Of a stretch of DNA of 64,000 nucleotides, positions 1 through 64,000 are shown in pieces. Source of the stretch: Candidatus Microgenomates bacterium (GTDB lineage: Bacteria; Patescibacteriota; Microgenomatia; UBA1400; UBA12108); the NCBI GenBank assembly GCA_003576945.1, contig QEVC01000001.1, positions 26,129 to 90,128 of the forward strand. Direction: 5' to 3'. The translations under genes were made by a program, and so were the position numbers. Within the stretch, counting starts at the first letter, position 1. Each line of letters starts with the position of its first letter. The notes under the pieces were generated by a model. The model was not told the origin of the DNA. It worked only from the letters and a program-made list of their open reading frames with translations, and ran no database searches.

Positions 1-189
1 GACTTGGGCATTAAAAAGCTTGGCAATCTGCCAAAAAGGAATCTTTAAGTGAAGACCTGGGCCATAAACTTGTTTGAGGACGCCTCGCCCGCGATCATAA
101 AGACAAGCAACGTGTCCAGGTGGGACGGAAATAAAGAAGCCGCCTACGACCTCATCAGCTAAAAACGACACGACAAGATTGTCAAACAT
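1..189 (-). CDS. Partial CDS (N-terminus only): SPFH/band-7 family protein (HflK/C-like)
   Basis: Reverse translation from the ATG at 187-189 gives MFDNLVVSFLADEVVGGFFISVPPGHVACLYDRGRGVLKQVYGPGLHLKIPFWQ, the typical N-terminal SPFH motif. The ORF runs off the window edge. Confidence 0.5.
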   Translation of the reverse strand, partial: MFDNLVVSFLADEVVGGFFISVPPGHVACLYDRGRGVLKQVYGPGLHLKIPFWQIAKLFNAQV

Positions 190-201
190 AAGCAAATTGT
201 A

Positions 202-1053
202 TCACGACGTATGAGTTTGCGTGCTTGGAGGGGCGGGTTCGGCGGGTGGTGTGGGTAATTGCTCCTCGGGTCTCCCAGACTGCTTTGCGTCTGGAGACAT
301 TTCTCGGGAGCTCTCGCTCTCGAAGTGCAGTGGCTTAGGAGTTAATCTGGTCATTAATTTGTCTCCCCAGTCTTGGGCTAGGCGAAACGAATTGTAAAGC
401 GCGGAGAAGGCGAGTGAGGTGATGACGAAGAGTTTTTTACCTGAAGGGAGGAACATAAAAATAAGATAGCTGCCGACTGGTAAGACTACCTGCATTAAGA
501 TCTTATCTTTGCGTGAAATGGGGAGGGGTGAGCGCATGGCGATTAAAACCTCGACGACAAAAATCATGATGGACTGGACTAAGTTGAGGTAGGCGTTGGT
601 ATGACTAAGGTCATATTTGCCTAAAAACATTAGGTTAACTGTGTCTGGGTGAGGCATAAAGTCGTAGAGAAGGTGAAAGTCCTTACCTTCTAAGCCGGTT
701 GCAAAAATGCGGTAAAGCATGAAAATAATCGCGAGTTGAATCAGGATGTTGGTAGTGGTGGCTAAGACAGTTCGGATATTACTACGCATGACCAACCTAA
801 TCGCCTCTTTTTGCTTGATTGGCTCGTGGGCATATAATTTTTTGGCTTCCTCAATTTTCTCGATAATTTTTTGCTTTTCTTCTTCACTCCGCTCCCCTGC
901 AATAGTTAGGGGGAAGGTAAGGATACGGACAATGATCGAAAAGATGATAACGGCAATACCCATATCAGCTATGTCGGGTGAGATGGCACCAAGAAGCGAG
1001 TAGAGGCCAACAAGAATATTAAAAAAAGGAGTATAGATATATGTTTCGAACAT
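202..1053 (-). CDS. YidC/Oxa1-family membrane protein insertase (paralogue 1, long hydrophilic Pro-rich C-tail)
   Basis: 283 aa and multi-TM. The N-terminus, FNILVGLYSLLG...GIAVIIFSIIVRILTFPLT, matches the YidC core helix-1 pattern and parallels the second YidC at 23281-24018. Confidence 0.55.
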   Translation of the reverse strand: MFETYIYTPFFNILVGLYSLLGAISPDIADMGIAVIIFSIIVRILTFPLTIAGERSEEEKQKIIEKIEEAKKLYAHEPIKQKEAIRLVMRSNIRTVLATTTNILIQLAIIFMLYRIFATGLEGKDFHLLYDFMPHPDTVNLMFLGKYDLSHTNAYLNLVQSIMIFVVEVLIAMRSPLPISRKDKILMQVVLPVGSYLIFMFLPSGKKLFVITSLAFSALYNSFRLAQDWGDKLMTRLTPKPLHFESESSREMSPDAKQSGRPEEQLPTPPAEPAPPSTQTHTS

Positions 1054-1057
1054 TATG

Positions 1058-1094
1058 AGTTAATCCGTAAATCAGTAATCCCGTAAATCCGTGA
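1058..1094. repeat. 8-nt periodic direct repeats (GTTAATCC GTAAATCA GTAATCCC GTAAATCC) in the leader of yidC paralogue 1
   Basis: Seen directly in the sequence. The same motif family occurs at 1711-1748, 19764-19800, 21811-21843, 24026-24058 and 58655-58704. Confidence 0.6.
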
Positions 1095-1106
1095 CCACCA
1101 AAAGAA

Positions 1107-1571
1107 TTATAACTGATTGATGATATTTGTAGTTGATACTTGGGGATTGTGAGTGTGGACTATTTTGAGCGTGCCACCATACTTTTCGACAAGATTAGCT
1201 TTATTGTCTTGATGGGCAGTATGACTACTGACTGCTAAGTGGGTGGGCTTAACTGCGGCGATTAAACTTTCGAAGGCTTGGGGGTTATTGAAGTCTTTAT
1301 CGAGTGCAAGCAGATAATCCGCGTGGAGAGTGAGTGCTTGTAGCCTGACAGGCTGTGGCTGTACTGGTCTCCCCTCGCCTTTGAGGGCGCGGGCGCGCTC
1401 ATCACTCTCGACGCCAACGATGAGGATGTCGCCTACTTTCTTAGCGGCGCGTAAAAAATTGATATGCTCCGAGTGGAGGAGGTCAAAGAAACCAGTCACA
1501 AGAACAATTGTTTTATTGTCCTGATGAAGCTTGTTAGCCAACGTAGAAATGGTGTTAATGTTATAAATCAT
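1107..1571 (-). CDS. Cytidylyltransferase-like nucleotidyltransferase (RfaE domain II / glycerol-3-P cytidylyltransferase-like)
   Basis: 154 aa. VLVTGFFDLLHSEHINFL is an HxGH-type nucleotidyltransferase motif, and a Rossmann-like layout follows. Confidence 0.5.
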   Translation of the reverse strand: MIYNINTISTLANKLHQDNKTIVLVTGFFDLLHSEHINFLRAAKKVGDILIVGVESDERARALKGEGRPVQPQPVRLQALTLHADYLLALDKDFNNPQAFESLIAAVKPTHLAVSSHTAHQDNKANLVEKYGGTLKIVHTHNPQVSTTNIINQL

Positions 1572-2419
1572 ATTTTTATTTTACTTAATACTCTACTACT
1601 CGGGTTGTTGGGATGAAAAAAGGCGGAGTCTTTTGTGATATATTCGCGCGTAATTCTGCCTTTCATATAGAGATATTGCAAGGTATATAGAAGGTTCTCG
1701 AGTAGTTTTTCGTATAGCCGTAAATCCGTATAGCCGTAAATCCGGGTGGATAATTTGGGGATTTGGTAATTTGGTAAATAGGTATTGATCCAAGAATTAG
1801 AAGAAAGGAGCACAGAGTGGGTATTATTGGGATCGTAGAGCGGGACAGCCTGAATTAATTCGTAGGCAGTGTAGAGCGAGCGGAGGTGAGGTGGAAGTGT
1901 GAATGAATCTGGGGTTAGATAGAGGTTGAGACAGAGTTTTCCCATCACATTTTTGGTATTTCGAGAGCGTCGTAGACCAAGTAGCGTAGTGTAGATTGTG
2001 AGGAGGAAGCGTGTGGTCCAGAGTTTTTTTGACTCGGCAATAATCATTAAATCGATGTCATCATGGCCATCGGTATTTTGCATGGCGAGACTACCGGTCA
2101 GATAAATAGCGCGAATTGAACGAATGCGTGTAAGGATGGGGATGAGTGATTTTGTGTAATCAAAGAGAGGCTTGGACAAGCGTGAATATAGTTTGCGTCT
2201 TCTAACAAGCGATGACTTTTGGGGAAGAAAATAATAGTTAGCTTCTTGCGAGATTGACTTGGACTTAATAAGAGAGTTAATTATTTTACCGAGTAATGAT
2301 TTTGAAACCTGATATTTGATTAGACGAGCGTGGAGCTCTGCGAGGGTTAGAGGGTAGTTAAAATAATCACTATAGGTGAGGGTTTTTTTGATTGCGCTTT
2401 TTAGACCCTGATCGACCAT
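1568..2419 (-). CDS. Hypothetical protein with a Pol-beta-like nucleotidyltransferase motif
   Basis: GSLAMQNTDGHDDIDLMII resembles the GS...D.D nucleotidyltransferase signature. The C-terminal region runs through an octamer repeat and may be over-extended. Confidence 0.35.
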   Translation of the reverse strand: MVDQGLKSAIKKTLTYSDYFNYPLTLAELHARLIKYQVSKSLLGKIINSLIKSKSISQEANYYFLPQKSSLVRRRKLYSRLSKPLFDYTKSLIPILTRIRSIRAIYLTGSLAMQNTDGHDDIDLMIIAESKKLWTTRFLLTIYTTLLGLRRSRNTKNVMGKLCLNLYLTPDSFTLPPHLRSLYTAYELIQAVPLYDPNNTHSVLLSSNSWINTYLPNYQIPKLSTRIYGYTDLRLYEKLLENLLYTLQYLYMKGRITREYITKDSAFFHPNNPSSRVLSKIKI

Positions 2420-2431
2420 AGGGTTTTTATT

Positions 2432-3916
2432 CTACCTTGGTTTAGAGGCGTCAGGGAATTTGGCAAGAACCTGGGCAACGCCGGCATCGAGCGTTTTAAT
2501 TACGGCTTCGACAGTGCTGCCATTGTTAATCGTGTTGACGGCATCTTCGTAGTACTTAATAAGCTGGTCGTTGATACCTTCGTCATAAGTACGACTAGTT
2601 AAGTACCAAGAAACATAATTAGGGCCCTGAGAGACGTAGGGACCAGCGAGTGGATCGGTACTCAGAAGACTTGCCATGTTGGTTAAGGGGTATGGCTCGC
2701 CAATAGTGTGAACCTGAGCGGCACCGGCATAGATTTTTTGGAGTGAGCTTTCACTACTTAAGTACTTAATAAACTTCCAGGCCTCTTCGGCATTTTTACT
2801 GCTCTTGGGGACTGCCTCCATCCAGTAGCTCCCCCAGGCAATTTTGGTGGAGGGAAGAGTCGGCGCGGGGGCGACGCCGAACTTTAGGTCAGGGTTAATG
2901 GCTTTAATTTCGGGAATTTGCCAACTAGGCGCGAGAATCATCGCAACTGTACCGGTCGCAAAAGCATAAACAGAGTTGGGCTGGCTACTGTCCCAAGATT
3001 TGTCTTGCGTACTAAAGATGGTAAAGAAGGTAATGGCGTCTTGAACTGCAGAACTACTGGGCTTGCTGGGGTCACCCGAGTTTTGGAGGACAAGGAGGCC
3101 AAGGATATCGGACCAATGCTCGACATTGTTGGTGGTACCCATCGCCGCACCGGCTCGCTCGATGATTTTGGTTTCGGCGTTTATTTTGGTGAGGTCAAAA
3201 GCAAGTTTGCGGAAACTGTTCCAATCAGAGGGTGGAGTGGCTCCGGCTTCTTTTAACATGTCTTCGTTGTAGAGGAGAGCTAAGCCATCAATGCCGATTG
3301 GAAGAGCATAGGTTTTGCCGACACTGGTTGCGTTCTTTTTGACGATTGGATAGTAAGCATCAAGAGCGCTCACTGGGACTATAGATTCTGGAGCAGGAGT
3401 TAGAGAATTTTTAAACATGGGGAGCCATGTATTGTGGATGCGGGCGATGTCAGGGGCAGTACCTCCAGTAATGGCAGACTGGAGCCTACTGCGGTAGTTC
3501 TTGGGACTCTGCATGGAATATTCGATCTTTACATTAGGATTTTGTGATTCGTAGTCGGCGATCACCGCTTGCATCACTGAGCTTGGTTCCCAGAGCCCCC
3601 AGTAGGTGAGGGCAATGTTTTCGACTTTTTTAGTGAGGCGTGGGATGACGGTAAGTGCGACCACGACTAATACGATAATGACACCTAGCCCTATTAATAG
3701 CGGGATGAGGTTGCGGAAAGGAGAGGGTGAAACATACTGGTCGACAGGAGGAGTGGTGGGAGCGGGGGAAACGGAGGGTGGATCAGCAGGAGCGGGCTCA
3801 GGTTCAGGAGCCTGGTAAACTGGAATTTCTGCTGGCTGGGGGGTGTTGACCACCGGTTTATTTGGATCTACGGGAGTTGCGTCGTAGGTTTTGGTGGGAT
3901 CAGGAAATTTTGACAT
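2432..3916 (-). CDS. Extracellular solute-binding protein (ABC transporter, family 1) with an N-terminal Pro-rich region and a TM anchor
   Basis: 494 aa with a single TM, then LTYWGLWEPSSVMQAVIADYESQNPNVKIEY...TAPDIARIHNTWLPMF, typical of sugar-type SBPs. No cognate permease or ATPase lies adjacent. Confidence 0.6.
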   Translation of the reverse strand: MSKFPDPTKTYDATPVDPNKPVVNTPQPAEIPVYQAPEPEPAPADPPSVSPAPTTPPVDQYVSPSPFRNLIPLLIGLGVIIVLVVVALTVIPRLTKKVENIALTYWGLWEPSSVMQAVIADYESQNPNVKIEYSMQSPKNYRSRLQSAITGGTAPDIARIHNTWLPMFKNSLTPAPESIVPVSALDAYYPIVKKNATSVGKTYALPIGIDGLALLYNEDMLKEAGATPPSDWNSFRKLAFDLTKINAETKIIERAGAAMGTTNNVEHWSDILGLLVLQNSGDPSKPSSSAVQDAITFFTIFSTQDKSWDSSQPNSVYAFATGTVAMILAPSWQIPEIKAINPDLKFGVAPAPTLPSTKIAWGSYWMEAVPKSSKNAEEAWKFIKYLSSESSLQKIYAGAAQVHTIGEPYPLTNMASLLSTDPLAGPYVSQGPNYVSWYLTSRTYDEGINDQLIKYYEDAVNTINNGSTVEAVIKTLDAGVAQVLAKFPDASKPR

Positions 3917-3941
3917 AACTATATTATGATAGCAGAGAGCG

Positions 3942-5696
3942 ATGAAAAAAGTGCAGCAAAAGAATGCTATCTCAAGAGTGATTTTTTACTATTTGTTGGG
4001 GGTTGTGACGGGACTGCTAGGAATTGTTTCGATAATGCGACTGGTTTGGCATAGCAAATTTTACCCCAATGTGATTGTTGCGAATGTAAATGTAGGAGGC
4101 CTACACAGGACTGAGGCAAAGAACTTAATTGAACAAGAAATTGAAAAAACCAAAATCCCTCTTACCTACAACGGCTATAGCTGGAGTTTGCCAGCGAGCG
4201 CGCTTCCTTTAAATATTGAGGAAACCCTAAACCAGGCCTACAGAGTCGGGCGTAGGCTAGATTTGAGAGATTACGGTTTGATTTTTATCGCACAAAAACA
4301 AACTTTTCCTTTGGTAATGGGTGAAGGAGAGACAGAGTCATACTCGAAAATATATGAAGAAATAGCACAAGTCGTTGAGATCTCAGTGGTTTCGGCTGAG
4401 CTTGTTTTAAATAAAGGAAAAATTGTGCTAAATAATGGGAGCGATGGACTCATAATTGACGCTGCAAAATTACAACAAGAATTGGAAGCGAGAATTGTAG
4501 ATCTAAATCAAAATGAAGTGGTTGTTCCAACTAAAATGGTGTCGGCTCAACTAAGAGAGGAAGAGCGATTAGAGATTATTGAAATTGCAGCGAAGTTGAT
4601 CCCTAAATCACTAACTCTCACACTGGATGATGAGCGGGTTAAACTAACTGGCGAGGAACTAGTTGCCCTATTAAGTACGACTCCTGGTGATACAGCAACT
4701 GACCGAGAGAGACTTTTAGAATATATTGAGGGGGTTGCAGAGAGTCTAAATCGAGAAGCAACTGATGCAAAGTTTGGGTACCAGGAAGGGAGAGTAACTG
4801 AGTTTGCTCCAAGCAAGGATGGAATAAAAATAAGTGTCGAAGCCACAAGTAACGAATTTCAAGAAGGAATGAAGCAATTAATAGAGGGTGAAGAGCAAAA
4901 TATTAATATAGAGATTCAGGCTGAGCGAACATCGCCACAAGTGACGATGGATAAAATAAATGAACTAGGGATCAAAGAGAGAATCGGCCGGGGTGAATCA
5001 TACTATGCACATTCGATACCAAACCGGGTATACAATGTCGGACTGGCTGCAGAGCGGATCAATACGGCGCTGGTCCCCCCGGGTGAAGAAGTGAGTTTTA
5101 ATAAACTGGTGGGTGAAGTCTCGGCTGCCACAGGATACCGGAGTGCTTACATAATCTCCCAAGGACGGACAGTGCTCGGGGATGGTGGAGGCTTATGCCA
5201 AGTATCGACTACTCTATTTAGAGCGGCGATGAATGCGGGACTACCAATACTGGAGCGATGGGGTCACTCATACAGAGTGTCGTATTATGAACAAAATAGT
5301 AAACCTGGGATAGATGCTACAGTGATCGCCCCATCTAAAGACTTTAGATTTAAAAATGACACACCAGGACACATATTAATTCAGACTATTAATGACCCCA
5401 AGGAACTACATTTGATAATCGAGATTTATGGGACGAGTGATGGGAGAGTCGCGACAGTGACAGAGCCAAAAGTCTGGGGCATCACTCCCCCACTGCCAAC
5501 TATTTATCAAGATGACCCATCGCTGCCTACTGGCACGATGAAGCAGGTGGACTGGGCGACGGGAGGAGCGAGAACGAGTTTTGAGTATAAGGTAATGAGG
5601 AATGGGGAGACCCTGCAAGATCAGACATTCTCGACAGTTTATCGACCATGGGCAGCGGTGTTTTTGCGTGGAACAGGATCTACCCCAACTCTTTGA
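3942..5696 (+). CDS. VanW-family protein (N-terminal TM plus peptidoglycan-binding-like region)
   Basis: The C-terminal VanW core is present: GYRSAYIISQGRTVLGDGGGLCQVSTTLFRAAMNAGLPILERWGHSY. Confidence 0.7.
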   Translation: MKKVQQKNAISRVIFYYLLGVVTGLLGIVSIMRLVWHSKFYPNVIVANVNVGGLHRTEAKNLIEQEIEKTKIPLTYNGYSWSLPASALPLNIEETLNQAYRVGRRLDLRDYGLIFIAQKQTFPLVMGEGETESYSKIYEEIAQVVEISVVSAELVLNKGKIVLNNGSDGLIIDAAKLQQELEARIVDLNQNEVVVPTKMVSAQLREEERLEIIEIAAKLIPKSLTLTLDDERVKLTGEELVALLSTTPGDTATDRERLLEYIEGVAESLNREATDAKFGYQEGRVTEFAPSKDGIKISVEATSNEFQEGMKQLIEGEEQNINIEIQAERTSPQVTMDKINELGIKERIGRGESYYAHSIPNRVYNVGLAAERINTALVPPGEEVSFNKLVGEVSAATGYRSAYIISQGRTVLGDGGGLCQVSTTLFRAAMNAGLPILERWGHSYRVSYYEQNSKPGIDATVIAPSKDFRFKNDTPGHILIQTINDPKELHLIIEIYGTSDGRVATVTEPKVWGITPPLPTIYQDDPSLPTGTMKQVDWATGGARTSFEYKVMRNGETLQDQTFSTVYRPWAAVFLRGTGSTPTL

Positions 5697-5739
5697 GCTT
5701 CGGACGGATAGGTAAGTAGTCTGGTAAAATATAGCTCAT

Positions 5740-8028
5740 ATGGCAATGGCTAAAAACTTTGACCACAAGAGTGTTGAATCTAGTGTGTATGCACAATGGG
5801 AAAAGTGGGGTGCTTTTGAACCTAACAAGGAAGCGAAGGGCAAGCCCTTTACGATCGTGCTCCCTCCCCCAAACGCGTCAGGAAAAATGCACATGGGAAA
5901 TGTGCTGATGATCGCGATTGAAGATCTGATGATCCGCTATCACAGAATGAAGGGAGATCCAACGCTTTGGATACCTGGAACAGATCATGCAGGATTTGAA
6001 ACTCAAATTACCTACGAACGAGAGCTCAAAAAACAAGGAAAGTCTCGCTTTGACTTTGATCGACAAACCCTATACCAGAATATTTGGGAGTTTGTACAGA
6101 ATAATAAAAACCAAATTGAGGGTCAGATCAAGCAAATGGGGGCGAGCGTGGATTGGAATAGGTATACTTTTACGCTTGATCCACACGTGATTGAAACGGT
6201 TTATACAACATTTGCCAAGATGCACTCGGAGGGGTTGGTTTACCGGGATAATTACATGGTGAACTACTGCCCCAAGTGTGGTACTACCTTTGCAGACTTA
6301 GAAATAATACACGAAGAGAGGGTTGGCAAGCTTTACTACGTCAAGTATTTAATCCAAGGTGAAAGTGATAAATACATCACAGTCGCCACAACAAGACCCG
6401 AGACAATTATGCTCGATACGCATATCGCAGTTAACCCGAAGGACAAGAAGAGGGCGAGCTACATTGGGACAAAAGTGATTAACCCGCTAACAGGCAAAGT
6501 GATGGAAATAATTGGAGATGAATTTGTAGATCCTAAGTTTGGAACTGGTTTTGTTAAACTAACGCCGGCACATGATAAGAATGACTATGAGGTGGGTAAA
6601 AAGCATGGACTCCCCTTCATTGTGGGGATTGGGATGGATGGAAGGATGACTCAAGCTGCGGGCCGCTGGGCGGGAAAGACGGTGTTTACGGCAAGAGACG
6701 ATGTGATTGGAGAACTAAAAGAGATGGGGGTAATTGAGAAGGTGGATGAGAAATATAACCAGAGCGTTTCGGTGTGTTACAAGGGCGGACATGAAATCGA
6801 GCCAATGGTACTCCCCAACTGGTTTGTAAAAGTTGAATCACTCAAGAAACCGGCGCTTGCGGCGGTGACTAGTGGAGCAGTAAAGATCTATCCTAAGTGG
6901 AGAGAGATCACATATACCAAGTGGATGGAAGAAATGCACGACTGGCCAATTAGCAGGCAAGTGGTGTGGGGGATCAGAATACCGGTGTGGTACATGGTCA
7001 GACAACCAGAAAACTCGGAGAGTCAGAATGTCGGAGTGTCAGAAAATCAGAAGATACAAATAACATTTTTGAATAAAGAAAAAAAGGTAGTAAGCGGGAC
7101 GGTGGGCGAGTTGCTTAAGTCGTATACATTTGAGGATATTAGGGATGGGCTGCAAACTCTGATTGCTCCAGCCGGATGTGAAGCAGTAGTAAGTGCAGAG
7201 TCTCCGGGGGAAGGGTACCTACAGGAAACCGATACGTTTGATACCTGGTTCTCCTCGGGCCATTGGCCGCTAGTCACTTTGAAATATCCTGATAGCGATG
7301 ACTTTGCTAAGTTTTATCCGACATCGGTCTTGGAAACTGGGTGGGAAATTATCCGTTTCTGGGTATCGCGCATGATTATGTTTGGGATCTACCTCACGGG
7401 CAAGCCACCCTTTGAGTATGTCTACCTCCATGGACTAGTCCGAGCACTCGACGGGCGGAAAATGAGCAAAAGCTTAGGCAACGTAATTAACCCAGATGAG
7501 TATATGGATCAATATGGGGTGGATGCCTTGCGGATGGGGCTGATCTCAGGAACAGCTAACGGAAAAGATTTTGCGTTTCCAAAAGATAAGATCGTCAGCT
7601 ACCGTAACTTTGCAAACAAATTGTGGAATATGACTCGTTTTTATCACATGATGGTGGAAAAGGAAGAAGTAAAAGTCGAGTGGTATAAACCTGGAATGGA
7701 CGACTTATCAGAGCTAGATTTAGATTTCATCAACAAGTTGAATACAACCATCAAAAAAACCGATGAACTACTCGCAAAATTCCGTTTTGCTGAGGCAGCA
7801 GAGACGATATATCACTTCATGTGGGACGAGGTGGCCGCTGTATACATAGAACAAATCAAAGATCGAGATAACAAAAAAACATCCCTATCCGTATTAAGAC
7901 ACCTACTAATGCAAGGAGTGAAATTACTTCACCCATTCATGCCGTTTGTGACCGAGGCGATCTGGAGTGAGTTTCCTGAGAGGACAGAAGAACAGTTAAT
8001 TAACGCGAGCTGGCCGGAAATTAAATAA
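5740..8028 (+). CDS. valS: Valyl-tRNA synthetase (class I aaRS, compact form)
   Basis: HIGH-type motif PPPNASGKMHMGN, editing-domain TTRPETIM, and KMSKS motif GRKMSKSLGNVINPDE followed by GVDALRMGL. The protein is 762 aa and lacks the long C-terminal coiled coil. Confidence 0.6.
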   Translation: MAMAKNFDHKSVESSVYAQWEKWGAFEPNKEAKGKPFTIVLPPPNASGKMHMGNVLMIAIEDLMIRYHRMKGDPTLWIPGTDHAGFETQITYERELKKQGKSRFDFDRQTLYQNIWEFVQNNKNQIEGQIKQMGASVDWNRYTFTLDPHVIETVYTTFAKMHSEGLVYRDNYMVNYCPKCGTTFADLEIIHEERVGKLYYVKYLIQGESDKYITVATTRPETIMLDTHIAVNPKDKKRASYIGTKVINPLTGKVMEIIGDEFVDPKFGTGFVKLTPAHDKNDYEVGKKHGLPFIVGIGMDGRMTQAAGRWAGKTVFTARDDVIGELKEMGVIEKVDEKYNQSVSVCYKGGHEIEPMVLPNWFVKVESLKKPALAAVTSGAVKIYPKWREITYTKWMEEMHDWPISRQVVWGIRIPVWYMVRQPENSESQNVGVSENQKIQITFLNKEKKVVSGTVGELLKSYTFEDIRDGLQTLIAPAGCEAVVSAESPGEGYLQETDTFDTWFSSGHWPLVTLKYPDSDDFAKFYPTSVLETGWEIIRFWVSRMIMFGIYLTGKPPFEYVYLHGLVRALDGRKMSKSLGNVINPDEYMDQYGVDALRMGLISGTANGKDFAFPKDKIVSYRNFANKLWNMTRFYHMMVEKEEVKVEWYKPGMDDLSELDLDFINKLNTTIKKTDELLAKFRFAEAAETIYHFMWDEVAAVYIEQIKDRDNKKTSLSVLRHLLMQGVKLLHPFMPFVTEAIWSEFPERTEEQLINASWPEIK

Positions 8029-8539
8029 GTTTATAAATTTCAGGGAATAAGTTTTTCGAGACGTGGTGCAAGGCGGCGCCAAATGTTTTCGGGTTGGATT
8101 TGAGAGTTTGCTTGATTTCGTCTACCGAAAACCATTTAAATTCGACTGATTCGTGGTTGAGGATCGGAGAGTCGTCGGTATAGATTTCATAAACAACAAA
8201 GAAATGGTTTTCTTTTCGACCGATGACCTCGCGATTGTAAATGGTAGTTCCGATGAGTTTGTAATCTATTGGAGTGAGGCCACACTCTTCCTGACACTCG
8301 CGGATTAAGGCTTCCTCATCTGTTTCACCAGAGCTAACATGACCACCAACAGGAGAAACAAACTGGCCCGCGTCTTGTTTACTGCTGGATTGGCGGACAA
8401 AACAAAATTCTCCCCGACTATTAATGAGCTCGGCGATCACGGTTTTGTGAAGGAGGCCATCACGGTGAGCGGCAGATTTTGAGAGCGTGCGGATAGTATT
8501 GCCTCGCTCATCTATCACATCAACTTGTTCTTCGATCAT
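8021..8539 (-). CDS. NUDIX hydrolase
   Basis: Nudix box GGHVSSGETDEEALIRECQEECGL. Its 3' end overlaps the valS 3' end convergently. Confidence 0.7.
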   Translation of the reverse strand: MIEEQVDVIDERGNTIRTLSKSAAHRDGLLHKTVIAELINSRGEFCFVRQSSSKQDAGQFVSPVGGHVSSGETDEEALIRECQEECGLTPIDYKLIGTTIYNREVIGRKENHFFVVYEIYTDDSPILNHESVEFKWFSVDEIKQTLKSNPKTFGAALHHVSKNLFPEIYKLI

Positions 8540-8543
8540 AGGT

Positions 8544-9572
8544 TTATCTTACTTTGGCGAGACGATAATATGTAGCGCGACCTGATCCGAGGCGGCGTAA
8601 AATTTGATATTTTACAAGGCGCGACAGCCGCGACTGCGCGGTGCGAAGCGGAACTGAGAGAATATCGCTCACGTCACTACTAGTCACTTTACCAAGTGTC
8701 AAAACAAAATCGATAATTTTGAGATCAGAAGTATCTAGCTTACGATCACGGAGAGAGCCAGTGCCAGCGAGGAGTAAGTTTACTGATTCTTGAAGCTCTA
8801 GTGTTTCGACCCAAAAACCTTGGATAAAGTAGGTAAGCCAAGAGGTTAAGTCGCCCCTACCCTCTTTTAGTGCTTGGTAATAGACGGATCGATTGAGGTT
8901 GTAGTACTCCTCCAGTACTAAGCCCCGACGGAAATCCCACCCGGACTGGTATAGGGATAGTAGGGTTAGGAGGCGACCAACGCGGCCATTGCCATCAGGA
9001 AAAGGGTGAATAGACTCAAACTGGAAGTGTAAAATACCAGCACGGATAACAGGATGAACATTGCTGGCAGAATTGTGCCAAGAAAACAAATTTTTAATAA
9101 GAGTTGGCACCTGAGTTGCAGAGGGAGGAGTATAAACTATTTCATCTGGTCTGCCGGGACGAGTGTTGACTATGTAGACGGGACCCTTACGAAGTACACC
9201 AGTTTTTGCCGAGGGCAATAACCCCTGCATGGTATGACGATGGAGTGAAAGGAGATGTGACAAAGTTATACTAGGCTTGGTAGCGAACTGGTTAACTGTT
9301 TCGAGCGCTTTGAGATAGTTTTCGACTTCGAGTCGATCTTGATTTGGTACTAATAATGGCTGCTTGGCGGCGACTTTTTCAACATCATCTTCGGACAGTG
9401 TGTTGCCTTCAATACTAGTACTACTGTGCGTCATTTTGATAATTGCCCGACGACGCAACATGGTCTCTCGCACGGGGAGAAGCTTGGCATGCGCGATTTT
9501 AGCGTGAATTTCGGCGATATCTGATAGCCAGGCTAACATCTGGTCTGTAATCTGGTATTTTGGATCAAACAT
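8544..9572 (-). CDS. Fic-family protein (AMPylator-type) with a C-terminal winged-helix domain
   Basis: Canonical Fic motif HPFPDGNGRVGRLL. Confidence 0.8.
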   Translation of the reverse strand: MFDPKYQITDQMLAWLSDIAEIHAKIAHAKLLPVRETMLRRRAIIKMTHSSTSIEGNTLSEDDVEKVAAKQPLLVPNQDRLEVENYLKALETVNQFATKPSITLSHLLSLHRHTMQGLLPSAKTGVLRKGPVYIVNTRPGRPDEIVYTPPSATQVPTLIKNLFSWHNSASNVHPVIRAGILHFQFESIHPFPDGNGRVGRLLTLLSLYQSGWDFRRGLVLEEYYNLNRSVYYQALKEGRGDLTSWLTYFIQGFWVETLELQESVNLLLAGTGSLRDRKLDTSDLKIIDFVLTLGKVTSSDVSDILSVPLRTAQSRLSRLVKYQILRRLGSGRATYYRLAKVR

Positions 9573-9658
9573 GAGTTGATTATACCATAATCGCGCAATT
9601 ATCGCGCAACTGACTTGGACTCATGGGTGCCTACAGGACCAGGTCCTGAAGATTTCAC

Positions 9659-9690
9659 TTGACAATTCTCTCTCTCTCTCTCTGTAAAAT
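9659..9690 (+). promoter_or_regulatory. Putative promoter with a (CT)8 dinucleotide tract inside the -35/-10 spacer
   Basis: TTGACA at 9659-9664, (CT)8 at 9668-9683, TAAAAT at 9685-9690. The spacer is 20 nt. Confidence 0.4.
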
Positions 9691-9700
9691 ATGTTATAGG

Positions 9701-10261
9701 ATGAGCAAACGATCGGTAGAAACACGAGTTGAGATGGCAGAGCCGAAAGAACACTCTCCAAGAGAGATGCCAACGGAGCTTTCGTTAGGAGCGTTGGTTG
9801 AGGCGTGGACTAAGTCAGGGAATTTGAGAAAAATCGCTAGTTTTGCTAATAAACACCAATATGACGATCATGGGAGCGTGGTAAGACATTTAGGTGATTT
9901 AGTACAGACTTTGTCGGCAACAAGAATGTCTGTAGATGATGCTACGGTGGGATTGATGAAACAAATGGCTGCGAATCTTGACGATGACATTATGAGAGAG
10001 GTGATGAGCGAACTAAGTGGTAAGCATAAACCACAATCGAGAACAATGGAAATACCTTCACGGTGGGCACAAGGAAACAATACTTTTGTCTGGGGCTTAC
10101 TGCTTGGAAAGCCATACAAAGATAAAGTCGACACAATGAGAGTGATGTTTGGATCTACAGATGGTCAGGCAAGAACTTTTACGTTTTGGCGAAAAGATAA
10201 CGTTTCAAAGGGCGTAATGACTTTTGAGATGCCGGAACTAGAGTTGGATTTTAAGAGTTAG
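9701..10261 (+). CDS. Hypothetical protein
   Basis: ORF (track 9659..10261). The first in-frame ATG downstream of the stop-terminated ATG at 9690 is at 9701 (MSKRSVETRV...). No recognisable domain. Confidence 0.35.
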   Translation: MSKRSVETRVEMAEPKEHSPREMPTELSLGALVEAWTKSGNLRKIASFANKHQYDDHGSVVRHLGDLVQTLSATRMSVDDATVGLMKQMAANLDDDIMREVMSELSGKHKPQSRTMEIPSRWAQGNNTFVWGLLLGKPYKDKVDTMRVMFGSTDGQARTFTFWRKDNVSKGVMTFEMPELELDFKS

Positions 10262-11126
10262 ATTTTTCGGCTTGAAGATAGGGGTTGGGCATCCAAGACT
10301 CAATCATGTCTTTGGTAATGGGCGAGGATATCTTCCAGAGAGCTTGGTGGAGACAGATGAGAGAGGTGGTGAGATTACTGCTTCTTATTTTGATCCCCCA
10401 GACTTCTTTGTCTTTGACTGAGACTATCCAGGTACGATTGCCTTTGAGTCGCACCATGACATTAAAGTTTTGTAGCTCAAAAGGAGGGTAGCGAAACTGG
10501 GCGCGGTCTAGATAATGAGGATTGCGCTCGACCTGGTAGCTTAGGACATGTTTGGTCCAGTCGGTCATTGGGGTTAGATTGTACTCAATCCCCACCCCAC
10601 CCACACGCTTTTTTATGCCCCGATCAACACCTTTGTTCATTTCTTTGCCGCCAGTCGCATCCATCGGGACTTGGTAATCGAAAATATAAGAGTCCTGATC
10701 GACTCCATCGTAATCAAACATGACATAGTTAGCCCCTTCCATACCTGGAAAAAACTGAAAATCAGAATCGGTGGTGTCTTTGAGATATTCTTTTTTGAGC
10801 CAGGGCAAGATCTCGACAATATCAACCTCTTGAGTACTCAGTGATTTTTGTTTGGAGTGAATGATCTCTCTGAGGATGCTGGGGTTTTTGGCTATTACCT
10901 TGGTCTGTTGCTTCATCAGTCCAGTGGCACTCTCTAATTCGACTAATCCCTTCAAGGACAGATCGGTCAAGACAGCATAGACGGTAGTCCGAGCGATCCC
11001 GGTCGCTTTGGAAATTTTGAATGGCGAAGTTTCACCTAACTCCACGGCTTTTTGATAAACAAGTGCTTCGTTGTCGGATAGTCCAAAGTTTTTTAGGACA
11101 TCGATAGTTCTTTTCTGATAATCCAT
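10251..11126 (-). CDS. TrmB-like HTH transcriptional regulator with a C-terminal domain of unknown function
   Basis: The N-terminus FGLSDNEALVYQKAVELGETSPFKISKATGIARTTVYAVLTDLSLKGLV is a TrmB-type HTH. Confidence 0.5.
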   Translation of the reverse strand: MDYQKRTIDVLKNFGLSDNEALVYQKAVELGETSPFKISKATGIARTTVYAVLTDLSLKGLVELESATGLMKQQTKVIAKNPSILREIIHSKQKSLSTQEVDIVEILPWLKKEYLKDTTDSDFQFFPGMEGANYVMFDYDGVDQDSYIFDYQVPMDATGGKEMNKGVDRGIKKRVGGVGIEYNLTPMTDWTKHVLSYQVERNPHYLDRAQFRYPPFELQNFNVMVRLKGNRTWIVSVKDKEVWGIKIRSSNLTTSLICLHQALWKISSPITKDMIESWMPNPYLQAEKSNS

Positions 11127-11153
11127 ACTCGCACCTCCCCTACTGTTATTTAT

Positions 11154-11171
11154 TGACGACAGTGATCGTCA
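11154..11171. promoter_or_regulatory. Inverted repeat TGACGA-N6-TCGTCA in the divergent promoter region (candidate operator)
   Basis: Palindrome seen in the 102-nt gap between the TrmB-like regulator start and the ORF at 11229. TTGAC elements flank it. Confidence 0.35.
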
Positions 11172-11228
11172 CTTTTGACACTAAGTATAGCAGGGGAGTA
11201 TAGTCCGAACAACTAAGGAGGAAGTAAT

Positions 11229-12002
11229 ATGTGTACCCAAGCTGTAAAGAGAGTAAAAAATACATGGTTTCTCATGAAGACTCGTGACCCTGTATCGTGG
11301 ATGCGATATGAGGACGAGATCAAACTCTTTGATTCCCCTACTGATAAGTACCGCAAGTTAATTATCCAGAACCCTATCCCTTACGAGGATGGGTACTATG
11401 GAGGGATAAATGAGGCGGGCGTAGCGTTTATCTCGACTTTTGTGAGGACGAGCGAGGACCAAATATCGTATATCCGCAAGCCATATATCAGGCTAATACT
11501 GAATGCGGGAACTGCTACAGAGGCAGTGGAGATAATTAAATCTTTTAACCCAAAAATTGGTGGGAATATGTTTGTCGCTGACCCGGATAAGTGCTATGGA
11601 ATAGAGGCGACAGCCAGGGAGTATTATGTAGAAGAGATAGTTGATGAAGCAGTAAAGGCGAATCACTTTTGCAGTTTGGCCGATCGCAATATTAATTTTG
11701 ATAATGACTCGGAGTTTGAGGAGTGGAGTAAAACGCACGAGGAGCGCGCCAAGGAGCTGGTTGACAACGTTAATAGTCTTGAAGACTGCGAGAGGTTGCT
11801 CTCGGACCGGAAGAATAGCGACAAGAAGCGAGCAATCTGTACTACCCCAGATGAGGCTCGTGTGTATACCTATTCGGCTTTTGTGTTCGATACCAGCAAC
11901 AAGTTGGTGAGGTACGCACAGGGATGTCCGAGTATAGTTGGGTTTAAAGAGTACACATTTAAGAAACTACCAGGAAATATGAAGACAGAACAAGTTGACT
12001 AG
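11229..12002 (+). CDS. Putative Ntn-hydrolase (peptidase C45 / acyl-CoA:6-APA acyltransferase-like)
   Basis: Starts MCTQAV... (Cys2 could be the nucleophile) and has a later GGINEAGVAFI motif typical of C45/choloylglycine hydrolase-like proteins. Inference only. Confidence 0.35.
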   Translation: MCTQAVKRVKNTWFLMKTRDPVSWMRYEDEIKLFDSPTDKYRKLIIQNPIPYEDGYYGGINEAGVAFISTFVRTSEDQISYIRKPYIRLILNAGTATEAVEIIKSFNPKIGGNMFVADPDKCYGIEATAREYYVEEIVDEAVKANHFCSLADRNINFDNDSEFEEWSKTHEERAKELVDNVNSLEDCERLLSDRKNSDKKRAICTTPDEARVYTYSAFVFDTSNKLVRYAQGCPSIVGFKEYTFKKLPGNMKTEQVD

Positions 12003-12017
12003 ACTAGAATAACCCTC

Positions 12018-13208
12018 ATGACCACGAAGCAGATTGCCCCACGAAACATCAAGATATTTTACTGGACAGAGTTTTGGAGAAGTCTTGTTTTTATCATACC
12101 TGTCTGGATAGCAGTATTAAACGAGAGAATCGGAGTAGCTGGTATTTCGATATATCTAGCCGTGGGATTTGTGACTCAGTTAATACTCGAACTGCCAACC
12201 GGAGCGCTCGCAGACTTAATAGGGAGGAAAAAGACAGTCATCCTAGGACACATTATTGATGCTCTACAGTATTTGGGGATGGCATTTGCAACCACCCTAC
12301 CTCAATTTGCATTACTTTCGGTTTTGTCTGGAACTGCTGAGGCATTAAGGTCTGGATCGCTAGAGGCCATAGTGTATGACAGTCTCAAGCAGGACAAGCG
12401 TGAAAGCGAATATAAAAAGATTATGTCGGCCCAAGGAATAAGGTTTCAAATTGGACTCATGGTTTCAACGGCGCTTGGTGGTTTTATGGGCAACTACTGG
12501 GAACGGCTCCCCTTTATTGCGACTGGATTATTATTATTTATTTCGGCTGGTATCTCAATCTGGTTTATCGAACCAACAATTGATAGTGAGAAGTTTGGAC
12601 TAAGAAACTATTTAAGACAGATCAAATGGGGAGTAATTGAAGCGTTTAAAACAAAAGATCACCGAGACATCTCGCTCTACTACATAGCTGTAGGTGGAAT
12701 CTCGTGGATGTGTGCGACCTATTTTAACGATTCGATGTTGATCGATCTTGGCTTTGCCGCGGAGCAACGGGGAGTGATTGCAGCAGGATTAAGACTGGTT
12801 AATATCATATTGCTTTATAAAGTCTTGACCAACGAGAAAATCTTTAATTTCCGCCGAACCATTATCTTTTTTCCGATACTCATGAGCGTGGCGCTACTAC
12901 CGGGGTGGTGGCTAGATGGATACTGGGGAGTGCCATTTGTCGGGATGGCGATGATGAGCTCGACGGCAAGGTGGATTTTACTTGGGAAATATACAAATGC
13001 TGCTTATTCCTCTAAGTATCGAGCAACAGCGATCTCAACACTATCGATGGCGATAGGTCTGATTTATGCGGTTGGCGTCTTGGTTTCTGGGGTAGTAATG
13101 AAACACTGGGGAGATACTAGGCTGATTTATAGTATGCTCGGGATTATTACAATATTAACTGTGCCCTACTTTAGCTACAGACTGTTACATGCCAAAAATA
13201 CGAACTAA
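12018..13208 (+). CDS. MFS transporter
   Basis: 396 aa, about 12 TM, with MFS loop motif ELPTGALADLIGRKKTVILG. Confidence 0.65.
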   Translation: MTTKQIAPRNIKIFYWTEFWRSLVFIIPVWIAVLNERIGVAGISIYLAVGFVTQLILELPTGALADLIGRKKTVILGHIIDALQYLGMAFATTLPQFALLSVLSGTAEALRSGSLEAIVYDSLKQDKRESEYKKIMSAQGIRFQIGLMVSTALGGFMGNYWERLPFIATGLLLFISAGISIWFIEPTIDSEKFGLRNYLRQIKWGVIEAFKTKDHRDISLYYIAVGGISWMCATYFNDSMLIDLGFAAEQRGVIAAGLRLVNIILLYKVLTNEKIFNFRRTIIFFPILMSVALLPGWWLDGYWGVPFVGMAMMSSTARWILLGKYTNAAYSSKYRATAISTLSMAIGLIYAVGVLVSGVVMKHWGDTRLIYSMLGIITILTVPYFSYRLLHAKNTN

Positions 13209-14376
13209 TCTCAACTTAAGGATTGCGGCACCTTTAGCATTTGCTAGTATGCTGTTTTTCCCTAGCGCGATCTGGATGTTCTTTTATATACAATATTTAA
13301 GCTTTGCCGAGATCGCGGCGATCATGGCGATGGGAGCAATATTCTCGATAATACTAGAAGTTCCGACTGGTGTCTTTGCTGATGTGGTGGGGCGAAAATG
13401 GGCTGTTTTTGCCTCTTATGTTCTATTTGCAATTGCAATGGTGGGAGTGGCAACTTCTACGTCATATTTGTGGTTTTTAATCTGGACTCTGGTTAATGGA
13501 ATGGTGAACGCCCTATACTCTGGTAGTATGGAAGCGCTCGTTTATGACACACTAAAAGAAATTGAAAAAGAGGATGAGTTTGATCACTGGGTAAGTCGAA
13601 TGGAGGCGGCGACATGGGTAGGGCTTTTTATCAGCACCGTTATAGGAGGATATTTGTATACATTAGACCCGAGATTGCCCTACTTTGCTCAAGCTGTATT
13701 TATGGTGATGGCGGCACTCCTCTCATTACTACTTAAAGAGCCTAGGTTTGACTCATATCAATACAGTCTAGTAGATGGGATTAAACAAAACCTGGTGGGG
13801 TTTGGCGAGCTACTGGCAAATGAAAAAAGACGTTATTTAACTATTATCTTTGTCACTATTGGGGTTGGGTACTATATTGCCTCGGATATCCTGGGGATCT
13901 CGCAGGCAAGAGAGTATGGCCTAAAACCAGAAATAGTGGGATGGGTGTTTGGAGCCGGCTACATCATCTCGGCTATTGCCTCGCATTACTATCCCGCGCT
14001 AAGAAAAATAATTGGAGAGATGAGGCTAATTTGGTTAGCGACTGGGATCCTTATTATTAGTTTTGTAATGGCAAAATATGTCGGAGTGTGGATCGGGACC
14101 TTGCTCATAATTATGCGCATTGCCTCCGCGACTACTTTTCGCAATAGTCGGAGCGTCATAATAAATAGGGAAATATCATCTAAGAATAGAGCCACCACCC
14201 TCTCGACCCTCAACCTTCTTGTAATGTTGCCATATGCGCTCTTTGCCAATTTGATTGGGCGCTATATGGATCAAACAAGCCCCAACCAGTTTGCGTGGAT
14301 GTTGGGAATGGGACTAATGGGTGCGCTGGGACTGATCTATGTTGTGCGGGCTGCGTCGATGAGGCTGCGGATATAG
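13189..14376 (+). CDS. MFS transporter (tandem paralogue)
   Basis: 395 aa, with EVPTGVFADVVGRKWAVF. Overlaps the upstream MFS gene by 20 nt. Confidence 0.65.
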   Translation: MPKIRTNLNLRIAAPLAFASMLFFPSAIWMFFYIQYLSFAEIAAIMAMGAIFSIILEVPTGVFADVVGRKWAVFASYVLFAIAMVGVATSTSYLWFLIWTLVNGMVNALYSGSMEALVYDTLKEIEKEDEFDHWVSRMEAATWVGLFISTVIGGYLYTLDPRLPYFAQAVFMVMAALLSLLLKEPRFDSYQYSLVDGIKQNLVGFGELLANEKRRYLTIIFVTIGVGYYIASDILGISQAREYGLKPEIVGWVFGAGYIISAIASHYYPALRKIIGEMRLIWLATGILIISFVMAKYVGVWIGTLLIIMRIASATTFRNSRSVIINREISSKNRATTLSTLNLLVMLPYALFANLIGRYMDQTSPNQFAWMLGMGLMGALGLIYVVRAASMRLRI

Positions 14377-14445
14377 TTGCTTGCTCCACCCCCTGATTGT
14401 TCACCTTTTTGTTTGACGAGCTGTTCTGACAAATTTATGATAAGG

Positions 14446-15336
14446 CTATCCCAACATTATTGCGCCAACTGAGATAAGTAATATTGCAATCCACTGAGAC
14501 TTGGTGGTTTTTGATCTATCCCCTATTGGAAACATTAACAGTAACATCATTACAAAAAGACTCTGTACCCCGTTCATTGCTGACACGTATGCGCCTACCG
14601 GGGCCAGAGCAACGGCAATATTTCCTAGCCAAAAACTACCTTCTGCAAATGCTTCATTAAATAGGCTTAATCCAAGAAACTTCTTTCCCTGATGTTTAAT
14701 ACGATATAAGAATCCTTCTCTATATTTGGTTGCAAATATTAAGATTAGTATGCCGATAAATCCTATCGCGAGTAGTTGGTAAAAGGAAAAGGCTGTAGCA
14801 GAACCATACCTGGCAGCAACTCTCGCCATATATAGTGGAATTGCCGCAGTTGATGTCACGGGTATGCCAATTAGTAGTAATTTAGTAGGAACCTTCCATT
14901 TAAATGTTCCTGCGTCCAATATATATGCACCATACATGAGTAAAATGATGGCAATTAAACCGGTACTACTTATGGTTCCGCCATCTAATAATTCAAATAA
15001 GATTAACCAGACAGAGCTAATTTGGAAAATGGGACCGACTTGATGAACTGGATAAAGCTGTAGGAGGTAGAAATATGATCCATACATTATGACCATTGGA
15101 ACTGCGGATGTAATTGCAAGCATTAGTGGAAATTGTGTTAGGTGGATATCTGCAGTAGTAAAACCAATTAACGCAGCACCCACAAAACTCATTAGAGTTG
15201 ATATTAACAACACGCTTCCAACTTTGGTGTGAATATTCCCTCCTGGCGGTAGTTTATTTGAGGTGGCTAAGTGCTCGTCGGTATACAAAACCAGGGCCAT
15301 TAAAAAGATTGATATTAGTGTATATAAAAACCACAT
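14446..15336 (-). CDS. Polytopic membrane protein, function unknown
   Basis: 296 aa with about 9-10 hydrophobic helices. Confidence 0.4.
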   Translation of the reverse strand: MWFLYTLISIFLMALVLYTDEHLATSNKLPPGGNIHTKVGSVLLISTLMSFVGAALIGFTTADIHLTQFPLMLAITSAVPMVIMYGSYFYLLQLYPVHQVGPIFQISSVWLILFELLDGGTISSTGLIAIILLMYGAYILDAGTFKWKVPTKLLLIGIPVTSTAAIPLYMARVAARYGSATAFSFYQLLAIGFIGILILIFATKYREGFLYRIKHQGKKFLGLSLFNEAFAEGSFWLGNIAVALAPVGAYVSAMNGVQSLFVMMLLLMFPIGDRSKTTKSQWIAILLISVGAIMLG

Positions 15337-15350
15337 GGGGGAATTATATC

Positions 15351-15641
15351 CTAATTAACCTTGTTTATTTGATATGAAAGATAAATGGCTGAGGGGAGCA
15401 CGAGTAAGACCTCTACGACGGCAGAGAGTCCGAAGGTGGTAGCCACACTCCCCTGCTCCATAAGATAACCAATAAATGGGCCGAGCGCGACAACGGTGGT
15501 TAAGGAGTATGGAAGCTGTGGGTGAAGTGTATATAGATAACCCCCCAAGACACTATTAATTGCCATACCGATGGTACACCAAAAGAAGGTGTCGGCTTCG
15601 ACTTTTTGATACTCCTCCTCGCTACGGCCATTTCCTTTCAT
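15351..15641 (-). pseudogene. Remnant of a third MFS transporter paralogue (middle segment only)
   Basis: EEEYQKVEADTFFWCTIGMAINSVLGGYLYTLHPQLPYSL aligns with DEFDHWVSRMEAATWVGLFISTVIGGYLYTLDPRLPYF in the MFS at 13189-14376. It is only 96 aa and lacks the N-terminal half. Confidence 0.45.
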
Positions 15642-15788
15642 AGAGTCAGACAGAAGAGCTGAGAGGGCGCCGGAGAGTAGTTCGAGTAGTAGCTGGACAA
15701 AAAGACTGAGGTTATGAGAAAGGTGTGCGTGTTCTTTTTCCAGTTAGTTTTGGTTATTTGTTAATTATATCCCTGATATACTCGACTA

Positions 15789-16268
15789 ATGAAAGAGGGT
15801 CGTGGTTTTTGGCATAGTTTAGAAAATTACACGTGGAAAATAATTGAGAGACTCTCCCCTGCTCTGCCGTGGCTAGGATTGGGGATTATTGTATTAGTTA
15901 TTGCTACGTCGGCATATGGTACTAGAGCGAGCTTGGTGGGCACACAAGGGCTCAGAGAGGCTGCTCTGCGCGCAGCCAAGGTAGGAGATTATGTAATAGC
16001 ACAGGATTTGTGGGAAAGGATGACGATAAAGGAGGGGGATTCTGTTTTAGGAGTAGAAAGTGAACTTGAGGATAGGATTTATCCAGAACGAGTGGTAGAG
16101 CGCGAGATCGAAAAATATGAAGGGTTGTTGGCTAAATATCCAGGTCATAGAGATATATACCTAATGCTTGCTGGTCTATATGGCCAAATTGGCAAGACAG
16201 AGCAGTCAGAACAATACCTTGAGTTAGCAAGAGAACTAGACCCCAACAATAGTTTCTTTGGCGAGTAA
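15789..16268 (+). CDS. TPR-like repeat protein with an N-terminal TM
   Basis: C-terminal TPR-like helices (YLMLAGLYGQIGKTEQSEQYLELARELDPNN). Confidence 0.4.
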   Translation: MKEGRGFWHSLENYTWKIIERLSPALPWLGLGIIVLVIATSAYGTRASLVGTQGLREAALRAAKVGDYVIAQDLWERMTIKEGDSVLGVESELEDRIYPERVVEREIEKYEGLLAKYPGHRDIYLMLAGLYGQIGKTEQSEQYLELARELDPNNSFFGE

Positions 16269-16269
16269 A

Positions 16270-16926
16270 TTACTCTTTGGATTCTTCAGCTTTTGATGTA
16301 GTACCTGCCTCAGCAGGAGCGGCTGCAGCCTCGCCTTCCGCAGGAGCGGCAGGGGCTACTTCCTCTTCTTTGGCAGGTTCTTGGATGGTTGCGATTACTT
16401 CTTCATCCTCAACCATGAGAGTAACCTTGGAGCGATCGAGTTTGAGATCTTTGGCATGAATGGTACTACCTACTTCGGTTAAGGTTGTAATGTCGACTTC
16501 GATTTCGTTGGGTAGATCGGCAGGTAGTGCCTCTACTTCGATTTCATTGCGTTGGAGAACTAGGACGTTCCCGGCTTTGACTGCCTCGGATTCGCCGGTA
16601 GCCTTAAGAGGTACCATGGCAGTAGTCTTGACGTTTAGATCAACTTCGTGGAAGTCGACGTGGAGTAAGGAACCATCAATTGGGTCTTGAGAGTGGCCAG
16701 CGACCAAAACGGGGTGGGTCTTCTCCCCCTCAACAACAACGTCAATTAAGTTGGTTTCACCAGCTTTTTTGAGAACGTCTTTGAGAGATTTGGCCTCGAC
16801 TTGAATGGCGAGAGATTTAATTTTTTTTCCAAAAATATTGGCGGGTACAACGCCGGTTTTGCGGAGCGCGCGAACTTTTCGACCTAGTGCGGTTCTTTTA
16901 CTTGCTTTGACTGAGTAGTTAGACAT
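16270..16926 (-). CDS. rplY: 50S ribosomal protein L25 / general stress protein Ctc, with an acidic Ala/Glu-rich tail
   Basis: N-terminus KASKRTALGRKVRALRKTGVVPANIFGK, then the L25 beta-barrel. Confidence 0.8.
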   Translation of the reverse strand: MSNYSVKASKRTALGRKVRALRKTGVVPANIFGKKIKSLAIQVEAKSLKDVLKKAGETNLIDVVVEGEKTHPVLVAGHSQDPIDGSLLHVDFHEVDLNVKTTAMVPLKATGESEAVKAGNVLVLQRNEIEVEALPADLPNEIEVDITTLTEVGSTIHAKDLKLDRSKVTLMVEDEEVIATIQEPAKEEEVAPAAPAEGEAAAAPAEAGTTSKAEESKE

Positions 16927-17001
16927 ACTTAACTCCTTGTTTTGACTAATTTTTGTTCTATTGAATCTTGGATATTATAGCAGATTGCTCGGAGAGAACC
17001 T

Positions 17002-19755
17002 CTAAAATTGAATGGAGAGGCGATGATCGGTGTCATTTAAGAAGTCAAAACTGAGTTTTTGTGCTTCGAGTAGACTGGGCTCTGGAGAGAGTTTGAAAGG
17101 CTTGAGGTAGAGAGGAAGATTGTAGCTTACGCTGATTTTGTCGCTAGGGCGTGAGCCAGATTGCCTTTGGAAATAAAGTGTGTAGAGAGAGCCTGAGACA
17201 AGTTTGGTGTTGTTGGTATAGACCACAGTACTCGTGGTTAAGTTGTTGATGGGGACGGTTATGAGATAGGAGAGCACGCGACGCCCATGTTCCTCGGCTA
17301 CGGTATATTCGGTGTTACTAAGAACACTCTCGCCGATCTTGACCTGCTGAATACTTGATGAGGGAGGTAAATATAGTCTTGCATAGTTTTTGTAGGAGCC
17401 GGCAGGCCAAGCGTTGCTGGTTGCGGCGTTTTTCCACGTGGTTTGGAGAGTGTGGGTGGGAAAACCATCTTTACTCAGACTAACATCGAGACTCATCTCC
17501 TTGGTTATGTAAAAGTTGGCTTTGTTAACGCCAAAGTTGCTATCGACACTATAGAGATAGTCATCGTAACAAGGAGTGGTAGGGCACGGCTTACTTTCCA
17601 CTGCCCCATTCCAGCCAAGGGTTTGGAGGATGCGCTCAGAGCTCGCGTTGGTGACGCTAAGTTGAGTGTCGCTGCTTTCGAGGGAGGCAAGTAGAGCGCT
17701 ACTGACGCTTAAGAGAGACTTGGCGTCGGCGGTTTTTAGCTTTGCAAAAAGGGCGTCGGCGACGCTACTTAAAAATTCTTTTTTGGCCGTACTGCCCGGG
17801 AAGAAGTTAACTTCAGCGTGGAATTGGGCACGCTCGGCGAGGTTGCCCTCCGTAATGGTTTCGTTGTAGTCGCTAAGCTCAAGGGGTCCAACTGAGTTGA
17901 GTAGTAGTTTTAAGGTCTCGAGGTTAATACTGATCGTTCCGATAACATCTTGATTCATCGATTTTTTCAGGAACCACTCGGCGCGCCTTGCGCTGGTCGG
18001 AAAATCGGGATCAAAGTTGCTGTCACGCAGATACCAGTTGGCTTCGCCAAGAATATTTTTGATTGGGACGGGTGGCTCAACGTGACCCTTTAGAGCACCG
18101 TCGGCGGTATAGACGTCATAGACCTGAAAGTCATATAACTTGCCCTTTTCAAATGAAAGGATGCCATAACTGCCAATAAACCCACCAGTAGCCCGGAGTT
18201 CCATATTGTTTTGGAAGAGGACGAGATACTTGGCTCGATCATTTAGGCCAATCAAGTCGGGTAAAATACTAAAGACCCCTTTACCTAGAAGAGTATTCTT
18301 TTTGAGAGTGGGCAGAAGGTTTTTTAGCTCTTGGTAGTCCCCTTCTACTTTAGTGAGGAGTTTGGGGGTGGTTGAAGGGAGAGTGCCGTCCAAGAGTGAG
18401 AGTTGTTGGTAGAGGTTCTCGACATCCAGACGAGCGCTAGTGAGAGTCCCGGCTAGATTAATTTCGGCGCCAGTGAGAACGTGAGACGAAATATCTTTGG
18501 CAGAGCGGGCGAGACTAGAAGTGGTGTCGCTAACAATTAATGCTTGTTGGTAAGCATCAAAGAGGAGGGCTGGCTCATCGGCTCCGAGGGCAACCGCGTT
18601 GGTATAGAGATAGCTTGCGGCGAGTTTGGCGATTTGGTTAGAAGAGAGATTTTCGAGGGTACCGCTAAGTATTTGGTGTTTGTAATTGTTTACCGTCACC
18701 CAAGTGATGCCGAAGGAGAGGGCGAGTGAACCAAGATAAAAAATAAAGCCAAATAAGAATCCCCTCCCTGCGATTTTGAGTGTCTTGTTTTTGAGAAAAT
18801 TAGGAAGTTTTAATTTAATCTTTTTACGCTTCGTTTCGCGTGGCACAAACTCGAGATTAGTAAAGTTGTAGGTTTTGGTGGGATGTGCCTTTGGCGGGTC
18901 CTCCCGCACTAGCTTGGGAAGTCGAGTGACAGGAGTGGGTGGGTTTTCAGACAATGGCTTGCTTGGGAGTTTAAGGGGGGTTGCCTGGGATTCTGTTTTG
19001 TCTTGCTGCACCTTGCCTAGAGTATTTAGGTGGTTTAAGAACAAGTCAAGAGTGCTCTCTTTTGGTAAATTTTCAAATAAAGCATGGGTCGAGCGATAGA
19101 AACTGGATGGGACCGGACTCGTGATGCCATTATCTTGATAATCTAACTTTAGCGAGCGTTTACCAACCTCTCCGCAAATCTGTAAGAGGCTCGCCAAGGA
19201 AACTCCATCAACGTTGCCCAAATTAAGCCTAGGAGCTTCGGTTTGACTGACAAGAATGCGCATGAGGGCACTGGTTACATAGTCTTCGCTCATCAAGTGT
19301 AGATTGGTGAGTCCCCCCTCCCCCAGACTACAATGATTGCCTTCAAGTAGAGCGCCGGATAGTCGTTCGAGAGTCGGGGAACCTTGTCCATCTAGGCCCA
19401 GATACTCCCCCAGGAGGATATGGGTCGAGCGGATTGGGAGTTCGAGGGGTAGCTGGGCCCAGGATCGCTCAACTAAGTATAGGTGGGGGTGAGGATAGGT
19501 AGTAAGTGCACTCCACACTCCCCTGCCCGGCCCAATAAAGAAAGTTGCTAGTTCATGATTCAAAAAAATAAGCCAGCTATCGTGAGTAGAAATTTTACCT
19601 AAATTAGACTGGAGTAGTTCATCTGGTAAATACGTGACTAACTCAAGATTGTTTTGCTCAGCTGCCAGCTTAATTTTGGCTGCAAAGACATCGCTGCTTG
19701 TGAGAACGCCAATATTACCATGCACGGCTTCAACCGCAAATCTTGGGGCAGACAT
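17002..19755 (-). CDS. Large membrane-anchored protein: about 320-aa cytoplasmic N-domain, one TM, about 570-aa extracytoplasmic domain (DUF4012-like?)
   Basis: 917 aa with a TM at about 325-350 (LFGFIFYLGSLALSFGITWVTV). No catalytic motif recognised. Confidence 0.45.
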   Translation of the reverse strand: MSAPRFAVEAVHGNIGVLTSSDVFAAKIKLAAEQNNLELVTYLPDELLQSNLGKISTHDSWLIFLNHELATFFIGPGRGVWSALTTYPHPHLYLVERSWAQLPLELPIRSTHILLGEYLGLDGQGSPTLERLSGALLEGNHCSLGEGGLTNLHLMSEDYVTSALMRILVSQTEAPRLNLGNVDGVSLASLLQICGEVGKRSLKLDYQDNGITSPVPSSFYRSTHALFENLPKESTLDLFLNHLNTLGKVQQDKTESQATPLKLPSKPLSENPPTPVTRLPKLVREDPPKAHPTKTYNFTNLEFVPRETKRKKIKLKLPNFLKNKTLKIAGRGFLFGFIFYLGSLALSFGITWVTVNNYKHQILSGTLENLSSNQIAKLAASYLYTNAVALGADEPALLFDAYQQALIVSDTTSSLARSAKDISSHVLTGAEINLAGTLTSARLDVENLYQQLSLLDGTLPSTTPKLLTKVEGDYQELKNLLPTLKKNTLLGKGVFSILPDLIGLNDRAKYLVLFQNNMELRATGGFIGSYGILSFEKGKLYDFQVYDVYTADGALKGHVEPPVPIKNILGEANWYLRDSNFDPDFPTSARRAEWFLKKSMNQDVIGTISINLETLKLLLNSVGPLELSDYNETITEGNLAERAQFHAEVNFFPGSTAKKEFLSSVADALFAKLKTADAKSLLSVSSALLASLESSDTQLSVTNASSERILQTLGWNGAVESKPCPTTPCYDDYLYSVDSNFGVNKANFYITKEMSLDVSLSKDGFPTHTLQTTWKNAATSNAWPAGSYKNYARLYLPPSSSIQQVKIGESVLSNTEYTVAEEHGRRVLSYLITVPINNLTTSTVVYTNNTKLVSGSLYTLYFQRQSGSRPSDKISVSYNLPLYLKPFKLSPEPSLLEAQKLSFDFLNDTDHRLSIQF

Positions 19756-19763
19756 ATATTCAT

Positions 19764-19800
19764 TTTAAATCCTAAATCCCAAATAACAAATCCCAATTAA
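19764..19800. repeat. Octamer-periodic AAATCC repeats immediately upstream of the 917-aa gene start
   Basis: ttttaaatcctaaatcccaaataacaaatccc. Confidence 0.5.
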
Positions 19801-20064
19801 TTAAAGTCTTTTTGGCCCCATAGTTTTATGATGATACACGACTAGTACTGTTCGTACGTTTTTTTGTTCGTTTTTGCTTGCCAATGTCTGGCCTAGTGCT
19901 TTACTCCTTTTTTGTTCTTACTTTTTTTGCACGTTCTTAATCTCTGGATAGATACTTTCTTGTTTTTATAGACTATTGAAAATTTGATATCTTATAGTTT
20001 TTGGATGCCCAAGCGCGCTGAGTTAAGGAAGGGTTAGATTGAGTGGCTTGGAGGTGGATTTTTT

Positions 20065-20478
20065 TTAACGACTATCTAGTGCTTGGTTAACAAGGCTGTC
20101 TGCCAAAGAATTGCCCTCGCGATACGTGTGGGAGATTGTGACAGATGGCAACTTGGCAATTACTACTCTAACAGCCTGGTACTTGGGGAATAAATCTGGA
20201 CTTTTGACCTTATACAAACCTTTAATTTGATTAACAATAAGGAGCGAATCCATCTTGATTTCAACAGTGGCATCTGGGTGATGATTGTAGATCCAAGTTA
20301 GGCCGGCGAGAAGGCCTTCGTACTCCGCCTGATTATTGGTGGTATTACCGAGATAATTACCGCATTTTTCCAGAACAATTGCCGCACCAGAGGTAAGATC
20401 GTAGACGACATAACCATAGGCGGCAGGCCCTGGGTTGCCACGCGAACCACCATCACACTGGAGAAGGAGCTTAGTCAT
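20065..20478 (-). CDS. rnhA: Ribonuclease HI
   Basis: CDGGSRGNPGPAAYGYVV...AEYEGLLAGL are RNase H catalytic-core motifs. Confidence 0.8.
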   Translation of the reverse strand: MTKLLLQCDGGSRGNPGPAAYGYVVYDLTSGAAIVLEKCGNYLGNTTNNQAEYEGLLAGLTWIYNHHPDATVEIKMDSLLIVNQIKGLYKVKSPDLFPKYQAVRVVIAKLPSVTISHTYREGNSLADSLVNQALDSR

Positions 20479-20504
20479 AAAGTACCTAGTTCCTAGTTAT
20501 TAAG

Positions 20505-21701
20505 TCAGAGAACTGATTTTACCCTAAGTGAATAGTACAGGAGTGAGAGGAAAATAAATAGTTCGGTAAGGCCGGTGACAATGGCGGCGGCAGAAGCGCC
20601 GTAGTATGGAATGAGGGCTAGATTAAGGCTTAGATTGAGGATGGTGGAAAGGAGAAAGGTTATTAAGACTTGTCGCTCGCGATTTTTGGCAATGAGGTGC
20701 CACATGAGAGGGGCGGTTAAATAAAAGAGGGGAAGAGACAGAGAGAGGAGACGCAATGACTCGAGCGAGATGGTTAGGCCGGGCTTAATTAGGAGGATTA
20801 GCGGAGCAAGGATATAAGTAGCTGATCCAGCAATTGTGCCGAGTGTACCCAGGGAGAAGAGGGTGGTGTTGAGTAGGTTCTTTTTATTTCTTAACATGAG
20901 AGGATAGAGAGAGTTCATGACGAAGACTGGCAAGACCAAGATAACGTCAAAGATGCGGTAGGCAAAACCATACTCACCAACCTCGCTGCTAGGCCGATAA
21001 ACTCCCAGGAGAATGGTGTCTAGCTTGCTACTAAGCACACTTGCAATAAGGATGGCACCGAGAATGGCGGAACTCTTTAGCGTTAAATAAATATCTCGAA
21101 AATGAACGCGAGGCTTGGGGATTTTTGGTAGGAGCAAAAGGGTGGTCGTGGCACTAATGAAATAGCCGATGGTGGTCGCTGCAACTAAGGATAGTAGGGT
21201 GGGGGAATGCCAAAGAGAATAGAGGGTTAGGACGGTGGTAGTAAAAGCGCCGGCAACTGTAGAAAGAGTGGAGCGCCAATATTCCAGATTAAACTGGAAA
21301 TATACATTGCCAGAAGTAAAAATTCCTTGGAAAAAAATAGCCAAACTGCCGAACCAAAAAATAGACTTAACCTCATGGCTATAGCCACCTGGTAAGGTAA
21401 AAATAAGAAGGTTTAAAAGAATGATTGCCACACCAGCTAGAAACAAACGAGTAATGAGGACGCTGCCAAGCCTCGTCTGTAGTTCTTCTTTGTTGCGCGA
21501 TCTACGAAGCGCGTCAGCGTTAAGGCCAAAGTCAATGGAGGTAAAGCCGAGGGCAACTAAAACAACAACTTTGGTGAGATCACCGTAGAGCTCGAGCCCT
21601 GCGAGGCGAATGGTGTAATAGGTTGTAAGTAGGGTTAGGCCGGCACCAAAAAACTTGGCGACGAGTTGGGCGAGCGTGTTACTGGCGACGGCTTTTAACA
21701 T
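20505..21701 (-). CDS. Polysaccharide/oligosaccharide flippase (Wzx/MOP superfamily)
   Basis: 398 aa, about 12 TM, N-terminus LAQLVAKFFGAGLTLLTTYYTIRLAG typical of Wzx/RfbX. Confidence 0.6.
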   Translation of the reverse strand: MLKAVASNTLAQLVAKFFGAGLTLLTTYYTIRLAGLELYGDLTKVVVLVALGFTSIDFGLNADALRRSRNKEELQTRLGSVLITRLFLAGVAIILLNLLIFTLPGGYSHEVKSIFWFGSLAIFFQGIFTSGNVYFQFNLEYWRSTLSTVAGAFTTTVLTLYSLWHSPTLLSLVAATTIGYFISATTTLLLLPKIPKPRVHFRDIYLTLKSSAILGAILIASVLSSKLDTILLGVYRPSSEVGEYGFAYRIFDVILVLPVFVMNSLYPLMLRNKKNLLNTTLFSLGTLGTIAGSATYILAPLILLIKPGLTISLESLRLLSLSLPLFYLTAPLMWHLIAKNRERQVLITFLLSTILNLSLNLALIPYYGASAAAIVTGLTELFIFLSLLYYSLRVKSVL

Positions 21702-22896
21702 GAGAGTAGTTTACTACTTTAAGGTAGATTAAGAGGATTAGTAGTCCCTGGGGTGAAGTGAGGAGATAGTGGTCGAGAAGGAAGAGGGGAAGAACTGGAA
21801 TTATGTATATCAGTAAAGCCGTAAAGCCGTAAAGCCGTGAAACAAAGAATACTACAACCAAGACACCAACAGCTCCAAACCAGGAGAGAAAGAGGGTAAA
21901 ACTATTATGGTCGGGCTGGAGGAGGCGGTGGGAAGGAGAGAGCATAGGATAGGTCGAAATGCTGGCACTAGCACCGGTTCCAAAAACTGGGTAGTTTTTG
22001 ATTACGTCGAGAGAGAGGGTCTGGAGAGAGAGGCGCTCCCCAATGGATAAATCGGCGCGCGGCGGAAGAAAAAAGGAAAAATAGCTGATTGCCAGGGTAA
22101 ATAGTGCTGCAAAATATAGAAGTCTCAGGCGAAGGTATTTGAGAAAATAGAGCGGGATGATAAGACCAAAAAGAGCGAGAGCAGAAGAGTGGCTCTGGGT
22201 GAGGAAGATGCCAAGAGTAGTTGCGATAGTAAATAGTACATAGTACATAGTTGATGGTTTGAGTCGCATAATGATAAGGAGACTGATCACTAGCCAACCA
22301 GCGAGGATGTTGGGGTGACTAAAGGTACCATAGGCTCTCAATATGACTTGGTCCATAAACGTCGCAAGGGCGACCCCTGGCTGCCCCACAGCAACCATTC
22401 GTTCCCCTAGGTAGTAGAGCGGTCCTTGCAGTGCGTGACCTCGTGCTAATTGGGCAATGGAGAGGATAAGTTGAAATGTGGTGGCAATGAGAAGAGGGAG
22501 CTTGAGCGAGATCAAGTGCTTGATAGAGAGTGATTGAACAAATAGGAAATAGAGTAATAAATGAAGAGACCAGGTGAGAGTGGTCATAGGATTGGTGGAA
22601 AAGATGAGGTTGGTGAGCAAAATTAGAGTAATTCCTTCGACCCTAAAATGGGACAATACAGTCTTAGGAAGGATGGCTAAATAAAATAGAATTAGGATGT
22701 CCAGCAAGTAAAGAGTGGGGGCGAGGTAGTCGACCCTAATCCCGTAAACAAGAGACGAGCTGGGCCAAAAGTGAAACCCAAGCTGAGTGGAGGAGAGGAG
22801 AAAGATGAGAAACAGTAGGATGCGTCTAGCTCTTGGGAGCCAAGATAAGACGACGGTCGATCCCAGTGCCCTCAGAATAGGTGGTAAGACTATCAT
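21679..22896 (-). CDS. O-antigen ligase/polymerase-like (Wzy/WaaL family) membrane protein
   Basis: 405 aa and polytopic. The annotated start overlaps the jag 3' end, so the true start may be internal or non-ATG. Confidence 0.45.
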   Translation of the reverse strand: MIVLPPILRALGSTVVLSWLPRARRILLFLIFLLSSTQLGFHFWPSSSLVYGIRVDYLAPTLYLLDILILFYLAILPKTVLSHFRVEGITLILLTNLIFSTNPMTTLTWSLHLLLYFLFVQSLSIKHLISLKLPLLIATTFQLILSIAQLARGHALQGPLYYLGERMVAVGQPGVALATFMDQVILRAYGTFSHPNILAGWLVISLLIIMRLKPSTMYYVLFTIATTLGIFLTQSHSSALALFGLIIPLYFLKYLRLRLLYFAALFTLAISYFSFFLPPRADLSIGERLSLQTLSLDVIKNYPVFGTGASASISTYPMLSPSHRLLQPDHNSFTLFLSWFGAVGVLVVVFFVSRLYGFTALLIYIIPVLPLFLLDHYLLTSPQGLLILLIYLKVVNYSHVKSRRQ

Positions 22897-23272
22897 GATC
22901 TTGGAAGAGGAGGTGGATGGCGCGGCGATCGGTGGAGCTGAGTGGGGGGAAGGCGTGAGGAGTGTTGGTTTCTAAGACCGCGGTGCTTAGACGCTCAGCC
23001 ATGCTTTCTAAAACACCTTGTCGCTCGGCGCGATAGCCACCAACATCAACAGAAACATGAAGGTGGGTGGTTTTGCCGTTATTAATCATGAGAGAAAGAA
23101 TGAGTTGGAGGGAGTCGAGTGTCTGCGCGTAGCGACCAATAAAACGTCCAGACTCAGTGGCTGGAACGTCGAGAGTGACTGTGAGAATATCTTGATCTTC
23201 AGTAATGTGAATCTGATCGCCAGTGAGACCAAAGTAGCTAAAAAATTGATTAACTAGGTCTTGATGTTGCAT
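22826..23272 (-). CDS. jag: Jag/KhpB-like RNA-binding protein (KH plus R3H)
   Basis: R3H-like LSSTDRRAIHLLFQDH and the conserved position immediately downstream of yidC. Confidence 0.7.
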   Translation of the reverse strand: MQHQDLVNQFFSYFGLTGDQIHITEDQDILTVTLDVPATESGRFIGRYAQTLDSLQLILSLMINNGKTTHLHVSVDVGGYRAERQGVLESMAERLSTAVLETNTPHAFPPLSSTDRRAIHLLFQDHDSLTTYSEGTGIDRRLILAPKS

Positions 23273-23280
23273 ATTTTTCC

Positions 23281-24018
23281 TTATGATTTATTAAACATTT
23301 TACTAATTTTGGCCCAGTAAAGAGCGAGGCCGCCAGGACCAGAGACAATTAATTGTTGAACGAGGGAAAAGGCGGTCGTGATAACCCAGTAGAGGGCTAA
23401 CCCAGAGGGGAATTGGAGTGAGAAAATTATAGTCATAATGGGCATCATAAAAACCATTTGCTGCTGCATAGTCTGGGCCATCTCGGCAACATCTTCTTTT
23501 TGTTCTTTGGTGCCATCTCTTTTGCTTGGCTCGTTCTCGATTGCAGGAAGGAGGGCAACCGAAGTAATTAACTGAAGAACACCGGCAAGTACGGGCAGGA
23601 CATAGGTTGAGTCTTTGACCTTGAGATCCCACCAGAGGAAAAGTGAGTTTATCTCGCCCATTCCATTGCCACCAAGTGTATTCATAAATACTTGATAGAG
23701 GGCGATTAGTACAACAAACTGGGCAATGAAAGGGAGACAGCCGGCAGCGGGATTAATTTTATTTTTTTGATAAAGCTCAAGTGTTTTTTGTTGGAGAAGT
23801 TTGCTGTCGCTACCATGCTTTCGCTTTAGCGCGTCTAGCTCTGGCTTGAGAGCTGCCATTTTTTTGGCTGATTTCATTTGCGGAAGAGTAAAGGGGATTA
23901 AAATTGAGCGAACAAGTAGGGTTAAGACAATGATGGCAAAACCAAGATTGTCGCCCATGACTGAATACAACCACGTAAGGGTATTTAAGATGGGTTGATA
24001 AATCAGTGTTTGATACAT
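23281..24018 (-). CDS. yidC: YidC/Oxa1 membrane protein insertase (paralogue 2, in the canonical rnpA-yidD-yidC-jag context)
   Basis: GFAIIVLTLLVRSILIPFTLPQMKS...NPAAGCLPFIAQFVVLIALYQV are conserved YidC helix motifs. Confidence 0.75.
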   Translation of the reverse strand: MYQTLIYQPILNTLTWLYSVMGDNLGFAIIVLTLLVRSILIPFTLPQMKSAKKMAALKPELDALKRKHGSDSKLLQQKTLELYQKNKINPAAGCLPFIAQFVVLIALYQVFMNTLGGNGMGEINSLFLWWDLKVKDSTYVLPVLAGVLQLITSVALLPAIENEPSKRDGTKEQKEDVAEMAQTMQQQMVFMMPIMTIIFSLQFPSGLALYWVITTAFSLVQQLIVSGPGGLALYWAKISKMFNKS

Positions 24019-24025
24019 ACTTTGT

Positions 24026-24058
24026 GTAAATCCGTATAGCCGTTAATCAGTAAATCGG
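24026..24058. repeat. 8-nt periodic repeats (GTAAATCC GTATAGCC GTTAATCA GTAAATCG) filling the yidD-yidC intergenic leader
   Basis: Same motif family as the leader of yidC paralogue 1 (1058-1094). Confidence 0.6.
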
Positions 24059-24274
24059 TTAGGGGATGGGATCATAGCCACCCTTGCTCCATGGGTGACA
24101 TTTTAACAGTCTAAGCGCAGATAACCAAGCGCCCTTGATCAAACCATGCTTTCGTAACGCTTGCTTAGCATACAACGAGCACGTAGGAACGTAGCGACAA
24201 GTGCCACGTGATAATCCTAGATTGTCGGCGACGGCTTTGAGGTAGGGGGAGAGGCGACGATAGAGGGAGTACAT
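24059..24274 (-). CDS. yidD: Membrane protein insertion efficiency factor YidD
   Basis: 71 aa with [46 protein letters not shown], the YidD signature. Confidence 0.8.
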
Positions 24275-24285
24275 GTATTTAGTAT

Positions 24286-24633
24286 TTAGTATTTAGGGTT
24301 AGTAATATCGGAAAGTGCAGAGCTGAGTTCGGAAATGATTTGTTGTTTGGTGGCGGTGGATTTTTTGAGTGGAAGTGGCTTAAATACCACTACTACATCC
24401 ACTTTTTGATCTTTAATTTGAGACCAGAGAGAATCATAAGCCAGACGCTTAAGATAATTGCGGGTGGTTGCGAGCTTGTTCACTTTTTTGGGGACTACTA
24501 CCGCGAGTCGGCTGGCTCGCGAGGTACGTGGTACATAGTACATGGTGCATAGTGGGGTCACGATTTTTTTGCTTCTTGCGCGAAAGCGCAAAAACTCGGT
24601 ACGGAGGGGAAACTTATCTTGTCTGCGAATCAT
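24286..24633 (-). CDS. rnpA: RNase P protein component
   Basis: 115 aa, basic, RNR-like motif region ([10 protein letters not shown]), located between rpmH and yidD. Confidence 0.8.
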
Positions 24634-24642
24634 TAATTATGA

Positions 24643-24777
24643 TTATACAGTTAGGCTCTTACGACCAGCGGCGCGGCGACGAGAGAGGACGAGCCTCCCC
24701 TTGTGGGTGGCCATACGAGCACGGAAGCCGTGAACCCTGACGCGTTTTTTCTTTTTAGGTTGATAGGTTCTTTTCAT
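24643..24777 (-). CDS. rpmH: 50S ribosomal protein L34
   Basis: Not in the ORF track because it is under 60 aa. Translation is [44 protein letters not shown]. Confidence 0.85.
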
Positions 24778-24856
24778 GATTTCGCTATTATAACGAACGA
24801 GAGGGGATTTGTCACGGAGGGATACACTTTTGGTATATTTTAAATTGTGGAAAAAA

Positions 24857-24865
24857 TGTGGATAA
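24857..24865. promoter_or_regulatory. Perfect DnaA box (TGTGGATAA) in the rpmH/dnaA intergenic region
   Basis: Seen directly. It lies upstream of the dnaA start at 24920. Confidence 0.55.
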
Positions 24866-24919
24866 TAATAGTTATTCTGCCTGATTATATAGAGTGAGCG
24901 TTGAAAGTTTGTAAGACAT

Positions 24920-26266
24920 ATGGATGCTACGACAGTGTGGAAAGCAGTCTTAACAGATCTAGAGCTGTCCCTATCTAAGACTTATTTTGCTGGATATATC
25001 AAGCCACTCTCGCTAATATCGCTTACGGAGACTGAGGGGGGAGTGGTGGCAACCATAATGTGCCCGACCAGGTATCACGTACAAATGATGGAAGAAAAGT
25101 ATGGGAAACATGTAATTAGAGCAATTGAACGCGTGGTGGGGCAAAACTGCACCATTGAATACGAAATTGGAAAAGAGACTAGCTTGGAGATGGGTGGGGG
25201 ACTACCACTATTTCAATCCATACCTAAGCCAGCAACTATTTTGGGGAGTGGGTCACACAACCTAAACCCGCGCCTAACTTTTGATACCTATATCGTTGGC
25301 TCATCCAACAACTTTGCATATGCGGCGGCGCAGGGTGTAGCTAAAAGTCCGGGGACAAGGTATAACCCACTCTTTATCTATGGAGGAGTAGGACTCGGTA
25401 AGACTCACCTGATGCACGCGATTGGCCACGCGGTTTATACGGACCATCCAGACTGGGACATTATGTATATCTCGGCTGAGACTTTTGGGAGCGACTTAAT
25501 CGCGAGCCTGCAAAACAAGAGAACGGCGGCTTTTAAGAAAAAATATCGGGCACCTAACCTATTATTAATCGATGATATCCAATTCATTGCGGGCAAGGAA
25601 TATATTCAGGAAGAGTTTTTTCACACGTTTAATGAACTTTATATGTCTCAGAGACAAATCATCCTTACCTCAGACAGGCCCCCGCAGGAAATTTCTAGAC
25701 TAGAGGAGAGACTATCCTCTCGCTTTATGGGAGGGCTCATGGTAGATGTGCAGGCGCCGGACTTTGAGACAAGAATGGCAATACTGACCCAGAAATGTAT
25801 GGCTTTAGGTCTCGAAGTCTCACCTGACCTAATTTCGCTACTGGCAGAAAAGGCCGTGGGAAATATCCGAGAATTAGAGGGAACACTACAGGCAATCTTA
25901 GCTAAAGCACATTCTGAAAAGAGGCCGATTGACCCCGACTTAATCAGGGAACACTTTGGGGCAGCCTCAGAGCGGCGAAACCATAGGGTAAGACCCCAGG
26001 CAGTGATTAACAAAACGGCGCAGTATTTTAGCTATAAGGTTGCCGAATTAACGGGGAGTAGCCGCAAAGCCCCGCTCACGGCAGCGAGGCATACAGCGAT
26101 GTACCTACTATACGAAGAGCTGTCGCTGCCTTATGTACAAATAGGAGAGTTGTTTGGAGGGAGAGACCACACGACGGTGATTCATGCTGTTGAAAAAATT
26201 AAGGAAGAGTTAAAAAGCAACCCGCGGCTCTCGAAAACTCTTGCAGATATTCGACATGAGCTTTAA
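24920..26266 (+). CDS. dnaA: Chromosomal replication initiator DnaA
   Basis: Walker [20 protein letters not shown]+ sensor motifs, and C-terminal DNA-binding domain [18 protein letters not shown]. Confidence 0.9.
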
Positions 26267-26508
26267 GTTATCCACATTCTTTGTGGATAAGTATGAGGAA
26301 AAGTGCGGGAAAAAATGAGGAAAACTTGAGTAAAAATGAGGATAAGTATGTTATCAACAATTAAATGGAGTTTATCCCCAAGCTTTTCCGGGTTGTTTTC
26401 CACCGCTTCCGCCAGACTTCTATCCACATATCCACAGACCCTAACAACACTATAACTATGTATTAAGCATTTAGTATTTGGTAGTATGTATAAGAAAAGA
26501 GAGGTGTT
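26267..26508. promoter_or_regulatory. Probable oriC: DnaA-box cluster plus three AAAATGAGGAWAA 13-mer-like repeats (candidate unwinding element)
   Basis: TTATCCACA at 26268-26276, TGTGGATAA at 26282-26290, CTATCCACA at about 26420-26428, ATATCCACA at 26429-26437, TTATCCCCA at 26372-26380. Repeats aatgagga(a/t)aa at about 26294, 26314 and 26335, in an AT-rich stretch. Confidence 0.6.
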
Positions 26509-27609
26509 ATGAAAATAGAAATTCTCCAAGAAGAATTGCTTAAAGGGCTTTTAGTTGTGTCGCGTGCAGTTTCAAGCAGGACACAGTTGCCAGTTTTGTC
26601 GGCGGTAAAAATTGAGGCACTGGCAACAGAACTTGTTCTATCAGCGACAGATTTAGAAATTGGGGTAAGGCACATTGTGTCTGCGAAAGTAGATGCACGG
26701 GGAGTGGTTGCGGTACCAGCAAAAACCTTTAGCGAACTACTAACCACACTCGCACCTGGAAAGTTGTCGATTGAGCTAAAAGAGCAAAATCTGATTATTA
26801 AATCTAAAGGCTTCACCGGCAAAATTGCGACAGTAGATGCTTCAGAGTTTCCAACCCTCCCCGAAATGAAAGAATCGCTAATTGGAGTGTCGGCATCTGA
26901 GCTTATGAAAGGGGTTTCAAACGTTGGTTTCGCGAGCGCGAAGGAGTCACTACGCCCTGTGCTTACCGGAGTGCTAATGGAGGTCTCAGAGAGCTTGCGG
27001 GTGGTTGCAACTGATGGGTTTCGACTAGCGGTTTCCACAATTGGAATTAAGGGTGCCACCATCAAGGCGCAGTCTTTGCTAGTCCCTGCACGAGCACTAT
27101 TTGAATGCGGAAAGATTCTTAGAGAGGGAGTTATTAAGATCGGATATCTTCCTGAATCGAAGCAAGTTTTATTTGTGGGAGAGCAAACACAGCTTAGTTC
27201 ACAGATAATTGAAGGAAATTTCCCTGATTACAACAAAATATTACCAAAAGAGTTTGTGACTAGAATGGTTGTCCCAAGAGAAGAGCTGCTTTCAGCGGTT
27301 AAGACAGCACTTGTTTTTGCCAGAGACAACTCAAACATGATGCGCTGGCGGGTGGAGGGTGGAAGACTTATGATTTCATCTAGTTCGAGTGGAAGTGGGG
27401 AAGGATTAGTTGAGGTTATGGTAAAAGCTGAAGGGGAAGAGCCCTTGGAAGTGGTATTTAACGCAAAGTATGTTATCGATTATTTAACTCTTCTGGACAA
27501 TGAGTCGGTGTGGGTTGGGCTTGGCGGAAAGCTGGCTCCAGGAATGATCGCGGAGAGCGAAAATGGCAGGGATAATGCTTTCTACGTGGTAATGCCGATT
27601 AACGCCTAG
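26509..27609 (+). CDS. dnaN: DNA polymerase III beta sliding clamp
   Basis: 366 aa with three-domain clamp architecture. N-terminus MKIEILQEELLKGL... Confidence 0.9.
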   Translation: MKIEILQEELLKGLLVVSRAVSSRTQLPVLSAVKIEALATELVLSATDLEIGVRHIVSAKVDARGVVAVPAKTFSELLTTLAPGKLSIELKEQNLIIKSKGFTGKIATVDASEFPTLPEMKESLIGVSASELMKGVSNVGFASAKESLRPVLTGVLMEVSESLRVVATDGFRLAVSTIGIKGATIKAQSLLVPARALFECGKILREGVIKIGYLPESKQVLFVGEQTQLSSQIIEGNFPDYNKILPKEFVTRMVVPREELLSAVKTALVFARDNSNMMRWRVEGGRLMISSSSSGSGEGLVEVMVKAEGEEPLEVVFNAKYVIDYLTLLDNESVWVGLGGKLAPGMIAESENGRDNAFYVVMPINA

Positions 27610-29540
27610 GAGTTTTGAGTTGTTTTAGGCGATTGACTGATAGGCTCGGTTTTAGTGGGAGGTGCGGCTTGTGCTGGTTGTGCTGGCACAGTGTTTATTT
27701 TTTGAGAAAGGGCCGCCTGAGCTTGTTTAAACTGTTGGGCCTCTGCCTCTTCTTTTTTGCGGAGAGCCTCCCTAGGATCAGTGGTAATTAGAGCATGCTC
27801 CTCGGGGGAGGCCACGACGCGCATGGCAACGTGATTTTGGCCGGCGAAAAAGAGTGATTCACCGACTTCGGCAGTGAGGAGTAGATGTCGTTCTCCTTGG
27901 GAGAGATAGAAAACATTGGCTAGTTTTTCGATGGCACTGGTGCTTTGTTTCATTAAAACCTGAATGCTGGCGTTACTAACGATAGCCTTGCCATGATCAT
28001 CTTTTAAGAAATCTTCAACGTCTTGGGTGATGGTAGTGAGGCCTAAGAAATATTTACGTGCACGTTTGGCGATACCATAGAGAAAGGTGGCGGAGTCTTC
28101 GTTTTTCATAAGATACCAGGCCTCATCAACCACCAAGAGGCGTCGCTTGAGGTCTCTTTTTACTTTGGTCCAGATATAGTCAAGAATAATAAAAATGGCA
28201 GTGGGTCTGAGTTCATCCTGAAGGTTTTTGATGCCAAAAACGGTTAGTTGTTTGCCAAAATCGACATTGCTCTTTTGAGAGAAAATCCCTTGGAAACTAC
28301 CCTTAACATACTTCTCGAGGCGGTCGGCGAGACCGCGAGCCACGGCCTCTTCCATACCAACTAGCGCTTTGTAGAGATCTTCCATGAGGGGTGGCTCGTT
28401 CTTGTGCGTTGTTGGGTCTCGATTGATGCCCTTCATCTGATATGTCATAACGAGCGCTCGATCCAAAAGCGCTTCTTCTTGGGCGGTGACGTCGCCCAGC
28501 ATGATTTTGAGGAGGGAGTGAAGGGAGATGATTTTCATGGCGAGTTCGTTTTCGTCGGGTTCGGCGAGCTGGGGAAGCTCGAAGGGGTTAATACGGTTGG
28601 GGGAGGTAAAACTAAAGTCGATGTAGGTGCCGTTAACGGTCTGGGCCATTTTGCGATATTCGTCTTCGGGATCGATAATAATAACCTCGGTTTCGAAGAG
28701 GAGAGAGCGAAGAATTTCTAGTTTGACCATATAACTTTTACCGGAGCCCGACTTGGCAAAAACTACCATGTTAGCGTTCTCCAGACTAAAGCGATCAAAG
28801 ACAACGAGACTATCATTATGTTCGTTGATGCCATACATAATACCTTCGTTGGCGGTTAGCTCACTACTAGTAAAGGGGAAGGTAGTGGCGAGGCTAGTAG
28901 TGTCCATGTTGCGATTGATTTTTAAGAAATCTTTACCCATGGGGAGAGTGGTTTTAAAACCGTCTTCGATTTGAAGGGTAGCGGTTTTGGCGACGATTAG
29001 GAGAGCACCCAAGGTGGATTTGATGTGGTTGGTGACTTTGTCGAGCACGTCTCTTTTGTCATCACGAATGGTTATATAGAGACCAAACTGAAAAAAACGT
29101 TCGGCGCCTTTGGCAAGCTGCTCTTGTAGACTCCGAGCATCCTCTAGTTTGACCTGGGTATCAATATTAATAATCTTGCCACGCTGAATATCTCCCTGGA
29201 GCTCAGCTTCCATTTCGGCGATTTTGCGCCGCAAGTCCTCGATGACCCCCTTGCCGTCGACGGGATAAATAAACATTGAAATACTAAGAGAGTGGGGAAA
29301 ATTGATTAAGGGTGAGAGCCAGTTGGCGTTAACAAAGCGGGGGTAGCCGGCGACGAATAGAGTGCGGTAGTACGTGTCGTTGATTTTGACGTCAGACCAG
29401 TCGACCTCGATCGCCTCAGGAGCAATAATGTCTTTTACATTGGTGGTACCAGTTGCAAGGATTTGAATGGGGGGAGAGACCGCGGGACCCTGCTCTTCGG
29501 TTTTTTTGTTTTTGCCAGCAAAAGGAAAGGGCAAGTTCAT
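27606..29540 (-). CDS. VirB4/TraC-family T4SS ATPase (Gram-positive PrgJ/ConE-like) with a Pro/Gln-rich C-tail
   Basis: Walker A VVFAKSGSGKSYMV, a Walker B region, and N-terminal IAPEAIEVDWSDVKINDTYYRTLFVAGYPRFVNANWL typical of the VirB4 N-domain. Stop codons overlap dnaN convergently. Confidence 0.7.
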   Translation of the reverse strand: MNLPFPFAGKNKKTEEQGPAVSPPIQILATGTTNVKDIIAPEAIEVDWSDVKINDTYYRTLFVAGYPRFVNANWLSPLINFPHSLSISMFIYPVDGKGVIEDLRRKIAEMEAELQGDIQRGKIINIDTQVKLEDARSLQEQLAKGAERFFQFGLYITIRDDKRDVLDKVTNHIKSTLGALLIVAKTATLQIEDGFKTTLPMGKDFLKINRNMDTTSLATTFPFTSSELTANEGIMYGINEHNDSLVVFDRFSLENANMVVFAKSGSGKSYMVKLEILRSLLFETEVIIIDPEDEYRKMAQTVNGTYIDFSFTSPNRINPFELPQLAEPDENELAMKIISLHSLLKIMLGDVTAQEEALLDRALVMTYQMKGINRDPTTHKNEPPLMEDLYKALVGMEEAVARGLADRLEKYVKGSFQGIFSQKSNVDFGKQLTVFGIKNLQDELRPTAIFIILDYIWTKVKRDLKRRLLVVDEAWYLMKNEDSATFLYGIAKRARKYFLGLTTITQDVEDFLKDDHGKAIVSNASIQVLMKQSTSAIEKLANVFYLSQGERHLLLTAEVGESLFFAGQNHVAMRVVASPEEHALITTDPREALRKKEEAEAQQFKQAQAALSQKINTVPAQPAQAAPPTKTEPISQSPKTTQNS

Positions 29541-29709
29541 ATGGAATTAGTATAACGCAAGTTAAGGGGTTTTTGTTTTTGGTTCGGCGCATTCCACCAG
29601 AAAAAGCGGTCTATCTCCGCCTGGTGGCGGAGCGACCACGCGAATCGGTCTACCCGCCCTGCGCTAAATTTTTCTTTGTGAAATTGCGCCTGCACCATTT
29701 TACAAAAAC
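29541..29709 (-). repeat. Copy 1 of a roughly 120-nt conserved structured element in the 5' leader of the VirB4 gene
   Basis: Shares ggttcggcgcattccaccagaaaaagcggtctatct...gcccgccctgcgctaaatttttctttgtgaaattgcgc with 30349-30501. The internal hairpin CTCCGCC-TGGT-GGCGGAG becomes CTGAGTC-TGGT-GACTCAG in copy 2. Confidence 0.6.
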
Positions 29710-30348
29710 TTACTTGGCGATATTGGGGGCGACAACTGGCGTTTCATAGTCGGCGGCGGTAGTGAATTTTTGTCCCTTAACCGTGCTGTTATAGTAACCA
29801 TGAAAGAGCTTCATGAGGTTTTGGCTGTTTAGCTGTTGGGCGGTGAGACCAATACGGGTTAGCTGTTTAATAATATGGTCTCGTTTAGGTTCGAGATCTG
29901 CCTTGGCACGACTTAACAACTCTTCTGTTATTTCGACTTTGCCTGACAAGGTAACCATTTGGTAGGAAACGATAATATAAAACTTTTTATCGAGGACGTT
30001 TTGCTCCTGGATGGTGGTCTCTATAAAATTCCGGTACTGACTCATGCGTGTTTTCATGGTTTCGTCTTTTAGTTTTTTCTCCTGGGCAACGAGGAGTTCG
30101 AGGTAACTACTAATATCCTTTTTTTCAGACTTGATTACGATTTGAACGGGGAAACTAAGAGAGTTTAATAGACCGGCATAAGCATAGATGGTAGCGTCTT
30201 GCTCTTCCTCAGAGAGGAGGCCAAAGTTGATCGCGGAAGTTTGGATAACAACACTGATTAGGCCACCACGAAGCACAACAACATCGTCTTGAATGGTTTC
30301 TACTTCGAGGTGGTCTTGGGTGGTTGCGACAATAATAGAGTCGGACAT
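29710..30348 (-). CDS. Soluble protein with a VirB4-N-domain-like motif, function unknown
   Basis: VVVLRGGLISVVIQTSAINFGLLSEEEQDATIYAYAGLLNSLSFPVQIVIKS resembles the N-terminal module of Gram-positive VirB4 proteins. Inference only. Confidence 0.4.
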   Translation of the reverse strand: MSDSIIVATTQDHLEVETIQDDVVVLRGGLISVVIQTSAINFGLLSEEEQDATIYAYAGLLNSLSFPVQIVIKSEKKDISSYLELLVAQEKKLKDETMKTRMSQYRNFIETTIQEQNVLDKKFYIIVSYQMVTLSGKVEITEELLSRAKADLEPKRDHIIKQLTRIGLTAQQLNSQNLMKLFHGYYNSTVKGQKFTTAADYETPVVAPNIAK

Positions 30349-30501
30349 GATATTAGTATAACAGTTAGGGTTCGGCGCATTCCACCAGAAAAAGCGGTCT
30401 ATCTGAGTCTGGTGACTCAGCGACCTCGAGCTCGGGCTGCCCGCCCTGCGCTAAATTTTTCTTTGTGAAATTGCGCTTCACCCCTTTGTTAAGTTAACAA
30501 A
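30349..30501 (-). repeat. Copy 2 of the roughly 120-nt structured element in the 5' leader of the 212-aa gene
   Basis: See 29541-29709. There are compensatory substitutions in the hairpin. Confidence 0.6.
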
Positions 30502-31533
30502 CTAGGAGTTTGCCTGAATTTCAAATGGTTGGATAATTTGGTTTTGGACTATGAGTTGTTGGGCGGGAAAGGTGTGTCCATCCGCTTCAACCTCAATCCG
30601 GTACGTGCCGGGGGAGAGGGGCGTGCTGGTCGCAAATTGACCGAGAGCATTGGTTTTCATGGCTCGGGCGGGTACGCCGGTTCCATCTAGTACTTGAACA
30701 ATCGCGCCCTCGATAAGCTTGCCATCTTTACTAGTGGTGATCCCAACTATTAGGTTGGGACTACGGGGTGGGACGGGGAGGTTGATGGATTTTAGTTTGG
30801 TATTTGCGGCTGACTGTGGGGCGACCGCAACTGGTTTGGGGGATGCAGAAAAGATGAGGTTGTTGGGAACTGTAGCCTCTTGGGGTTTTTCGACTCTTGA
30901 TTTTGAGTCTACCACGGTAGTCGGTTGAACCTTAGGAACGACGATTGGCTTGGGAGGACTGACTGGAGGTGGAACTGTTTTTTCGGCGGCCTTTAATTTG
31001 CGGACAGTGATCGCCGGCTTGTCAAAAACGATGTCGGTTTGAGGTTTAGGGTCGGTAGTTGAGGTTATGGGCGCTGGGGCATTTGAAAAAAGAGTATTAA
31101 GCGATTTTACTTGAGAGTTTTCTGCATCACTGAGATCGGAGTCGGTGGCGAGAGAGACTTTTTGAGTAGGTGCCTTGATCGTTTTGGTGATAGTGTTAGT
31201 TGCGGCGATGGGATGGGCAGTAAAAGTAAAAATACTCGGAACCTTGTTGGTTTTTTTCCAGGTAAAGCGCGTGGGTTTGTAGATCGCATTTACAAAGTTA
31301 ATGATCCATTGGTCAAGGGGCCTGTCTTCGATGGGGAAAAATGCGAGGGCGATACCAAAGAAAACTGAAAGGAGAATCAAGGGAGCTTTAAAAATAAAAA
31401 GGAGATTACTACTATAGAAAAGGACGGCGAGGAGTAGGCCGGCGGCTAGTTCGAGAAACTGTTTGAGAGTCATGTCGCCCACGAGGCGGAACTGGTACTG
31501 GGTGACGTTTTGAGGGACAGGGTGCTGGTTCAT
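30502..31533 (-). CDS. Two-TM N-terminal (VirB3/PrgI-like?) membrane protein with a Pro-rich linker and a C-terminal beta-sandwich-like domain
   Basis: Start taken at ATG 31531-33 (MNQHPVPQNVTQYQFRLVGDMTLKQFLELAAGLLLAV...); the track used an upstream TTG. Two hydrophobic helices precede a PPVSPPKP linker. Confidence 0.4.
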   Translation of the reverse strand: MNQHPVPQNVTQYQFRLVGDMTLKQFLELAAGLLLAVLFYSSNLLFIFKAPLILLSVFFGIALAFFPIEDRPLDQWIINFVNAIYKPTRFTWKKTNKVPSIFTFTAHPIAATNTITKTIKAPTQKVSLATDSDLSDAENSQVKSLNTLFSNAPAPITSTTDPKPQTDIVFDKPAITVRKLKAAEKTVPPPVSPPKPIVVPKVQPTTVVDSKSRVEKPQEATVPNNLIFSASPKPVAVAPQSAANTKLKSINLPVPPRSPNLIVGITTSKDGKLIEGAIVQVLDGTGVPARAMKTNALGQFATSTPLSPGTYRIEVEADGHTFPAQQLIVQNQIIQPFEIQANS

Positions 31534-31580
31534 GAATATAGTATAAAGTACCAAGTAAAAAGTACCTAGTGTATGGGATT

Positions 31581-32189
31581 TTAGTTGGAGAAGGTGTAGG
31601 TGTGGCTGTCGGGGTCGAGACCATTTTCTTTGACCCAGTCGCGGACGGCGTTTATTATTTCACCGCGTTCTTCTACTCCAACTTTGAGGGTAATTTCGAG
31701 GTGCTTTGGACTTTTGTAGAGAATGGTAAAGCCAGGCGCCTCATATGGGATTTTGTTGGCCAAAGGATAATCACGCTTGATCTCGTCGACTACTTCTTGA
31801 TTGGCGCGGGGCTCGCTCTGTTGAGGAATAGTGGTAAAAGTGAGAGTTTTGAGGGGTTGATTGTTGTAGAAAATATTAAGCGTATATTCAGTATTTACGA
31901 ACAGGTATTTTTTTGACTGGAGCTTAACAATGTTGTTGGGAGCAGAGGTAATGTCCCAAGATTCTTCGGGGATAGAGGTAACTGACAAGAGATTGGGGTC
32001 GACGGCGGTAGCAAATTTAAGCTGAATAGGCTCGAGATAACTGACTTTGGTGGCGTAATCAGAAGGGATGGTGGCGAGAAGGGTGGGGAGGGGCGTGGGT
32101 GGAGTGATAAAGAACGAGAAGATTAATAAGCCGAGAGAGATAATAGCGAGAGCAATGAGAAAGGGTTTTTTGGTTAAGAAATGGAACAT
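31581..32189 (-). CDS. N-terminally anchored extracytoplasmic protein (possible VirB8-like role)
   Basis: 202 aa with a TM at residues about 9-30. Functional assignment is inference. Confidence 0.35.
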   Translation of the reverse strand: MFHFLTKKPFLIALAIISLGLLIFSFFITPPTPLPTLLATIPSDYATKVSYLEPIQLKFATAVDPNLLSVTSIPEESWDITSAPNNIVKLQSKKYLFVNTEYTLNIFYNNQPLKTLTFTTIPQQSEPRANQEVVDEIKRDYPLANKIPYEAPGFTILYKSPKHLEITLKVGVEERGEIINAVRDWVKENGLDPDSHTYTFSN

Positions 32190-32198
32190 AGGGTTAGT

Positions 32199-35087
32199 TT
32201 AGATTTTTTTAAGACAACCAGCAACCCGACTACTAAGCCAGGTACAACCATCGGGTCCGCGGACAACCCCGTTACCACCACCATTAGCGTCGGCACAGCG
32301 GATAGTGGCGCCGCCATTGTCAATAAACACGCCGACGTGGCCATAACCACCAGTAGTCGTATCGACAAAGAAATCTCCTGGACTACAACTACCGATGCCG
32401 AGGACGGGCTTGTAGCCGGTGGGTGGGCTCGCAAGCAGAGTTTTGGCGTCGCCAAAACCAGAACCAGCACCACCATTGGCGACGTCGATCGCGCGGACAA
32501 AACCTACACATTGGAGGTAGGTGTAATTGGTGGCCGACTCTTTTAAGACAGCAATAGCGCTTTGAGCGAGAGTGCTGGCGAGGACGCACTGCCAACTATT
32601 GCCGTTTGCGTTGCTGGAGGTGAGAGGGTTAATGCCACACTTGCTTAGTATCTCAACGATACAGGCGGCAGTCTGGATGCGTGAGTTATTTTTGCCCCCA
32701 CCTTCGCCACTATCACAGAGGAGACTACCTATAAATTGACCTGCGCCGGAGTCGAGACTGAGGTTGACGTCGAGACGAGTAGTAACATCTAGATCAGAAA
32801 GGTTAGTAATATTTACAAAACTCATTACCCCAATAATTATGAGAGCGAGCATAAGCGACCCTAGAGTCAATGTAAAAACTCCACCGAGAAATATTCCCAG
32901 GCCCGTAAATATGCCAGCAAACAATCTCCCAATATTAAGGGTTGCAAGGAAGGCAGATATTGCGAGTCCCCAACCCACAACAGTTTCTCGAAACCTGCCA
33001 TCTTTAAAGAATTTTTTGAGAAAACTCCAACCCGCAGAGATTAAGTCCAGGGCAAGACTACCCACAAAGAGTACTGTGCCGATAATAGTACCAGATGAGG
33101 CGATGGCACCAATCAGCTTAGCCCCAGTTTTGGCTAAAGCCTTACCCCCAATTTTGATTAAAAAGCGGGTAGTGGCGCGGCCTGCTTGGATCCCTACGTA
33201 TTTACCAACATCTGATAGTCCGACCTTAGCAAGACTCCACTTAATGGCTTTACCCCACTGCCTACTGGCAAAAGCCGTAGTGGCTCCACCAACTGTGTGT
33301 CCGCCTAGCTCAAAATATTTGAGACCCCAGTTGATGACTGGTCTGGCAGGCTCTAGGACAACTTTCCACCCTTTATACTTGCCTGCTCCTTCTGCTAGCC
33401 ACCTAGTCGTGGTGACTTTTTTCCATTCGTCTAAGCGATCTTGGATCCAGGGGGCAATGCGAAAGAGGGGGATTTTGGTACCAGGAATTGTGACGTGTTC
33501 GGCGATTTCGTCCCATTTATCAAAAGCTCTGTGGAGAAGTTTTTTGCCTGTGATGGTTTCTTCAAAATCGATCCAGGAGTCAAGAATTTTGGTTTGAGCT
33601 TCATAAAGGCGAGATCTAGCATCAAGTACGCGGCGACCCCAGTGTGCACGGGAGATTTCGCGACGTTCAATGGGAGTTAGGCTAGTATAATAACTAAGGT
33701 CAGCATTAAGATGTCGGGCATTAATAATAAAATCAACATCGATGTTTTTGCCAGGCTTATTACTTTCTGCCTGGTAGGCATCGTAGAGGTTGTCAAATTT
33801 TGTATTATTTTTTGTGTTGTAGGCGAGGAGGAGCTGATCCTTTTTGGTACTAAGCCTCGCTTCGGTTTTGAGATATTGATGTTCATCGCGGAGAAAGAGA
33901 GTGGGATTAATACCTTTTTGAACTAGACTCCATTCGCGGCGCGTAAGACGATAGTTGTTAAGAGTTTCGACTTTTTGATTTTGGATGTACTCGAGTGAGA
34001 CGTCAAACCCTTGATTTTTGATACTGCTGCCTAGGTCGGTGAGAATAGAGGGTGAAATACTTAACTGCTGGCCAGTAAGAGTCATTAATTCATCAAAACT
34101 GCGTTTTTCGGTAGCACTACTAGTGGTAGTTTTGAGGAGAGTGGTAACAAGACGCGTTCGATCCGTTTCATTTAGGTTAGGGAGCGCGGAGGAGAGGCGA
34201 GACTTTAGCTCTGTTTCGTTTAAGAGCTGAGAGGAGAGCGAGCGAGCCGCCTCGAGGCGACGCGTTTCGTAGGTTTCGACAAACTCATTACCACCAAACT
34301 CTTTGACTATATTGTTAACAAGTTCTCTGGTTTGACGACTAGTCTTTTCTTCTTTGACGTAGGTGAGGAGGTCGGAACTTTCGGGGTAGGACTGTTTAAT
34401 GAGATCAGTTAGTTTGGAAGCTACAGCAAAATCTTTAACTTGATCACTCCCACCAGTACTCCCGGCGGCATGGAGGTCGCTTAAGTTGGCGGTTATGATG
34501 CGGGCAAACTGGGCGCGGAGGGCGGCTTCGCTAATACTGGTTCTACCTGGGGGGAGAATATCTCTAATTAATTTTTGGGGAACGACACCAGTATTTGCAT
34601 ATTTGAGGGCCTCAAAATACATTTTTGTATAGAGGTCGTACTGCTTGCCGGGGTCGTAGGAGGATGTTTTGACGATCGCCACGTCGAGTTTTTTGGCACG
34701 GAGAGCAGCGATGTTTTCGATACGCGCGGCAGTTAAGAGTTTGTTGGGATCTTGGACTTCTTTGGCAAAAATGAGAGAGGCACTACGAGCAAACTCTTCT
34801 TCACTCTTAATTCTACCCAGCTTTTCTTGATCCTCTTTGTTAATGCCCTTGACGTAGATTAAGTAGTCGAGGACGAGCTGTTTTGCTTCGGTAATGCTAA
34901 TGTATTCGGGTTCTTGCCCATTATCGACTGGGAGAGATACACCGCGGCTACCACCGACTATTTCTGCCTGGGAGGAGAGCTGCTCTAGGAGCCATTCTTG
35001 GATGAATTGGCGATTGGCGCCTTCTGACAACCCTCGGTTGTTTTTATAAAAAGTGGATTGTTGGTAGGTGATGAGTCGACGAGCCAT
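32199..35087 (-). CDS. Large membrane-spanning protein with a C-terminal CHAP-domain peptidoglycan hydrolase (VirB1/PrgK-like role)
   Basis: 962 aa: an about 650-aa N-domain without a signal peptide, 3-4 TM helices (about 660-760), and C-terminal YLQCVGFVRAI...GDFFVD...GYGHVGVFID, the Cys/His CHAP catalytic pattern. Confidence 0.6.
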   Translation of the reverse strand: MARRLITYQQSTFYKNNRGLSEGANRQFIQEWLLEQLSSQAEIVGGSRGVSLPVDNGQEPEYISITEAKQLVLDYLIYVKGINKEDQEKLGRIKSEEEFARSASLIFAKEVQDPNKLLTAARIENIAALRAKKLDVAIVKTSSYDPGKQYDLYTKMYFEALKYANTGVVPQKLIRDILPPGRTSISEAALRAQFARIITANLSDLHAAGSTGGSDQVKDFAVASKLTDLIKQSYPESSDLLTYVKEEKTSRQTRELVNNIVKEFGGNEFVETYETRRLEAARSLSSQLLNETELKSRLSSALPNLNETDRTRLVTTLLKTTTSSATEKRSFDELMTLTGQQLSISPSILTDLGSSIKNQGFDVSLEYIQNQKVETLNNYRLTRREWSLVQKGINPTLFLRDEHQYLKTEARLSTKKDQLLLAYNTKNNTKFDNLYDAYQAESNKPGKNIDVDFIINARHLNADLSYYTSLTPIERREISRAHWGRRVLDARSRLYEAQTKILDSWIDFEETITGKKLLHRAFDKWDEIAEHVTIPGTKIPLFRIAPWIQDRLDEWKKVTTTRWLAEGAGKYKGWKVVLEPARPVINWGLKYFELGGHTVGGATTAFASRQWGKAIKWSLAKVGLSDVGKYVGIQAGRATTRFLIKIGGKALAKTGAKLIGAIASSGTIIGTVLFVGSLALDLISAGWSFLKKFFKDGRFRETVVGWGLAISAFLATLNIGRLFAGIFTGLGIFLGGVFTLTLGSLMLALIIIGVMSFVNITNLSDLDVTTRLDVNLSLDSGAGQFIGSLLCDSGEGGGKNNSRIQTAACIVEILSKCGINPLTSSNANGNSWQCVLASTLAQSAIAVLKESATNYTYLQCVGFVRAIDVANGGAGSGFGDAKTLLASPPTGYKPVLGIGSCSPGDFFVDTTTGGYGHVGVFIDNGGATIRCADANGGGNGVVRGPDGCTWLSSRVAGCLKKI

Positions 35088-35135
35088 AGGCTAATTGTAA
35101 CATTGCATCTGGTGTGGTGTGGTAGAATTGGAAGA

Positions 35136-38100
35136 ATGAACAGTGGTGAGCAAGAAAGCAACAAGAAGAATAAAAAAGAGGCGGAAAAAAAGAGCCCGAA
35201 TGCCGTTGAAAGCAAGGTTTCGATCGAGGAATTGTTGTTGGTAGTATTTGCGAGAAGAAGTGTAGAACAGTTAAAGGTAACTCTTGAGAGTGGCCAAAAA
35301 ATTAGTGACGAGGCGATGAAGATGATTGTTAAAAGGGTGTCGGGAGAGATTGATAACCAGGAGCAGAAGGATTTGCTTGGATTAATTGTTAAGCAGGTTG
35401 AGGGTAAAAAAGATGAGAGAGATATGGCTCGAGACAACCTTGCAAAACTACTGCAATTGCAGGATGAGAACTTGGTGGGCAAGAAAAAAACTAGCAAAAA
35501 GAAAAATGCCAAAAGTGAAAAACCTAGTAAAGGACAAGAGACTGACGCCGAAAAACTGATTTCTTTTGTAACTAAGGACAAGAAAGACATTAATCGTGAA
35601 GGTATAAGCACAATTTGGGCTGATACCGCAAAGGAACTTGGGAGGTTAAAAGAGAAGAGTGGGGGTGATCAAATTCGTGCAATTGAGAGCGCTATACACT
35701 CTTCGATGGTGAATACCAAGAATTCAATCGAAAAAGGACTAAATGAGCCAATGTCAAAAGAGAACAAGGAAGATATCCTTAAAGAAACTAAAAATCTTTA
35801 TGACAAATACGCAGAGAAAAATCAGCGCAGAAATATTGCTAAGTTGGGGTGGAGAGAGAGACAAGATTTAAAACGTGACAATATTGTCATCGGTCGAGGA
35901 ATGAAGATAGTTAATGATTTTGTCGAAATTGCTGGAGACGAAAAGAAGGTTAAAGATCTATTCAAAAAAAAGACACAAAAAGATTATCTGGAGCTATTCG
36001 CATTTATGGATCTAATGGAAGAAAAAGCTGACACGGAAAATTTTGCGGAACTATATGAAGTTTCAAGGCGGATACAGGAATCTTGGGATCAGAATATCGT
36101 AGAGGAAACTAGGGAAAGTTCTAGGAAACTTACAGATGAAGATAGACAGGAAGTTAAGAAGCGCGTGAAGAAGCAGGAAATACCAGAGCTTGAACGAGTA
36201 GAAGACATGGTGAACTGGTTAATCGACAACAACGTTTTAAATGACGAGATGGCTAGTAGGATGAGTGAGGAGCAGATCCTAGACTTTTATCGGAACCTAA
36301 AAGATACTTTAGAGATGCGGGCTAGCGGATACTCGATTGGTGGCGGCGCTGAGCGATATCGCAATGTCGATTATGCAAAATATTTGCCAGAGCTTAATGA
36401 GGCAATAAAAAAGAAATGGCGCGAAGCAGGTCTTGATGTTGGTAAGTTGGGAGAGGCAATTCCCGACATAGAGGCAATATTGAACGGGTCGAAAGATGCG
36501 TTTGTAAATACGAATTTACCACTAGAGGCTAAAAAAATACTTGAGGATGTAATATTTCAGGAACTTTTACAGGGGGCCAGGGTTTTGGTTAGTGAGTCAG
36601 TTGATCGAAACATGATGTATTACGATAATCGGGCGACGAAATACCTCACCCTCTTAGCTTTGAGAGGACTAGATACTACCCTAAAAGATACGGTCACTAA
36701 CCACATGATATTACAGCAGTTATCTTTTGCGTGGCGCAATGGCTACGTGGATGAAGAATTGTATGGGAAAGTAATGGATTTTTGGTCGAGACAAGGACCA
36801 GAGTACCGTTTATTTGAAGAGATGAAGCGGAATGAAACGGTATTGATTAAAGACAAAGAAGGTAAAGAGGTCTTAGTTTCGCTAGAGTTAAACATGCACG
36901 ATTTTGAGGGGACAATGGCTCAGAATGTGGCAGATGAGGATAAAGAAGCGGTGGGAATGCCATTAGATATAGATAGATCCTGGGGAACTGTCGCCGCGCG
37001 GAAAACAGAAAAAGAATCAATGAAGTCTGATCGAAGAGTCCTTACTCGACGAGCCCTGATTAATAAATATGGAATAGACGAATATAATCGGTTGGCAAAG
37101 AAAGCTGGTGGAGAGGAAAACCTAGTAGGTCAAATCGTTGACAACTACGGAGATTATATAAACAGGGTATATCTTTACTGGATTGGTACAGGACGACTTG
37201 GCGAGATAGTGGGTAACGCATCGTTTGATAACAACAAGTTTGATTTACCACAAGGCATTCCAGAGTATTATATGAAACGTGATCCAAGATTGTTAGTTTG
37301 GTTTTTGTGGAAGTACACACCAGTACGAGTGCCAGAGGCGCTTTTTGGTTTAGCTCGGATGGGACTTCCCTCGTTCCATGCCGCAAACAAGGGCGAGAGT
37401 GCAGCACATTTTATAGGTACTAGAGACACAACAGAGGGCGGAGCTGGGTCACGTCGAGCGTTTTACGACAACAATAGCGATAAGTTTACCAGCGTCCAAC
37501 TAGATAAGTTTTCGGAGAAGTTTGCAAAAGTATTTAAAAAAGCATTGTATAACGATGACGAGTTTACATATAGTGAGAAGAATCCCTATTTTAAAGCGAT
37601 TTCTCACTTGCAATCGGATAAGTATAACCCCCGACGAAACAATACTGAGACTATAGATATACTATTGGGCTTTGAGGCTACTGAAAAAGATGATAACTTC
37701 TTTGAGGCAATATCTTGGGAATGGGCTAAATTACATTATTCCCACGACAAACAGCTTGTTAATTTCTTAAATTCCAAAGCTAGTGGTCGCGATAAATTTA
37801 AGTTTTTTGCTAAACGATTTAATGACGGATTCTTCTTAACGACTGCGCTTAAGGCTAAGCGGGGAGATGATGCCAAGAAATATAGATTCAACTATCAGGG
37901 CGAGGACATGAAAGCGGTTATTGAATACGCCAATAACCCCGAGCCTGAGAACTTAATGAAGATATTGTCAATTGTGGCGAGTATTGTAGGGGACGAAATT
38001 GGTGAGGCGCGTGACGCTAATCTAGAGATAGCGTATGAAATACTTAAGGAGCGGGAGGTTGGAGAGGCATTAGATGTTATTAAATATAATGGGGGGTCGG

Positions 38101-38588
38101 TGGCATTTAGTAATAAAGATTATGTCGGGGCAAATAAGGGCGAGTTCCCATTACCAGAAATGACGAAAGTTCCACATAACCCGCTTGACAAAGACATTCC
38201 CACTCATAGTACGGCGGCATATCGTGGACTAGAGCATAAAGTGTATGAGGGGGAAATGTTAATGAAGGTATTAATGCGCAATGCGAGGGCGGCTAATCTA
38301 TATAGAGACGACCATGAATATCGAGAAAAGCGAAAAGAAGCAAAATTGGAATACTTTAAGGAATCTTTACCACGACTTCATTGGGATAACAAGATTGCGT
38401 GGTACTGGAATGTTCTGAATAACGGAAAGCATTTATGGGATGTAGTGACCTTTAAGAAACTTACAAACTATATCGCGATAGAGATATTCCAATTACCACC
38501 CCACTTATTCTGGGAGTGGCTTTTTGAAAATAGTGAAAAATCATGGGAAACTACCATGAAAGTTTTTGCAGGACACGGTGGTCACTAA
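35136..38588 (+). CDS. Giant hydrophilic protein of unknown function (about 1150 aa, Lys/Glu-rich N-terminus)
   Basis: Uninterrupted ORF. The start is moved to ATG 35136 (MNSGEQESNKK). No TM, Walker or nuclease motifs recognised. Divergently transcribed from the CHAP-protein operon. Confidence 0.45.
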   Translation: MNSGEQESNKKNKKEAEKKSPNAVESKVSIEELLLVVFARRSVEQLKVTLESGQKISDEAMKMIVKRVSGEIDNQEQKDLLGLIVKQVEGKKDERDMARDNLAKLLQLQDENLVGKKKTSKKKNAKSEKPSKGQETDAEKLISFVTKDKKDINREGISTIWADTAKELGRLKEKSGGDQIRAIESAIHSSMVNTKNSIEKGLNEPMSKENKEDILKETKNLYDKYAEKNQRRNIAKLGWRERQDLKRDNIVIGRGMKIVNDFVEIAGDEKKVKDLFKKKTQKDYLELFAFMDLMEEKADTENFAELYEVSRRIQESWDQNIVEETRESSRKLTDEDRQEVKKRVKKQEIPELERVEDMVNWLIDNNVLNDEMASRMSEEQILDFYRNLKDTLEMRASGYSIGGGAERYRNVDYAKYLPELNEAIKKKWREAGLDVGKLGEAIPDIEAILNGSKDAFVNTNLPLEAKKILEDVIFQELLQGARVLVSESVDRNMMYYDNRATKYLTLLALRGLDTTLKDTVTNHMILQQLSFAWRNGYVDEELYGKVMDFWSRQGPEYRLFEEMKRNETVLIKDKEGKEVLVSLELNMHDFEGTMAQNVADEDKEAVGMPLDIDRSWGTVAARKTEKESMKSDRRVLTRRALINKYGIDEYNRLAKKAGGEENLVGQIVDNYGDYINRVYLYWIGTGRLGEIVGNASFDNNKFDLPQGIPEYYMKRDPRLLVWFLWKYTPVRVPEALFGLARMGLPSFHAANKGESAAHFIGTRDTTEGGAGSRRAFYDNNSDKFTSVQLDKFSEKFAKVFKKALYNDDEFTYSEKNPYFKAISHLQSDKYNPRRNNTETIDILLGFEATEKDDNFFEAISWEWAKLHYSHDKQLVNFLNSKASGRDKFKFFAKRFNDGFFLTTALKAKRGDDAKKYRFNYQGEDMKAVIEYANNPEPENLMKILSIVASIVGDEIGEARDANLEIAYEILKEREVGEALDVIKYNGGSVAFSNKDYVGANKGEFPLPEMTKVPHNPLDKDIPTHSTAAYRGLEHKVYEGEMLMKVLMRNARAANLYRDDHEYREKRKEAKLEYFKESLPRLHWDNKIAWYWNVLNNGKHLWDVVTFKKLTNYIAIEIFQLPPHLFWEWLFENSEKSWETTMKVFAGHGGH

Positions 38589-38618
38589 TAGTTTTCTAAA
38601 GGTTAAATTGTGAGAAGA

Positions 38619-40127
38619 CTATTTTTTACTAGCAAGATCTTTTATTCCTGCCGCCATTTGTTTTTGGTAATCGAGCTGTCTTGTTGCTTCGCGTTGGTGT
38701 TCTAGGCTTGTCTTCCAGCCATAGGCTGTCTTACCTAGTGCCATGGCTCCACCTAAGCCAGCGCCGATCTCGCTGGTGTATGGAGATTCTTTGACCTGGA
38801 GCCAGTCCATCGCCATCTTGGCAGCGGCGGGGGTCATGGTAAAGATAAAGAATCCGATTAGTCCCATTAGATCGTTGGCTTGGAGATCAGTACCAGTAAG
38901 GGTGAAGGGTGGGAGCCACATCGCGCCATCGTCTCCTGTTTGAGCATAGAAAGAACTACTACTATCGATACCAAATGGATTACCATCGACACCAAAAGCG
39001 CCGGTGTTCCAGAGCGTGGATTTGGAGGGATCACCGACAAGTATGGCGGCAAAAATAAACATAGCGGCGACTACTGGGAAGGGGAGGAGATAGCTAGCAG
39101 TTTTTTTGAGCCATTCGGAGAAGGCTTTGCTACCAGGCATGGCGTTCATGAGGATTTGGATCGGAGCGGTTACTGTCTGGATAATTAACATTACATAAGC
39201 TTTGACTAAGACAAAGAGCAGCTTAATCATTGTGACTCCGAGCCAGACTGCGGCGATAAGGGCGGAGGGGGAGAAGATGGCGACCCCTTTGCCAATAAAT
39301 CCAGTTAGGCCATCACCAACACCTGAGAGGAGCCTGTCAGAGGCAGCGGCGACTGCCCAGATGACACTATTACGGCCAGAAAAGATTACACTCCACGCTG
39401 ATCCACCCAAGAGACGACTAATTGCGTCGACGGGAGTTCCAATAATACCAATAGTGCTGAGTAGATAAACCAGGAAATAGATCAGAAAATACATGATGTC
39501 GATCATAAAGCCGACTATGGCATAGCTAAAAGTGATAAGAAGGAGAGTGATTAGGAGGTTGGGGAGTGCGGCTTGGATAGTGATGACAGTCTGAGCATTA
39601 ATTTTGGTTCTGAGCATGATCATGATACCTACCACCACAAACATTACGATATAAAGTGCGTAGGCGACGTTGCGAAAACCTTTCCAGAATTCGAGAAACG
39701 GTCCCATGGCGGCATACCCAGTACCTTGAGCGTAGGCGCGTGGAGCCAGAGTGGGGAGACCAATATTGTTGGCAATGTCAGCTAGATATTGTTGACTAGT
39801 GATCCCGTTTTGAAACAGAGAAGCCACCATTTTTCCCGACTGTGGTAGGAGTGCTGCAGTATTACAATTTTTACCGCTCGCATCTTGTAATCCACCAATC
39901 ATAAGAACTGGGGTAGCGATAAGAGTAATGGGTTGGCGCCCTGGTTTGTAGTCACTCTCACCACCATCTGTTTCATATTCACTGAGATCACAGTTGCCAA
40001 CACTACCAAATTCGTATTTAAAAAGATTGTTTGGTGTATTACCAGATACATCAGAAATTGATGCATGTGTGGATTGTGGTATAGCTAAAGTAAGTATTAC
40101 ATAAGCCAGAAGGAGAAATTTTTTCAT
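38619..40127 (-). CDS. Polytopic membrane protein with signal peptide (VirB6/TrbL-like candidate)
   Basis: 502 aa with signal peptide MKKFLLLAYVILTLAIPQSTHA and at least 6 TM helices. The assignment is by position. Confidence 0.45.
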   Translation of the reverse strand: MKKFLLLAYVILTLAIPQSTHASISDVSGNTPNNLFKYEFGSVGNCDLSEYETDGGESDYKPGRQPITLIATPVLMIGGLQDASGKNCNTAALLPQSGKMVASLFQNGITSQQYLADIANNIGLPTLAPRAYAQGTGYAAMGPFLEFWKGFRNVAYALYIVMFVVVGIMIMLRTKINAQTVITIQAALPNLLITLLLITFSYAIVGFMIDIMYFLIYFLVYLLSTIGIIGTPVDAISRLLGGSAWSVIFSGRNSVIWAVAAASDRLLSGVGDGLTGFIGKGVAIFSPSALIAAVWLGVTMIKLLFVLVKAYVMLIIQTVTAPIQILMNAMPGSKAFSEWLKKTASYLLPFPVVAAMFIFAAILVGDPSKSTLWNTGAFGVDGNPFGIDSSSSFYAQTGDDGAMWLPPFTLTGTDLQANDLMGLIGFFIFTMTPAAAKMAMDWLQVKESPYTSEIGAGLGGAMALGKTAYGWKTSLEHQREATRQLDYQKQMAAGIKDLASKK

Positions 40128-40141
40128 AGATTAGTGCGATT

Positions 40142-40687
40142 TTAGCGCAGTAGGCCAAGTTTATCTACCCATTCGTTGGCGGTGACGCGGACGTAATCAG
40201 CTTGACCGTAATCAAATAGGAGTTGTTTGGGTTCGATGCCGGACTCGCGGAGGAGCTGGAGAGCTTTGGTAAAGGTCTCTTGAAAAGCCTGGAGATTAGG
40301 ATTTTTCTCGGGATCGAGCTCGTCTTTGTTGAGATAGGAGAGGCCAGTAATGTCGAGGCGCGTGAGAGAGGGCTCGGTCGGGTGAAGAGTGATGTCGATA
40401 CTAGTATCGATACCCACGGAGGTTTTGAAATTGCGCATCCTGATCGGGAGGCGATCTGCGATAAGAGTGCGGTAACTGATGGCGTTATTTACTTTTTCCT
40501 CGGTGAGATTGGTAAAGTCGGAGAAGGGGTTATTGTTTGAGGATTGTTCTTGTGGGGTGCTAACTGGCGTGGGATTAGGGGTGCGTGAACTAAAGATTAA
40601 AACTAAAAAAAGAATAATGATCGAAATAGAAACGGCGGTTAGGAGAAATTTGTTGGTAAAGAGACGTTTGGTGAGTTGTTGTAGCAT
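40142..40687 (-). CDS. N-terminally anchored small protein, paralogue of 41914-42432
   Basis: Start moved to MLQQLTKRLF... so it matches the paralogue. The shared block is NLTEEKVNNAISYRTLIADRLPIRMRNFKTSVGIDTSIDI...LSYLNKDELDPEKNPN. Confidence 0.45.
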   Translation of the reverse strand: MLQQLTKRLFTNKFLLTAVSISIIILFLVLIFSSRTPNPTPVSTPQEQSSNNNPFSDFTNLTEEKVNNAISYRTLIADRLPIRMRNFKTSVGIDTSIDITLHPTEPSLTRLDITGLSYLNKDELDPEKNPNLQAFQETFTKALQLLRESGIEPKQLLFDYGQADYVRVTANEWVDKLGLLR

Positions 40688-40704
40688 AAGATTTAGTATA
40701 CAGA

Positions 40705-41841
40705 CTAACTGAGTAGTTGTGGGAGTGTCTGGAGGGCTTGTTTGATGGGTAATATCTGAATGTTTTCGATTTTTCTTTCCCGTTCTCCGCCATAAAAGAC
40801 AAAACACTTGGCAGATGGATATTCGGAGTAAAAAGTTTTGAGACCACGTATATCTTTTAGACTCACTTTATCCGAGTGTTTGACCTCGATGGCTATTAAA
40901 CCTGAGTTGCCATATAGAATAAAGTCTACTTCTACTCCATGAGTAGTACGCCAAAAGAATACGTTGTAATCAAGCTCCAAATTTGAGACGATTGCATTTA
41001 AGTTTTGCCAGACTAAACTTTCCCAGGCTATTCCTTCGATTTCATGGGGACTGTTAAGTGGGCCACTCGGCCTAAGAGTTTGGTAGATTCCAACATCGAA
41101 GAAGTAAAATTTGTTGTGAGAAACGAGTTTTCTTTTTGATTTGTGGGTAAAGACTGGGAGACGAGATGCAACGAGCAAATCTTCGAGAATACTAAGGTAG
41201 TTTTCGACAACCTTTCGCTCGATCATTGCTTCGCGAGCGATCTCTGAGGTGTTAATCAGCGAACCCTGAGAGTAGCTTATTGTTTCGAGAAATCTTGCAA
41301 AAGCACCAATGTTGCGAGTTAATCCTTCCTGCTTTACTTCCTGGGTGAGATAGGTGTTGACATAGCTCTCGAGATATTTCTTTGGATATTTGGTTGTTTG
41401 AGTGGTGGGTAACAGTCCATATTTTACTGCCTTTTTAAAGTCAAAATCTTTGCCTAGTTCGACTGCGCTTAAGGGTAGTAGATTATAGGTGAGCGCGCGA
41501 CCTGCAAGAAGATTAACACCACTTTTTCGTAATTTGCGTGCACTACTACCAGTTAAAACAAATTGATAGTGATGTGATTCGATTAGGCGATGTACTTCGT
41601 GCAGCAATTCGGGGATGCGTTGAATTTCGTCGAGAATAACTGGACTTTTGTTGTTGAAAGGAATTATCTCATCTAGTCTGCTAGGATTGGCTACTAATTC
41701 GTTGTAAACCCTAGCCTCTAGAAGATCCAAATATAGAGCATTGGGATATTTCTGACGCACTAAAGTAGTTTTTCCTGCCCCGCGAGGCCCAAGTAGGAAG
41801 ATGCTTTCATCGCGAGGTAAAACGATATTTCTGGAATACAT
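40705..41841 (-). CDS. AAA+ ATPase, DUF4143 family
   Basis: Walker A LLGPRGAGKTTLV, plus a C-terminal domain typical of DUF4143 proteins. Confidence 0.7.
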   Translation of the reverse strand: MYSRNIVLPRDESIFLLGPRGAGKTTLVRQKYPNALYLDLLEARVYNELVANPSRLDEIIPFNNKSPVILDEIQRIPELLHEVHRLIESHHYQFVLTGSSARKLRKSGVNLLAGRALTYNLLPLSAVELGKDFDFKKAVKYGLLPTTQTTKYPKKYLESYVNTYLTQEVKQEGLTRNIGAFARFLETISYSQGSLINTSEIAREAMIERKVVENYLSILEDLLVASRLPVFTHKSKRKLVSHNKFYFFDVGIYQTLRPSGPLNSPHEIEGIAWESLVWQNLNAIVSNLELDYNVFFWRTTHGVEVDFILYGNSGLIAIEVKHSDKVSLKDIRGLKTFYSEYPSAKCFVFYGGERERKIENIQILPIKQALQTLPQLLS

Positions 41842-41913
41842 AACTCCATTTTAACCAAATATTTGGAGTTGTCAACTCCAAATATTTGCTTGTTAGTACA
41901 AATAGAACTCGAG

Positions 41914-42432
41914 TTAGCGAAGAAGGTCTAGTTGTTCTACCCAGTAGGTGGCGGTGGTGTGTATATCTGTTCGGTCGCCATAACTAAAAATGAATTGGGT
42001 AGGATCGGCACCAGACTCACGAATGAGGGATAGCGCGCGGGCGTAGCTCTCGGCAAAGGCGATGATATTGGGGTTCTTTTTAGGGTCGAGTTCATCTTTG
42101 TGAAGGTAACTTAGACCGTAGATCTCGAGACGCATGAGGGAGGGATCGTCGTCACTGAGTGAGTAAATGTTAATAGTCGTGGTGATGCCAACGCTGGTTT
42201 TGAAGTCTTTGAGATAGATTGGGAAGCGATCCTGGACGAGCTTGCGGTAGTTTATGGCATTTTTTACTTTTTCCTCTGTGAGGTTAGTTAGTTCGGCGCG
42301 GAGCTGCGTGGTCGTGGGTTCGGGTGGGGGAGAAGAGAGAGGCGGGGTGGTCTTTCGTGGGGAGATGATAAGTATGAGTATTAGGATGAAAATTGAGATC
42401 GAGAAAGCGATGATAAAGAATTTTTTATTCAT
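41914..42432 (-). CDS. N-terminally anchored small protein, paralogue of 40142-40687
   Basis: RAELTNLTEEKVKNAINYRKLVQDRFPIYLKDFKTSVGITTTINI...LSYLHKDELDPKKNPN. Confidence 0.45.
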   Translation of the reverse strand: MNKKFFIIAFSISIFILILILIISPRKTTPPLSSPPPEPTTTQLRAELTNLTEEKVKNAINYRKLVQDRFPIYLKDFKTSVGITTTINIYSLSDDDPSLMRLEIYGLSYLHKDELDPKKNPNIIAFAESYARALSLIRESGADPTQFIFSYGDRTDIHTTATYWVEQLDLLR

Positions 42433-42433
42433 A

Positions 42434-45312
<2,879 letters not shown>

Positions 45313-45316
<4 letters not shown>

Positions 45317-45600
45317 GATTGGAAGCCAAAGTTGAATTGAGTAACTGGAGCGCCGGTTAGGTTTTCGATGAGGAGGAGAATGAGCCAGGAGATAATCGCG
45401 AGGGCGAGGCCGCCGACAGCGAGACCAATAGTTTGTTTACCACCTTGTAATCCCTTGGGATCACCACCGCTCGTTAGGATTTTGAAGCCACCGACTAAGA
45501 TCATAATAAAAGCAATCATGCCAATTAAAGGGATTATGGCTGATAAAACATTGCCAAAGTAGTCTGGTAGTTGATCGAGGCGTGCGGCGTCTGAGTCCAT
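45313..45600 (-). CDS. Small two-TM VirB2/TrbC-like (pilin-like) protein, array member 1
   Basis: 95 aa: hydrophobic helix, FKILTSGGDPKG loop, second helix LAVGGLALAIISWLILLLIENLTG. The 4-nt overlap (ATGA) with the upstream gene suggests translational coupling. Confidence 0.5.
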
Positions 45601-45614
45601 GTTTGTAATTATAG

Positions 45615-45646
45615 TACAAAAACCCCGCTTACGCGGGGTTTATTGC
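45615..45646 (-). terminator. Rho-independent terminator inside the pilin-like array
   Basis: CCCCGC-TTAC-GCGGGG hairpin. On the minus strand it is followed by TTTTTG. Confidence 0.5.
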
Positions 45647-45666
45647 ATTGTTTGTAACAAAAAGTC

Positions 45667-46020
45667 TTAGTAAGCAGTTGGAGGAGTGATGTTGTCGTTG
45701 AGGATCGAGATACCAAAGAAGTATTGGATGATCAACATGACGGCCCAGGCGGAGGCGACGACGGCGAGACCGACGAGTGCAGCGGTGATACGATCGCGCG
45801 CTTCTTGGGTTTTACCTTTATCTCCACCACTAGTGATCCATTGAATACCACCCCAGATGAGGTACATAAAGACGAGGAGCGCAGAGACGAGGAGAGCGCC
45901 TTGGACGGCACCTTTGATCAACGTTCCAATATTGGTGATTGCGACGTTATCTGGCTTGCCGATTGAGAGATCTGGAGCAGCTGGTGCAGCCATAACTTTT
46001 TCAACGATTGAGAATGACAT
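45667..46020 (-). CDS. Small two-TM pilin-like protein, array member 2
   Basis: ...YLIWGGIQWITSGGDKGKTQEARDRITAALVGLAVVASAWAVMLIIQYFFGI. Confidence 0.5.
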   Translation of the reverse strand: MSFSIVEKVMAAPAAPDLSIGKPDNVAITNIGTLIKGAVQGALLVSALLVFMYLIWGGIQWITSGGDKGKTQEARDRITAALVGLAVVASAWAVMLIIQYFFGISILNDNITPPTAY

Positions 46021-46040
46021 ATTTATCTCCTTATGTATTA

Positions 46041-46069
46041 GTACTTAGTACATAGTACATGGTACATGG
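46041..46069. repeat. GTACATAG-type 8-nt periodic repeat immediately upstream of array member 2
   Basis: gtacttagtacatagtacatggtacatgg. Related copies at 22235-22250, 46811-46833 and 53188-53216. Confidence 0.5.
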
Positions 46070-46109
46070 TTATAATTCTAGTATTTCTGATTATAGCAAT
46101 AATATTAAG

Positions 46110-46454
46110 TTATTTGGTAATCCCAATACCAAAGAAGTAATCGACGAGCAGATAGACTGCCCAAGCTGAGGCGACGATGGCGAGACCAACAATTGCCTGA
46201 GTGATTTTGTTCCTGGCCTCCTCGAGCTTGCCTTTGTCGCCACCGGCAGTGATCCAGTTGATCCCGCCGTAGACGAGATACATAAACGTGGCTAGACCTG
46301 CAACCAAGATCACTGCTGAGAAACTACGTGAGACAAAGGTTCCTAGATCTTCATTAATTGCTACCCTAGACTTAACCTGATCGTCGACGTTGATCGCAAA
46401 ACTACCACCTTGGGCGGATGCAGTTTTGATTAGTTTTAAAGTTGTAAAGTCCAT
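46110..46454 (-). CDS. Small two-TM pilin-like protein, array member 3
   Basis: ...YLVYGGINWITAGGDKGKLEEARNKITQAIVGLAIVASAWAVYLLVDYFFGI. Confidence 0.5.
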   Translation of the reverse strand: MDFTTLKLIKTASAQGGSFAINVDDQVKSRVAINEDLGTFVSRSFSAVILVAGLATFMYLVYGGINWITAGGDKGKLEEARNKITQAIVGLAIVASAWAVYLLVDYFFGIGITK

Positions 46455-46467
46455 AAAGTTTTTGAAG

Positions 46468-46863
46468 CTACCCTGCGGTAGGCCAGATAATATTTAATAA
46501 ATCAAGTCCGATGGCAGACTCGATAAACTTAACTACGACGTAGCTGGCTGCTAGGACAGCTAGACCAATTAATCCCTGGGTGATTTTGGCTCTACTCTCG
46601 TCAAGTTTACCCTTGTCGCCACCAGCAAGGATCCAGTTGAGTCCACCCCAAAGAAAGTAGAGAAGGAAGGCTAGTCCACCAACAATTATAATGGTTTGCC
46701 AGAGAGTGGCCATGGTAATTGCGAATTGTTGGGGCGCACTGTCGGGTGATTCTCCACCTGGAATTGCAGTGTTGGTGATCGCGGCGCGCGCGAGAGGGGC
46801 ACGAGAAGATAGTACATAGTACGTGGTACATAGCTGGAGGAAAATGATCTGTTTAAGTTTCAT
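46468..46863 (-). CDS. Small two-TM pilin-like protein, array member 4 (with signal peptide)
   Basis: MKLKQIIFLQLCTTYYVLSS... then YFLWGGLNWILAGGDKGKLDESRAKITQGLIGLAVLAASYVVV. Confidence 0.5.
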   Translation of the reverse strand: MKLKQIIFLQLCTTYYVLSSRAPLARAAITNTAIPGGESPDSAPQQFAITMATLWQTIIIVGGLAFLLYFLWGGLNWILAGGDKGKLDESRAKITQGLIGLAVLAASYVVVKFIESAIGLDLLNIIWPTAG

Positions 46864-46865
46864 AT

Positions 46866-47228
46866 TTAATTAAAGGTTAGTCCTTGAATAAGCACGCCGG
46901 GCTCGAGGATGTTAAGACCGAGGGCGGCACTCACGATCCAGGTGATGGAGTAGGAGAGAACGATAATAATTAAACCAATGGCGCCGCCAGTCATCATGCC
47001 TTTGGCCTTGTCAATTTTGCCTTTGTCACCACCGGCAGTAATCCAGTTAAGACCTCCCAAAAGAAAGTAGAGAACAAATGCGATTCCCGCAATAACAGTT
47101 AAAACTACAAGAGTGTTACTGATTAGTTTTTCGACAGCACTAGTACTACCATCGATGCCACCACCAGGTTGATAGCCGCCGGGAGTGGTGATGGTTTGAA
47201 AATCTAAGGCTTTGACTTTGGTAATCAT
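46866..47228 (-). CDS. Small two-TM pilin-like protein, array member 5
   Basis: ...YFLLGGLNWITAGGDKGKIDKAKGMMTGGAIGLIIIVLSY. Confidence 0.5.
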   Translation of the reverse strand: MITKVKALDFQTITTPGGYQPGGGIDGSTSAVEKLISNTLVVLTVIAGIAFVLYFLLGGLNWITAGGDKGKIDKAKGMMTGGAIGLIIIVLSYSITWIVSAALGLNILEPGVLIQGLTFN

Positions 47229-47234
47229 AGGTTA

Positions 47235-47570
47235 TTAAAGACTCCCGGGGCCAGTAATACTAGGTGTTAGGATGGCACCAGCGTTGTTGAATAATAGAAA
47301 AGAGACGACACCAGTGACTGCGGCAGCGCCCACCATAATAATTAGACCAAGGAGAGACATATTGATTGAGTACATGGCCGCTTGAATTTTTTTCTCGTCA
47401 CCACCCGCGGTAATGTAGGTAAAACCAGCGATCATGAGATTGAAGAAAGCATAAAGTCCGGCGGCGGCAAAGATGACGGTAATAACATTACTCACAAAAC
47501 TGGGAAGACCGGTGTCGACGTTGCCGTAGCCGGTGATGGGACTATCGATGCTACCAAAGACGCCTGCCAT
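47235..47570 (-). CDS. Small two-TM pilin-like protein, array member 6 (divergent)
   Basis: ...FNLMIAGFTYITAGGDEKKIQAAMYSINMSLLGLIIMVGAAAV. Confidence 0.45.
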   Translation of the reverse strand: MAGVFGSIDSPITGYGNVDTGLPSFVSNVITVIFAAAGLYAFFNLMIAGFTYITAGGDEKKIQAAMYSINMSLLGLIIMVGAAAVTGVVSFLLFNNAGAILTPSITGPGSL

Positions 47571-47574
47571 AATT

Positions 47575-47877
47575 TTATAAAATCTCTAGTCCGGTGACGA
47601 TTTGGATAATTTGAATTATCCAATACGACCCGAAGACAACTAATAAACCCATTATAGCAAAAGTAATAGTTTTTTTACCCTCCTCCATCTTGTGAGCATC
47701 GCTTGCACCGCTAATTACATTAAAGCCGCCAAGAATAAACATAAAAAAAAGTACTAGTCCGGCGGCAACATAAACATTAGGAAGAATGGCGTTAATTAAG
47801 TCGCTCGCACTGCTGTAGGTGGAATCAGCACCACTACCTTGGAAAATTAGCTTTTCACCCAGATTAAAGCCAGCCAT
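47575..47877 (-). CDS. Small two-TM pilin-like protein, array member 7 (divergent), first gene of the array
   Basis: ...FMFILGGFNVISGASDAHKMEEGKKTITFAIMGLLVVFGSYWIIQIIQ. Confidence 0.45.
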   Translation of the reverse strand: MAGFNLGEKLIFQGSGADSTYSSASDLINAILPNVYVAAGLVLFFMFILGGFNVISGASDAHKMEEGKKTITFAIMGLLVVFGSYWIIQIIQIVTGLEIL

Positions 47878-47914
47878 GAAGTTAGTATAGCGTATACAGT
47901 ATAATGAATAAAGT

Positions 47915-48454
47915 ATGGATCATCTGGTAGAACAGGTATTATCAGGGCAAAAGGGAGCGGCGACGCGGTTTTACCATAAATATAGTCCGATGTTGCGGAG
48001 GTTTTTAAATGCCAAATTGCCGAGCCCGGCAGATGCCGAGGAATTGCTTCAAGACACATTTTTGTCTGTTTTTGATTCTCTGCCTCTTTATCGAGGAGAG
48101 TGTAGTGTTATTTCTTGGATTTATTCGATCGCGAGACATGAAGTGGCGGATTTTTATCGCAAGCGGTATGTACGAGAACTAGTGGAAAAAACCAACCCCT
48201 TGTTTGAAGAGCTCTTGGAGACAGTTGAAACCCCAGAAAAAGTTTGGGATAAGACTAAGGTGCGAGCAAGATTTTTTGGGGCGTACAAAAGCCTTAATCA
48301 ATCATACCAAGATGTGTTGTCGTACCGGTACGAATTATCACTGTCTGTTAAGGAGATTGCAGTGAAAATGAGACTTACTTTTAAAGCGACAGAATCACTG
48401 CTTTATCGGGCGCGAGTCGCATTTAGCCTCGCTTATAACAATTATGCAGAGTGA
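47915..48454 (+). CDS. ECF-type sigma-70 family RNA polymerase sigma factor
   Basis: Region 2 is ELLQDTFLSVFDSLPLYRGECSVISWIYSIARHEVADFYRKRY. Region 4 is YQDVLSYRYELSLSVKEIAVKMRLTFKATESLLYRARVAF. A TATAAT sits 12 nt upstream of the start. Confidence 0.7.
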   Translation: MDHLVEQVLSGQKGAATRFYHKYSPMLRRFLNAKLPSPADAEELLQDTFLSVFDSLPLYRGECSVISWIYSIARHEVADFYRKRYVRELVEKTNPLFEELLETVETPEKVWDKTKVRARFFGAYKSLNQSYQDVLSYRYELSLSVKEIAVKMRLTFKATESLLYRARVAFSLAYNNYAE

Positions 48455-48674
48455 AGCCGAATTTTTGAAAGTAATTGAGAAAAAATCTAAAGAAGAGAAA
48501 AGAGTTCTTGATACTGAGCTGATGCCTAGTTGGGCTAAGGGGATGGGGGAGTGGCTCGTGGTCAACCCGTGGCGGGTAATGGTGCCTATGGCAGGTATTT
48601 TGTATTTAGGGCTAAGAATAGTGTATGGGCAAAATTTTAGAGAGCTAATTTTGGGGTTATTTGGAGGATTTTAG
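48444..48674 (+). CDS. Small single-TM protein (possible anti-sigma factor)
   Basis: 76 aa with a TM (VVNPWRVMVPMAGILYLGLRIV). It overlaps the sigma gene by 11 nt. Inference by position. Confidence 0.3.
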   Translation: MQSEAEFLKVIEKKSKEEKRVLDTELMPSWAKGMGEWLVVNPWRVMVPMAGILYLGLRIVYGQNFRELILGLFGGF

Positions 48675-48675
48675 T

Positions 48676-48987
48676 ATGAAGAAGTCGGTTTTAGTTCTTT
48701 GGATGAGTTATGTCTGGGGGACGACGCTCGCAGGTTTGGCAATTCATCCATATCAGTCGATCAGGAGAATTGTATTAACCAAGCGAATATTATTACCAGT
48801 TACCTTGTCACCAGTACTGGGGTTAGTTGTTTTATTTGTGGTTGGGAGAGTGGGGAGCTACGTGTTTACACTTGGAGCGTGGGGAAGAGAGATGATGGCT
48901 TTGGTTTTGGGGAGCACGCTCATTGGGTTGTTGATGTGGCAAGGGTTACTACTCCTATTGGTGTGGCGTTTTTGGCGTGTGCGTTAG
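48676..48987 (+). CDS. Small polytopic membrane protein
   Basis: Start moved to MKKSVLVLW. Three hydrophobic helices. Confidence 0.3.
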   Translation: MKKSVLVLWMSYVWGTTLAGLAIHPYQSIRRIVLTKRILLPVTLSPVLGLVVLFVVGRVGSYVFTLGAWGREMMALVLGSTLIGLLMWQGLLLLLVWRFWRVR

Positions 48988-49346
48988 AGGTGATCGACGA
49001 TGGCGGTTTCGCCAAAGTATCCCAATTTCAGTAGTAGCTTGTCTCGTGTGAGAAAATATTGACATTTTCCCTGGGTTGCGGAGTGAAGTTGAATGTTGTC
49101 TTCTAGATCATTGGTTGGACCAACAAGAGCACGTTGGAGGATGATATTAGACAAATTTACGACACCTATGTTTTTTAGAAGTATGTCGATTTCCATGGAA
49201 GGGACGTTGGTTTTTGTTGCGTAACATAAGATGTGGCAAGAGAGAGGGGAGATGTATAGCTTGTGGTCTGTAAGTTCTGTTATTTTGCCCGTATCGCGCC
49301 TAAATAGGTCGATCAGGATGTTGGTGTCAAGATATATGCTTGCCAT
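48984..49346 (-). CDS. PIN-domain toxin (VapC-like)
   Basis: MASIYLDTNILIDLF...LTRDKLLL match conserved PIN acidic-residue positions. Confidence 0.65.
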   Translation of the reverse strand: MASIYLDTNILIDLFRRDTGKITELTDHKLYISPLSCHILCYATKTNVPSMEIDILLKNIGVVNLSNIILQRALVGPTNDLEDNIQLHSATQGKCQYFLTRDKLLLKLGYFGETAIVDHL

Positions 49347-49593
49347 ATTTTTTTTGGATATAGTCGTCGTAGTTCTTCTTTCTTTGTGCGTCAGAAATTT
49401 TGTTAGTTTTGAGATTTTTGGTGAGTTCTAGATATTTTTTACCATCAAAAGGCCGAGCAGGCTTATCTTCTGGAGGAGAGATAACGCCAAGGACTTGGGA
49501 GCGATGAATCAACTGGACAGAGTGGCCTGCCATGAGTGCATCAACCAGGACGGTAGTATTAGTTCTAAGCTGGGTAGTGGTTATGAAGTTCAT
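49327..49593 (-). CDS. Phd/YefM-type antitoxin
   Basis: MNFITTTQLRTNTTVLVDALMAGHSVQLIHRSQVLGVISP fits the Phd/YefM N-terminal pattern. Overlaps the PIN gene by 20 nt. Confidence 0.5.
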   Translation of the reverse strand: MNFITTTQLRTNTTVLVDALMAGHSVQLIHRSQVLGVISPPEDKPARPFDGKKYLELTKNLKTNKISDAQRKKNYDDYIQKKYGKHIS

Positions 49594-49672
49594 ATACACT
49601 TAAATATACATTTAAATGTATATTTGTCAAGTTGGGCGAATGGTTTTGGTGTAAGTAGGCGACTAATAGGGT

Positions 49673-49894
49673 ATGAGTGGATGGGAAATTCCAAGACATT
49701 GGAGATTAAAGAAACAAAGATATTCTTTGGTGGGGAAAGTCTGTCCACACTGTGACCACAAAATATTCCCCCCAAGGGATGTGTGTCCAAACTGTGGAGC
49801 GGAGGCACATGTGACTATCGCGACAGTTGCTGCAGACGAAAAAGGAGACACAACCCTAGCGCTTGCTTTGAGACAAAACGTAGTCCCCGAATGA
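49673..49894 (+). CDS. Small zinc-ribbon protein (CPHC...CPNC)
   Basis: KVCPHCDHKIFPPRDVCPNCGAEAHV, a four-Cys ribbon. Immediately upstream of idi. Confidence 0.35.
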   Translation: MSGWEIPRHWRLKKQRYSLVGKVCPHCDHKIFPPRDVCPNCGAEAHVTIATVAADEKGDTTLALALRQNVVPE

Positions 49895-49923
49895 TTTTAT
49901 TTAATTTAGCGACTTAACTTTTT

Positions 49924-50517
49924 ATGCAGAACGTAGACTACAGCGTATATGAAGGGAGAAGAGTCGTTTTGGTGGACGAAAACGATAACGAGATTGGAAC
50001 AGAGGATATTTTGATAGCTCATCAGGGGAGTGGCAAGAAACATAGGGCATTGTCAGTGATACTTTATCGAAAAGTTGATGGGAAGATTGAGATCCTGATG
50101 CAGAAGAGATCTGGAGGTAAACCCGTTTTTCGACATTTATGGAGCAATACTTGTTGTACCAACCTGAGTCCTGGTGACACCTATATCGAGCGAGCGGTGT
50201 CACGACTAAAGGAGGAGATGGGAATAGAAATTAGACCAGATAGCTTGAAGACTTTGTATAGATTTAGCTACGAGGCGTTGGACCCCACCAACCCAGGTTG
50301 GTGCGAGAACGAGGTGGATACGATGATAGTGGGCGAATGGGATCCTTCGACAAGCTCAGGACAAGTTGGAATGAAATTAAATCCAGCAGAGGCTGAGGAT
50401 GCTAGGTGGATGGAGATAGAAGAAATGAGAGCGGATATGGAGCGAAACCCTGAGACTTATTCGCCTTGGCATAAATTAATTATTAATGATCCACGATTTG
50501 TGGAGGAGGTAGTATGA
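49924..50517 (+). CDS. idi: Isopentenyl-diphosphate delta-isomerase, type 1 (Nudix fold)
   Basis: HRALSVILYRK...LWSNTCCTNLSPGD...WCENEVDTMIVGEW matches the type-1 IDI signatures (TNTCCSHP / WGEHE-like). Confidence 0.65.
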   Translation: MQNVDYSVYEGRRVVLVDENDNEIGTEDILIAHQGSGKKHRALSVILYRKVDGKIEILMQKRSGGKPVFRHLWSNTCCTNLSPGDTYIERAVSRLKEEMGIEIRPDSLKTLYRFSYEALDPTNPGWCENEVDTMIVGEWDPSTSSGQVGMKLNPAEAEDARWMEIEEMRADMERNPETYSPWHKLIINDPRFVEEVV

Positions 50518-50765
50518 GCGGCAGAACTTTTGCTGAAGCACTTAGAGAATTTAATTTAGACATAACTATAAATGCGGCGGTGCGACCTTTTAACCTATTT
50601 GTGGAAAGTGAGCAGGGTTCAATTTTGGTAACTCGAAAGGAAGTAGGAGGTCCATATGTGGCATATATAGATGGGAGAGAGTTCCCTGCTGTGTCTGATG
50701 GTGGGAAAGGTGTTGGCGTTGATGGTGTTTTTCATTTTTCATTGGAAGATAATCCACTAGGCTAA
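50514..50765 (+). CDS. Hypothetical small protein
   Basis: ORF only. Start overlaps the idi stop. Confidence 0.3.
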   Translation: MSGRTFAEALREFNLDITINAAVRPFNLFVESEQGSILVTRKEVGGPYVAYIDGREFPAVSDGGKGVGVDGVFHFSLEDNPLG

Positions 50766-50766
50766 T

Positions 50767-51048
50767 ATGTATAAACATATTGAAGGTGTGGTGGCGGTTC
50801 CAGTGACTAGAGATGGAAAAATCTTGATCATTAAGGATGGTGAAAACACAGGAAAGTCTGAGAAACTAGGATGGGATAGGGTTGGAGAGAGGAAGTCGAT
50901 TGAAGGATTAATGCAGTTTGTTGGTGGAGTTTGCGAAACTGACGATTTAATTGGAGAGCTAGTTAGAGAGGGATTTGAAGAGACCCAAATTCAATTTGCT
51001 CAAACTGATTTTGTTGAGTCGGGAGTTGGCACACTAAATAGACCATAA
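50767..51048 (+). CDS. Hypothetical small protein
   Basis: ORF only. Starts 2 nt after the previous stop. Confidence 0.3.
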   Translation: MYKHIEGVVAVPVTRDGKILIIKDGENTGKSEKLGWDRVGERKSIEGLMQFVGGVCETDDLIGELVREGFEETQIQFAQTDFVESGVGTLNRP

Positions 51049-51252
51049 GAGGGCAAATGGTGAGGTTATGATGGTAGGAGTAAGTATATATTGGTTGTTG
51101 TTAAGTGAAGAAACGGAAAGATTATTAGTGGGGAATGGGGCAGTTAAAATGACGGACGAACTACAGTTAAGAGAACGAGATATGATCATATATGGTTTGG
51201 TGAAAGATAAAGTTTCGGAAGTTATACTAGTTGAAAACTAATAGGAAATTAT

Positions 51253-52047
51253 ATGAAACGACTAATAATGGTGAAGCTAGGAGGCGGAGTAATCACAGAT
51301 AAGAACGTGCACTATGGATTGCGGGAGGATGTGTTATCCAGACTAGCTAGGGAGATAGCGGAAGGGTATCGAGAACTAGGGGAGACTAAACTAATTATTG
51401 GGAACGGGGCGGGGAGTTTTGCCCATTTTTCGGCGCATAAATACCGGACGACCGAAGGATTTGTAGATGAGAACTCGCGTATTGGGATGGGGTGGGTGCG
51501 ACACGATGCGGTTAAACTCAACCAAATAGTATGTGAACAATTATTGTCAGCTAATGTCCCGGTTTTCTCCTATTCACCATCATCTTTAATGAGCATAGAT
51601 CAGCGAAAAACGAAGAAAATATTTATTGATCCAGTGGTAGATGGTTTAGCGATGGGGATAGTGCCATTAGTTTATGGGGATGTAATGGTAGACGAGACTC
51701 GTGGATGTGATGTGTATTCGACTGAACGAGTGTTTGACGAGCTAGCGACTGTTTTTGCCAAAGATTATCGGGTACGAGTAATCCATGTGAGCGCAGAGGA
51801 GGGGGTTTATAAAACTGGACAAGCAAGCATTTTTGATGTTATTGATGCCGGTAATTTTAATGAGGTTAAGCAACACCTGGGAGGTTCGAAAGGAGTAGAT
51901 GTATCTGGGGGGATGTTGCACAAAGTAGAGGAGTGTCTGGCTTTAACAAAACTAGGAGTCGAGAGTTTAATAGTGAGTGGGATGATTGAGGGTAGAGTAA
52001 GGGATAGTATATTAGGAAAAACAGTTGAGGGGACAAAAATATGTTAG
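51253..52047 (+). CDS. Isopentenyl phosphate kinase (amino-acid-kinase fold)
   Basis: MVKLGGGVITDKNVHYGL...LIIGNGAGSFAHFSAHKY is the amino-acid-kinase-family glycine-rich loop in an IPK-like arrangement. Confidence 0.6.
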   Translation: MKRLIMVKLGGGVITDKNVHYGLREDVLSRLAREIAEGYRELGETKLIIGNGAGSFAHFSAHKYRTTEGFVDENSRIGMGWVRHDAVKLNQIVCEQLLSANVPVFSYSPSSLMSIDQRKTKKIFIDPVVDGLAMGIVPLVYGDVMVDETRGCDVYSTERVFDELATVFAKDYRVRVIHVSAEEGVYKTGQASIFDVIDAGNFNEVKQHLGGSKGVDVSGGMLHKVEECLALTKLGVESLIVSGMIEGRVRDSILGKTVEGTKIC

Positions 52048-52706
52048 ACCAAGCCAATATTCCAAATCATATTGCCATAATAATGGATGGAAATAGAAGA
52101 TGGGCTAAGGCCAAGGGCCTGCCAGTTATTGCAGGGCATGCCTACGCGGTAGAGAAGACCGTTGAAGAGTTGATAGAGCGCACGGGTGAGCTGGGAGTAG
52201 AGTATCTGACACTCTGGGCATTTTCGACTGAGAACTGGGGGAGAGCGAAAGATGAGGTGGCGGGCTTGATGAACCTGTTTAGGAAAGCGTTGGAAACTAA
52301 GGTAGGCAAGTTTATTGAGAAGGGGGCGAGACTTAAATTAATCGGGGATATGAGCAGGTTTAGTCAGGATATCCAGGAAGGGATGATGAGAGTGATGGAA
52401 AAGAGCAAGCAGAATACTAAAATTACTGTGAGTTTTGCCCTTAATTATGGGGGGAGAGATGAGATAAAGCGGGCAGTGGAAGTTGGGGGAGTAGATTTTG
52501 AGAAACATCTGGATACTTACGCTATGCCGGAGCCAGATCTGATTATTAGAACAGGAGGGGAGCAGAGAACGAGTGGGTTTTTGATGTGGAGTGGGGCGTA
52601 TGCGGAGTGGTATTTTACTGACCTACTATTCCCTGACTTTACACCACAAAAATTAGATTTGGCGATCGAGGAGTATCAAAAGAGGCAGAGGCGGTTTGGG
52701 AAGTGA
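52041..52706 (+). CDS. uppS: Undecaprenyl-diphosphate synthase (cis-prenyltransferase)
   Basis: HIAIIMDGNRRWAKAKGL...LTLWAFSTENWGRAKDEV...RTGGEQRTSGFLMW. Confidence 0.85.
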   Translation: MLDQANIPNHIAIIMDGNRRWAKAKGLPVIAGHAYAVEKTVEELIERTGELGVEYLTLWAFSTENWGRAKDEVAGLMNLFRKALETKVGKFIEKGARLKLIGDMSRFSQDIQEGMMRVMEKSKQNTKITVSFALNYGGRDEIKRAVEVGGVDFEKHLDTYAMPEPDLIIRTGGEQRTSGFLMWSGAYAEWYFTDLLFPDFTPQKLDLAIEEYQKRQRRFGK

Positions 52707-52856
52707 GGGGTAAATTGCTCACTAAATTAAGTTCGTCGCACCGTCACACAAAAAACCGATCATAAATTTCTGCTGAAATTTTGATCTATGTCTCGTCCTA
52801 CACGGACTGCGAATATTTTTTTGTTGTGAGATACGACTGCACTTAATGTTCGCAAT

Positions 52857-53249
52857 TTACCCAACAATGTCAATTTTGAAGACAACCTGGAGGATCTGGG
52901 CGATCCAGAAGGCGAGAAAGATTACGGCAAAACCAATGAGGGCGCTAGTAATAGTTTTTTTACCTTTTTCCTGGGCTTCTTTATCAGCCGCACCAGCGAG
53001 CATAGTAAAGCCGCCAGAGACGAGCATGCCAAAGAGAATAATCCCAGCGAGGGTTAGGAGCGTGGGGAGAATAGAGCTAATAATACTCCCTAGATTTCTG
53101 GTGTCGACAGATCCACCCCCAAGACCAAGGGCATTTTCGTAGGCACCGTAGTCAGCAAAGTCGGCTGCTCGTGCTTGAGGAACGAGAGTACATAGTACAT
53201 AGTACATAGTACATAGTTGAAAAGAGATATTTTTTAATTTTTTATTCAT
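52857..53249 (-). CDS. Small two-TM pilin-like protein (eighth paralogue, with signal peptide)
   Basis: MNKKLKNISFQLCTMYYVLCTLVPQARA... then MLVSGGFTMLAGAADKEAQEKGKKTITSALIGFAVIFLAFWIAQILQ. Confidence 0.5.
   Translation of the reverse strand: MNKKLKNISFQLCTMYYVLCTLVPQARAADFADYGAYENALGLGGGSVDTRNLGSIISSILPTLLTLAGIILFGMLVSGGFTMLAGAADKEAQEKGKKTITSALIGFAVIFLAFWIAQILQVVFKIDIVG
53188..53216. repeat. (GTACATAG)x3.5 tandem repeat encoding the signal-peptide core LCTMYYVLC
   Basis: Seen directly. Confidence 0.55.
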
Positions 53250-53251
53250 GA

Positions 53252-53668
53252 TCAGTTAAATCCTGGTAATTGAATGATATCACCCGCCACAATCCGAAGC
53301 AGGGTGACTGAGAAGATGATAAAGAGAAGTCCGGTAATCGCGCTAGTAAAGAGTTCTTTGCCTTTTTTTACCTGTTCGGCGTTATCGCCACCTGTCATAA
53401 TCTGGATGGTGGCAATGAGCATAATAACGAGCGAGATGGCGCCGGCGGTACCGGCGAGGAACTTGAGGAGCGAGACAGTAAAACCTTTAGTTTCAACGCT
53501 TAAACACCCAAGCGCAGTATCAACTGCGGTGTCGCCACAATCACCGTTTGGATTGATGGCGTGAGCGGGTGAGGAAAGAGCGGAAAAGGAGATTAAGACC
53601 GAAGCTAAGATGGTCGCGAGATATGTTAGGATAGAGACATGGTTTCTCTCTGGAAAAAGCTTTTTCAT
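53252..53668 (-). CDS. Secreted two-TM protein ending in IIQLPGFN (LPGF module; VirB2/TrbC-like candidate)
   Basis: Signal peptide, two Cys, then LLKFLAGTAGAISLVIMLIATIQIMTGGDNAEQVKKGKELFTSAITGLLFIIFSVTLLRIVAGDIIQLPGFN. This is homologous to the C-terminus of the 960-aa protein. Confidence 0.5.
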   Translation of the reverse strand: MKKLFPERNHVSILTYLATILASVLISFSALSSPAHAINPNGDCGDTAVDTALGCLSVETKGFTVSLLKFLAGTAGAISLVIMLIATIQIMTGGDNAEQVKKGKELFTSAITGLLFIIFSVTLLRIVAGDIIQLPGFN

Positions 53669-55348
53669 AGAATAGTGTTTTTGCTGTTTCTTATCCTGAT
53701 AATTGTATCACACCAGATCGTGAGGAACGTAAGCGCAGAGAGTCTGGAAGAAATTGAGAAACAAATTGCGGATTTGACTAACCAGTTACAACTATCACAA
53801 GCAGCAACAACACCGCTTGAAGCAGAGGTTTCTAAGCTGCAAAAGCAGATAACAAACATACAAAGCCAAATTAAGCAGTATGAAGGTGAAATCCAAGAAC
53901 TAGGCAAGAATATCGAGAATAGAGAAGACAAAATAAAAACACAGTATTTAATATTGGGGGCTAAGGTGCGAGATTATTATAAGAAAACGAGATTCTACTC
54001 ACCACTATTAACCTTGCTGTCTTCACAAAGTGCGGGGGAATTAACCAGAGAGCTCACATATAAGGAGGCGACAGCAGACGAAGACAAAGAGATGATTGTT
54101 GCGATTACCAGAGAAATAATTCAGTTGGAGGCGGACAAAAAGAAACTAGAGTCAGATAAGGTAAGGCTCGCCGCCCTGCAGCAGAAGATTGACGCTCAGA
54201 AGGCATTTTTTGAGAAAGAGATCGCTGGAGCGAAGAAGTGGCAACAAGAGTTGTCGGGAAAGATCGCGACATTGACGGCGAAACAGCAAGCGATTTTGTC
54301 GGAGAAATCAGGAACATTTCAAACTACGGTAGGAGATGTGCCGCTCGCAGATGATCCAGCATCGAGACCAGACTATAATCCTGGTTTCTCGCCAGCGTTC
54401 GCGGCCTTCTCATTTGGGGCACCCCATTTTAAGGGGATGAGTCAGTATGGAGCATATGGTCGAGCTAAGCAGGGGCAAAACTACGAAACGATTTTGAAAG
54501 CATATTATGGCAACGGCATAGAGATTAAGGATCATAACCCCGATGCACAAATTGTGGTGGAAGGATATGGAAGCTTTAGTCTCGAAGAGTACGCCAAGCG
54601 AATTTATGAGATGCCGGGCTCGTGGGGCGACGAAGGAGGAATGGAAGCACTAAAGGCACAAGCAATTGCGGCCCGTAGCTACGCGCTCGCACGTGGAGGG
54701 ACAATCTGTGCGACTGAATCATGTCAGGTGTTTAAACCTAGTCCAAAAGGCGGTAGGTGGGAAGAGGCGGTTAATGCAACGAGAGGCAAAGTGGTATATG
54801 CGAATGGCAGCCCACTTTCGACTTGGTATGCGTCGACATCTGGGGGATACCAAGAGAGTTATAGTAGTAATGGGTATAGTACCCCAGGTTTTTGGGATAC
54901 TAGTAATGGTCAAGCTGGCTGGACCGCACAGGCATACGAAAAGATTGCAGGGTCACCATGGTTTTATAAAGCATGGTACAAGACGAGATCGGGTGACTCT
55001 TGTGGACGGAGCAATCCCTGGCTTACTAGTGAAGAGATGGCGGACATCCTGAACGCGTGGGTGGTGTTGTATCAAGGTGGTGGAGAGGCGGGGAGAGTAA
55101 CCCCAGAGTCGAGTTGTTGGGGAGGGAGCCCGTATAGCAAGAGTGATTTGGCGAGCATTGGCGGATACACTAGCGTGAATGATATCCGGGTGACGTATAG
55201 TGGGAATGGGGCGACCGCGAACGTGATTGCGACGACTAACCGGGGGAGTGTGACGATTGCTGGGAGCGAATTTTATAAGGCATTTAATCTGCGTGCGCCA
55301 GCACGGATCTCACTAAAGTCAGGGCTATTTAATATTGAGCGCAAGTAA
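53639..55348 (+). CDS. SpoIID/LytB-domain protein with N-terminal TM and coiled coil
   Basis: MSQYGAYGRAKQGQNYETILKAYYGNG...ALKAQAIAARSYAL is the SpoIID/LytB signature. Residues 30-230 are a long heptad-rich coiled coil. Confidence 0.65.
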   Translation: MVSLWKKLFHRIVFLLFLILIIVSHQIVRNVSAESLEEIEKQIADLTNQLQLSQAATTPLEAEVSKLQKQITNIQSQIKQYEGEIQELGKNIENREDKIKTQYLILGAKVRDYYKKTRFYSPLLTLLSSQSAGELTRELTYKEATADEDKEMIVAITREIIQLEADKKKLESDKVRLAALQQKIDAQKAFFEKEIAGAKKWQQELSGKIATLTAKQQAILSEKSGTFQTTVGDVPLADDPASRPDYNPGFSPAFAAFSFGAPHFKGMSQYGAYGRAKQGQNYETILKAYYGNGIEIKDHNPDAQIVVEGYGSFSLEEYAKRIYEMPGSWGDEGGMEALKAQAIAARSYALARGGTICATESCQVFKPSPKGGRWEEAVNATRGKVVYANGSPLSTWYASTSGGYQESYSSNGYSTPGFWDTSNGQAGWTAQAYEKIAGSPWFYKAWYKTRSGDSCGRSNPWLTSEEMADILNAWVVLYQGGGEAGRVTPESSCWGGSPYSKSDLASIGGYTSVNDIRVTYSGNGATANVIATTNRGSVTIAGSEFYKAFNLRAPARISLKSGLFNIERK

Positions 55349-55366
55349 TTGTGATACCATATACTT

Positions 55367-56035
55367 ATGCCAGATGTGTATGTTGCACAAAAGCCTGAAG
55401 AAAAAAAGAGCATGGAAAAACAAACAGAGCGAAAGTCGGTGACACAGTTGAAAACAATGGTGGAGAAGATGGGAGGGGACACTCTGTTCACTTCGTTTGC
55501 GTCATTCCCCAAACATATATGTTTTCAGACACAAGAAGACGAAGAAGTAATTGTGCTATTTATGCGTCAGCACTTTTTGGTGAATATTCCATGGATAGTA
55601 TTGTCGATATTTATGTTAACGCTTCCTTCGGTATTTGCCTTCTTCCCCCCATATGCTGCACTAAGCACGAGTTTTCAGTTTGTGGTCTCGTTAGGCTGGT
55701 ATTTATTTGTTTCTGGTTATACACTTGCGAAGTTGATGGGATGGTTTTTTAACATTTATATAGTGACAGATGAGCGAATAGTGGATGTCGACTTTAAAAA
55801 CATTTTCTTTAGAAAGATTTCGACAGCCAAGATAGAGGAGATCCAGGATATTAATGTGCAAGCCTCTGGTTCCTTTGAGACCTTTTTTGGGTATGGGAGT
55901 GTGTTTATTCAAACCGCAGCAGAGGTTCCAGAATTTGAATTTGTTGCTATTCCACATCCAGATCGTGTGGGAAAAATCCTCAACCAACTAATTGATCATG
56001 AGGAACAAGAGAAGATTGAGGGGAGGGTCAAATAA
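55367..56035 (+). CDS. Membrane protein with a bacterial PH (bPH_2/YdbT-like) domain
   Basis: Two TM helices, then YIVTDERIVDVDFKNIFFRKISTAKIEEIQDINVQ, a bPH pattern. Confidence 0.45.
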   Translation: MPDVYVAQKPEEKKSMEKQTERKSVTQLKTMVEKMGGDTLFTSFASFPKHICFQTQEDEEVIVLFMRQHFLVNIPWIVLSIFMLTLPSVFAFFPPYAALSTSFQFVVSLGWYLFVSGYTLAKLMGWFFNIYIVTDERIVDVDFKNIFFRKISTAKIEEIQDINVQASGSFETFFGYGSVFIQTAAEVPEFEFVAIPHPDRVGKILNQLIDHEEQEKIEGRVK

Positions 56036-56036
56036 A

Positions 56037-56267
56037 ATGGAAACACTCGCATTTTTGGATGGTTTGAGTTTAATGTTATTTGTGAAGTTTTTGCTTGTCA
56101 CACTCCTAGCGATTTATGCGATTTTTGCGCTACTAATGATGAAGCAAATTAATGCGATGACAAGAGCGGTTACAATGCAAGATGACTATATTATTCGTGG
56201 TTTGGGAGCGCTGCATTTTGGGTTTGCAGTCATGGTGTGGATACTATCTTTGCTCCCAGCCGCATAG
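56037..56267 (+). CDS. Small two-TM membrane protein
   Basis: METLAFLDGLSLMLFVKFLLVTLLAIYAIF... Start chosen at the internal ATG. Confidence 0.3.
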   Translation: METLAFLDGLSLMLFVKFLLVTLLAIYAIFALLMMKQINAMTRAVTMQDDYIIRGLGALHFGFAVMVWILSLLPAA

Positions 56268-56284
56268 ACAAGAGTGTTATAAAA

Positions 56285-58069
56285 ATGATAACCACAAATG
56301 CCCATAGTTTGGTTGGAAGCTCGACGAAAAACTCTTGGTCTCAAGCGCAGAGTCTAACAAATAATCATCAAACAGTTTCATTAGTTATTAACTTGAAGAT
56401 TTTGGGAGAGGAGGGGGTAATCGACTTGGCATCGATTGGTGGAGCTATTTTTGAAAAATTTCACGAGCAGGGCAAGATGTATCGGACACCAGTGGAGTGG
56501 CAAGAATTTCTCGAGAGTGAACTGGGTGATGTGACCCACGAGGTAGAAGTTTCGGTTGTAGTTGTTTGTATTTATGACGAGACTGTATGGCTTTGGGGGA
56601 AGGGCAAAACTGGGGCAAGACTATATCGTGAGGGTCGCTTTATCACACTAGTAGAGGGAGATAAATGGGAAGAGGGATTAGCGGGCACAATTACACATAA
56701 TGACATTCTAATTATAGGGACAGAGAAGGGGATAGAGACCAGTACAGAACCTCATTTAATGGAAACGATTAAGAGTGGGGTCTTAAACTATATCGAAACA
56801 TTGGCACCCTTGATTCACTTACGCCCAGAACAAGCAGAAATGGCAATGGTAATGCTCGAATGCATTGCTGATAGTGATAGTGACGGCCGCGAATTGTTGC
56901 ATGAGGCTAAGAATCCAAATATATTAACCAAGAAAAAATTCCCAGAGATTGTGGTTAGAAGAATGAGAGAAGAACCAAGAAAGTTTAACCTTCTACTTGG
57001 TTCGATGTTGGGAGTGATACTGATAATCCTAATCATCACCGGTGCATATGTGAGGATTGAGAAAAAGGCAAAAAGTGAGTATGAAACAGCTGTGAGTCGC
57101 TCAGAAAATATGATTAGAGAAGCTGAGGATGTGGCGGAGAGCAACCCAGAGCGTTCCAAGATACTAATCTCACAGAGCATAGAAGTCCTAGAACTATACC
57201 TTGCCACCAGACCTAAGTCTAATTATGAAGCAGCAGCGAAGAGTGGTCTCGAAAGGATTAGGAATAAGGAGCAGGAAATTTTGAAAGTAAGAGGAACAAC
57301 ACTTTCGCCAACAATCGAACTTTCACTCTTATCAGAGAATTTAAAAAGTGATCAAATCGTGGATGATGGCAGTGGGTCTATGTACTTTTGGGACGACAGT
57401 AGCCGAAGTATTGTGGGTGTTTCGGTAAAAGATCTTTCGAAAGTGACTTTTAATGTAGAGAACGAAAGGTTTGTGAGACCATTTAGCACAAGAGATGGGG
57501 TATATACTGGCTTTTCGGCGGGAGGGATTTGGAGTGGGAGTAAGAGTGAACAAAAAGTTGTAGTTCCTACGGATTCTGAGTGGGGGGAGATATCGCAAGT
57601 TGCGACTTTTGGGAACAACATTTATTTATTAGACAGAGGGTTGGGTGAGATCTGGAAATATGCCGCGACTGATACGGGCTACGCTGAGAGAAAGAGGTGG
57701 TTTGGCAAGGGGATAGTGCTTGATCTATCGAGGGTGGTCGACTGGGTGGTAGATGGCGATATCTGGCTACTGACTAGTAGTGGAAAACTGGAAAAGTATT
57801 CGAGGGGAGTTCCAGCCAACTTTGTCCTTACCGGGTTTCCGAGTGAGAGCGAGACGGGTGGGTTGGTTGACCCAATCGCACTGAGCATAGTGGATGACAA
57901 GATTTATGTCCTCGAAAGGGGAGCTAAGCGAGTAGTGACGTTTGGACTGGATGGCAAGTATGTGGAGCAGTATGTGTCAGAAGATTTTGGGAGAGCGAGC
58001 GACTTGATGGTGTACGAGGGTAAGGGCTACGCACTAGTGGACAATGTGATAAAGGAGTGGGAGCTGTAG
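56285..58069 (+). CDS. Hypothetical protein with a central TM (cytoplasmic N-domain, extracytoplasmic beta-rich C-domain)
   Basis: About 595 aa with a TM at LLLGSMLGVILIILIITGAYV. No motif recognised. Confidence 0.35.
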   Translation: MITTNAHSLVGSSTKNSWSQAQSLTNNHQTVSLVINLKILGEEGVIDLASIGGAIFEKFHEQGKMYRTPVEWQEFLESELGDVTHEVEVSVVVVCIYDETVWLWGKGKTGARLYREGRFITLVEGDKWEEGLAGTITHNDILIIGTEKGIETSTEPHLMETIKSGVLNYIETLAPLIHLRPEQAEMAMVMLECIADSDSDGRELLHEAKNPNILTKKKFPEIVVRRMREEPRKFNLLLGSMLGVILIILIITGAYVRIEKKAKSEYETAVSRSENMIREAEDVAESNPERSKILISQSIEVLELYLATRPKSNYEAAAKSGLERIRNKEQEILKVRGTTLSPTIELSLLSENLKSDQIVDDGSGSMYFWDDSSRSIVGVSVKDLSKVTFNVENERFVRPFSTRDGVYTGFSAGGIWSGSKSEQKVVVPTDSEWGEISQVATFGNNIYLLDRGLGEIWKYAATDTGYAERKRWFGKGIVLDLSRVVDWVVDGDIWLLTSSGKLEKYSRGVPANFVLTGFPSESETGGLVDPIALSIVDDKIYVLERGAKRVVTFGLDGKYVEQYVSEDFGRASDLMVYEGKGYALVDNVIKEWEL

Positions 58070-58216
58070 GAACTGTCAGTCTGCAATGCAATTTGTTACT
58101 CCGGATTGCGCGTCAGTCAGGAAAAATTTCCTCAATTGCTACGCGCTTCGTCGATTTTTCTTGAACAGATGCTCGTATGTCGTACAAATTGATCCCAGGC
58201 TGACATGGGGTAGAAT

Positions 58217-58654
58217 ATGGTTATGATAGTTAACAAATTGGCCAAAAGAGATTACAGCATTACTGACACGTGGGTGGCGGGAGTGGTGCTCACGGGTGCG
58301 GAGGTAAAGAGCCTGCGTGGGGAGCGAGGAAGCCTGAGAGATGGGTACGTAAAGATAATTAACGGTGAATTGTTTTTGATAGGAGCAGATATTCCGATGT
58401 ATGGCCACTTTTCCGGCCAGAACTACGATGCCAAAAGATCAAGAAAACTACTACTCAAGGCAACAGAGATTGAGAAGATTGTGATGAAGATAGAGGGAAA
58501 GAACCTGACACTCGTGCCACTGAGATTATTTTTTAAAGGACGATGGGTAAAGTGCGAGATAGGATTAGGTAAGGGCAAGAAAGAGTGGGAGAAGCGAGCG
58601 GATATTAAGAAGCGGGATGTGGAGAGGGAGTTGGCGAAGGCAATGAAGAATTAG
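58217..58654 (+). CDS. smpB: SsrA-binding protein
   Basis: DYSITDTWVAGVVLTGAEVKSLRGERGSLRDGYVKIINGELFLIGADIPMY and a basic C-tail. Confidence 0.8.
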   Translation: MVMIVNKLAKRDYSITDTWVAGVVLTGAEVKSLRGERGSLRDGYVKIINGELFLIGADIPMYGHFSGQNYDAKRSRKLLLKATEIEKIVMKIEGKNLTLVPLRLFFKGRWVKCEIGLGKGKKEWEKRADIKKRDVERELAKAMKN

Positions 58655-58701
58655 TCGTAAATCCGTAGAGCAGTATATCCGTTTATCTGTGTATCTCTGT
58701 G

Positions 58702-59112
58702 TGGAGACGGAGGGCAGTGAGCCCTCGTCCGGAGCGAGCTTTTAACATCATCTACATACTTGTTTAGTGTTTAAGAGTTTTACCTCTCTAAATATAGGAA
58801 ACTAACAACCAACTATTTAGCGAGGGTAGTCGTTTGTTTGGGTCTGAGCGACTAGTTCAGACTTACGGCTCATGTTTGTTTCCGCCTGTTATTTTCCCAT
58901 GAGCGAGTAGATAACGAGACGCAGAATAATTAAGCAGTGTATGCGTAATTAGCTGAACCAAAGATGGCATTTTCCATTGCTAGAAAAGCATTTTTGGCTG
59001 TCTGTACAAAAGATTTGACAGATATTTTTTGACTCTGTTTTACGACTTCTCTAGTCAAAGTCGGTATGCAGATGTTAAAGAGCGATTCGCCTCGTCAAAG
59101 CAAGACGTCCCC
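58702..59112 (-). ncRNA. ssrA: Candidate tmRNA (ssrA), convergent with smpB
   Basis: The minus strand starts GGGGACGTCTTGCTTTGACGAGGCGAAUCG (compare E. coli GGGGCUGAUUCUGGAUUCGACGGGAUU). It ends GGAC-GAGGG-CTCACTG-CCCTC-CGTCTCC-A, a T-arm plus a 7-nt acceptor 3' strand that pairs with the 5' GGGGACG, then the discriminator. About 411 nt. An open frame at nt 40-183 ends ...FGSANYAYTA-TAA and could be the tag. Confidence 0.5.
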
Positions 59113-59135
59113 AATACGCTATATTATAACATAGG

Positions 59136-59696
59136 ATGGCAATATTAGATTGGATATATCCTAAAAAATGCCTAGGATGTGGGGTTTGGGGGAGTTATAT
59201 TTGCCTGAGTTGTCAGAGGAGCATCAAACGTCGTGGCGATGGCCTGCGGTATGAGGGAGTAATCCGCCAGGCTATTAAGGAGATTAAGTATCGAGGGACG
59301 TATGATCTGGTGGCCGAGTTGGTGTCAATCTGGAACCCACAAAAGCCATCTGGAGAGATTTTGGTTACAGCAGTGCCAATGTGGGCGGGTAAGGAGCGAA
59401 AAAGAGGTTATAACCAGGCCGAGTTAATCGCGCGATGTGTAGCGCGACGGTGGTCTAAGCCGTACGCGGAACTACTAACACGAGTGCGGGAAACCAGGCC
59501 TATGTATGGGCTGAGCAAAGTTGAGAGAAAGGAGAATGTGTGGCGAGCTTTTAGAGTTAACAACCAGAAGCCGCAAATAGGCAAGGTAATTCTGATAGAT
59601 GATGTCTGGACGAGTGGGGCGACGATGCGGGAGTGTACGACAGAACTGAAGAAGGCTGGGTGGGGAGTGGTGGAAGGTATGGCACTTGCCAGTTAG
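59136..59696 (+). CDS. comF: ComF-family protein (double zinc ribbon plus phosphoribosyltransferase domain)
   Basis: CLGCGVWGSYICLSCQ ribbon and the PRTase motif VILIDDVWTSGATMRE. Confidence 0.7.
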   Translation: MAILDWIYPKKCLGCGVWGSYICLSCQRSIKRRGDGLRYEGVIRQAIKEIKYRGTYDLVAELVSIWNPQKPSGEILVTAVPMWAGKERKRGYNQAELIARCVARRWSKPYAELLTRVRETRPMYGLSKVERKENVWRAFRVNNQKPQIGKVILIDDVWTSGATMRECTTELKKAGWGVVEGMALAS

Positions 59697-59699
59697 AGA

Positions 59700-60341
59700 C
59701 TACTCTTCACTTGGCATGGTGGCACCGTATTTTTTGGCCATTTCCTCTAGGGCTTTCATATCATATTCACCATTTGCGTTGGGAGAGGGGATAGCCTTGG
59801 TCATCTCTGAGAGATCGGTGAATTTGACTGATTGTGGTGGGACAAAGTCGGAGTCGCTGGCAGTGGCACCATCACATTTAATGGTGTATCCTTCATTTTT
59901 TAAGTTGTCAAAACCAGATTCGGAGTCAAAAGTTGGTGTGTCTGGCATGTTACTACTGTATTCTTTAGCAGAATCAGTCATTTTCTTAGTTTCATCTTCA
60001 GTGGGAATAGTCATTTTGGTGCCAACATCCTTACCGTCCTCCCACATGTAGAGGTATTTTTCGTCGTTGAGCATGTATGAAGTCATTTTTTTGGATTCGA
60101 CCATTGTCACCATGGTGGCTTTCATCTTTTTACCCTTAATTAGGTAATCCATTTTTTCTTCTCCTTTGGTCATGGTACAAAGGGTGGGGCGGCCAGAGGC
60201 TATCGCAGCTGCCCACTCTGTGGCTTCTTTGACCTGCTGGACTTTCGATTGTGGGACATCAATCTTTTTGTTGTTCATGTAGAAATATCCACCTACGGTG
60301 ACGAGGGTGAGAGCTAGGGCGAGCGGAATGAGTTTTTTCAT
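59700..60341 (-). CDS. Secreted protein or lipoprotein, function unknown
   Basis: Signal peptide MKKLIPLALALTLVTVGGYFYM, then a hydrophilic Lys/Glu/Met-rich body. Confidence 0.4.
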   Translation of the reverse strand: MKKLIPLALALTLVTVGGYFYMNNKKIDVPQSKVQQVKEATEWAAAIASGRPTLCTMTKGEEKMDYLIKGKKMKATMVTMVESKKMTSYMLNDEKYLYMWEDGKDVGTKMTIPTEDETKKMTDSAKEYSSNMPDTPTFDSESGFDNLKNEGYTIKCDGATASDSDFVPPQSVKFTDLSEMTKAIPSPNANGEYDMKALEEMAKKYGATMPSEE

Positions 60342-60382
60342 AAACTACCTCCAATGTTTAACTGACTTTACTATAGCAAATT

Positions 60383-60859
60383 CTAGTAAGCCTTGGGAGG
60401 GGGGAGACGTTTACCTAGTGGCGAGAGCGTCAGCTTACAAGCGTCCGCATAAATCGCGGCAATTTTTGATTGAAGGGATGCGATATCAACCCCCTTTTTG
60501 GCAAGACTAGACAAGACTTCGACGATGCCCGCATCGTAGTCGTTCTTGTGTTTGGTCATGATATCTTTCCAGATTATGTTGCTTAGTGGAGATAAGAGTG
60601 TGGGGTCATATTTGAGATCACCGCGGAGCATAAGTAGGGCGAGCATAGGGTAACTTACACTATGTGTGTAATACGCTGTATTATCATTGCTCATGATTTG
60701 GTTGGTTTTGGGGTCGTAGGTGACTGTGTAGTATTTGCCGCGACTACTGCTGTAAATTTTTAATTCGGTATCACTAACTAGTTCAAATCTATTATCAGCA
60801 ATGGCAGTTAGGGCTTCGTAGACTTTGCTTAGATGTGGCGGAGAGTAGGGTTTTGACAT
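60383..60859 (-). CDS. Hypothetical protein
   Basis: 158-aa ORF with no motif. Confidence 0.3.
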   Translation of the reverse strand: MSKPYSPPHLSKVYEALTAIADNRFELVSDTELKIYSSSRGKYYTVTYDPKTNQIMSNDNTAYYTHSVSYPMLALLMLRGDLKYDPTLLSPLSNIIWKDIMTKHKNDYDAGIVEVLSSLAKKGVDIASLQSKIAAIYADACKLTLSPLGKRLPPPKAY

Positions 60860-60926
60860 ATGGATATAATAACCTGAGAGAACCGAGAAATGAAGAATAA
60901 CAAATCTAAATTATCGCTAACAACAT

Positions 60927-61265
60927 CTAACCAAATAGAGGAAAAATTATATATAAAAATGATGCGATCAAAGACGTCATTGCAATTACATTTCCCACCA
61001 TACCCACCACAGGCACCCAAAAGGCCGTCTGTCCAGCTTTTATTTTTCTCACCGATACGACAAGCGAGTAAATGAAGGAAGATAAAACTATAAATAAAGC
61101 TAACGCCAAAAATCCATACATCAAAGTAGTGAGGGTGCTGGAGCAATTGTTATCACACGCCATCGTTGTTATGAGGCTGATATTAAAGACAACATAGTTA
61201 AAAGGAATCATTACCAAGAGAAACAGAATTGTGAAAACTCGGTCTAGTTTTTGTAAGGCGGTCAT
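60927..61265 (-). CDS. Small polytopic membrane protein
   Basis: 112 aa with three hydrophobic helices. Confidence 0.3.
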   Translation of the reverse strand: MTALQKLDRVFTILFLLVMIPFNYVVFNISLITTMACDNNCSSTLTTLMYGFLALALFIVLSSFIYSLVVSVRKIKAGQTAFWVPVVGMVGNVIAMTSLIASFLYIIFPLFG

Positions 61266-61269
61266 ATGT

Positions 61270-62628
61270 TTATGGTACCTTTTTGCAAAAACTCACAAAC
61301 TCCTCTTTCGTCAAAGTTTTTTCTATACCCAAAACAAACTGGAATATACGCCAGCTATCATCACGCAAAATAGGTAAATAGAAGATTTGATTGGTGAGTT
61401 TAGAAGCTTGTTTATACGCTTTTTTCAATTCTTCTAGCTTTGTTTTATAGATATTATTATCAAATCCTCCCGTCATACCGGATGAAATATTGACGCTTTT
61501 TACTTCAAAAATATGTACCCGATCAAAACTATCCTTCATCACAAAGTCGGGATAAGAAGAATGCACCGCACCGAGATAATACTCAAATTTTATCGGCGAG
61601 TTAGCTACATAATTTTTCCCCCACAAATACACCTGTTTCTCTTCTAAAAGTGCCGACTCTTCTTTGCCGAATATATTAGTTGCTCCCGCCTTTGGATTCT
61701 TTTTGCCAACTGTTACTCTTTTGCCAACTCGTCCATCACCAACCGCCAAATCATCTTTTGCCAAATCTTTTAGTACTTCCGTCCACTCCCGCTCTGCCTC
61801 ACTATCAAAAGCAAATTTGTCTTTCCCGTCGTTTCGCTTCCACACCCAGTCGCCGATATTCACATAATTGCCGTTATCCGTATAGTGAGAAGTTGGCGCA
61901 AAAGACACTTCTACCTCTTGTCCTCTTTCATCTTTCACCACCTCCATACTCTTTTCGTAGTCGTTCACATATTTACTGCTTTCACTCGCCACCGCTTCTA
62001 TGTTTTCCGCACAGACACGCCAAGTATCATAATTATCCGCATATACCACCGCCATTTCTCGTACGCCATTTTCAACTTTTGCCATATCACGCCATAACGT
62101 AAAAATAGAACTGGGCGCAGATACAGCAGGTTGCTCCTTCAAGAATGCTGCCAAGTTAAAGTCCGCTTTTTTTGTTAACGGCTTTAGCCGTGTCGTTTTA
62201 ATCTTGATCTCATCGGTAATAGCCTTGCTCTCCTGCCAGAGCTTCACTCCAAAAGTCTTTTGTATCTCTTGCGGTACAATACCCCACACCCACGCTGTCA
62301 TAGCAAGTTGTTGCGCTTCTTCAGAAAGCGTTTCAAAATCCAAAAGCCGAGGGTTGCGCCTTACACGCCCCATCACTTGTTCGTCAAGTTGCTTACTCTT
62401 ACTATCGCGCATCTGATAGAGCATGCAGGCGCGCGGAATATCCCAGCCTTCAGTAATCACCATTTTGAAAATGATGATATCAATGGTACTAGATTTGGCA
62501 TAGTCCTTCCATTTGCTCACCGGCAGTTTTTTTGCCTTGAAAGTATCGTTAGTGTCGCATTCTTTATCATTGTTTACGATGAGCATCCATTTCAAATTCG
62601 TGTGTTCAGCCTTCGATACTTGACCCAT
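61270..62628 (-). pseudogene. Truncated type III restriction enzyme Res subunit (C-terminal half: helicase motifs V-VI plus PD-ExK nuclease domain)
   Basis: VITEGWDIPRACMLY (motif V) and GRVRRNP (motif VI) sit near the N-terminus of the ORF, with no motifs I-IV upstream. The C-terminal HIFEVKS is an ExK-type nuclease motif. The 5' end abuts the IS200/IS605 left end. Confidence 0.5.
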
Positions 62629-63170
62629 CCGACCGTTAGGTCGAGTGAGGGAGTTACCCCTGTTTCGGCGGGAGTCGTACCAAAGCTAGTAGAATAGGGA
62701 GGTATGGAATTTACCCACCTATCCCATTGCCTCTACCACTGCGAATACCACATAGTTATCACCACCAAGTTTCGGAAGAAAATCTTTAACGAGGGAATTT
62801 TTGCCTACTTTGATATTAAGTTGGCGGAAATAACCGAGCACTATCCTTTGATCAGGTTCCGAAAAGTGAACCATGATCGTGATCACATCCACCTTCTAGT
62901 CTCCATTCCGCCAACAATGAACGTGGGGAGAGCAGTAGGGATCATTAAACAGAATACCGCTCGGAATCTCAAACAAAAATTCCCGTTTCTCAAAGACGTG
63001 TACTGGGGGACTGAAGCAGTGTGGTCGGAAGGCTACTTTGCTAGTACCGTGGGAGCTAACGAGTCAATCATCAAACGCTATATAGAAAATCAGGGTAAGC
63101 AAGAAACAGGGCAAGCTACGCTTGAACTAAATTAACCCCGCGACCGTAAGGTAGTCGGTGATTTAGCGTC
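62629..63170 (+). mobile_element. IS200/IS605-family insertion sequence (tnpA only) with subterminal hairpins
   Basis: Left hairpin CGACC-GTTA-GGTCG at 62633-62646, right imperfect hairpin CGAC-cgtaaggta-GTCG at about 63143-63159, flanking the tnpA ORF. Confidence 0.6.
62704..63135 (+). CDS. tnpA: IS200/IS605 Y1 (HuH) transposase TnpA
   Basis: YHCEYHIVITTKFRK...HDRDHIHLLVSIPP (HuH motif) ...YWGTEAVWSEGYFASTVG (catalytic Tyr region). Confidence 0.85.
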   Translation: MEFTHLSHCLYHCEYHIVITTKFRKKIFNEGIFAYFDIKLAEITEHYPLIRFRKVNHDRDHIHLLVSIPPTMNVGRAVGIIKQNTARNLKQKFPFLKDVYWGTEAVWSEGYFASTVGANESIIKRYIENQGKQETGQATLELN

Positions 63171-63199
63171 AACTCTACTCAAGAAAGCTTCATAAAATA

Positions 63200-63436
63200 T
63201 TAATCTGTAGGGTCTATATGGTTTAGTAGCCTTAATAAATCTTGAGTTGTGCTCTTTAAATCTTTTTTGCAAATCAGTTGTGTAGCCGATATAAAAAAAC
63301 TATTCTTTAGACTCCTAAGTATATAAACATAGTAGAACATAGAAAGCGGTGACGTAAGAGCGTTAATTTTCTCTGAAAATTTCTCGCTCAACGTCCCAGC
63401 AGTGTTAAACGTAAGACTTACTTCTTTGGAAATCAA
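63200..63436 (-). pseudogene. Possible truncated GIY-YIG nuclease-domain fragment
   Basis: FYYVYILRSLKNSFFISAT...DLLRLLNH resembles GIY...YIG...R..H, but the ORF ends 5 aa later. Weak. Confidence 0.25.
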
Positions 63437-63769
63437 CGTTTTTACGCTGCGGTCTCTTTACGAAAAAATTCGAACTATATTTCAAAGGTAGCGCGACGAG
63501 CGCATGAAAGCCTCGCAACGGGAAAAACTCAAGGCGGCGGCCGAAAAGATAAGAAGTAAAAGAAAACGCAAAAATTTAAAAGAACAAAAACTTAAATGGC
63601 GCAACAGGTGGACTCAATCAGGAATCTCTTCCAATTGTCCGATTGCGCCATTAAAAAAGAGATCAGAAAATTGAGTCCAAATTAAATATCCAACAATCAA
63701 AGAGGAAAAACAGTGCTTTTTTTGATATGATATAATCTAAGTATCATTTACTAGAGTAGTAACCAGACA

Positions 63770-64000
63770 ATGAGTGAACCATTATCACAAGCAACAGGTT
63801 GGGGAAAAGAAGATAGATCGCCAATAAAAGATTTAGTAAACGGTCAAGGAGTAAGTCAACAGGAAATACTACGATGGAAAGCTGTCGCTCGAAGATTCGA
63901 TGTTTATGGCTATCAAAATCCTGACAAACTTGACCTTTATACTTTTCCTCGACCGCAGAGAACTAAAGATTTTTTAAAAGGAGAATCAGAATATAGTTAC
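63770..64000 (+). CDS. Partial CDS running off the window end, function unknown
   Basis: ATG at 63770, then MSEPLSQATGWGKEDRSPIKDLVNGQGVSQQEILRWKAVARRFDVYGY... with no stop before 64000. Confidence 0.3.
   Translation, partial: MSEPLSQATGWGKEDRSPIKDLVNGQGVSQQEILRWKAVARRFDVYGYQNPDKLDLYTFPRPQRTKDFLKGESEYSY

What the first reader, a model, noticed from the sequence alone, without database searches (positions are those of the whole stretch)
1058..1094. Family of 8-nt-periodic direct repeats (GTAAATCC / GTATAGCC / GTAAAGCC) in leaders, notably upstream of both yidC paralogues
Both YidC genes have 4-5 tandem octamers immediately upstream of their start codons and no obvious Shine-Dalgarno. The leader RNAs read GGATTTAC GGGATTAC TGATTTAC GGATTAAC tcata-AUG and GATTTACT GATTAACG GCTATACG GATTTACA caaagt-AUG. 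The same repeat family occurs upstream of the 917-aa gene (19764-19800) and after smpB (58655-58704). It also occurs inside coding sequence at 1711-1748 and 21811-21843, where GTAAAGCCGTA encodes RLYGFTA. The 8-nt period and recurrence in leaders suggest a protein-binding array, such as a regulator or translational control element, or a miniature repeat that seeds gene starts.
Basis: seen in the sequence. Interest (0 to 1): 0.55.

Follow-up and report, generated by a model that had tools for sequence, protein, structure and literature searches.

The report
Dispersed 7/8-nt tandem arrays in CPR genome
The octamer repeats in front of both yidC genes are real, but they are two members of a genome-wide class of about 31-nt tandem arrays with 7- or 8-nt units that fill gene junctions and tolerant protein segments in this candidate-phyla-radiation (CPR) bacterium and its relatives, much like the heptamer repeats known from cyanobacteria and Beggiatoaceae.

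Summary
Four-unit octamer arrays lie directly upstream of both yidC genes (1059-1092 and 24026-24057) and at the other cited sites.

In the window plus 34 related loci (588 kb), TRF finds 133 period-7/8 arrays against 5-9 in Markov-3 simulations. There are none in 50 kb of E. coli, and few arrays have periods 9-12. Modal length is 30-32 nt for both periods.

- **Location:** 39% lie in the ~10% of DNA that is intergenic, often within 20 nt of a start codon. The rest sit in variable loops, termini, signal peptides and transmembrane helices.
- **Orthologous leaders:** they carry arrays with different units or none. Ancestral yidC1 was leaderless, with TATAAT 6-7 nt before the ATG.
- **Evolution:** arrays arise by local duplication and evolve concertedly.
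- **What they are not:** they show no copy-number variation between strains and no RNA structure.
- **No Shine-Dalgarno (SD):** this is normal here, since only 23% of genes have one.

Best reading: these are slippage-born, homogenised repeats like the cyanobacterial STRR heptamers and the Beggiatoaceae TAACTGA repeats. At yidC they form an unstructured, SD-less spacer. They are not a yidC-specific regulator site. A binding protein with a 7-8-nt register is not excluded.

The parts
1059..1092 (-). Four octamers (sense GGATTTAC GGGATTAC TGATTTAC GGATTAAC), ending 5 nt before the yidC1 ATG
   Evidence: a homologous array is present in L070 and absent in L072-L076
1106..1112 (-). TTATAAT -10-like box overlapping the stop codon of the upstream gene. 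In array-less orthologues the same box lies 6-7 nt before the yidC1 ATG
   Evidence: promoter function is inferred
202..1053 (-). yidC1 (283 aa, 60KD_IMP)
1711..1748 (-). (GGATTTAC GGCTATAC) x2 inside the nucleotidyltransferase ORF; encodes RIYGYTDLR in a variable loop
1751..1785 (-). CCAAATTA-type octamer array in the same loop
19764..19800 (-). GGGATTT-type array of 7/8-nt period, directly upstream of the DUF4012 gene ATG (19755)
21805..21838 (-). GGCTTTAC x3 (perfect) plus TGATATAC in a Wzy_C loop. The orthologous site has the same length but other units in relatives
22225..22255 (-). CTATGTA heptamer array in Wzy_C (TMYYVLFTI)
24026..24057 (-). Four octamers (sense CGATTTAC TGATTAAC GGCTATAC GGATTTAC) filling the yidD-yidC2 spacer
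23281..24018 (-). yidC2 (245 aa, 60KD_IMP)
24275..24296 (-). CTAAATA x3 (perfect), spanning the rnpA stop and ending 1 nt before the yidD ATG
24523..24553 (-). CTATGTA-type heptamers inside rnpA (PLCTMYYVP), in a variable segment with no length change relative to orthologues
31540..31570 (-). GTA-phased 7-nt array at the junction of two minus-strand genes
45259..45291 (-). CTTTCTA x4.7 (perfect, 33 nt), encoding the signal-peptide core VLLSTFYFLLSI of the 960-aa protein
46037..46071 (-). CTATGTA-type x4 lying between a TATAAT-like box (5' flank) and the AAGGAG SD of a T4SS pilin gene; read as its 5' UTR by inference, transcript ends not mapped
46809..46833 (-). CTATGTA-type array encoding the signal-peptide core LCTTYYVLS of the 131-aa protein
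53184..53220 (-). CTATGTA x4.4 (perfect), encoding the signal-peptide core QLCTMYYVLCT of a T4SS pilin
58655..58704 (-). About six degenerate octamers filling the spacer between the smpB stop and the tmRNA 3' end

Best explanation
The yidC octamers belong to a lineage-wide class of short, AT-rich tandem arrays with 7- or 8-nt units, about 4 copies and about 31 nt in length. This class is typical of this Microgenomates-group CPR bacterium and several other Patescibacteria.

**Origin (shown by comparison).** Arrays arise by local tandem duplication of a resident 7-9-nt word.

**Maintenance (shown as a pattern; mechanism inferred).** They are kept homogeneous by concerted evolution. The inferred mechanism is slippage or out-of-register repair. 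The 7-8-nt preference possibly reflects the polymerase footprint, as proposed in the literature for heptamer SSRs.

**Survival (shown).** Arrays persist where about 30 extra nucleotides are tolerated.
- Intercistronic spacers, the gap between a -10 box and the ATG, and 3' flanks.
- Protein termini, loops, signal-peptide cores and transmembrane cores. Because 7 and 8 are coprime to 3, an array of three or more copies encodes the same peptide in every reading frame.

**Effect at yidC (inferred).**
- At yidC1 the array separated the ATG from an ancestral leaderless promoter.
- At yidC2 it replaced a tight yidD-yidC junction.
- Both genes therefore now have an unstructured, AU-rich, SD-free spacer of 40-50 nt. 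This probably serves only as a ribosome loading or standby region in a genome that rarely uses SD.

It is not a yidC-specific regulatory operator.
For: **Excess and period specificity**
- TRF finds 133 arrays against 5-9 in Markov-3 simulations over 588 kb.
- The period histogram peaks at 7 (93 rows) and 8 (44 rows), with few rows at periods 9-12.
- There are 0 arrays in 50 kb of E. coli and 0 in nine other CPR loci.

**Common length**
- Modal length is 30-32 nt for both periods.

**Local origin**
- L012 has two extra units relative to L062, L067 and L068 in the same spacer.
- Window, L070 and L075 have about 41 nt, including the array, inserted between TTATAAT and the ATG. L072, L073, L074 and L076 have TATAAT 6-7 nt before the ATG.

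**Concerted evolution at constant length**
- The same Wzy_C loop reads GGCTTTAC x3 in the window, AGCTTTAC/AGCTTTGC/GGCCGTAC in L067, GGCTATAC x3 in L011 and GACTTTAC in L015.
- One transmembrane helix is encoded by ATTGGTC, TTCCTAT, TTCTATC, TTCTCTC and other arrays in 11 species.

**Selection filter**
- A sense-strand stop triplet occurs in 29 of 81 coding-array units, against 25 of 34 upstream-array units (p=4e-4).

**Against a regulatory or structural role**
- Orthologous leaders carry different units or no array.
- Leader RNAs fold no better than shuffled sequences. The minimum free energy is -4.2 kcal/mol for yidC2 and 0 for yidD.
- There is no Rfam hit other than tmRNA.
- SD is rare genome-wide.

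**Precedent**
- Heptamer SSR excess and the polymerase-footprint idea: PMC4692102.
- STRR heptamers: PMC2670836.
- TAACTGA repeats upstream of start codons: PMC4679880.
Against: - **Shared units.** Unlinked arrays in one genome share units. In the window CTATGTA occurs at 5 loci and GGNTWTAC at 5-6 loci. The core TAC is kept once per unit in 11 of 13 arrays. Yet these words are not enriched outside arrays. Simple local slippage of random words does not predict this.
- **Copying.** A 33-nt ATTTGAGA element with the same irregular 8-8-7-8 structure sits at 11 or more non-orthologous sites in at least 6 species. This looks like copying of a whole array.
- **Slow divergence.** Leader arrays diverge by 6 of 32 positions (19%), while third codon positions of the adjacent yidC diverge by 38-45%.
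- **Preference for the yidC junction.** It carries arrays 4 times more often than average.
- **No slippage seen.** No copy-number change was found in 7-10 independent assemblies, so ongoing slippage is not directly observed.
- **Length-neutral homogenisation.** Inside coding sequence, homogenisation without length change needs a process that I cannot specify.
Confidence: 0.6

Rival explanations
1. The arrays are functional binding sites for an oligomerising nucleic-acid-binding protein with a 7-8-nt register. One version acts on mRNA: ribosomal protein S1, a cold-shock-domain protein or CsrA-like protein, as proposed for the TAACTGA repeats, giving SD-independent translational control. The other acts on DNA: a ribbon-helix-helix protein binding tandem 7-bp (omega) or 8-bp (MetJ, ParG) subsites.
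For: - The position is immediately 5' of start codons.
- The yidC junction is enriched 4-fold.
- Arrays have about 4 units and a constant length of about 31 nt whatever the period.
- There are genome-specific shared cores: TAC once per unit in the window, and invariant G2, A7 and C8 in GGNTWTAC units.
- Leader arrays diverge about half as fast as third codon positions.
- The leaders are unstructured, as single-strand binders need.
- Precedent: PMC4679880. The omega, MetJ and ParG periods are recalled from my own knowledge.
Against: - Units differ completely between orthologous leaders, and several orthologues have no array.
- 61% of arrays are inside coding sequence, up to 6 in one Wzy_C gene.
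- One array lies in a 3' flank between convergent genes.
- Single copies of the motifs are not enriched.
- None of the 30 window proteins scanned, including 20 of the smaller ones, matched an RHH, Csp or CsrA family. Most of the genome is unseen.
Confidence: 0.17
2. The arrays are very small mobile insertions. Whole arrays of about 31-33 nt would be copied to new sites by an unknown mechanism, like the small dispersed repeats of cyanobacteria or the in-frame Rickettsia palindromic elements. The yidC leader copies would then be insertions of such an element.
For: - The ATTTGAGA-ATTTGAGA-ATTTATG-ATTTGAGA-TT element has identical boundaries and the same irregular third unit at 11 or more sites in at least 6 species. 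It occurs both in-frame (FENLRIYDLR) and before start codons.
- Units are shared between unlinked arrays although the words are not enriched elsewhere.
- Perfect heptamer arrays cluster at 33 nt.
- Array length is constant.
Against: - The window's octamer arrays share unit types but not unit order, so they are not copies of one 32-nt master.
- Local unit gain is directly seen in L012.
- No terminal repeats, target duplications or associated enzyme were found.
- The only transposase in the window is an IS200-like Y1 gene with its own hairpin ends.
Confidence: 0.15
3. The arrays are phase-variable contingency loci. Slippage of 7/8-nt units, which are not multiples of 3, would switch surface-protein genes on and off.
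For: - Perfect arrays lie in the 5' coding region of two pilin-family genes and a 960-aa secreted protein, and in polysaccharide genes.
- Heptamer phase variation is known in Haemophilus hmw (PMC8262952).
Against: - None of 10 arrays changes copy number in 7-10 independent near-identical assemblies. The only difference is one SNP.
- There are only 3-5 copies per array.
- The same class occurs in rnpA and in housekeeping junctions.
Confidence: 0.03
4. The arrays are a chance low-complexity or codon-usage artefact.
For: The units are AT-rich (70% against 54% background).
Against: The excess over Markov-3 expectation is about 20-fold. Periods 9-12 are rare, and there are none in the E. coli control.
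Confidence: 0.01

Closest known systems
TAACTGA heptamer direct repeats of marine Beggiatoaceae, some cyanobacteria and Bacteroidetes (MacGregor 2015, PMC4679880)
   Same: - 2-6 tandem copies of a 7-nt unit, mostly a few nucleotides upstream of start codons.
- They often overlap the stop codon of the upstream gene.
- SD is rare in the genome (about 25%) and in the repeat-bearing spacers.
- No RNA structure is predicted.
- The occasional copies inside ORFs sit at protein ends.
- Function is unproven; S1, Csp and CsrA were proposed as binders.
   Different: - There, one unit dominates and related heptamers are rarely repeated. Here there are dozens of units, both 7 and 8 nt, and they differ between orthologous sites.
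- Here 61% of arrays are inside coding sequence.
- Local origin and concerted evolution are visible here.
STRR (short tandemly repeated repetitive) heptamers of heterocystous cyanobacteria, and the general excess of heptamer SSRs (PMC2670836; PMC4692102 citing Mrazek 2007)
   Same: - Dispersed tandem 7-nt units in several families per genome.
- They lie between co-transcribed genes and in promoter regions.
- Function is unknown.
- The polymerase-footprint slippage idea was offered to explain the 7-nt preference.
   Different: - The host phylum is different.
- STRR and Xanthomonas units are often G-rich and can form hairpins or G-quadruplexes. These arrays are AT-rich and unstructured.
- An 8-nt class is equally prominent here.
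- The copy number is narrow, about 4.
Ribbon-helix-helix operator arrays (omega heptads, MetJ 8-bp metboxes, ParG 8-bp boxes); recalled from my own knowledge
   Same: - Tandem direct subsites with a 7- or 8-bp period, 2-10 copies, next to gene starts.
- A conserved core plus variable AT-rich positions.
   Different: - Those arrays are conserved in sequence and confined to a few promoters of one regulon or plasmid.
- They are not found inside coding sequence.
- No such protein has been identified here.
In-frame miniature insertions (Rickettsia palindromic elements; Borg tandem repeats, PMC9879509)
   Same: Non-coding-type repeats that are tolerated inside genes and add peptide segments in loops and termini.
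   Different: - Rickettsia elements are about 100-nt palindromes.
- Borg coding repeats have longer units that are multiples of 3.
- Here the units are coprime to 3.

Membership tests
Long-unit SSR / STRR-like tandem heptamer class | Head-to-tail copies of a 7-nt unit, far above chance | tested here: met
   An 8-nt class is also present.
Long-unit SSR / STRR-like tandem heptamer class | Dispersed at many unlinked loci, with several unit families per genome | tested here: met
   About 15 arrays in 64 kb; CTATGTA at 5 loci and GGNTWTAC at 5-6 loci.
Long-unit SSR / STRR-like tandem heptamer class | Cyanobacterial host and the canonical STRR units | tested here: not met
   The host is a Microgenomates-group CPR bacterium and the units differ. 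One unit in relatives, TCATTGG, is a cyclic form of a unit I recall as STRR2. This is probably chance.
TAACTGA-type start-proximal direct repeats | 2-6 copies ending a few nucleotides upstream of start codons | tested here: met
   Met for the two yidC arrays that are the finding: 4 units each, ending 5 and 7 nt before the yidC1 and yidC2 ATGs; yidD also has one ending 1 nt before its ATG. For the class as a whole the feature is only partly kept: median copy number is 4.0-4.3, but just 30 of 133 arrays end within 20 nt of a start and 81 of 133 are inside ORFs.
TAACTGA-type start-proximal direct repeats | One dominant unit (TAACTGA) shared across genomes | tested here: not met
   There are dozens of units. 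No TAACTGA array was reported by TRF.
TAACTGA-type start-proximal direct repeats | Repeat-bearing spacers lack SD in an SD-poor genome | tested here: met
   The yidC1, yidC2 and yidD spacers lack SD. Only 16 of 71 genes have an SD-like word. The pilin at 46020 has both an array and AAGGAG.
Phase-variable contingency SSR | Copy-number polymorphism between closely related strains | tested here: not met
   Ten arrays are identical in length in 7-10 independent assemblies.
RHH-type operator array (omega / MetJ / ParG) | Tandem 7-8-bp subsites with a conserved core | tested here: inconclusive
   The period and the TAC core fit within this genome. The units are not conserved at orthologous sites.
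RHH-type operator array (omega / MetJ / ParG) | A cognate binding protein and promoter-restricted location | tested here: inconclusive
   Only half of the feature could be tested. Promoter-restricted location was tested and is not met: 61% of arrays lie in coding sequence. The cognate protein is untested for want of data: none of the 30 window proteins scanned against Pfam matched an RHH, Csp or CsrA family, but the rest of the genome was not seen.
Structured cis-regulatory leader RNA | Conserved secondary structure or a match to a known RNA family | tested here: not met
   Rfam returns only tmRNA. Fold z-scores range from -0.57 to +1.14.

The most novel reading that the evidence does not exclude
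The arrays could be a CPR-specific functional system rather than drift. In this reading, about four phased units of 7-8 nt form loading or operator sites for an oligomeric single-strand binder (S1- or Csp-like) or an RHH-like binder, which replaces SD-directed initiation at operon-internal genes such as yidC. Because the units are coprime to 3, the same arrays would also act as frame-independent coding cassettes from which signal peptides and transmembrane segments are built and continually re-homogenised.
Probability: 0.15. Interest if true: 0.8.

Novelty: new member of a known kind. Interest (0 to 1): 0.5.

Why it matters
Heptamer repeat excess in bacteria has been noted since 1990 and 2007, and neither its cause nor its function is known. 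This CPR lineage offers an unusually clean case.

- Arrays are dense (2-6 per 10 kb) and have two sharp periods and a fixed length of about 31 nt.
- Orthologous sites across many species show birth, unit turnover and length-neutral homogenisation.
- Arrays are translated, and they make up signal-peptide and transmembrane cores.
- The case shows how a leaderless gene becomes a leadered one.

These features make slippage-versus-binding models testable with existing metagenomes. There is also a practical consequence for annotation. Start-codon calls and gene lengths around these arrays differ between pipelines: the pilin is called at 116 or 130 aa, and Wzy_C at 302, 342 or 405 aa.

Tried and rejected
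- **Phase variation.** I compared 10 arrays across L001-L010 and L045-L061. There was no length change.
- **Structured RNA or riboswitch.** The Rfam gathering scan and folding of five leaders gave nothing.
- **Hidden SD or -10 box in the last unit.** Neither is present. SD absence is simply normal in this genome.
- **Motif as a frequent genomic word seeding arrays.** The unit words are at expectation outside arrays.
- **A single enriched triplet across all species.** ATT, TAC and CTA are about 3-fold enriched, but this mostly tracks AT-richness. The TAC core is specific to this genome.
- **Hydrophobic coding as a general rule.** Mean hydropathy of array peptides equals that of the host proteins. 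Only about a third of array peptides are strongly hydrophobic.
- **Orientation tied to replication rather than transcription.** This is inconclusive. T>A on the same strand holds for 49 of 56 arrays in plus-strand genes and 7 of 9 in minus-strand genes in close relatives, but the latter are mostly one orthologous site.
- **Single-linkage clustering of units.** It chained AT-rich units together and was uninformative.
- **GC-rich palindromic element of relatives.** It is not present in the window.
- **Literature.** I found no report of such arrays in CPR or Patescibacteria. The STRR unit sequences could not be verified from the held library.

Full report
**1. Context**

The window comes from a Microgenomates-group CPR (Patescibacteria) bacterium.
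- Identical YidC2 is found in NCBI MAGs GCA_025993845.1 and GCA_021404865.1 and in many metagenomes.
- Relatives are titled Woesebacteria or Microgenomates.
- Around the finding lie rpmH-rnpA-yidD-yidC2-jag-Wzy_C on the minus strand, opposite dnaA-dnaN.
- yidC1 (202-1053) follows a nucleotidyltransferase gene and a cytidylyltransferase gene.
- A tmRNA lies on the minus strand at 58699-59112.

**2. The observation**

- Sense-strand units before yidC1 are GGATTTAC GGGATTAC TGATTTAC GGATTAAC, followed by tcata-ATG.
- Before yidC2 they are CGATTTAC TGATTAAC GGCTATAC GGATTTAC, followed by acaaagt-ATG. This array fills the whole gap from the yidD stop codon.
- The array at 58655-58704 fills the gap between the smpB stop and the tmRNA 3' end, so it is not a leader.

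- One heptamer, sense CTATGTA, occurs at 22226, 24531 (inside rnpA), 46039, 46809 and 53187.
- CTAAATA x3 sits at the rnpA/yidD junction.
- CTTTCTA x4.7 lies at the 5' end of a 960-aa gene.
- A GTA-phased array lies at 31541.

Chance is excluded.
- A lag-identity scan gives 7 period-7 arrays against 0.18 expected, and 3 period-8 arrays against 0.35 expected, under a Markov-3 model. Periods 9-13 give none.
- GTA phased four times at 8 nt or 7 nt gives 2 and 6 hits, against 0.01 and 0 in shuffles.

**3. It is a lineage-wide class**

I fetched 34 loci around YidC2 relatives and ran TRF on them together with the window, 588 kb in all.
- Arrays of at least 2.8 copies peak at period 7 (93 rows) and period 8 (44 rows). 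Period 9 has 17 rows, period 6 has 14, and periods 10-12 have 2-3 each.
- After merging there are 133 period-7/8 arrays, against 5-9 in five Markov-3 simulations.
- Density is 1-6 per 10 kb in Microgenomates relatives, two Collierbacteria loci, and some loci titled Saccharibacteria or Doudnabacteria. It is zero in nine other CPR loci.
- The same region of E. coli K-12 (50 kb) has none.
- Length is 30.2 +/- 7 nt for heptamers and 31.0 +/- 5 nt for octamers, with modes at 30-32 nt. Perfect heptamer arrays cluster at 33 nt.
- Units are AT-rich, 70% against 54% background.

**4. Where they sit**

- 52 of 133 arrays lie in the ~10% of DNA that is intergenic, and 30 end within 20 nt of a start codon.
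- The other 81 are inside ORFs and are translated.
  - They map to variable loops, termini, signal peptides and transmembrane helices.
  - They keep the reading frame.
  - Their units are depleted in sense-strand stop triplets: 29 of 81, against 25 of 34 for upstream arrays (p=4e-4), and against 55 of 81 on their own antisense strand.
- Since 7 and 8 are coprime to 3, three or more copies encode the same cyclic peptide in all frames. This follows from the arithmetic.
- That is why CTATGTA arrays always read LCTMYYV, in rnpA, in Wzy_C and in two signal peptides.
- Three signal-peptide cores in the window are array-encoded.

**5. Orthologous leaders**

*yidC2 spacer*

| Locus | Unit upstream of yidC2 |
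|---|---|
| L014, L025 | TTGATTA |
| L019 | ACTGGAAA |
| L020 | GAGAATTT |
| L023, L024 | CATCAAC / CATTAAC |
| L029 | TGAAAAT |
| L016, L017, L018, L026 | no spacer |

- L064, a closer relative, has the homologous four-unit array with 6 differences in 32 positions.
- L012 has two units more than L062, L067 and L068 at the same place. This is a direct case of local tandem duplication.

*yidC1*
- L072, L073, L074 and L076 (64-81% identity) have TATAAT 6-7 nt before the ATG. This is the leaderless layout seen at 31 of 71 window genes.
- The window, L075 and L070 keep TTATAAT but have about 41 nt, mostly the array, inserted before the ATG.
- L071 and L077 carry other arrays.

The arrays are therefore derived insertions and not conserved operators. 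Even so, the yidC junction is hit more often than average: 10 of 35 loci against 7.3% of genes (p=1.5e-4, with species not fully independent).

**6. Evolutionary behaviour**

At one Wzy_C loop of constant length (135 nt), the units differ by species.

| Locus | Units at the Wzy_C loop |
|---|---|
| window | GGCTTTAC x3 |
| L067 | AGCTTTAC AGCTTTGC GGCCGTAC |
| L064 | GGAAATAC GGCTTTAC GGTTTTAC GGCCTTAC |
| L011 | GGCTATAC x3 |

- One transmembrane helix of the same protein is encoded by a 7/8-nt array in 11 of 14 species. The units are related but differ by species.
- Among them is a perfect TCATTGG x4.7 shared by L015 and L024, whose flanks have diverged.
- This is concerted evolution without length change. 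The molecular route is inferred, not shown.
- Between near-identical strains nothing changes. Ten arrays were compared in 7-10 independent assemblies, and the only difference was one SNP. This argues against phase variation.

**7. What does not fit simple slippage**

- Unlinked arrays share units, and in this genome they share a TAC core. The unit words are not enriched outside arrays.
- A 33-nt ATTTGAGA element with the same 8-8-7-8 irregularity occurs at 11 or more sites in at least 6 species. Inside genes it always reads FENLRIYDLR, with the in-frame TGA mutated. It also occurs in front of start codons.
- Leader arrays diverge by 19%, against 38-45% at third codon positions of yidC.

These points keep alive two alternatives: a binding-protein model and a copy-paste model.

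**8. Function at yidC**

- The leaders are unstructured. Minimum free energies are -12.7, -4.2 and 0 kcal/mol, and fold z-scores range from -0.57 to +1.14.
- They lack SD, as 77% of genes here do.
- They do not carry a -10 box at leaderless distance.

I infer that they act as AU-rich spacers allowing SD-independent initiation inside operons. The same role has been suggested for STRR ('translation coupling', PMC2670836) and for the TAACTGA repeats (S1, Csp or CsrA binding, PMC4679880). None of this is tested.

**9. Comparison and novelty**

- The closest known cases are the TAACTGA repeats of Beggiatoaceae (PMC4679880), the cyanobacterial STRR, and the general heptamer SSR excess with its polymerase-footprint explanation (PMC4692102).
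- I found no report of such arrays for CPR.
- I file this as a new member of that known kind, with four notable features:
  - both 7-nt and 8-nt periods;
  - a fixed length of about 31 nt;
  - heavy occupancy of coding sequence;
  - visible concerted evolution.

Noticed in passing
window 1-64000: Most genes look leaderless or SD-free. 31 of 71 have TAnnnT within 15 nt upstream of the start, often TATAAT or TATACT 6-9 nt before the ATG. Only 16 of 71 have a 4-nt SD-like word.
   Followed up: partly
window 1-64000 (composition): GC skew of the + strand is positive from 1 to about 60 kb whatever the gene strand. It does not switch at the rpmH/dnaA divergence (24.8 kb). The sign changes near 60 kb, so either the origin is not at dnaA or the skew is unusual.
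   Followed up: no
window 26421-26436: TATCCACA x2 (DnaA-box-like) lies between dnaA and dnaN.
   Followed up: no
L015 ~9890-9990, L022 ~6450-6550; Wzy_C and rnpA of L012/L013/L017/L018/L021/L024: A second insertion class occurs in relatives: GC-rich palindromic elements. The intergenic copies are roughly 60-90 nt, found in the yidD-yidC spacer. Translated in-frame copies occur in Wzy_C loops (GSDPLRKSWPxAKMFSR...RSDP, about 20-30 aa), and a much shorter insert (SVAAGAVG, about 8 aa) sits in an RnpA loop. They are reminiscent of Rickettsia palindromic elements. None is present in the window.
   Followed up: partly
window 62630-63160: IS200-like Y1 transposase gene (62704-63135, Pfam Y1_Tnp E=3e-30), flanked by similar CGACCGTWAGGT hairpin-like ends.
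   Followed up: partly
window 45313-47877 and 52857-53668: A cluster of small T4SS-pilin-family paralogues. Gene callers disagree on the starts (116 against 130 aa) because the CTATGTA array supplies an ATG in all three frames.
   Followed up: partly
window 30961-31044: An 84-nt in-frame indel between otherwise identical strains. L003 lacks it. It lies in a Pro-rich linker of the PrgI-like protein and is not a tandem array.
   Followed up: partly
window 49592-49625: A 12-nt repeat, ATATACATTTAA x2.8, upstream of a 90-aa ORF paired with a PIN-domain gene (48984-49346). This is probably a toxin-antitoxin operator.
   Followed up: no
window, all arrays: All ~15 arrays lie in or next to minus-strand genes. 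11 of 13 carry TAC once per unit on the sense strand (GTA on the + strand). None is associated with plus-strand genes. This is unexplained.
   Followed up: partly
L062 versus window (yidC2 region): L062 has 97% identical YidC2 (18% third-position divergence). Yet its yidD-yidC spacer is of the L067/L012 type and its Wzy_C loop array is of the L024 type. This suggests recombination between lineages around yidC.
   Followed up: no

Follow-up and report, generated by a model that had tools for sequence, protein, structure and literature searches.

Where does chromosome replication begin in a Microgenomatia bacterium, and in which direction does it run from there? The question is raised by the region between dnaA and dnaN in the window, as we call the whole 64-kb stretch of DNA analysed here. 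A sequence-only reading had placed a replication origin in this region, a placement that agrees with the clustering of DnaA boxes, with the rpmH-dnaA-dnaN context and with the region's conservation among relatives. We propose that the region is probably the chromosomal oriC of this Patescibacteria/Microgenomatia bacterium, with the layout known from Bacillus subtilis (Table 1). The origin itself is ordinary; its replication context is unusual.

Table 1. Features of the origin region, in window coordinates
Feature	Position	Strand	Description or basis
rpmH (ribosomal protein L34)	24640..24777	-	45 codons, diverges from dnaA; read from sequence
rpmH promoter-like site	24787..24815	-	GTGACA-17-TATAAT, 11/12 matches
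dnaA promoter-like site	24839..24866	+	TTTAAA-16-GATAAT, 9/12 matches, weak
Tandem boxes upstream of dnaA	24846..24865	-	TGTGGAAAA (1 mismatch) and TGTGGATAA (perfect), 11 bp apart; scan
dnaA	24920..26266	+	448 aa, full-length four-domain initiator (Pfam PF00308, 7e-67; PF08299)
Head-to-head perfect pair	26268..26290		TTATCCACA-ttctt-TGTGGATAA; inverted repeat, begins 2 nt past the dnaA stop
Phased same-orientation box array	26282..26345	-	five sites, the '13-mers' of the sequence-only reading; repeat analysis and alignment
Boxes in TTATCCACA orientation	26351..26404	+	TTATCAACA (26351), TTATCCCCA (26372), TTTTCCACC (26396); scan
Boxes of the putative unwinding module	26420..26436	+	CTATCCACA and 8-mer TATCCACA, tandem, 8-bp offset, 1 nt overlap
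GC cluster	26437..26440	+	GACC, 4 nt; read from sequence
Degenerate DnaA-trio array	26441..26458	-	top CTA ACA ACA CTA TAA CTA; bound strand 3'-GAT TGT TGT GAT ATT GAT-5'
AT-rich candidate DNA unwinding element	26450..26500		overlaps dnaN leader and RBS (GAGAGGTG)
dnaN (beta sliding clamp)	26509..27609	+	366 aa; three beta-clamp domains, Pfam PF00712, PF02767, PF02768
VirB4-like T4SS ATPase	27606..29540	-	644 aa, convergent with dnaN; PF19044 TraG P-loop 2e-28, AAA_10, DUF87

The dnaA-dnaN locus and its DnaA boxes

The genes of the locus are those of a conserved replication neighbourhood. An alignment to B. subtilis DnaA 8BTG covers residues 5-447 of the window's DnaA (E = 2e-95); the domain IV motif (the recognition helix) is identical to that of B. 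subtilis, and the equivalent of the ssDNA-binding Ile190 is also conserved. Beyond rpmH lie rnpA, yidD and yidC on the same strand (Pfam), and the order yidC-yidD-rnpA-rpmH / dnaA-dnaN is shared by 8 close relatives and 12 distant ones. The window and the close relatives L001-L008 form clade A (nine genomes); clade B is a Shapirobacteria-like sister clade that is syntenic gene for gene. All nine clade-A spacers keep the GATTTGTCAC block of the rpmH promoter-like site, and the start position of dnaN is conserved among relatives by alignment. An 88-aa open reading frame that spans the dnaA-dnaN spacer on the minus strand (26263-26529) was rejected as a gene, the spacers of relatives carrying non-triplet indels. 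Scans for tRNAs and Rfam families found no structured RNA in the origin region.

At its far end dnaN meets the VirB4-like gene, which is followed by PrgI-family and CHAP-domain genes. The overlap of the two stop codons had been thought to leave no space for a terminator. The overlap is real, since the dnaN TAG (27607-27609) and the minus-strand stop (27606-27608) share CTAG (27606-27609), yet 60 nt further downstream, within the 3' end of the VirB4 gene, there is a hairpin that resembles a terminator. Although the adjacency of dnaN and VirB4 is kept in all eight close relatives, the 4-bp overlap recurs only in L007, and in six of them 77-147 bp separate the two genes, so the overlap is local compaction and no design feature.

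DnaA boxes gather on both sides of dnaA. The only three perfect boxes in 64 kb flank this gene (0.51 expected; three reached in 1/100 shuffles): TTATCCACA at 26268-26276 (plus strand) and TGTGGATAA at 26282-26290 and 24857-24865. A scan adds one-mismatch boxes at 24846, 26337, 26351, 26372, 26420 and 26428. When the rate in the rest of the window is used as expectation, the 242-bp dnaA-dnaN spacer holds seven boxes with at most one mismatch instead of 0.053 (Poisson P = 2e-13) and the 142-bp rpmH-dnaA spacer holds two (P = 5e-4). No second box cluster was found in the 64 kb, every other 300-bp window having at most one box of this quality. Direct reading and the scan thus recovered the convergent perfect pair that had been reported at 26268-26290, and the scan the near-perfect boxes at about 26420-26437 and at 26372-26380, each with a single mismatch, as well as the perfect box upstream of dnaA. 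The head-to-head pair is present in the window and in L001-L003, and absent from L004-L008. Upstream of dnaA, TGTGGAAAA-nn-TGTGGATAA is kept in 9/9 clade-A genomes, and neither box differs by more than one substitution in any of them. The putative -10 element of dnaA lies within the perfect box at 24857-24865, an overlap that suggests autorepression; through it, the two tandem boxes would probably autoregulate dnaA.

Box arrays and a putative unwinding module

Where would the DNA open? The sequence-only reading had taken three repeats AAAATGAGGAWAA in an AT-rich part of the spacer as candidate 13-mers of an unwinding element. Such an element would be comparable to the L, M and R 13-mers of E. 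coli. The three copies are tandem, are spaced by 21-22 bp and lie beside perfect boxes. ATGAGGAWAA does occur three times, at 26293, 26315 and 26336, with one further copy in the window at 36934 (0.43 expected). The full 13-mer is exact at 26312 and 26333 only, the first copy being without the AAAA prefix, and the repeat zone is only moderately AT-rich (66%, as against 76-80% for 26450-26500); it is the more stable of the two and no stability minimum. The motif is one to two mismatches from a DnaA box: with one mismatch allowed it matches a perfect box plus its flank, AAAATGTGGATAA, at 24853-24865, and in relatives the repeats align to canonical boxes of the TGTGGAnAA type (TGTGGAAAA, GTGGACAA, GTGGATAA). 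A conserved succession of boxes, GC cluster, trios and AT-rich DNA stands, moreover, at the opposite end of the spacer. An unwinding element in the repeats is thus very unlikely, and we read the '13-mers' as putative degenerate DnaA boxes (TGaGGAtAA) in an array phased at ~11 bp. This array consists of TGTGGATAA at 26282 (no mismatch), TGAGGAAAA at 26294 and 26316 (two each), TGCGGGAAA at 26304 (three) and TGAGGATAA at 26337 (one), and is built as a 22-nt unit of two boxes ~11 bp apart. It is followed by boxes in the opposite orientation (26351..26404), at whose equivalent positions relatives carry GTTATCCACA or GTTnTCCAC.

The predicted unwinding module lies at the dnaN end of the spacer, after the tandem boxes and not in the repeats. 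Here CTATCCACA, TATCCACA (the boxes at 26420 and 26428 together read as tandem TATCCACA TATCCACA), GACC, the trio array, the least stable duplex (26450-26500) and dnaN follow one another. The B. subtilis BUS reads 5'-TTATCCACA-AATCCACA-GGCC-CTACTATTACTT...-3' (Richardson 2016/2019; Pelliciari 2021, PMC8287927), and the window matches it in order, spacing and orientation, with trios that start with CTA and are succeeded by an AT-rich element. The published rule allows up to two mismatches in the box, treats a second box as optional and places the box within 16 bp of the trios; in the window, CTATCCACA (1 mismatch), TATCCACA and GACC give a spacer of 12, the value of B. subtilis. GGCC of B. subtilis, GGCT of L003-L005, L007 and L008, GCCC of L006 and GTCC of L002 are the counterparts of GACC. 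Directly after the trio position, 26450-26479 is the least stable 30-mer between 24.6 and 26.65 kb (80% AT; 99th-99.9th percentile of window 30-mers).

The trios themselves are degenerate. A run of three or more trios whose middle base on the bound strand is A (3'-NAN-5', consensus GAT) is expected, (NAN)x3 being the minimum suggested by B. subtilis genetics (Richardson; Pelliciari 2021, PMC8287927), and the window fails this strict rule, with canonical trios at places 1, 4 and 6 only. L001, the closest relative, has only two consecutive trios. By alignment, however, the array is homologous to CTA CTA CTA nnA CTA of L003-L008, and three consecutive trios stand at the homologous position in these genomes and in clade B. 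As a detector the published rule is too permissive, since 33% of random control windows are positive, and L004-L008, with their weaker proximal boxes, go undetected when boxes may have no more than two mismatches; we therefore base the assignment on alignment instead. A stricter form, a box followed by at least three canonical trios (CTA/TTA), is found in ~1% of control windows. The BUS-side boxes also hold their pyrimidine-rich orientation despite the purine pressure on that strand, which implies selection. The same architecture stands in this spacer, in the same orientation, in L001-L008 (DnaA 65-85% identical) and in 14 Shapirobacteria-like genomes (DnaA 41-46%). Altogether, 8 close relatives and more than 20 distant ones conserve an oriC of the B. 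subtilis type.

From these elements, their statistics, geometry and conservation, we infer how binding, unwinding and firing might proceed. The high-affinity anchor boxes (26268, 26282) would nucleate DnaA. The weak phased array (26282-26345) and the oppositely oriented set (26351-26404) would raise the local concentration of DnaA and favour its oligomerization, and the tandem boxes at 26420-26436 would steer a filament of ATP-DnaA over the 4-nt GC cluster onto the trio strand (26441-26458). Such a filament may then melt the AT-rich stretch next to the trios (26450-26500), immediately before dnaN, and this is where the helicase would be loaded.

How does this arrangement compare with known origins? 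Like the window, B. subtilis has its oriC (incC) between dnaA and dnaN, a second box cluster upstream of dnaA and, in boxes 6 and 7 (TTATCCACA-AATCCACA), a tandem of a 9-mer and an 8-mer. Unlike B. subtilis, the window has degenerate trios where relatives L003-L008 keep CTA CTA CTA, fills the dnaA-proximal half of the spacer with weak inverted boxes phased at 11 bp and lacks a skew inversion at the origin. The E. coli oriC combines a 13-mer DUE with R boxes and phased low-affinity I, tau and C sites. It shares with the window a strong anchor box followed by same-orientation weak sites about one helical turn apart, and two oppositely oriented sets of boxes, one per origin half. The window differs from it in having no AT-rich 13-mers and no GATC in the repeats, and in an oriC that does not lie apart from dnaA.

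Strand bias and the direction of replication

The box clustering and the rpmH-dnaA-dnaN neighbourhood are those of a dnaA-linked oriC; a change in the sign of GC skew is not seen. Between 1 and 60.9 kb the skew stays at +0.1 to +0.4, with no sign change at 26 kb; the per-kb values are +0.07 to +0.36 on both sides. GC3 and GC4 skew are positive over the same range, GC3 for genes of both strands. The skew minimum that the sequence-only reading had proposed to look for at the origin is formally missing, and together with the degenerate trios of the window and the two of L001 we count this against the origin. However, the test is uninformative in this lineage, because a strand-wide skew, monotonic in published closed genomes, is lineage-wide. 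Skew is uniform for 10 kb on either side of the origin in 32 related loci, which comprise all clade-A and clade-B relatives, and the uniformity on both origin sides expected of a unidirectional replicon extends over 61 kb in the window. In clade B the origin has the same orientation as in the window and the skew has the opposite polarity; L009, of a third syntenic lineage, has no strand-wide bias. The bias is of the purine/pyrimidine type (G+A versus C+T), not the G+T/A+C signature of ssDNA deamination, and in the window the C-rich strand carries 59% of the coding bases. Such a strand-wide bias takes no account of oriC, and the missing switch is no argument against the origin.

Closed Microgenomates genomes with monotonic skew and no switch anywhere have been described (Ch65, Ca. 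Collierbacteria MFAS01000001 and Ca. Beckwithbacteria CP011210; Kadnikov et al. 2020, PMC7143001). The main text of that paper does not contain the term dnaA, so the skew is not tied there to an origin. Those genomes share with the window a strong G/C disparity between strands regardless of gene orientation, a weak bulk AT disparity and a C-rich strand that is richer in genes (449 versus 389 in Ch65). Unlike that study, we locate a canonical oriC within uniformly skewed DNA and find a bias of opposite polarity in the Shapirobacteria-like clade. The chromids of Pseudoalteromonas, whose unidirectional replication has been proven by read depth, have a plasmid-type RepA origin and a dif site 4-27 kb from it (PMC7858055). 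Their skew is uniform, origin flanks included, as in the window; the window differs in having an origin of the DnaA/BUS type and no detected dif-like site.

Two landmarks that could have indicated a terminus or another origin were pursued. The skew flips at 60.9 kb in a patch (60.9-63.4 kb, 38-42% GC) that carries an IS200-type transposase and no box cluster, and this patch, from the ~3 kb visible, is tentatively judged to be a mobile island. No 28-mer of the window lies within seven mismatches of four dif references (E. coli, B. subtilis, H. influenzae, actinobacterial), and no conserved dif core of the ATAA-N6-TTATG type turned up around dnaA when the window and 16 relatives were scanned, although a CPR dif may be too divergent to be recognized. 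Dif-like matches at position 9989 in L002 and L022 proved to be merely a box and the dnaA start codon.

Might the boxes be purely regulatory, serving autorepression of dnaA, control of dnaN or titration of DnaA, while replication starts elsewhere or independently of DnaA? Forks passing through would account for the unbroken skew at dnaA in the window and the 32 related loci, a perfect box overlaps the dnaA -10 element, and the window and L001 both have degenerate trios. In E. coli and some other bacteria, moreover, oriC lies apart from dnaA. Yet regulation would need far less than the eleven box-like sites present here, arranged in BUS geometry beside an AT-rich element; the module is kept across clades whose DnaA is only ~42% identical, and no other box cluster occurs in 64 kb. 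A start elsewhere lacks skew support too, because skew in the published closed genomes is monotonic and never switches, which leaves no alternative skew-defined origin. We consider a purely regulatory role improbable.

If the region is the origin, do two forks leave it? An ordinary bidirectional origin may be functional here, with a strand-wide G+A versus C+T bias of non-fork cause masking the skew switch. The purine/pyrimidine nature of the bias, devoid of a deamination signature, is consistent with this. So is a step at oriC: at four-fold sites of same-orientation orthologues, skew is more positive on the right by +0.10 and +0.17 in the two clades, which has the sign expected of a classical origin on a uniform offset, and the step is present in all 24 clade-B loci. 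The step is not diagnostic, however, because gene-specific deviations are as large (yidC, +0.12 to +0.15 in both clades) and a codon effect on the sense strand would give the same sign. To our knowledge, only the direction of replication (or transfer) marks one strand of a whole circular chromosome. We consider this bidirectional reading rather unlikely. We prefer the view, unproven and held at somewhat less than even confidence, that one fork from the present origin replicates essentially the whole chromosome. More tentatively still, a canonical DnaA/BUS origin may send out effectively one fork for the whole primary chromosome, in a unidirectional or extremely asymmetric mode, with two syntenic sister clades of the same origin orientation having opposite productive directions, or at a minimum opposite polarities of the bias.

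Implications for Microgenomatia

What does such an origin mean for the lineage? The Bacillus-type box-trio unwinding module would extend to Microgenomatia (CPR), with the predicted site of DNA opening corrected to the dnaN end of the spacer. Since 2020 a few closed Microgenomates genomes with monotonic skew have been known, for which unidirectional replication was proposed and the origin left unmapped (PMC7143001), and in the literature we found no report that maps oriC in monotonic-skew lineages or describes a flip of polarity. New here are the mapping of a canonical, conserved oriC to DNA of uniform skew and the mirror-image purine/pyrimidine bias of two syntenic sister clades around the same origin. 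Skew-based origin finders and assembly checks will mislead in these lineages, and the question of replication direction is narrowed to one defined site of 250 bp.

Boxes and unwinding module of the putative oriC

We consider it likely that the dnaA–dnaN region is a genuine, conserved oriC of the B. subtilis type. The convergent pair of perfect DnaA boxes and the third, upstream copy described by a sequence-only reading are all present; the 64 kb contain these three dnaA-flanking perfect boxes and no others, against 0.51 expected. When one mismatch is allowed, nine of the 23 boxes in the 64-kb scan fall within 24846-26436. The 242-bp dnaA–dnaN spacer holds seven of this kind against 0.053 expected (P = 2e-13), and the 142-bp rpmH–dnaA spacer two (P = 5e-4).

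A DnaA scan of species-representative genomes yielded 77 loci for comparison. The nearest are Microgenomates-group MAGs (loci L001-L008, forming clade A with the window; DnaA 65-85% identical), followed by a large Shapirobacteria-like clade B (41-46%) and, farther away, by Saccharibacteria, Paceibacteria and Bacilli. In a neighbour-joining tree of DnaA, clade A is sister to clade B plus locus L009. Upstream of dnaA, TGTGGAAAA-nn-TGTGGATAA is kept in 9/9 clade-A genomes with ≤1 substitution per box; here the perfect box and a −10-like GATAAT overlap, an arrangement suggestive of autorepression of dnaA. The head-to-head pair starts 2 nt past the dnaA stop, and its two boxes make a perfect inverted repeat of 9 bp around a 5-nt loop. 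The window and L001-L003 have this repeat and L004-L008 lack it; it might also serve as an mRNA 3' hairpin.

Aligning the window to L001-L008 revealed the plan of the spacer. Conserved boxes in the TGTGGAnAA orientation occupy the dnaA-proximal half and 4-6 boxes in the TTATCCACA orientation the distal half; after the last box come a 4-nt GC cluster, CTA CTA CTA nnA CTA and an AT-rich run to the dnaN RBS. The unwinding module of B. subtilis is 3'-AATAGGTGT / TTAGGTGT / CCGG / GATGATAATGAAGATGAT-5' (Table S1/S2, Pelliciari et al., PMC8287927), which on the top strand reads TTATCCACA / AATCCACA / GGCC / CTACTATTACTTCTACTA. The window has CTATCCACA / TATCCACA / GACC / CTA ACA ACA CTA TAA CTA at 26420-26458. 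In both, a 9-mer and an 8-mer box precede 4 nt of GC and then trios beginning with CTA; the geometry is therefore identical. The lowest-stability 30-mer of 24.6-26.65 kb is 26450-26479, and we place the unwinding module at 26420-26500. The trios are degenerate in the window and L001, where they do not fit (NAN)×3; the homologous positions in L003-L008 and clade B do. In clade B the module reads CCACTTATCCACC / CCnCC / TAnTACTACnACTACTA and leads through AT-rich DNA to dnaN, in the same place and orientation as in the window. The window DnaA is full-length; it retains the ssDNA-binding Ile, and its domain IV recognition motif matches the B. subtilis one exactly. In 14 genomes the clade-B spacer also contains a near-invariant block, TTTTCCCCCGAAACTTACCCAA ... 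CTTATAAGATAA, which separates the dnaA-proximal box triad from the unwinding module (e.g. L012, ~11410-11460; alignment A2 columns 133-185); at a comparable position clade A has a GGGAAAAAA block of opposite strand sense.

The spacer does hold three ATGAGGAWAA copies, as counted from the sequence; their interpretation as 13-mers of an unwinding element has to be abandoned, because four results point to degenerate DnaA boxes. At one mismatch, AAAATGAGGAWAA also matches AAAATGTGGATAA, which comprises the perfect upstream box and its flank; the copies differ from the box consensus by 1-2 mismatches; in relatives their aligned counterparts are TGTGGAAAA, GTGGACAA and GTGGATAA; and they are part of a 22-nt unit holding two boxes. 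These units generate an array with a phase of ~11 bp (26282, 26294, 26304, 26316, 26337), and we re-assign the repeats as predicted phased weak DnaA boxes. The T→A substitution that creates TGAGGA agrees with purine pressure on the same strand.

Features of the window
Feature	Coordinates	Strand	Remark
Divergent YidC/60KD_IMP-family gene	202-1053	-	E = 3e-17
Canonical yidC	23281-24018		22 kb from the divergent gene
rpmH	24640-24777	-	
Third perfect box	24857-24865		read from sequence
Perfect box TTATCCACA	26268-26276		read from sequence
Perfect box TGTGGATAA	26282-26290		read from sequence
ORF without Pfam match	35058-38588	+	1176 aa; within or beside T4SS-like block
ORF without Pfam match	38619-40127	-	502 aa; within or beside T4SS-like block
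ORF without Pfam match	42434-45316	-	960 aa; within or beside T4SS-like block
ORF without Pfam match	56237-58069	+	610 aa
smpB	58217-58654	+	
tmRNA gene	58699-59112	-	opposite to preceding smpB; Rfam 88.5 bits
ORF without Pfam match	61270-62628	-	example from the 60900-63400 patch
IS200-type Y1 transposase	62704-63135	+	within the 60900-63400 patch

Gene neighbourhood

Pfam supports yidC, yidD, rnpA, dnaA and dnaN and, in keeping with the proposed VirB4 identity, gives a VirB4/TraG-P-loop ATPase, with PrgI-family and CHAP-domain genes after it. The order g17002, g20505, g21679, g22826, yidC, yidD / dnaA, dnaN / VirB4, g29710, PrgI is kept, with orientation, across clades A and B; therefore the T4SS-like locus beside dnaN is ancestral and no recent insertion. 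The overlap of the dnaN and VirB4-like stops was confirmed (CTAG common to both at 27606-27609). Among relatives this 4-bp overlap recurs in L007 only; the gap is 77-147 bp in six, and the −140 of L002 is probably an artefact of stop-walking. A terminator-like hairpin lies at 27669-27691, within the VirB4 3' end; such matches are no commoner than expected by chance. In clade B 2-6 kb of additional DNA, absent from clade A, separates dnaN and VirB4 (e.g. L012, 12730-16940; 4-6 kb in most loci, ~2.3 kb in L064); in L022 and L025 it opens with a homologue of window gene 31581-32189.

The VirB4-like ATPase (27606-29540) is far better conserved than the neighbouring replication proteins (86-96% versus 65-85% for DnaA and 47-66% for DnaN in clade A; 58-62% versus 41-46% for DnaA in clade B), its variation being confined to the C-terminal ~55 residues. 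The L008 orthologue is a single 1202-aa ORF (12836-16444, minus strand) with an intein at the P-loop region that carries a LAGLIDADG homing endonuclease (Pfam Intein_splicing 2e-15, LAGLIDADG_3 3e-16). The 64-kb window has no tRNA genes.

Strand bias and the direction of replication

The sequence-only reading was to fall if the cumulative GC-skew minimum lay elsewhere, and formally this is the outcome, since the skew does not switch sign at 26 kb. Each kb from 1 to 60.9 kb has positive plus-strand skew, and GC3 skew is positive for plus- and minus-strand genes alike. The sign flips at 60.9-63.4 kb, where GC is low (38-42%) and the IS200-type transposase lies; this patch is probably a mobile island with 3 kb visible, the alternative being a real skew boundary. 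On both sides of dnaA the skew is uniform at +0.16 to +0.27 in all clade-A loci and of opposite sign, −0.15 to −0.52, in all clade-B loci; the Saccharibacteria, Paceibacteria and Bacilli controls display the classical negative-to-positive switch at dnaA. Kadnikov et al. 2020 (PMC7143001), whose main text does not contain the term dnaA, reported near-linear cumulative skew along the full length of closed Microgenomates chromosomes, for which they proposed either unidirectional replication or adjacent ori and ter; we found no later literature on monotonic Microgenomates skew. As the uniform skew is lineage-wide, it is uninformative on origin position: in this lineage skew neither locates nor excludes an origin. 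An origin elsewhere appears improbable to us.

The G/C (purine/pyrimidine) asymmetry is strand-wide and indifferent to gene orientation and oriC (window 1-60900; whole loci of L001-L008, L010-L037, L057, L060, L061, L064 and L073). GC4 skew of orthologous genes is ~+0.6 in one syntenic sister clade and ~-0.5 in the other. In clade A the dnaA-sense strand is G- and A-rich at 4-fold degenerate sites (G 0.29-0.50, C 0.10-0.22; AT4 skew +0.17 to +0.24); in clade B it is C- and T-rich (C 0.28-0.33, G 0.06-0.10), the mirror image of the clade-A pattern. When the bias is decomposed, the uniform term is about +0.45 for clade A and −0.6 for clade B, and the sense-strand term, similar in both, is −0.12 to −0.2. 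The uniform term is absent from L009, which is syntenic and branches with clade B, and extreme in L039, whose dnaA-sense strand has G at just 2.5-4.5% of its 4-fold sites. L039 (labelled Saccharibacteria, DnaA 37% identical) lies outside both Microgenomates clades on the DnaA tree and has skews of -0.47 / -0.45 on the two sides of dnaA.

How, then, do forks leave the origin? Bidirectional firing combined with an unrelated strand bias would agree with the sign of one signal: skew in same-orientation orthologues is higher on the right flank than on the left (by +0.10 for clade A, +0.17 for clade B), as for a hidden classical origin. However, gene-specific effects match this step in size. We regard such firing as possible, though slightly less likely than unidirectional replication. 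Proven unidirectional Pseudoalteromonas chromids carry dif 4-27 kb from their origin (PMC7858055), whereas our search near oriC in the window and 16 relatives found no recognisable dif-like site. The most economical interpretation is unidirectional or extremely asymmetric replication, which we tentatively propose as a possible mode for this chromosome.

Follow-up and report, generated by a model that had tools for sequence, protein, structure and literature searches.

A probable vertically inherited T4SS of the Patescibacteria-specific clade beside the putative oriC in a Microgenomatia genome

Recent studies have described a clade of T4SS specific to Patescibacteria, which is related to monoderm systems, carries pilin arrays but no relaxase, sits beside dnaA/dnaN, and is essential in Saccharibacteria (Quinonero-Coronel 2025, PMC12102498; Wang 2023, PMC10633639; 2025 review). 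The homologous Saccharibacteria cluster, SEML1_0006-0019, was found by Tn-seq to be essential for epibiotic growth (Wang 2023, PMC10633639). In the literature on Patescibacteria T4SS, virB4 close to dnaA/dnaN is typical of Microgenomatia and Paceibacteria, and VirD4-like genes occur elsewhere, far from virB4, in many genomes. The locus analyzed here, in a 64-kb window (the whole stretch of DNA studied), is probably a vertically inherited chromosomal T4SS of this clade, descended from monoderm conjugation machinery (MPF_FATA) and located beside the putative oriC. The genome belongs to Microgenomatia (Collierbacteria/Woesebacteria-like names) rather than to Saccharibacteria. Since this type of locus has already been published, it is real and biologically important but not new. 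Every ORF of the original prediction was recovered in place, and HMM searches on the locus proteins supported the VirB4, PrgI/VirB3-like, CHAP and T4SS_pilin identities.

The motor and its membrane partner are encoded next to dnaN:

27606..29540, minus strand: VirB4-family ATPase, 644 aa, the C-terminal two-thirds of a CD1110-type VirB4
29710..30348, minus strand: TrsD-like protein, 212 aa, a detached N-terminal domain of VirB4
30502..31533, minus strand: PrgI/VirB3-like protein with two TM helices, ending in a CarboxypepD_reg-like beta-sandwich

The virB4 and dnaN genes are convergent and overlap by 4 bp. The 644-aa protein, predicted from the outset to be a VirB4-family ATPase, reaches 401.8 bits against NCBIfam NF045971 ('VirB4-like conjugal transfer ATPase, CD1110 family'; cutoff 325), aligning to positions 182-733 of the 752 in the profile, and matches the solved VirB4 structure PDB 4AG5 (3.7e-44); it also matches Pfam P-loop_TraG (1.7e-28) and has the Walker A motif AKSGSGKS. 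The 212-aa protein, first noted for a motif resembling the VirB4 N-domain, does cover positions 3-171 of NF045971 (1.5e-8) and matches VirB4_plasma (1e-9), with 26 bits against TrsD NF041427, below its cutoff; it is 81-97% identical among relatives. Because the two proteins match successive parts of NF045971, VirB4 is split over two genes. The third protein (350 aa), expected to be VirB3-like with two TM helices, scores 30 bits against PF12666 PrgI (gathering score 27), has predicted helices at residues 28-46 and 57-75, and reaches 31.4 bits for CarboxypepD_reg (gathering score 32.3). Given orthologue lengths of 333-342 aa, an ATG start at 31533 fits better than the listed TTG at 31554. This protein would tether the VirB4 motor to the membrane.

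A phage-derived region or packaging/injection module, with a HerA/FtsK-type or terminase-like ATPase beside structural proteins, would be suggested by the best phage-family match of VirB4, that of phrog_2666 ('terminase large subunit') to residues 49-302 (2e-30), and by weak DUF87/HerA (1.5e-8) and Phage_tube_C (8.4e-4) matches. However, the VirB4-specific models score far higher, above a curated cutoff, the solved-structure match is a VirB4, nine other locus proteins have no PHROG match, and domain searches found no capsid, portal, tail or integrase genes. The N-terminus of phrog_2666 also matches TrsD colinearly, which is the pattern of a VirB4 N-domain, so that this family looks like a mislabelled VirB4-like family. 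The phage packaging ATPase (FtsK/HerA), which the original prediction had named as the refuting case, was thus tested and rejected, the VirB4 models being above cutoff and the neighbours not phage structural genes; a phage origin is hardly credible.

Upstream of the motor genes lie three further membrane-associated proteins:

31581..32189, minus strand: anchored protein, 202 aa, one TM helix at residues 10-28 and a weak Ig-like domain
32199..35087, minus strand: CHAP protein, 962 aa, with a TM-free N-terminal region of ~650 aa, a TM block of 3-4 helices and a C-terminal CHAP peptidoglycan hydrolase (amidase/peptidase)
38619..40127, minus strand: polytopic membrane protein, 502 aa, whose topology and position make it a VirB6-like candidate

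The description of the 962-aa protein as a membrane-spanning CHAP hydrolase holds: CHAP scores 25.9 bits at residues 853-935 (gathering score 26), TM helices fall at 658-764 (TM block ~650-765), and Gln859, Cys860 and His917 are invariant across four orthologues. The 202-aa protein keeps its position in relatives (30-60% identity), but its label as VirB8-like lacks sequence support: domain-profile searches returned no VirB8/PrgL/TcpC match, just a weak Big_5 (Ig-like) hit (2.3e-4, below gathering score). The 502-aa protein (50-67% identical in close relatives) is indeed polytopic, with six predicted TM helices; topology is what suggests VirB6, as family and PDB searches, profile search included, gave no match.

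The distal part of the locus is dominated by pilin sequences:

42434..45316, minus strand: exported Cys-rich protein, 960 aa, with a signal peptide, an ectodomain and a C-terminal VirB2-like pilin hairpin (residues 883-954)
45313..47877, minus strand: array of seven VirB2-like pilin genes (PF18895, two TM helices each), at 45313-45600, 45667-46020, 46110-46454, 46468-46863, 46866-47228, 47235-47570 and 47575-47877
52857-53249 and 53252-53668, minus strand: two extra pilin genes, 130 aa and 138 aa, outside the reported span

The seven small proteins of the array proved VirB2-like as proposed: all match PF18895 T4SS_pilin (E-values 4.7e-9 to 3e-4), four of the seven above the gathering score, and each has two predicted TM helices. 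The paralogues are 18-48% identical among themselves; in five relatives each has a single orthologue (59-99% identity), with the order of the array unchanged, and relative L007 also has seven pilin genes. The extra pilins score 40.4 and 21.3 bits against PF18895, bringing the free-standing VirB2-like genes in the window to nine, and the longer of the two (138 aa) shares 53% identity with the pilin module in the 960-aa protein. In the latter, sequence motifs and local model confidence (mean pLDDT of the structure model, 70) suggest a lysozyme-like domain at residues ~630-830, within the ectodomain, for which Foldseek gave no significant match and Pfam and PDB sequence searches no match; a lysozyme-like domain thus appears to be fused to a VirB2-like pilin module.

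A duplicated gene and a passenger gene lie in the middle of the locus:

40142..40687, minus strand: anchored small protein copy 1, 181 aa, start ATG 40687
40705..41841, minus strand: AAA_14 + DUF4143 ATPase, a passenger that has a promoter of its own
41914..42468, minus strand: anchored small protein copy 2, 184 aa, sharing 54% identity with copy 1

The two anchored small proteins are paralogous, as had been proposed. Copy 1, which has no family or PDB match, was listed as a 221-aa ORF but is probably 181 aa with its start at 40687. It is closest to the single copy of relative L005 (74% identity), and both copies score about equally against the single copies of L003, L001 and L007. All six relatives showing this slot have one copy; by this comparison the duplication is confined to the present genome. 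The DUF4143 gene is present as predicted (DUF4143 5.2e-32, AAA_14 7.7e-24) but is not a component of the system: it is absent from relatives L001-L005, in L008 a 28%-identical family member is encoded elsewhere, on the other strand, and a further copy is present in some strains and missing in others. The best promoter-like site of the locus (TTGACA-16-TAAAAT, inside a 15-bp palindrome at 41856-41888) belongs to this gene. The ATPase gene is a passenger specific to this strain; it sits in an insertion hotspot and is unrelated to the T4SS.

Three further features complete the region:

26268..26436, no strand: putative oriC, a cluster of DnaA boxes between dnaA and dnaN (eight matches in 170 bp, none with more than one mismatch)
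35136..38588, plus strand: orphan protein, 1150 aa, start ATG 35136 (1176 aa if TTG 35058)
47915..48454, plus strand: ECF-type sigma-70 family factor (Sigma70_r2 9.4e-14 and r4_2)

The DnaA-box cluster is ~1.2 kb from the virB4 stop codon, and two more matches lie at 24846-24865. The orphan is highly charged and all-alpha, with no known fold, TM helix or signal peptide; its position is kept in five close relatives as a gene for ~1100-1200 aa that diverges very fast. The sigma factor is divergent from the pilin array across a 37-bp spacer and adjoins it in all relatives examined (L001-L005, L007), making it a possible regulator.

The synteny comparison shows that this neighbourhood is conserved: gene order, housekeeping flanks included, is kept in at least six related genomes. 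In a relative with an 84%-identical VirB4, the dnaN junction is preserved together with rnpA-yidC-jag-dnaA-dnaN on one side and, on the other, the genes for the sigma factor, NUDIX, AA_kinase and UppS, contrary to the idea that the locus was inserted after dnaN; nor is the placement unusual, being reported as typical. VirB4 is 99% identical to that of L005 at 82.6% DNA identity, with a dN of 0.01; the pilins have dN values of 0.01-0.11. In the comparison with L008, dN is 0.13 for VirB4, 0.29 for DnaA and 0.43 for DnaN; the core genes are slower to diverge than dnaA and dnaN, and the pilin orthologues slower than DnaA. Judged by these rates, the locus is under strong purifying selection.

This conservation bears on whether the locus is a conjugative element or ICE remnant with its relaxase and coupling protein encoded elsewhere or diverged beyond recognition, the orphan, for instance, being a novel DNA-processing factor. 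VirB4 is closest to CD1110-family conjugative ATPases of plasmids, its best plasmid relatives being Firmicutes and Actinobacteria proteins at 30-39% identity; the 1176-aa orphan is cytoplasmic, large and without an assigned family; and the authors of PMC12102498 left 'very different relaxases' possible. Yet no integrase or tRNA target was found at the locus, nor any flanking repeat or break in composition, the housekeeping flanks are syntenic, and the slow core genes are unlike mobile DNA. In the window ORFs that were scanned, no VirD4, relaxase or integrase domain turned up, and the only three genuine P-loops of the window are DnaA, VirB4 and DUF4143, leaving no second T4SS-type ATPase. Just outside, the 10 kb to the left hold housekeeping genes with no coupling ATPase, relaxase or integrase; on the right, the window runs into IS200/IS110 elements, in which the assemblies end. 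The absence thus holds for the 64 kb and 10 kb to the left, and a VirD4-like gene may lie elsewhere in the genome. A conjugative element or remnant of this kind is very improbable, and its mobile ICE form is largely refuted. The prediction of an apparatus like that proposed for episymbiotic CPR bacteria, rather than a classical conjugative element, is borne out by domain content, missing mobility genes and agreement with the published clade.

For such a T4SS, we propose that the ATPase powers pilin extraction and polymerisation, giving a short pilus or conduit that crosses the cell wall, with the six-helix protein in the VirB6 channel role and the hydrolases opening the cell's own wall, the host wall, or both. 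Coming without a relaxase, coupling ATPase, oriT or integrase, the apparatus would serve host-cell contact and transfer of proteins or other macromolecules, not conjugation. It could instead import DNA, supplying DNA or nucleotides to a nucleotide-auxotrophic epibiont. In Helicobacter ComB and archaeal Ced, VirB4 drives a pilin-dependent import for which neither a relaxase nor a coupling protein is required. The VirB4, VirB3-like protein, polytopic membrane protein and pilins, with no VirD4/relaxase nearby, are compatible with an importer; VirB4 weakly matches CedB (1.4e-13, 50 bits), a ComFC-like gene lies 11 kb away (59136-59696), and the literature places comF/recG/radA near T4SS genes in the ABY1 class. 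But the CedB score is far under its cutoff of 700, the CD1110 conjugative family scores eight times higher, and the locus has no identified DNA-binding or nuclease component. Southlakia deleted for comEC loses competence yet stays viable, whereas its T4SS is essential (literature), so the known DNA-uptake route does not explain T4SS essentiality. DNA uptake is therefore unlikely, and the contact and transfer role is preferred.

Compared with known systems, the locus resembles Bordetella Ptl, Brucella VirB, Helicobacter ComB and archaeal Ced in being VirB4-driven, with pilin(s) and no dedicated VirD4/relaxase nearby; such systems set a precedent for exporting proteins or importing DNA. They differ in accessory components (Ptl, VirB and ComB being diderm and Ced archaeal), and homology is detectable for VirB4, VirB3 and VirB2 only. 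With the monoderm MPF_FATA systems (pCF10 Prg/Pcf, pIP501 Tra, pGO1 Trs, C. difficile CTn2 CD1110 family), it shares a CD1110-family VirB4 by the NCBIfam cutoff, a split resembling TrsD + TrsE of pGO1, a PrgI-type VirB3, a CHAP-containing cell-wall hydrolase (PrgK/TraG) and the lack of an outer-membrane core complex. Unlike them, it is not on a mobile element, has no relaxase, T4CP, oriT or PrgB-type surface adhesin, carries VirB2-like pilins that Gram-positive conjugation systems lack, and places on separate proteins the lytic transglycosylase-like and CHAP domains that PrgK/TraG combine.

The closest counterpart is the Patescibacteria-clade T4SS (PMC12102498), studied experimentally as cluster SEML1_0006-0019 of Southlakia epibionticum ML1 (PMC10633639), likewise chromosomal and beside dnaA/dnaN. 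Both pair an MPF_FATA-like VirB4 with proteins resembling TrsD and PrgI and include peptidoglycan hydrolases; both also carry PF18895 VirB2-like pilins of divergent sequence in a tandem array, with no relaxase or coupling protein nearby. The ML1 system comes from Saccharimonadia, the present one from Microgenomatia, where no NTF2/VirB8-like protein was detected, the VirB6 candidate has 502 aa rather than 1088, and a fast-evolving opposite-strand gene splits the cluster. ML1 has soluble-type hydrolases, a lysozyme/cysteine-protease (0006) and a DD-peptidase (0007), whereas here a CHAP protein has a polytopic anchor and a predicted lysozyme-like protein is anchored via a pilin module. Finally, the pilin genes here all run in the same direction as the core genes, while those of ML1 diverge from theirs.

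The locus carries the domain content of the T4SS-like, pilin-rich system proposed in the original prediction, whose main interpretation is thereby supported. Between positions 27606 and 47877, eighteen minus-strand genes are interrupted by a single large plus-strand gene (35058/35136-38588), and the terminal gene of the locus, virB4, converges with dnaN in a 4-bp overlap at the virB4 stop codon. The locus and its surroundings are arranged as follows:

upstream of the locus: rnpA, yidC and jag/KhpB, origin neighborhood
24920-26266: dnaA, origin neighborhood
26268-26436: DnaA-box cluster in the dnaA-dnaN spacer, 1.2 kb from virB4
26509-27609: dnaN, origin neighborhood
47915-48454: ECF-type sigma factor, downstream, divergent from the locus
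48984-49599, minus strand: PIN-domain toxin (120 aa) and its upstream partner (90 aa, overlapping), lying between the sigma factor and NUDIX genes
52857-53249 and 53252-53668: two extra pilin genes, 5 kb from the pilin array
58699-59112, minus strand: tmRNA gene (Rfam, 88.5 bits), adjoining smpB (58217-58654)
59136-59696, plus strand: ComFC-like protein (double zinc ribbon and phosphoribosyltransferase, weak matches), 11 kb from the T4SS
62704-63135: IS200-type Y1 transposase

The motor is the best-defined component. The 644-aa protein matches the NCBIfam model NF045971 (CD1110 family) with 401.8 bits against a cutoff of 325, over profile positions 182-733 only, and further matches P-loop_TraG, AAA_10 and PDB entry 4AG5 (3.7e-44). 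Its top plasmid matches come from Firmicutes/Actinobacteria, and thousands of close homologs populate CPR metagenomes, the named ones belonging to Collierbacteria or Microgenomates. These matches identify the predicted protein as a VirB4 related to the monoderm (FATA / CD1110-type) VirB4, with its clade membership based on model scores and best matches. Next to virB4, on its upstream side, a 212-aa protein covers NF045971 positions 3-171 (1.5e-8) and matches TrsD (5.6e-6), both under the curated whole-protein cutoffs. Because this protein matches the ~180 N-terminal profile positions that are absent from the 644-aa protein, VirB4 is split into two genes, like the TrsD/TrsE pair of pGO1. The 170-bp spacer between the two genes (29541-29709) was aligned among relatives for a conserved RNA element, and none was found; all that is kept is a TATACT -10-like motif ~10-15 nt before the virB4 start, which suggests a separate promoter for virB4, with a very short leader. 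The 350-aa protein, with two TM helices and a beta-sandwich tail, scores 30.0 bits against PF12666 (PrgI; gathering score 27) and is assigned by this match as a PrgI/VirB3-type two-TM protein.

A pilin array is found near virB4. Seven tandem genes (45313-47877) were recognized by domain search and TM prediction as PF18895 VirB2-like two-helix pilins, and one more PF18895-type module is fused within the 960-aa protein, a Cys-rich exported protein with a putative lysozyme-like domain that is 100% identical to the NCBI MAG protein DPW11_02440, labeled Candidatus Microgenomates; with the named VirB4 homologs, this match places the genome in Microgenomatia and not in Saccharibacteria. The extra pilin at 53252-53668 is 53% identical to the fused module. 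The paralogs share 18-48% mutual identity, and each has a same-order ortholog in five relatives, at 59-99% identity. Antigenic or host-range variation has been raised as a possible purpose of such arrays (PMC12102498); because the orthologs are one-to-one and in the same order, distinct structural roles fit better. Substitution rates point the same way. In the comparison with the related locus L005, VirB4 has a dN of 0.01 and the pilins range from 0.01 to 0.11; with the related locus L008, dN is 0.13 for VirB4, 0.29 for DnaA and 0.43 for DnaN. Since dS is saturated, dN/dS is unusable and the comparison relies on the dN ranking alone, in which the motor and every pilin paralog are more strongly conserved than DnaA and DnaN. 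As judged from these alignments, purifying selection on the core of the locus is extreme, which favors an indispensable, structurally ordered pilus and speaks against an antigenic or host-range role of the arrays. Mosaicism or recombination was rejected as the main cause of the uneven protein identities with L005, because virB4 is 82.6% identical in DNA despite 99% identity in protein.

Change is much faster among the central genes, namely those for the CHAP protein and the 1176-aa orphan and, to a lesser degree, the 960-aa lysozyme-like pilin fusion. They are the obvious candidates for cargo or for host-specific interaction, and offer concrete experimental targets. In the 962-aa CHAP protein, 650 TM-free residues at the N-terminus are followed by a TM block and then by the C-terminal CHAP domain; four orthologs all keep the Gln-Cys and His of this domain. 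With this domain and the putative lysozyme-like domain, the locus contains both elements of a VirB1-like hydrolase of the PrgK/TraG type (SLT and CHAP). The 1176-aa orphan, encoded on the opposite strand, is cytoplasmic and combines a conserved position and a length of 1100-1200 aa with very fast divergence. It might be a translocated effector of the T4SS or, alternatively, a novel substrate-recruiting factor in place of VirD4. A paralogous relationship between this protein and the N-terminal region of the 962-aa protein was tested and rejected, as was homology to a 1548-aa positional analog in the further locus L006 (hhalign probability 0.1%). In the 960-aa protein, the VirB2-like C-terminal hairpin could polymerize into, or cap, the T4SS pilus, and the ~850-residue Cys-rich head with its lysozyme-like domain would then reach the wall of the host cell and drill into it. 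That this ‘muralytic pilin’, the 1176-aa effector or recruiter, or both, are functionally new parts of the Microgenomatia version is an unlikely reading by our own estimate. If either were true, the one-to-one conservation of the nine distinct pilins would point to an ordered heteropolymeric pilus rather than to antigenic variation.

Two further T4SS roles were examined. The 502-aa VirB6 candidate has six TM helices and is conserved in position; it returns zero Pfam, NCBIfam or PDB matches, with a family-profile search of PDB sequences also empty; this agrees with the report that VirB6 is scarce or hard to detect by HMM in Microgenomatia (PMC12102498). The 202-, 181- and 184-aa anchored small proteins all carry an N-terminal TM helix, a VirB8-type feature, and give zero matches to VirB8, PrgL or TcpC models or PDB sequences, also with a profile. 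The 202-aa protein has a weak Ig-like match and the 181/184-aa pair no match at all; sequence thus supports no identification of a VirB8-like protein in the locus.

The DUF4143 ATPase, originally listed as a component of the locus, is a passenger: the gene is absent from the related loci L001-L005, and in L008 a different family member, 28% identical, is found elsewhere in the locus and on the opposite strand. In the window, it lies between two 54%-identical copies of the anchored small protein, a genome-specific duplication. L002 has an ATPase_2/DUF234 ATPase together with an AbiEii toxin-antitoxin pair in the corresponding slot, which lies between the genes for the anchored small protein and the VirB6-like protein; to the left of the window, another DUF4143 gene is present or absent depending on the strain. 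Accessory genes have landed at these sites:

window, 40142-42468
L002, 6743-9690
L008, 6919-8055
L013 (further sequence), 16465-17751

Accessory genes, here DUF4143/AAA_14 and ATPase_2/DUF234 ATPases and the AbiEii pair, have repeatedly entered the T4SS locus, at positions that vary among genomes; DUF4143-type ATPases should not be counted among T4SS parts. Directly upstream of the DUF4143 gene, a perfect 15-bp inverted repeat, CAAATATTTGGAGTT-gtc-AACTCCAAATATTTG (41856-41888), overlaps an 11/12 sigma-70-like promoter, which ranks first among the promoter-like sites of the locus in promoter and terminator scans that stayed at chance level overall. This palindrome is likely the operator of the passenger gene.

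The predicted lack of a coupling protein, relaxase and integrase was borne out within the 64-kb window and its left flank. No relaxase domain was detected in any scanned ORF of the window or the 10-kb left flank, and no T4SS-DNA_transf, TraG-D_C or FtsK-like match in the 64 kb, where the only real P-loops are those of DnaA, VirB4 and DUF4143. Among the flanking ORFs, Pfam scans turned up nothing beyond genes for housekeeping and transport, toxin-antitoxin genes and IS genes, and at the locus edges, which border syntenic housekeeping genes, no integrase or excision module, tRNA or GC break was found. The hallmarks of a monoderm conjugative T4SS or ICE (relaxase; VirD4/TcpA; integrase or boundaries) are therefore all missing from the window and left flank. 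A phage origin, which the original prediction had set against its own reading, would call for a structural module; a PHROGs scan of ten locus proteins left nine without a match, the TrsD match aside, and matched VirB4 to a family labeled ‘terminase large subunit’. This PHROG matches the N-terminal half of VirB4 and behaves as a VirB4-like family, because the same profile matches TrsD colinearly. With one terminase-labeled PHROG and no terminase-nuclease/portal/capsid/tail set, the phage reading was rejected. The ICE reading was rejected as well.

Nor was the locus inserted after dnaN, as had been proposed. Six related loci show the same gene order, and in a relative with an 84% identical VirB4 (964,590-bp contig) the neighborhood is conserved on both sides: rpmH/rnpA-yidD-yidC-jag-Wzy-Polysacc_synt-RNaseH-DUF4012 followed by dnaA-dnaN on one, and sigma factor, NUDIX, AA_kinase and UppS on the other. 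Because both flanks are syntenic, the locus is an old, vertically inherited chromosomal part. The DnaA-box cluster marks the dnaA-dnaN spacer as a putative oriC. The plus-strand GC skew does not switch sign at dnaA and keeps positive values from 1 to ~60 kb; either replication is not what drives it here, or the active origin lies elsewhere. With plus as the leading strand, replication would meet the 20-kb T4SS operons head-on.

Several observations concern the wider neighborhood. The window contains two YidC/60KD_IMP paralogs (202-1053 and 23281-24018) and a Fic/DOC-domain protein whose C-terminal domain is DIP2311-like (8544-9572). The PIN toxin and its 90-aa partner are a probable VapBC-type toxin-antitoxin pair. 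ARAGORN reported zero tmRNA or tRNA genes in the window, although Rfam finds the tmRNA. GC content and GC skew fall in 60000-64000, where other assemblies of the same organism stop or run into an IS110 transposase, and this is likely an assembly-breaking repeat region. The 10 kb to the left (L012) encode Band_7, citrate-lyase-like enzymes and GroES/EL; three neighboring genes (L012 11427-14291) with Citrate_synth_N/Citrate_bind, Ligase_CoA and Citrate_synt domains resemble an ATP-citrate-lyase or citryl-CoA-type set, which is not expected of a Microgenomatia genome with minimal metabolism.

The system class is already known, and nothing in the window amounts to a new kind of system. Within VirB4, a clade specific to Patescibacteria and related to MPF_FATA has been described, together with TrsD, PrgI and VirB6 homologs and arrays of 2-11 VirB2-like pilins, which are particularly frequent in Microgenomatia and Saccharimonadia; relaxases are nearly absent, T4CP genes are mostly distant from virB4, dnaA/dnaN are often close, and competence genes near the T4SS are recorded in the class ABY1 (PMC12102498). 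The window locus shares this setting, being chromosomal, near dnaA/dnaN and free of an adjacent relaxase or T4CP. In Southlakia, Tn-seq found most genes of the cluster SEML1_0006-0019 essential, with pilins recorded and coupling and relaxase proteins missing (PMC10633639), and a 2025 review introduces systems of this kind as the most recent additions to the T4SS superfamily. The details added here are modest refinements: a pilin-anchored lysozyme-like protein, an orphan hypervariable gene, an insertion hotspot and slow-evolving ordered pilins. What the window offers is a clean case from Microgenomatia, with added detail and testable leads, of the Patescibacteria T4SS, the first T4SS shown, in Saccharibacteria, to be essential for the growth of its bearer.

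Follow-up and report, generated by a model that had tools for sequence, protein, structure and literature searches.

A dispersed palindromic repeat at gene ends of Candidatus Woesebacteria, most likely a semi-mobile two-way transcription terminator

The window analyzed here, a stretch of 64 kb with a G+C content of 44.7%, comes from the chromosome of a CPR bacterium belonging to the Microgenomates/Woesebacteria group. Besides dnaA, dnaN and yidC, it encodes on its minus strand a chromosomal T4SS-like cluster, which comprises a VirB4-like ATPase, a TraC-like protein, a PrgI-like protein, a CHAP-domain protein and several T4SS pilins (Table 1). Origin-proximal chromosomal T4SS clusters have been described as typical of Patescibacteria (bioRxiv 10.1101/2025.01.22.634366). 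Identical TraC-like proteins are carried by MAGs named either Microgenomates or Woesebacteria.

Table 1. Genes, intergenic regions, repeat copies and their parts in the 64-kb window
Feature	Position	Strand	Remarks
dnaA and dnaN	24920-27609	+	
VirB4-like ATPase, 644 aa	27606-29540	-	T4SS-like cluster
Intergenic region before VirB4-like gene	29541-29709		169 nt
-10 box TATACT of VirB4-like gene	29549-29554	-	8 nt before ATG (29540)
Copy 1, core 116 nt	29581-29696	-	between TraC-like and VirB4-like genes
Copy 1, T-run (TTTTTC) after P3	29600-29605	-	pairs with A-run 29669-29675 in outer stem
Copy 1, hairpin P3 (GGTC GCT CCGCC-ACCA-GGCGG AG ATA GACC)	29608-29637	-	predicted forward-strand terminator stem-loop
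Copy 1, hairpin P2 region (AGC GCA GGGC GGGTA GACC GA ...)	29640-29665	-	partly degraded
TraC-like protein, 212 aa	29710-30348	-	T4SS-like cluster
Intergenic region before TraC-like gene	30349-30501		153 nt
-10 box TATACT (TGT-extended) of TraC-like gene	30355-30360	-	6 nt before ATG (30348)
Copy 2, core 115 nt	30369-30483	-	between PrgI-like and TraC-like genes
Copy 2, hairpin P3	30396-30425	-	dG -14.8 kcal/mol
Copy 2, hairpin P2	30429-30452		intact
PrgI-like protein	30502-31554	-	T4SS-like cluster
uppS	52041-52706	+	convergent with pilin gene at copy 3; neighbours by Pfam
Copy 3, diverged 'B' sub-type	52730-52843	-	fills convergent pilin/uppS spacer
Copy 3, hairpin P2	52790-52813		intact
T4SS-pilin gene	52857-53249	-	borders copy 3; neighbours by Pfam
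tmRNA	58699-59112		sole Rfam gathering-threshold match in the window

The intergenic regions in front of the VirB4-like and the TraC-like gene have approximately 110 nt in common at 88-89% identity, as had been noticed in a preliminary description of the locus. The shared sequence blocks quoted there proved to be exact, and with up to three mismatches they occurred at these two sites of the window only, while shuffled sequences are expected to give no match. The element turned out to be about 115 nt long instead of roughly 120 nt and to have at its borders a long but imperfect inverted repeat (GGCGCAATTTCACAAAGAAAAA ... TTTTTCTGGTGGAATGCGCC), which in copies 1 and 2 encloses two inner hairpins. 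Its structured nature was corroborated by folding. Both copies fold far better than shuffled sequences (copy 1, MFE -54.9 kcal/mol, z -4.86; copy 2, z -4.84), and each is preceded by a stop codon at a distance of 13-18 nt. The 7-bp hairpin to which attention had first been drawn (29615-29632) lies inside the P3 hairpin of copy 1. On the minus strand it reads CTCCGCC-ACCA-GGCGGAG in copy 1 and CTGAGTC-ACCA-GACTCAG in copy 2, a difference that is fully compensatory as claimed. It probably reflects an exchange between sub-types of a sequence family and not compensatory evolution in situ, because identical P3 stem variants recur at other loci.

The element had been regarded as duplicated. A search of the window with a first covariance model (R1), built from five related sequences, disclosed a third, diverged copy within the convergent spacer between uppS and a pilin gene, and a rebuilt model (R2) applied without filters found these three copies only. 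Scores obtained with R1 and R2 were 115.0 and 105.9 bits for copy 1, 127.4 and 120.3 bits for copy 2, and 70.9 and 99.7 bits for copy 3, respectively. The hairpin of copy 3 extends to 52708-52862, the extended fold reaching -51.4 kcal/mol (z -7.39).

Searches beyond the window yielded more than 30 additional copies in at least seven Woesebacteria/Microgenomates MAGs. When one genome per species was scanned with a sequence pattern, 25 loci in seven MAGs were obtained, all of them full-length matches to the model (60-121 bits). The seven carriers are Woesebacteria/Microgenomates or obviously related to them, some being labelled Pseudomonadales. When orthologous copies in close relatives are included, the family ranges over at least seven MAGs and several metagenome contigs. 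One MAG contained at least nine copies on 292 kb, another one at least eight. Eleven pattern matches outside the CPR failed the covariance model; eight of them, from Acidobacteria, represent one coding-like stretch that is conserved across those genomes and unrelated to the element, and three came from other organisms. The scan of Rfam 15 that had been suggested did not assign the element to a family: apart from the tmRNA there was no match at gathering thresholds in the window, nor any at E <= 10 on 29500-30550. Likewise, copy 2 had no BLAST match in collections of phages and plasmids, nor did the pattern scan of viral contigs give any. In the literature searched, we came across no CPR bacterium for which dispersed palindromic repeats or terminators had been described. 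Taken together, the data are best fitted by a new family of dispersed, palindromic intergenic repeats of ~115 nt in Candidatus Woesebacteria, and the covariance model is ready for annotating this recurrent gene-end signal in the group.

An alignment of 34 distinct full-length copies (60-127 bits) was used to examine the fold, which as RNA or single-stranded DNA consists of a long outer stem closing a three-way junction, from which the inner hairpins P2 and P3 emerge. All seven helices were supported by the alignment. Canonical pairs accounted for 94.8% of the pair cells, compared with 73.2% in shuffles and 36-45% when the pairing partners were slid, and 28 of the 37 pairs exhibited compensatory changes (261 cells), a value that was reached by none of 500 shuffles. 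The covariation suspected from two copies thus holds for the family. In P3 the sequence varies and pairing is always kept, with seven of seven inner pairs covarying, while P2 is conserved in sequence (GCA-GGNC-GGGYA-GNCC-GA), its GGGYA loop and the junction bases being nearly invariant. An invariant A-run precedes P2 on its 5' side and an invariant T-run follows P3 on its 3' side. The four pairs formed by these runs (columns 30-33/97-100) are A-U in 32, 33, 34 and 34 of 34 copies; compensatory changes are missing from them altogether, while the neighbouring pairs covary. The arms of the outer stem, which are ~20 nt long, imperfect and covarying, represent terminal inverted repeats, and the element ends are conserved as GTGCAG...CGAAC. 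A 3x2 internal loop, GCA opposite GA, is present at the outer end as well as in P2. A reading of these loops as K-turns appears not to fit the consensus geometry, as judged from the sequence.

The forward strand of the element is the better-folding one in 33 of 34 copies, whatever the direction of the neighbouring genes. On the model strand, 39 G-U against 11 A-C combinations were counted, antisense contexts included, most of which fall into a few inherited columns of an alignment that was itself fitted to the model. The better fold of this strand fits a constraint intrinsic to the element (selfish, or acting on single-stranded DNA) equally well as a host function.

We also inspected the sequences between the element and the genes that follow. 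Both the VirB4-like and the TraC-like gene possess a -10 box immediately in front of the ATG, which in the case of the VirB4-like gene lies downstream of copy 1 and outside the element. In about 30 relatives of the locus a -10-like box was always kept at that spacing, even where the whole spacer measures ~20 nt, as in TAATACGCTATACTATTCTCATATG. Such a hexamer occurs just before the ATG of some two dozen of the 70 genes in the window, mostly ending 6 nt upstream; other genes have a Shine-Dalgarno sequence instead. Reading of the 3' arm of the element did not reveal a TTGACA-like -35 hexamer at the right spacing, and the promoters look -35-independent, with -10 boxes that appear to be TGn- or CGn-extended. 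By established promoter geometry, a -10 box at this place suggests leaderless transcripts. As the box is only 6-8 nt away from either ATG, the element falls upstream of the promoter and outside of the gene's own transcript.

Across the family, nearly all copies are located 7-27 nt from a stop codon, while their distance to the next start codon is far more variable. They occur in either orientation relative to the adjoining genes: eight in tandem with genes of the same direction, eight between convergent genes, 15 in tandem but opposite, i.e. antisense to the genes, and about two between divergent genes. The adjoining genes are functionally unrelated (MreB, PIN, EF-P, DprA, YbaB, RpoD, LDH, thioredoxin, ion channel, YbeY and pilin), and no single functional class was recognizable downstream. 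All three copies of the window follow genes of the T4SS type (PrgI-like, TraC-like, pilin). A link to this system was nevertheless rejected because the copies in other genomes adjoin unrelated housekeeping genes.

These findings bear on the function that had been suggested in the first place, namely that T4SS genes carry in their 5' leaders a cis-regulatory RNA (an attenuator, a thermosensor or a riboswitch), which switches between two mutually exclusive helices. Two copies are indeed followed by consecutive T4SS genes, their strong structure includes a T-run after the hairpin, and transcripts reading through from upstream genes would contain the element ahead of the next coding region. The conserved -10 boxes, however, exclude it from the transcripts of the genes themselves. 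Furthermore, the alternative pairing CCACCAG/CTGGTGG exists in copy 1, but family-wide it is paired in 51.7%, which equals the shuffle mean, and its covariation across the 34 copies is at chance level, so that the two exclusive helices are not conserved. Post-stop and convergent positions, the two orientations, the unrelated neighbours, the missing Rfam match even at E <= 10 and the empty sites or other inserts of close relatives likewise speak against a leader, and we consider this explanation most improbable. The case cautions against taking repeats of this kind for gene-specific riboswitches.

In 34 of 34 copies, P3 of the model strand (mean -13.6 kcal/mol) has behind it GC or GG and then T4-6; in the window, GC and TTTTT follow the P3 of copy 1 (dG -18.4 kcal/mol) as well as that of copy 2 (30388-30393). 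The opposite strand contains a weaker hairpin, P2' (mean -6.9 kcal/mol), followed by AAATTTTT; in short, the reverse-strand read is P2' plus AAAUUUUU. Since the A-run and the T-run enclose the hairpins, a hairpin with a U-tract can be read on each strand. A stable stem-loop and a U-tract, the two features that define an intrinsic terminator, are both found just after a stop codon in nearly all copies. On the strength of this architecture we consider it probable, with moderate confidence, that the element serves as a 3'-end structure and intrinsic terminator for both directions, one of them strong and the other weak, which is propagated as a dispersed palindromic-repeat family. P3 and its U-tract would end forward-strand transcripts, while P2' and its T-run would end those of the reverse strand. 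In the T4SS cluster the element may insulate adjacent genes, each of which would be served by its own leaderless-type promoter.

Some observations do not follow from this function. At about half of the copies, the gene ending beside the element is on the opposite strand, so that termination would fall to the weak P2' hairpin alone, in which 3 A precede the T-run. A hairpin is missing altogether from most of the other gene ends of the window, and in many relatives the sites of copies 1 and 2 are without any element; termination at these two sites is therefore dispensable. Moreover, the strict conservation of the loop of P2, of the bases at the junction and of the internal GCA/GA loops exceeds the needs of a plain terminator.

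Comparison of related strains disclosed a rapid turnover at these sites. The TraC-like protein is 97-100% identical among the strains, yet both flanking spacers differ. In relative L003 the element is found upstream of the TraC-like gene, and the downstream spacer contains only the small hairpin GTTTTTGCCTACAAAAAC. L124 harbors an unrelated AT-rich palindrome upstream, and downstream the element sits in the loop of the L003 hairpin, with identical flanks. L121 has the element upstream and, on the downstream side, only its 5' half, joined to a palindrome of unrelated sequence, while L119 exhibits an insert of periodic repeats without the element upstream and an empty short spacer downstream. 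The orthologous site of copy 1 is devoid of the element in L003, L005 and L119, and orthologues of copy 2 are present in L003, L005, L121 and L122. At the copy 1 position of the more distant relatives L010, L011 and L026, a different sub-type was found. Insertions of the copy 1 type are placed in the loop of a hairpin, GTTTTTG-N4-CAAAAAC, that is intact in L003, and copy 3 is located within an 11-bp flanking inverted repeat. In one MAG, three near-identical copies have unrelated flanks, their similarity ending sharply at GTGCAG...CGAAC. Intergenic regions of these reduced genomes hence turn over fast, several unrelated palindromic elements having been inserted or replaced, and the small mobile structured repeat, which the preliminary description had offered as its second option, is essentially what the element proves to be.

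The gain, loss, replacement and truncation at the same sites, the dispersed near-identical copies with their sharp ends and the insertions into hairpin loops also agree with a purely selfish, non-autonomous element of the MITE or REP type, whose hairpins would be conserved because the folded DNA is recognized by a transposase, e.g., a single-strand-specific enzyme of the HUH/RAYT type. Terminator activity would then be incidental, and the position after stop codons would reflect a preference for inserting into the loops of pre-existing hairpins. This is a serious rival because of the strand bias in 33 of 34 copies, which is independent of the local direction of transcription, the conservation of junction and loop sequences with the repeated GCA/GA motif beyond the needs of a terminator, and the dispensable termination. 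Like MITEs, the element is short, non-coding, multicopy and dispersed, shows presence/absence polymorphism and bears terminal inverted repeats. The fixed-length target-site duplication of MITEs was not seen: the flanks of 37 copies contained no consistent direct repeat, with TA at few copies only, and the comparison of a filled with an empty site (L124 versus L003) was not clean. The flanks of the copies were only slightly more complementary than controls with mismatched partners (-8.6 compared with -6.6 kcal/mol), the complementarity being strong only in a subset of copies. A transposase was not noticed beside the copies in the loci retrieved. Furthermore, orthologous copies showing compensatory changes are retained in different species and are conserved at least as well as the coding flanks (e.g., 93% compared with 63% and 83%), and both the A/T tracts, which are invariant, and the close distance to stop codons correspond to the requirements of a terminator. 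A purely selfish nature is, in our view, rather unlikely. As a whole, the sequence evidence makes a semi-mobile two-way transcription terminator the most likely identity of the element. The family would spread by copy-and-paste or by recombination, copy 1 possibly being a recent local gain and copy 2 an older one.

The strict conservation of P2, of its pentaloop and of the bases at the junction, next to stems of variable sequence, raises the question whether the repeat is a multicopy trans-acting or protein-binding RNA or DNA site that is recognized via the GCA/GA internal loops and the GGGYA loop. It might be, for example, a small RNA gene family, a protein sponge, or a signal for DNA uptake or a nucleoid protein. 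The GCA/GA loop at both the outer end and P2, and a related GA-rich motif recurring in many flanks, are compatible with such a site. On the other hand, the copies always fill gene-end spacers and never stand alone, promoter-like motifs are absent in front of them, a candidate partner protein was not found, and common descent of the copies can explain the conserved sequence as well, which makes a site of this kind highly unlikely. Unlikely as well, but worth stating, is the idea that the thrice-repeated GCA/GA loops and the invariant GGGYA loop are docking sites of a dedicated CPR protein. The element would in that case be either a mobile element of a new kind, which targets hairpins behind genes and enters their loops without target duplication, or a switchable terminator controlled by this protein and peculiar to Woesebacteria.

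CPR bacteria have tiny, streamlined genomes, and genetic tools for them are only beginning to appear. To our knowledge, next to nothing has been learned about transcription signals and mobile DNA in these bacteria. The repeat and the leaderless-type promoters together give a first sketch of how transcription units may be delimited in the Woesebacteria lineage and, provided that termination is true, the element would be a compact two-way terminator part for this group.

Among known systems, the element may best be compared to the SPRITE, ERIC or REP repeats, with the putative bidirectional terminator design as an addition. A terminator-like small repeat of Firmicutes is also dispersed, intergenic, multicopy and non-coding and often clustered with other repeats (PMC10969869). 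Both look like an intrinsic terminator composed of a hairpin and a U-tract, and for both the function is predicted, yet there is no sequence relationship and the phylum, CPR, is another one. Unlike the Firmicutes repeat, the element forms a Y-shaped double hairpin in a long outer stem, with A- and T-runs readable on both strands. ERIC sequences affect the fate of mRNAs when located at the 3' ends of genes (PMC10969869). These repeats of enterobacteria, also termed IRU, measure ~127 bp, a length similar to that of the element, and both are imperfect palindromes in transcribed intergenic regions, which occur in either orientation and in tens to hundreds of copies and whose presence varies between strains. 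They are not homologous. ERIC is a single long hairpin devoid of a two-hairpin junction and of invariant A/T tracts, and it acts by exposing RNase E sites, not by termination.

REP/BIME sequences are palindromes outside of genes, which are found at gene ends and often where two genes converge. Their structure is kept by compensatory changes, a short motif next to the stem is conserved, and they take part in termination and in the stabilisation of mRNA. REP units are single hairpins of ~20-40 nt with a 5' GTAG motif, present in hundreds of copies and tied to a RAYT gene, whereas the element is ~115 nt long, contains a three-way junction and ends with GTGCAG/CGAAC instead of GTAG. The Correia elements, a MITE of Neisseria, are small intergenic inverted repeats as well, which are co-transcribed with genes and influence their expression (PMC10969869). 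They are characterized by 26-bp terminal inverted repeats, TA duplication, internal promoters, an IHF site and cutting by RNase III, none of which was seen in the element, where TA flanks some copies only. Finally, bidirectional intrinsic terminators with an A-run and a T-run around a GC-rich hairpin likewise follow stop codons directly, including those of convergent genes. Such ordinary terminators contain one hairpin and are not homologous to one another, while the copies described here constitute a homologous family with two hairpins, one per direction, an extra outer stem of ~20 bp and conserved loops.

In about two dozen of the 70 genes of the window, a -10-like hexamer (TATAAT, TATACT, TAAAAT or TAAACT) was located directly 5′ of the ATG, most commonly ending 6 nt before it, while the remaining genes possessed ribosome-binding sites of the AGGAGG type. 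The position of the hexamers directly before the start codon implies that the respective genes would give rise to leaderless mRNAs. The window also harbors two kinds of short tandem array, with a period of 8 nt (CCGTAAAT / CCGTATAG) and of 7 nt (TAGTACA), several arrays being situated shortly before a start codon. In relatives, analogous arrays adjoin the -10 box (e.g., GCTGTACGCTGTAGGCTGTATGCTGTAAGCTATAAATATG in locus L013). Since the array units are similar to the -10 hexamer, the arrays may represent an element located upstream of promoters in this lineage.

Positions of the features in the window and in loci of related genomes
Feature	Sequence	Positions
Gene starts with -10-like hexamer (examples)	Window	9572, 15336, 15789, 19755, 30348, 32189, 35087, 41841, 47877
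Tandem arrays, first list	Window	1054-1091, 1707-1744, 21800-21845, 24021-24058, 58652-58689
Tandem arrays, second list	Window	22224-22259, 24524-24570, 46036-46087, 46805-46851, 53183-53234
VirB4-like gene (-)	Window	27606-29540
TraC-like gene (-)	Window	29710-30348
Spacer insert	L121	10640-10861
Spacer insert	L122	1511-1632
Spacer insert	L124	9874-10000
Spacer inserts	L004, L119, L018, L012	
Repeat flanks, example copy	Window	52843-52862 and 52708-52730
T4SS_pilin ORFs, first group	Window	45313-47228
T4SS_pilin ORFs, second group	Window	52857-53668
ECF-type sigma factor gene	Window	47915-48454
19-bp hairpin	Window	41853-41891

The 212-aa TraC-like protein, for which more than 2000 homologues were found, gave a weak match to the TraC N-terminal region (PF11130; in precomputed data, PF26593). 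It is always followed by a VirB4-like ATPase of 630-640 aa, and the two proteins may constitute a split VirB4/TraC. In relatives, the two spacers flanking the TraC-like gene are occupied by several unrelated inserts: a second family of long palindromes (AGACTGAGTGGCGATGATTTTCAG...CTGCAAAATCGCGACACTCAGTCT), an AT-rich palindrome, and periodic-repeat inserts duplicated across both spacers of one genome. In L121, a palindrome of this second family is joined to the 5′ half of the ~115-nt repeat.

Within the ~115-nt repeat, the family alignment A6 disclosed a 3x2 internal loop (GCA opposite GA) twice, in the inner hairpin P2 and at the outer end, where it has the form GU-GCA-GG / CC-GA-AC. Many copies exhibit GCGAAC/GCGAGC-like motifs 4-8 nt beyond both ends, accompanied in some by a further outer helix. 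This CPR-specific repeat was also present in MAGs labelled 'uncultured Pseudomonadales' (L085, L087, L097, L102, L110, L115 and L116). The flanks of L097 are 86-95% identical to those of the Woesebacteria MAG L096, and the Pseudomonadales labels look wrong.

Seven ORFs of the window, arranged in two groups, were matched by the T4SS_pilin model (PF18895). Four of them exceeded the gathering score set by Pfam, and the other three, at 21-24 bits, fell short of it. The first group is adjoined by a gene for an ECF-type sigma factor. A near-perfect 19-bp hairpin (AACCAAATATTTGGAGTTG C CAACTCCAAATATTTGCTT), not related to the ~115-nt repeat family, resides in a 72-nt spacer between two minus-strand genes.
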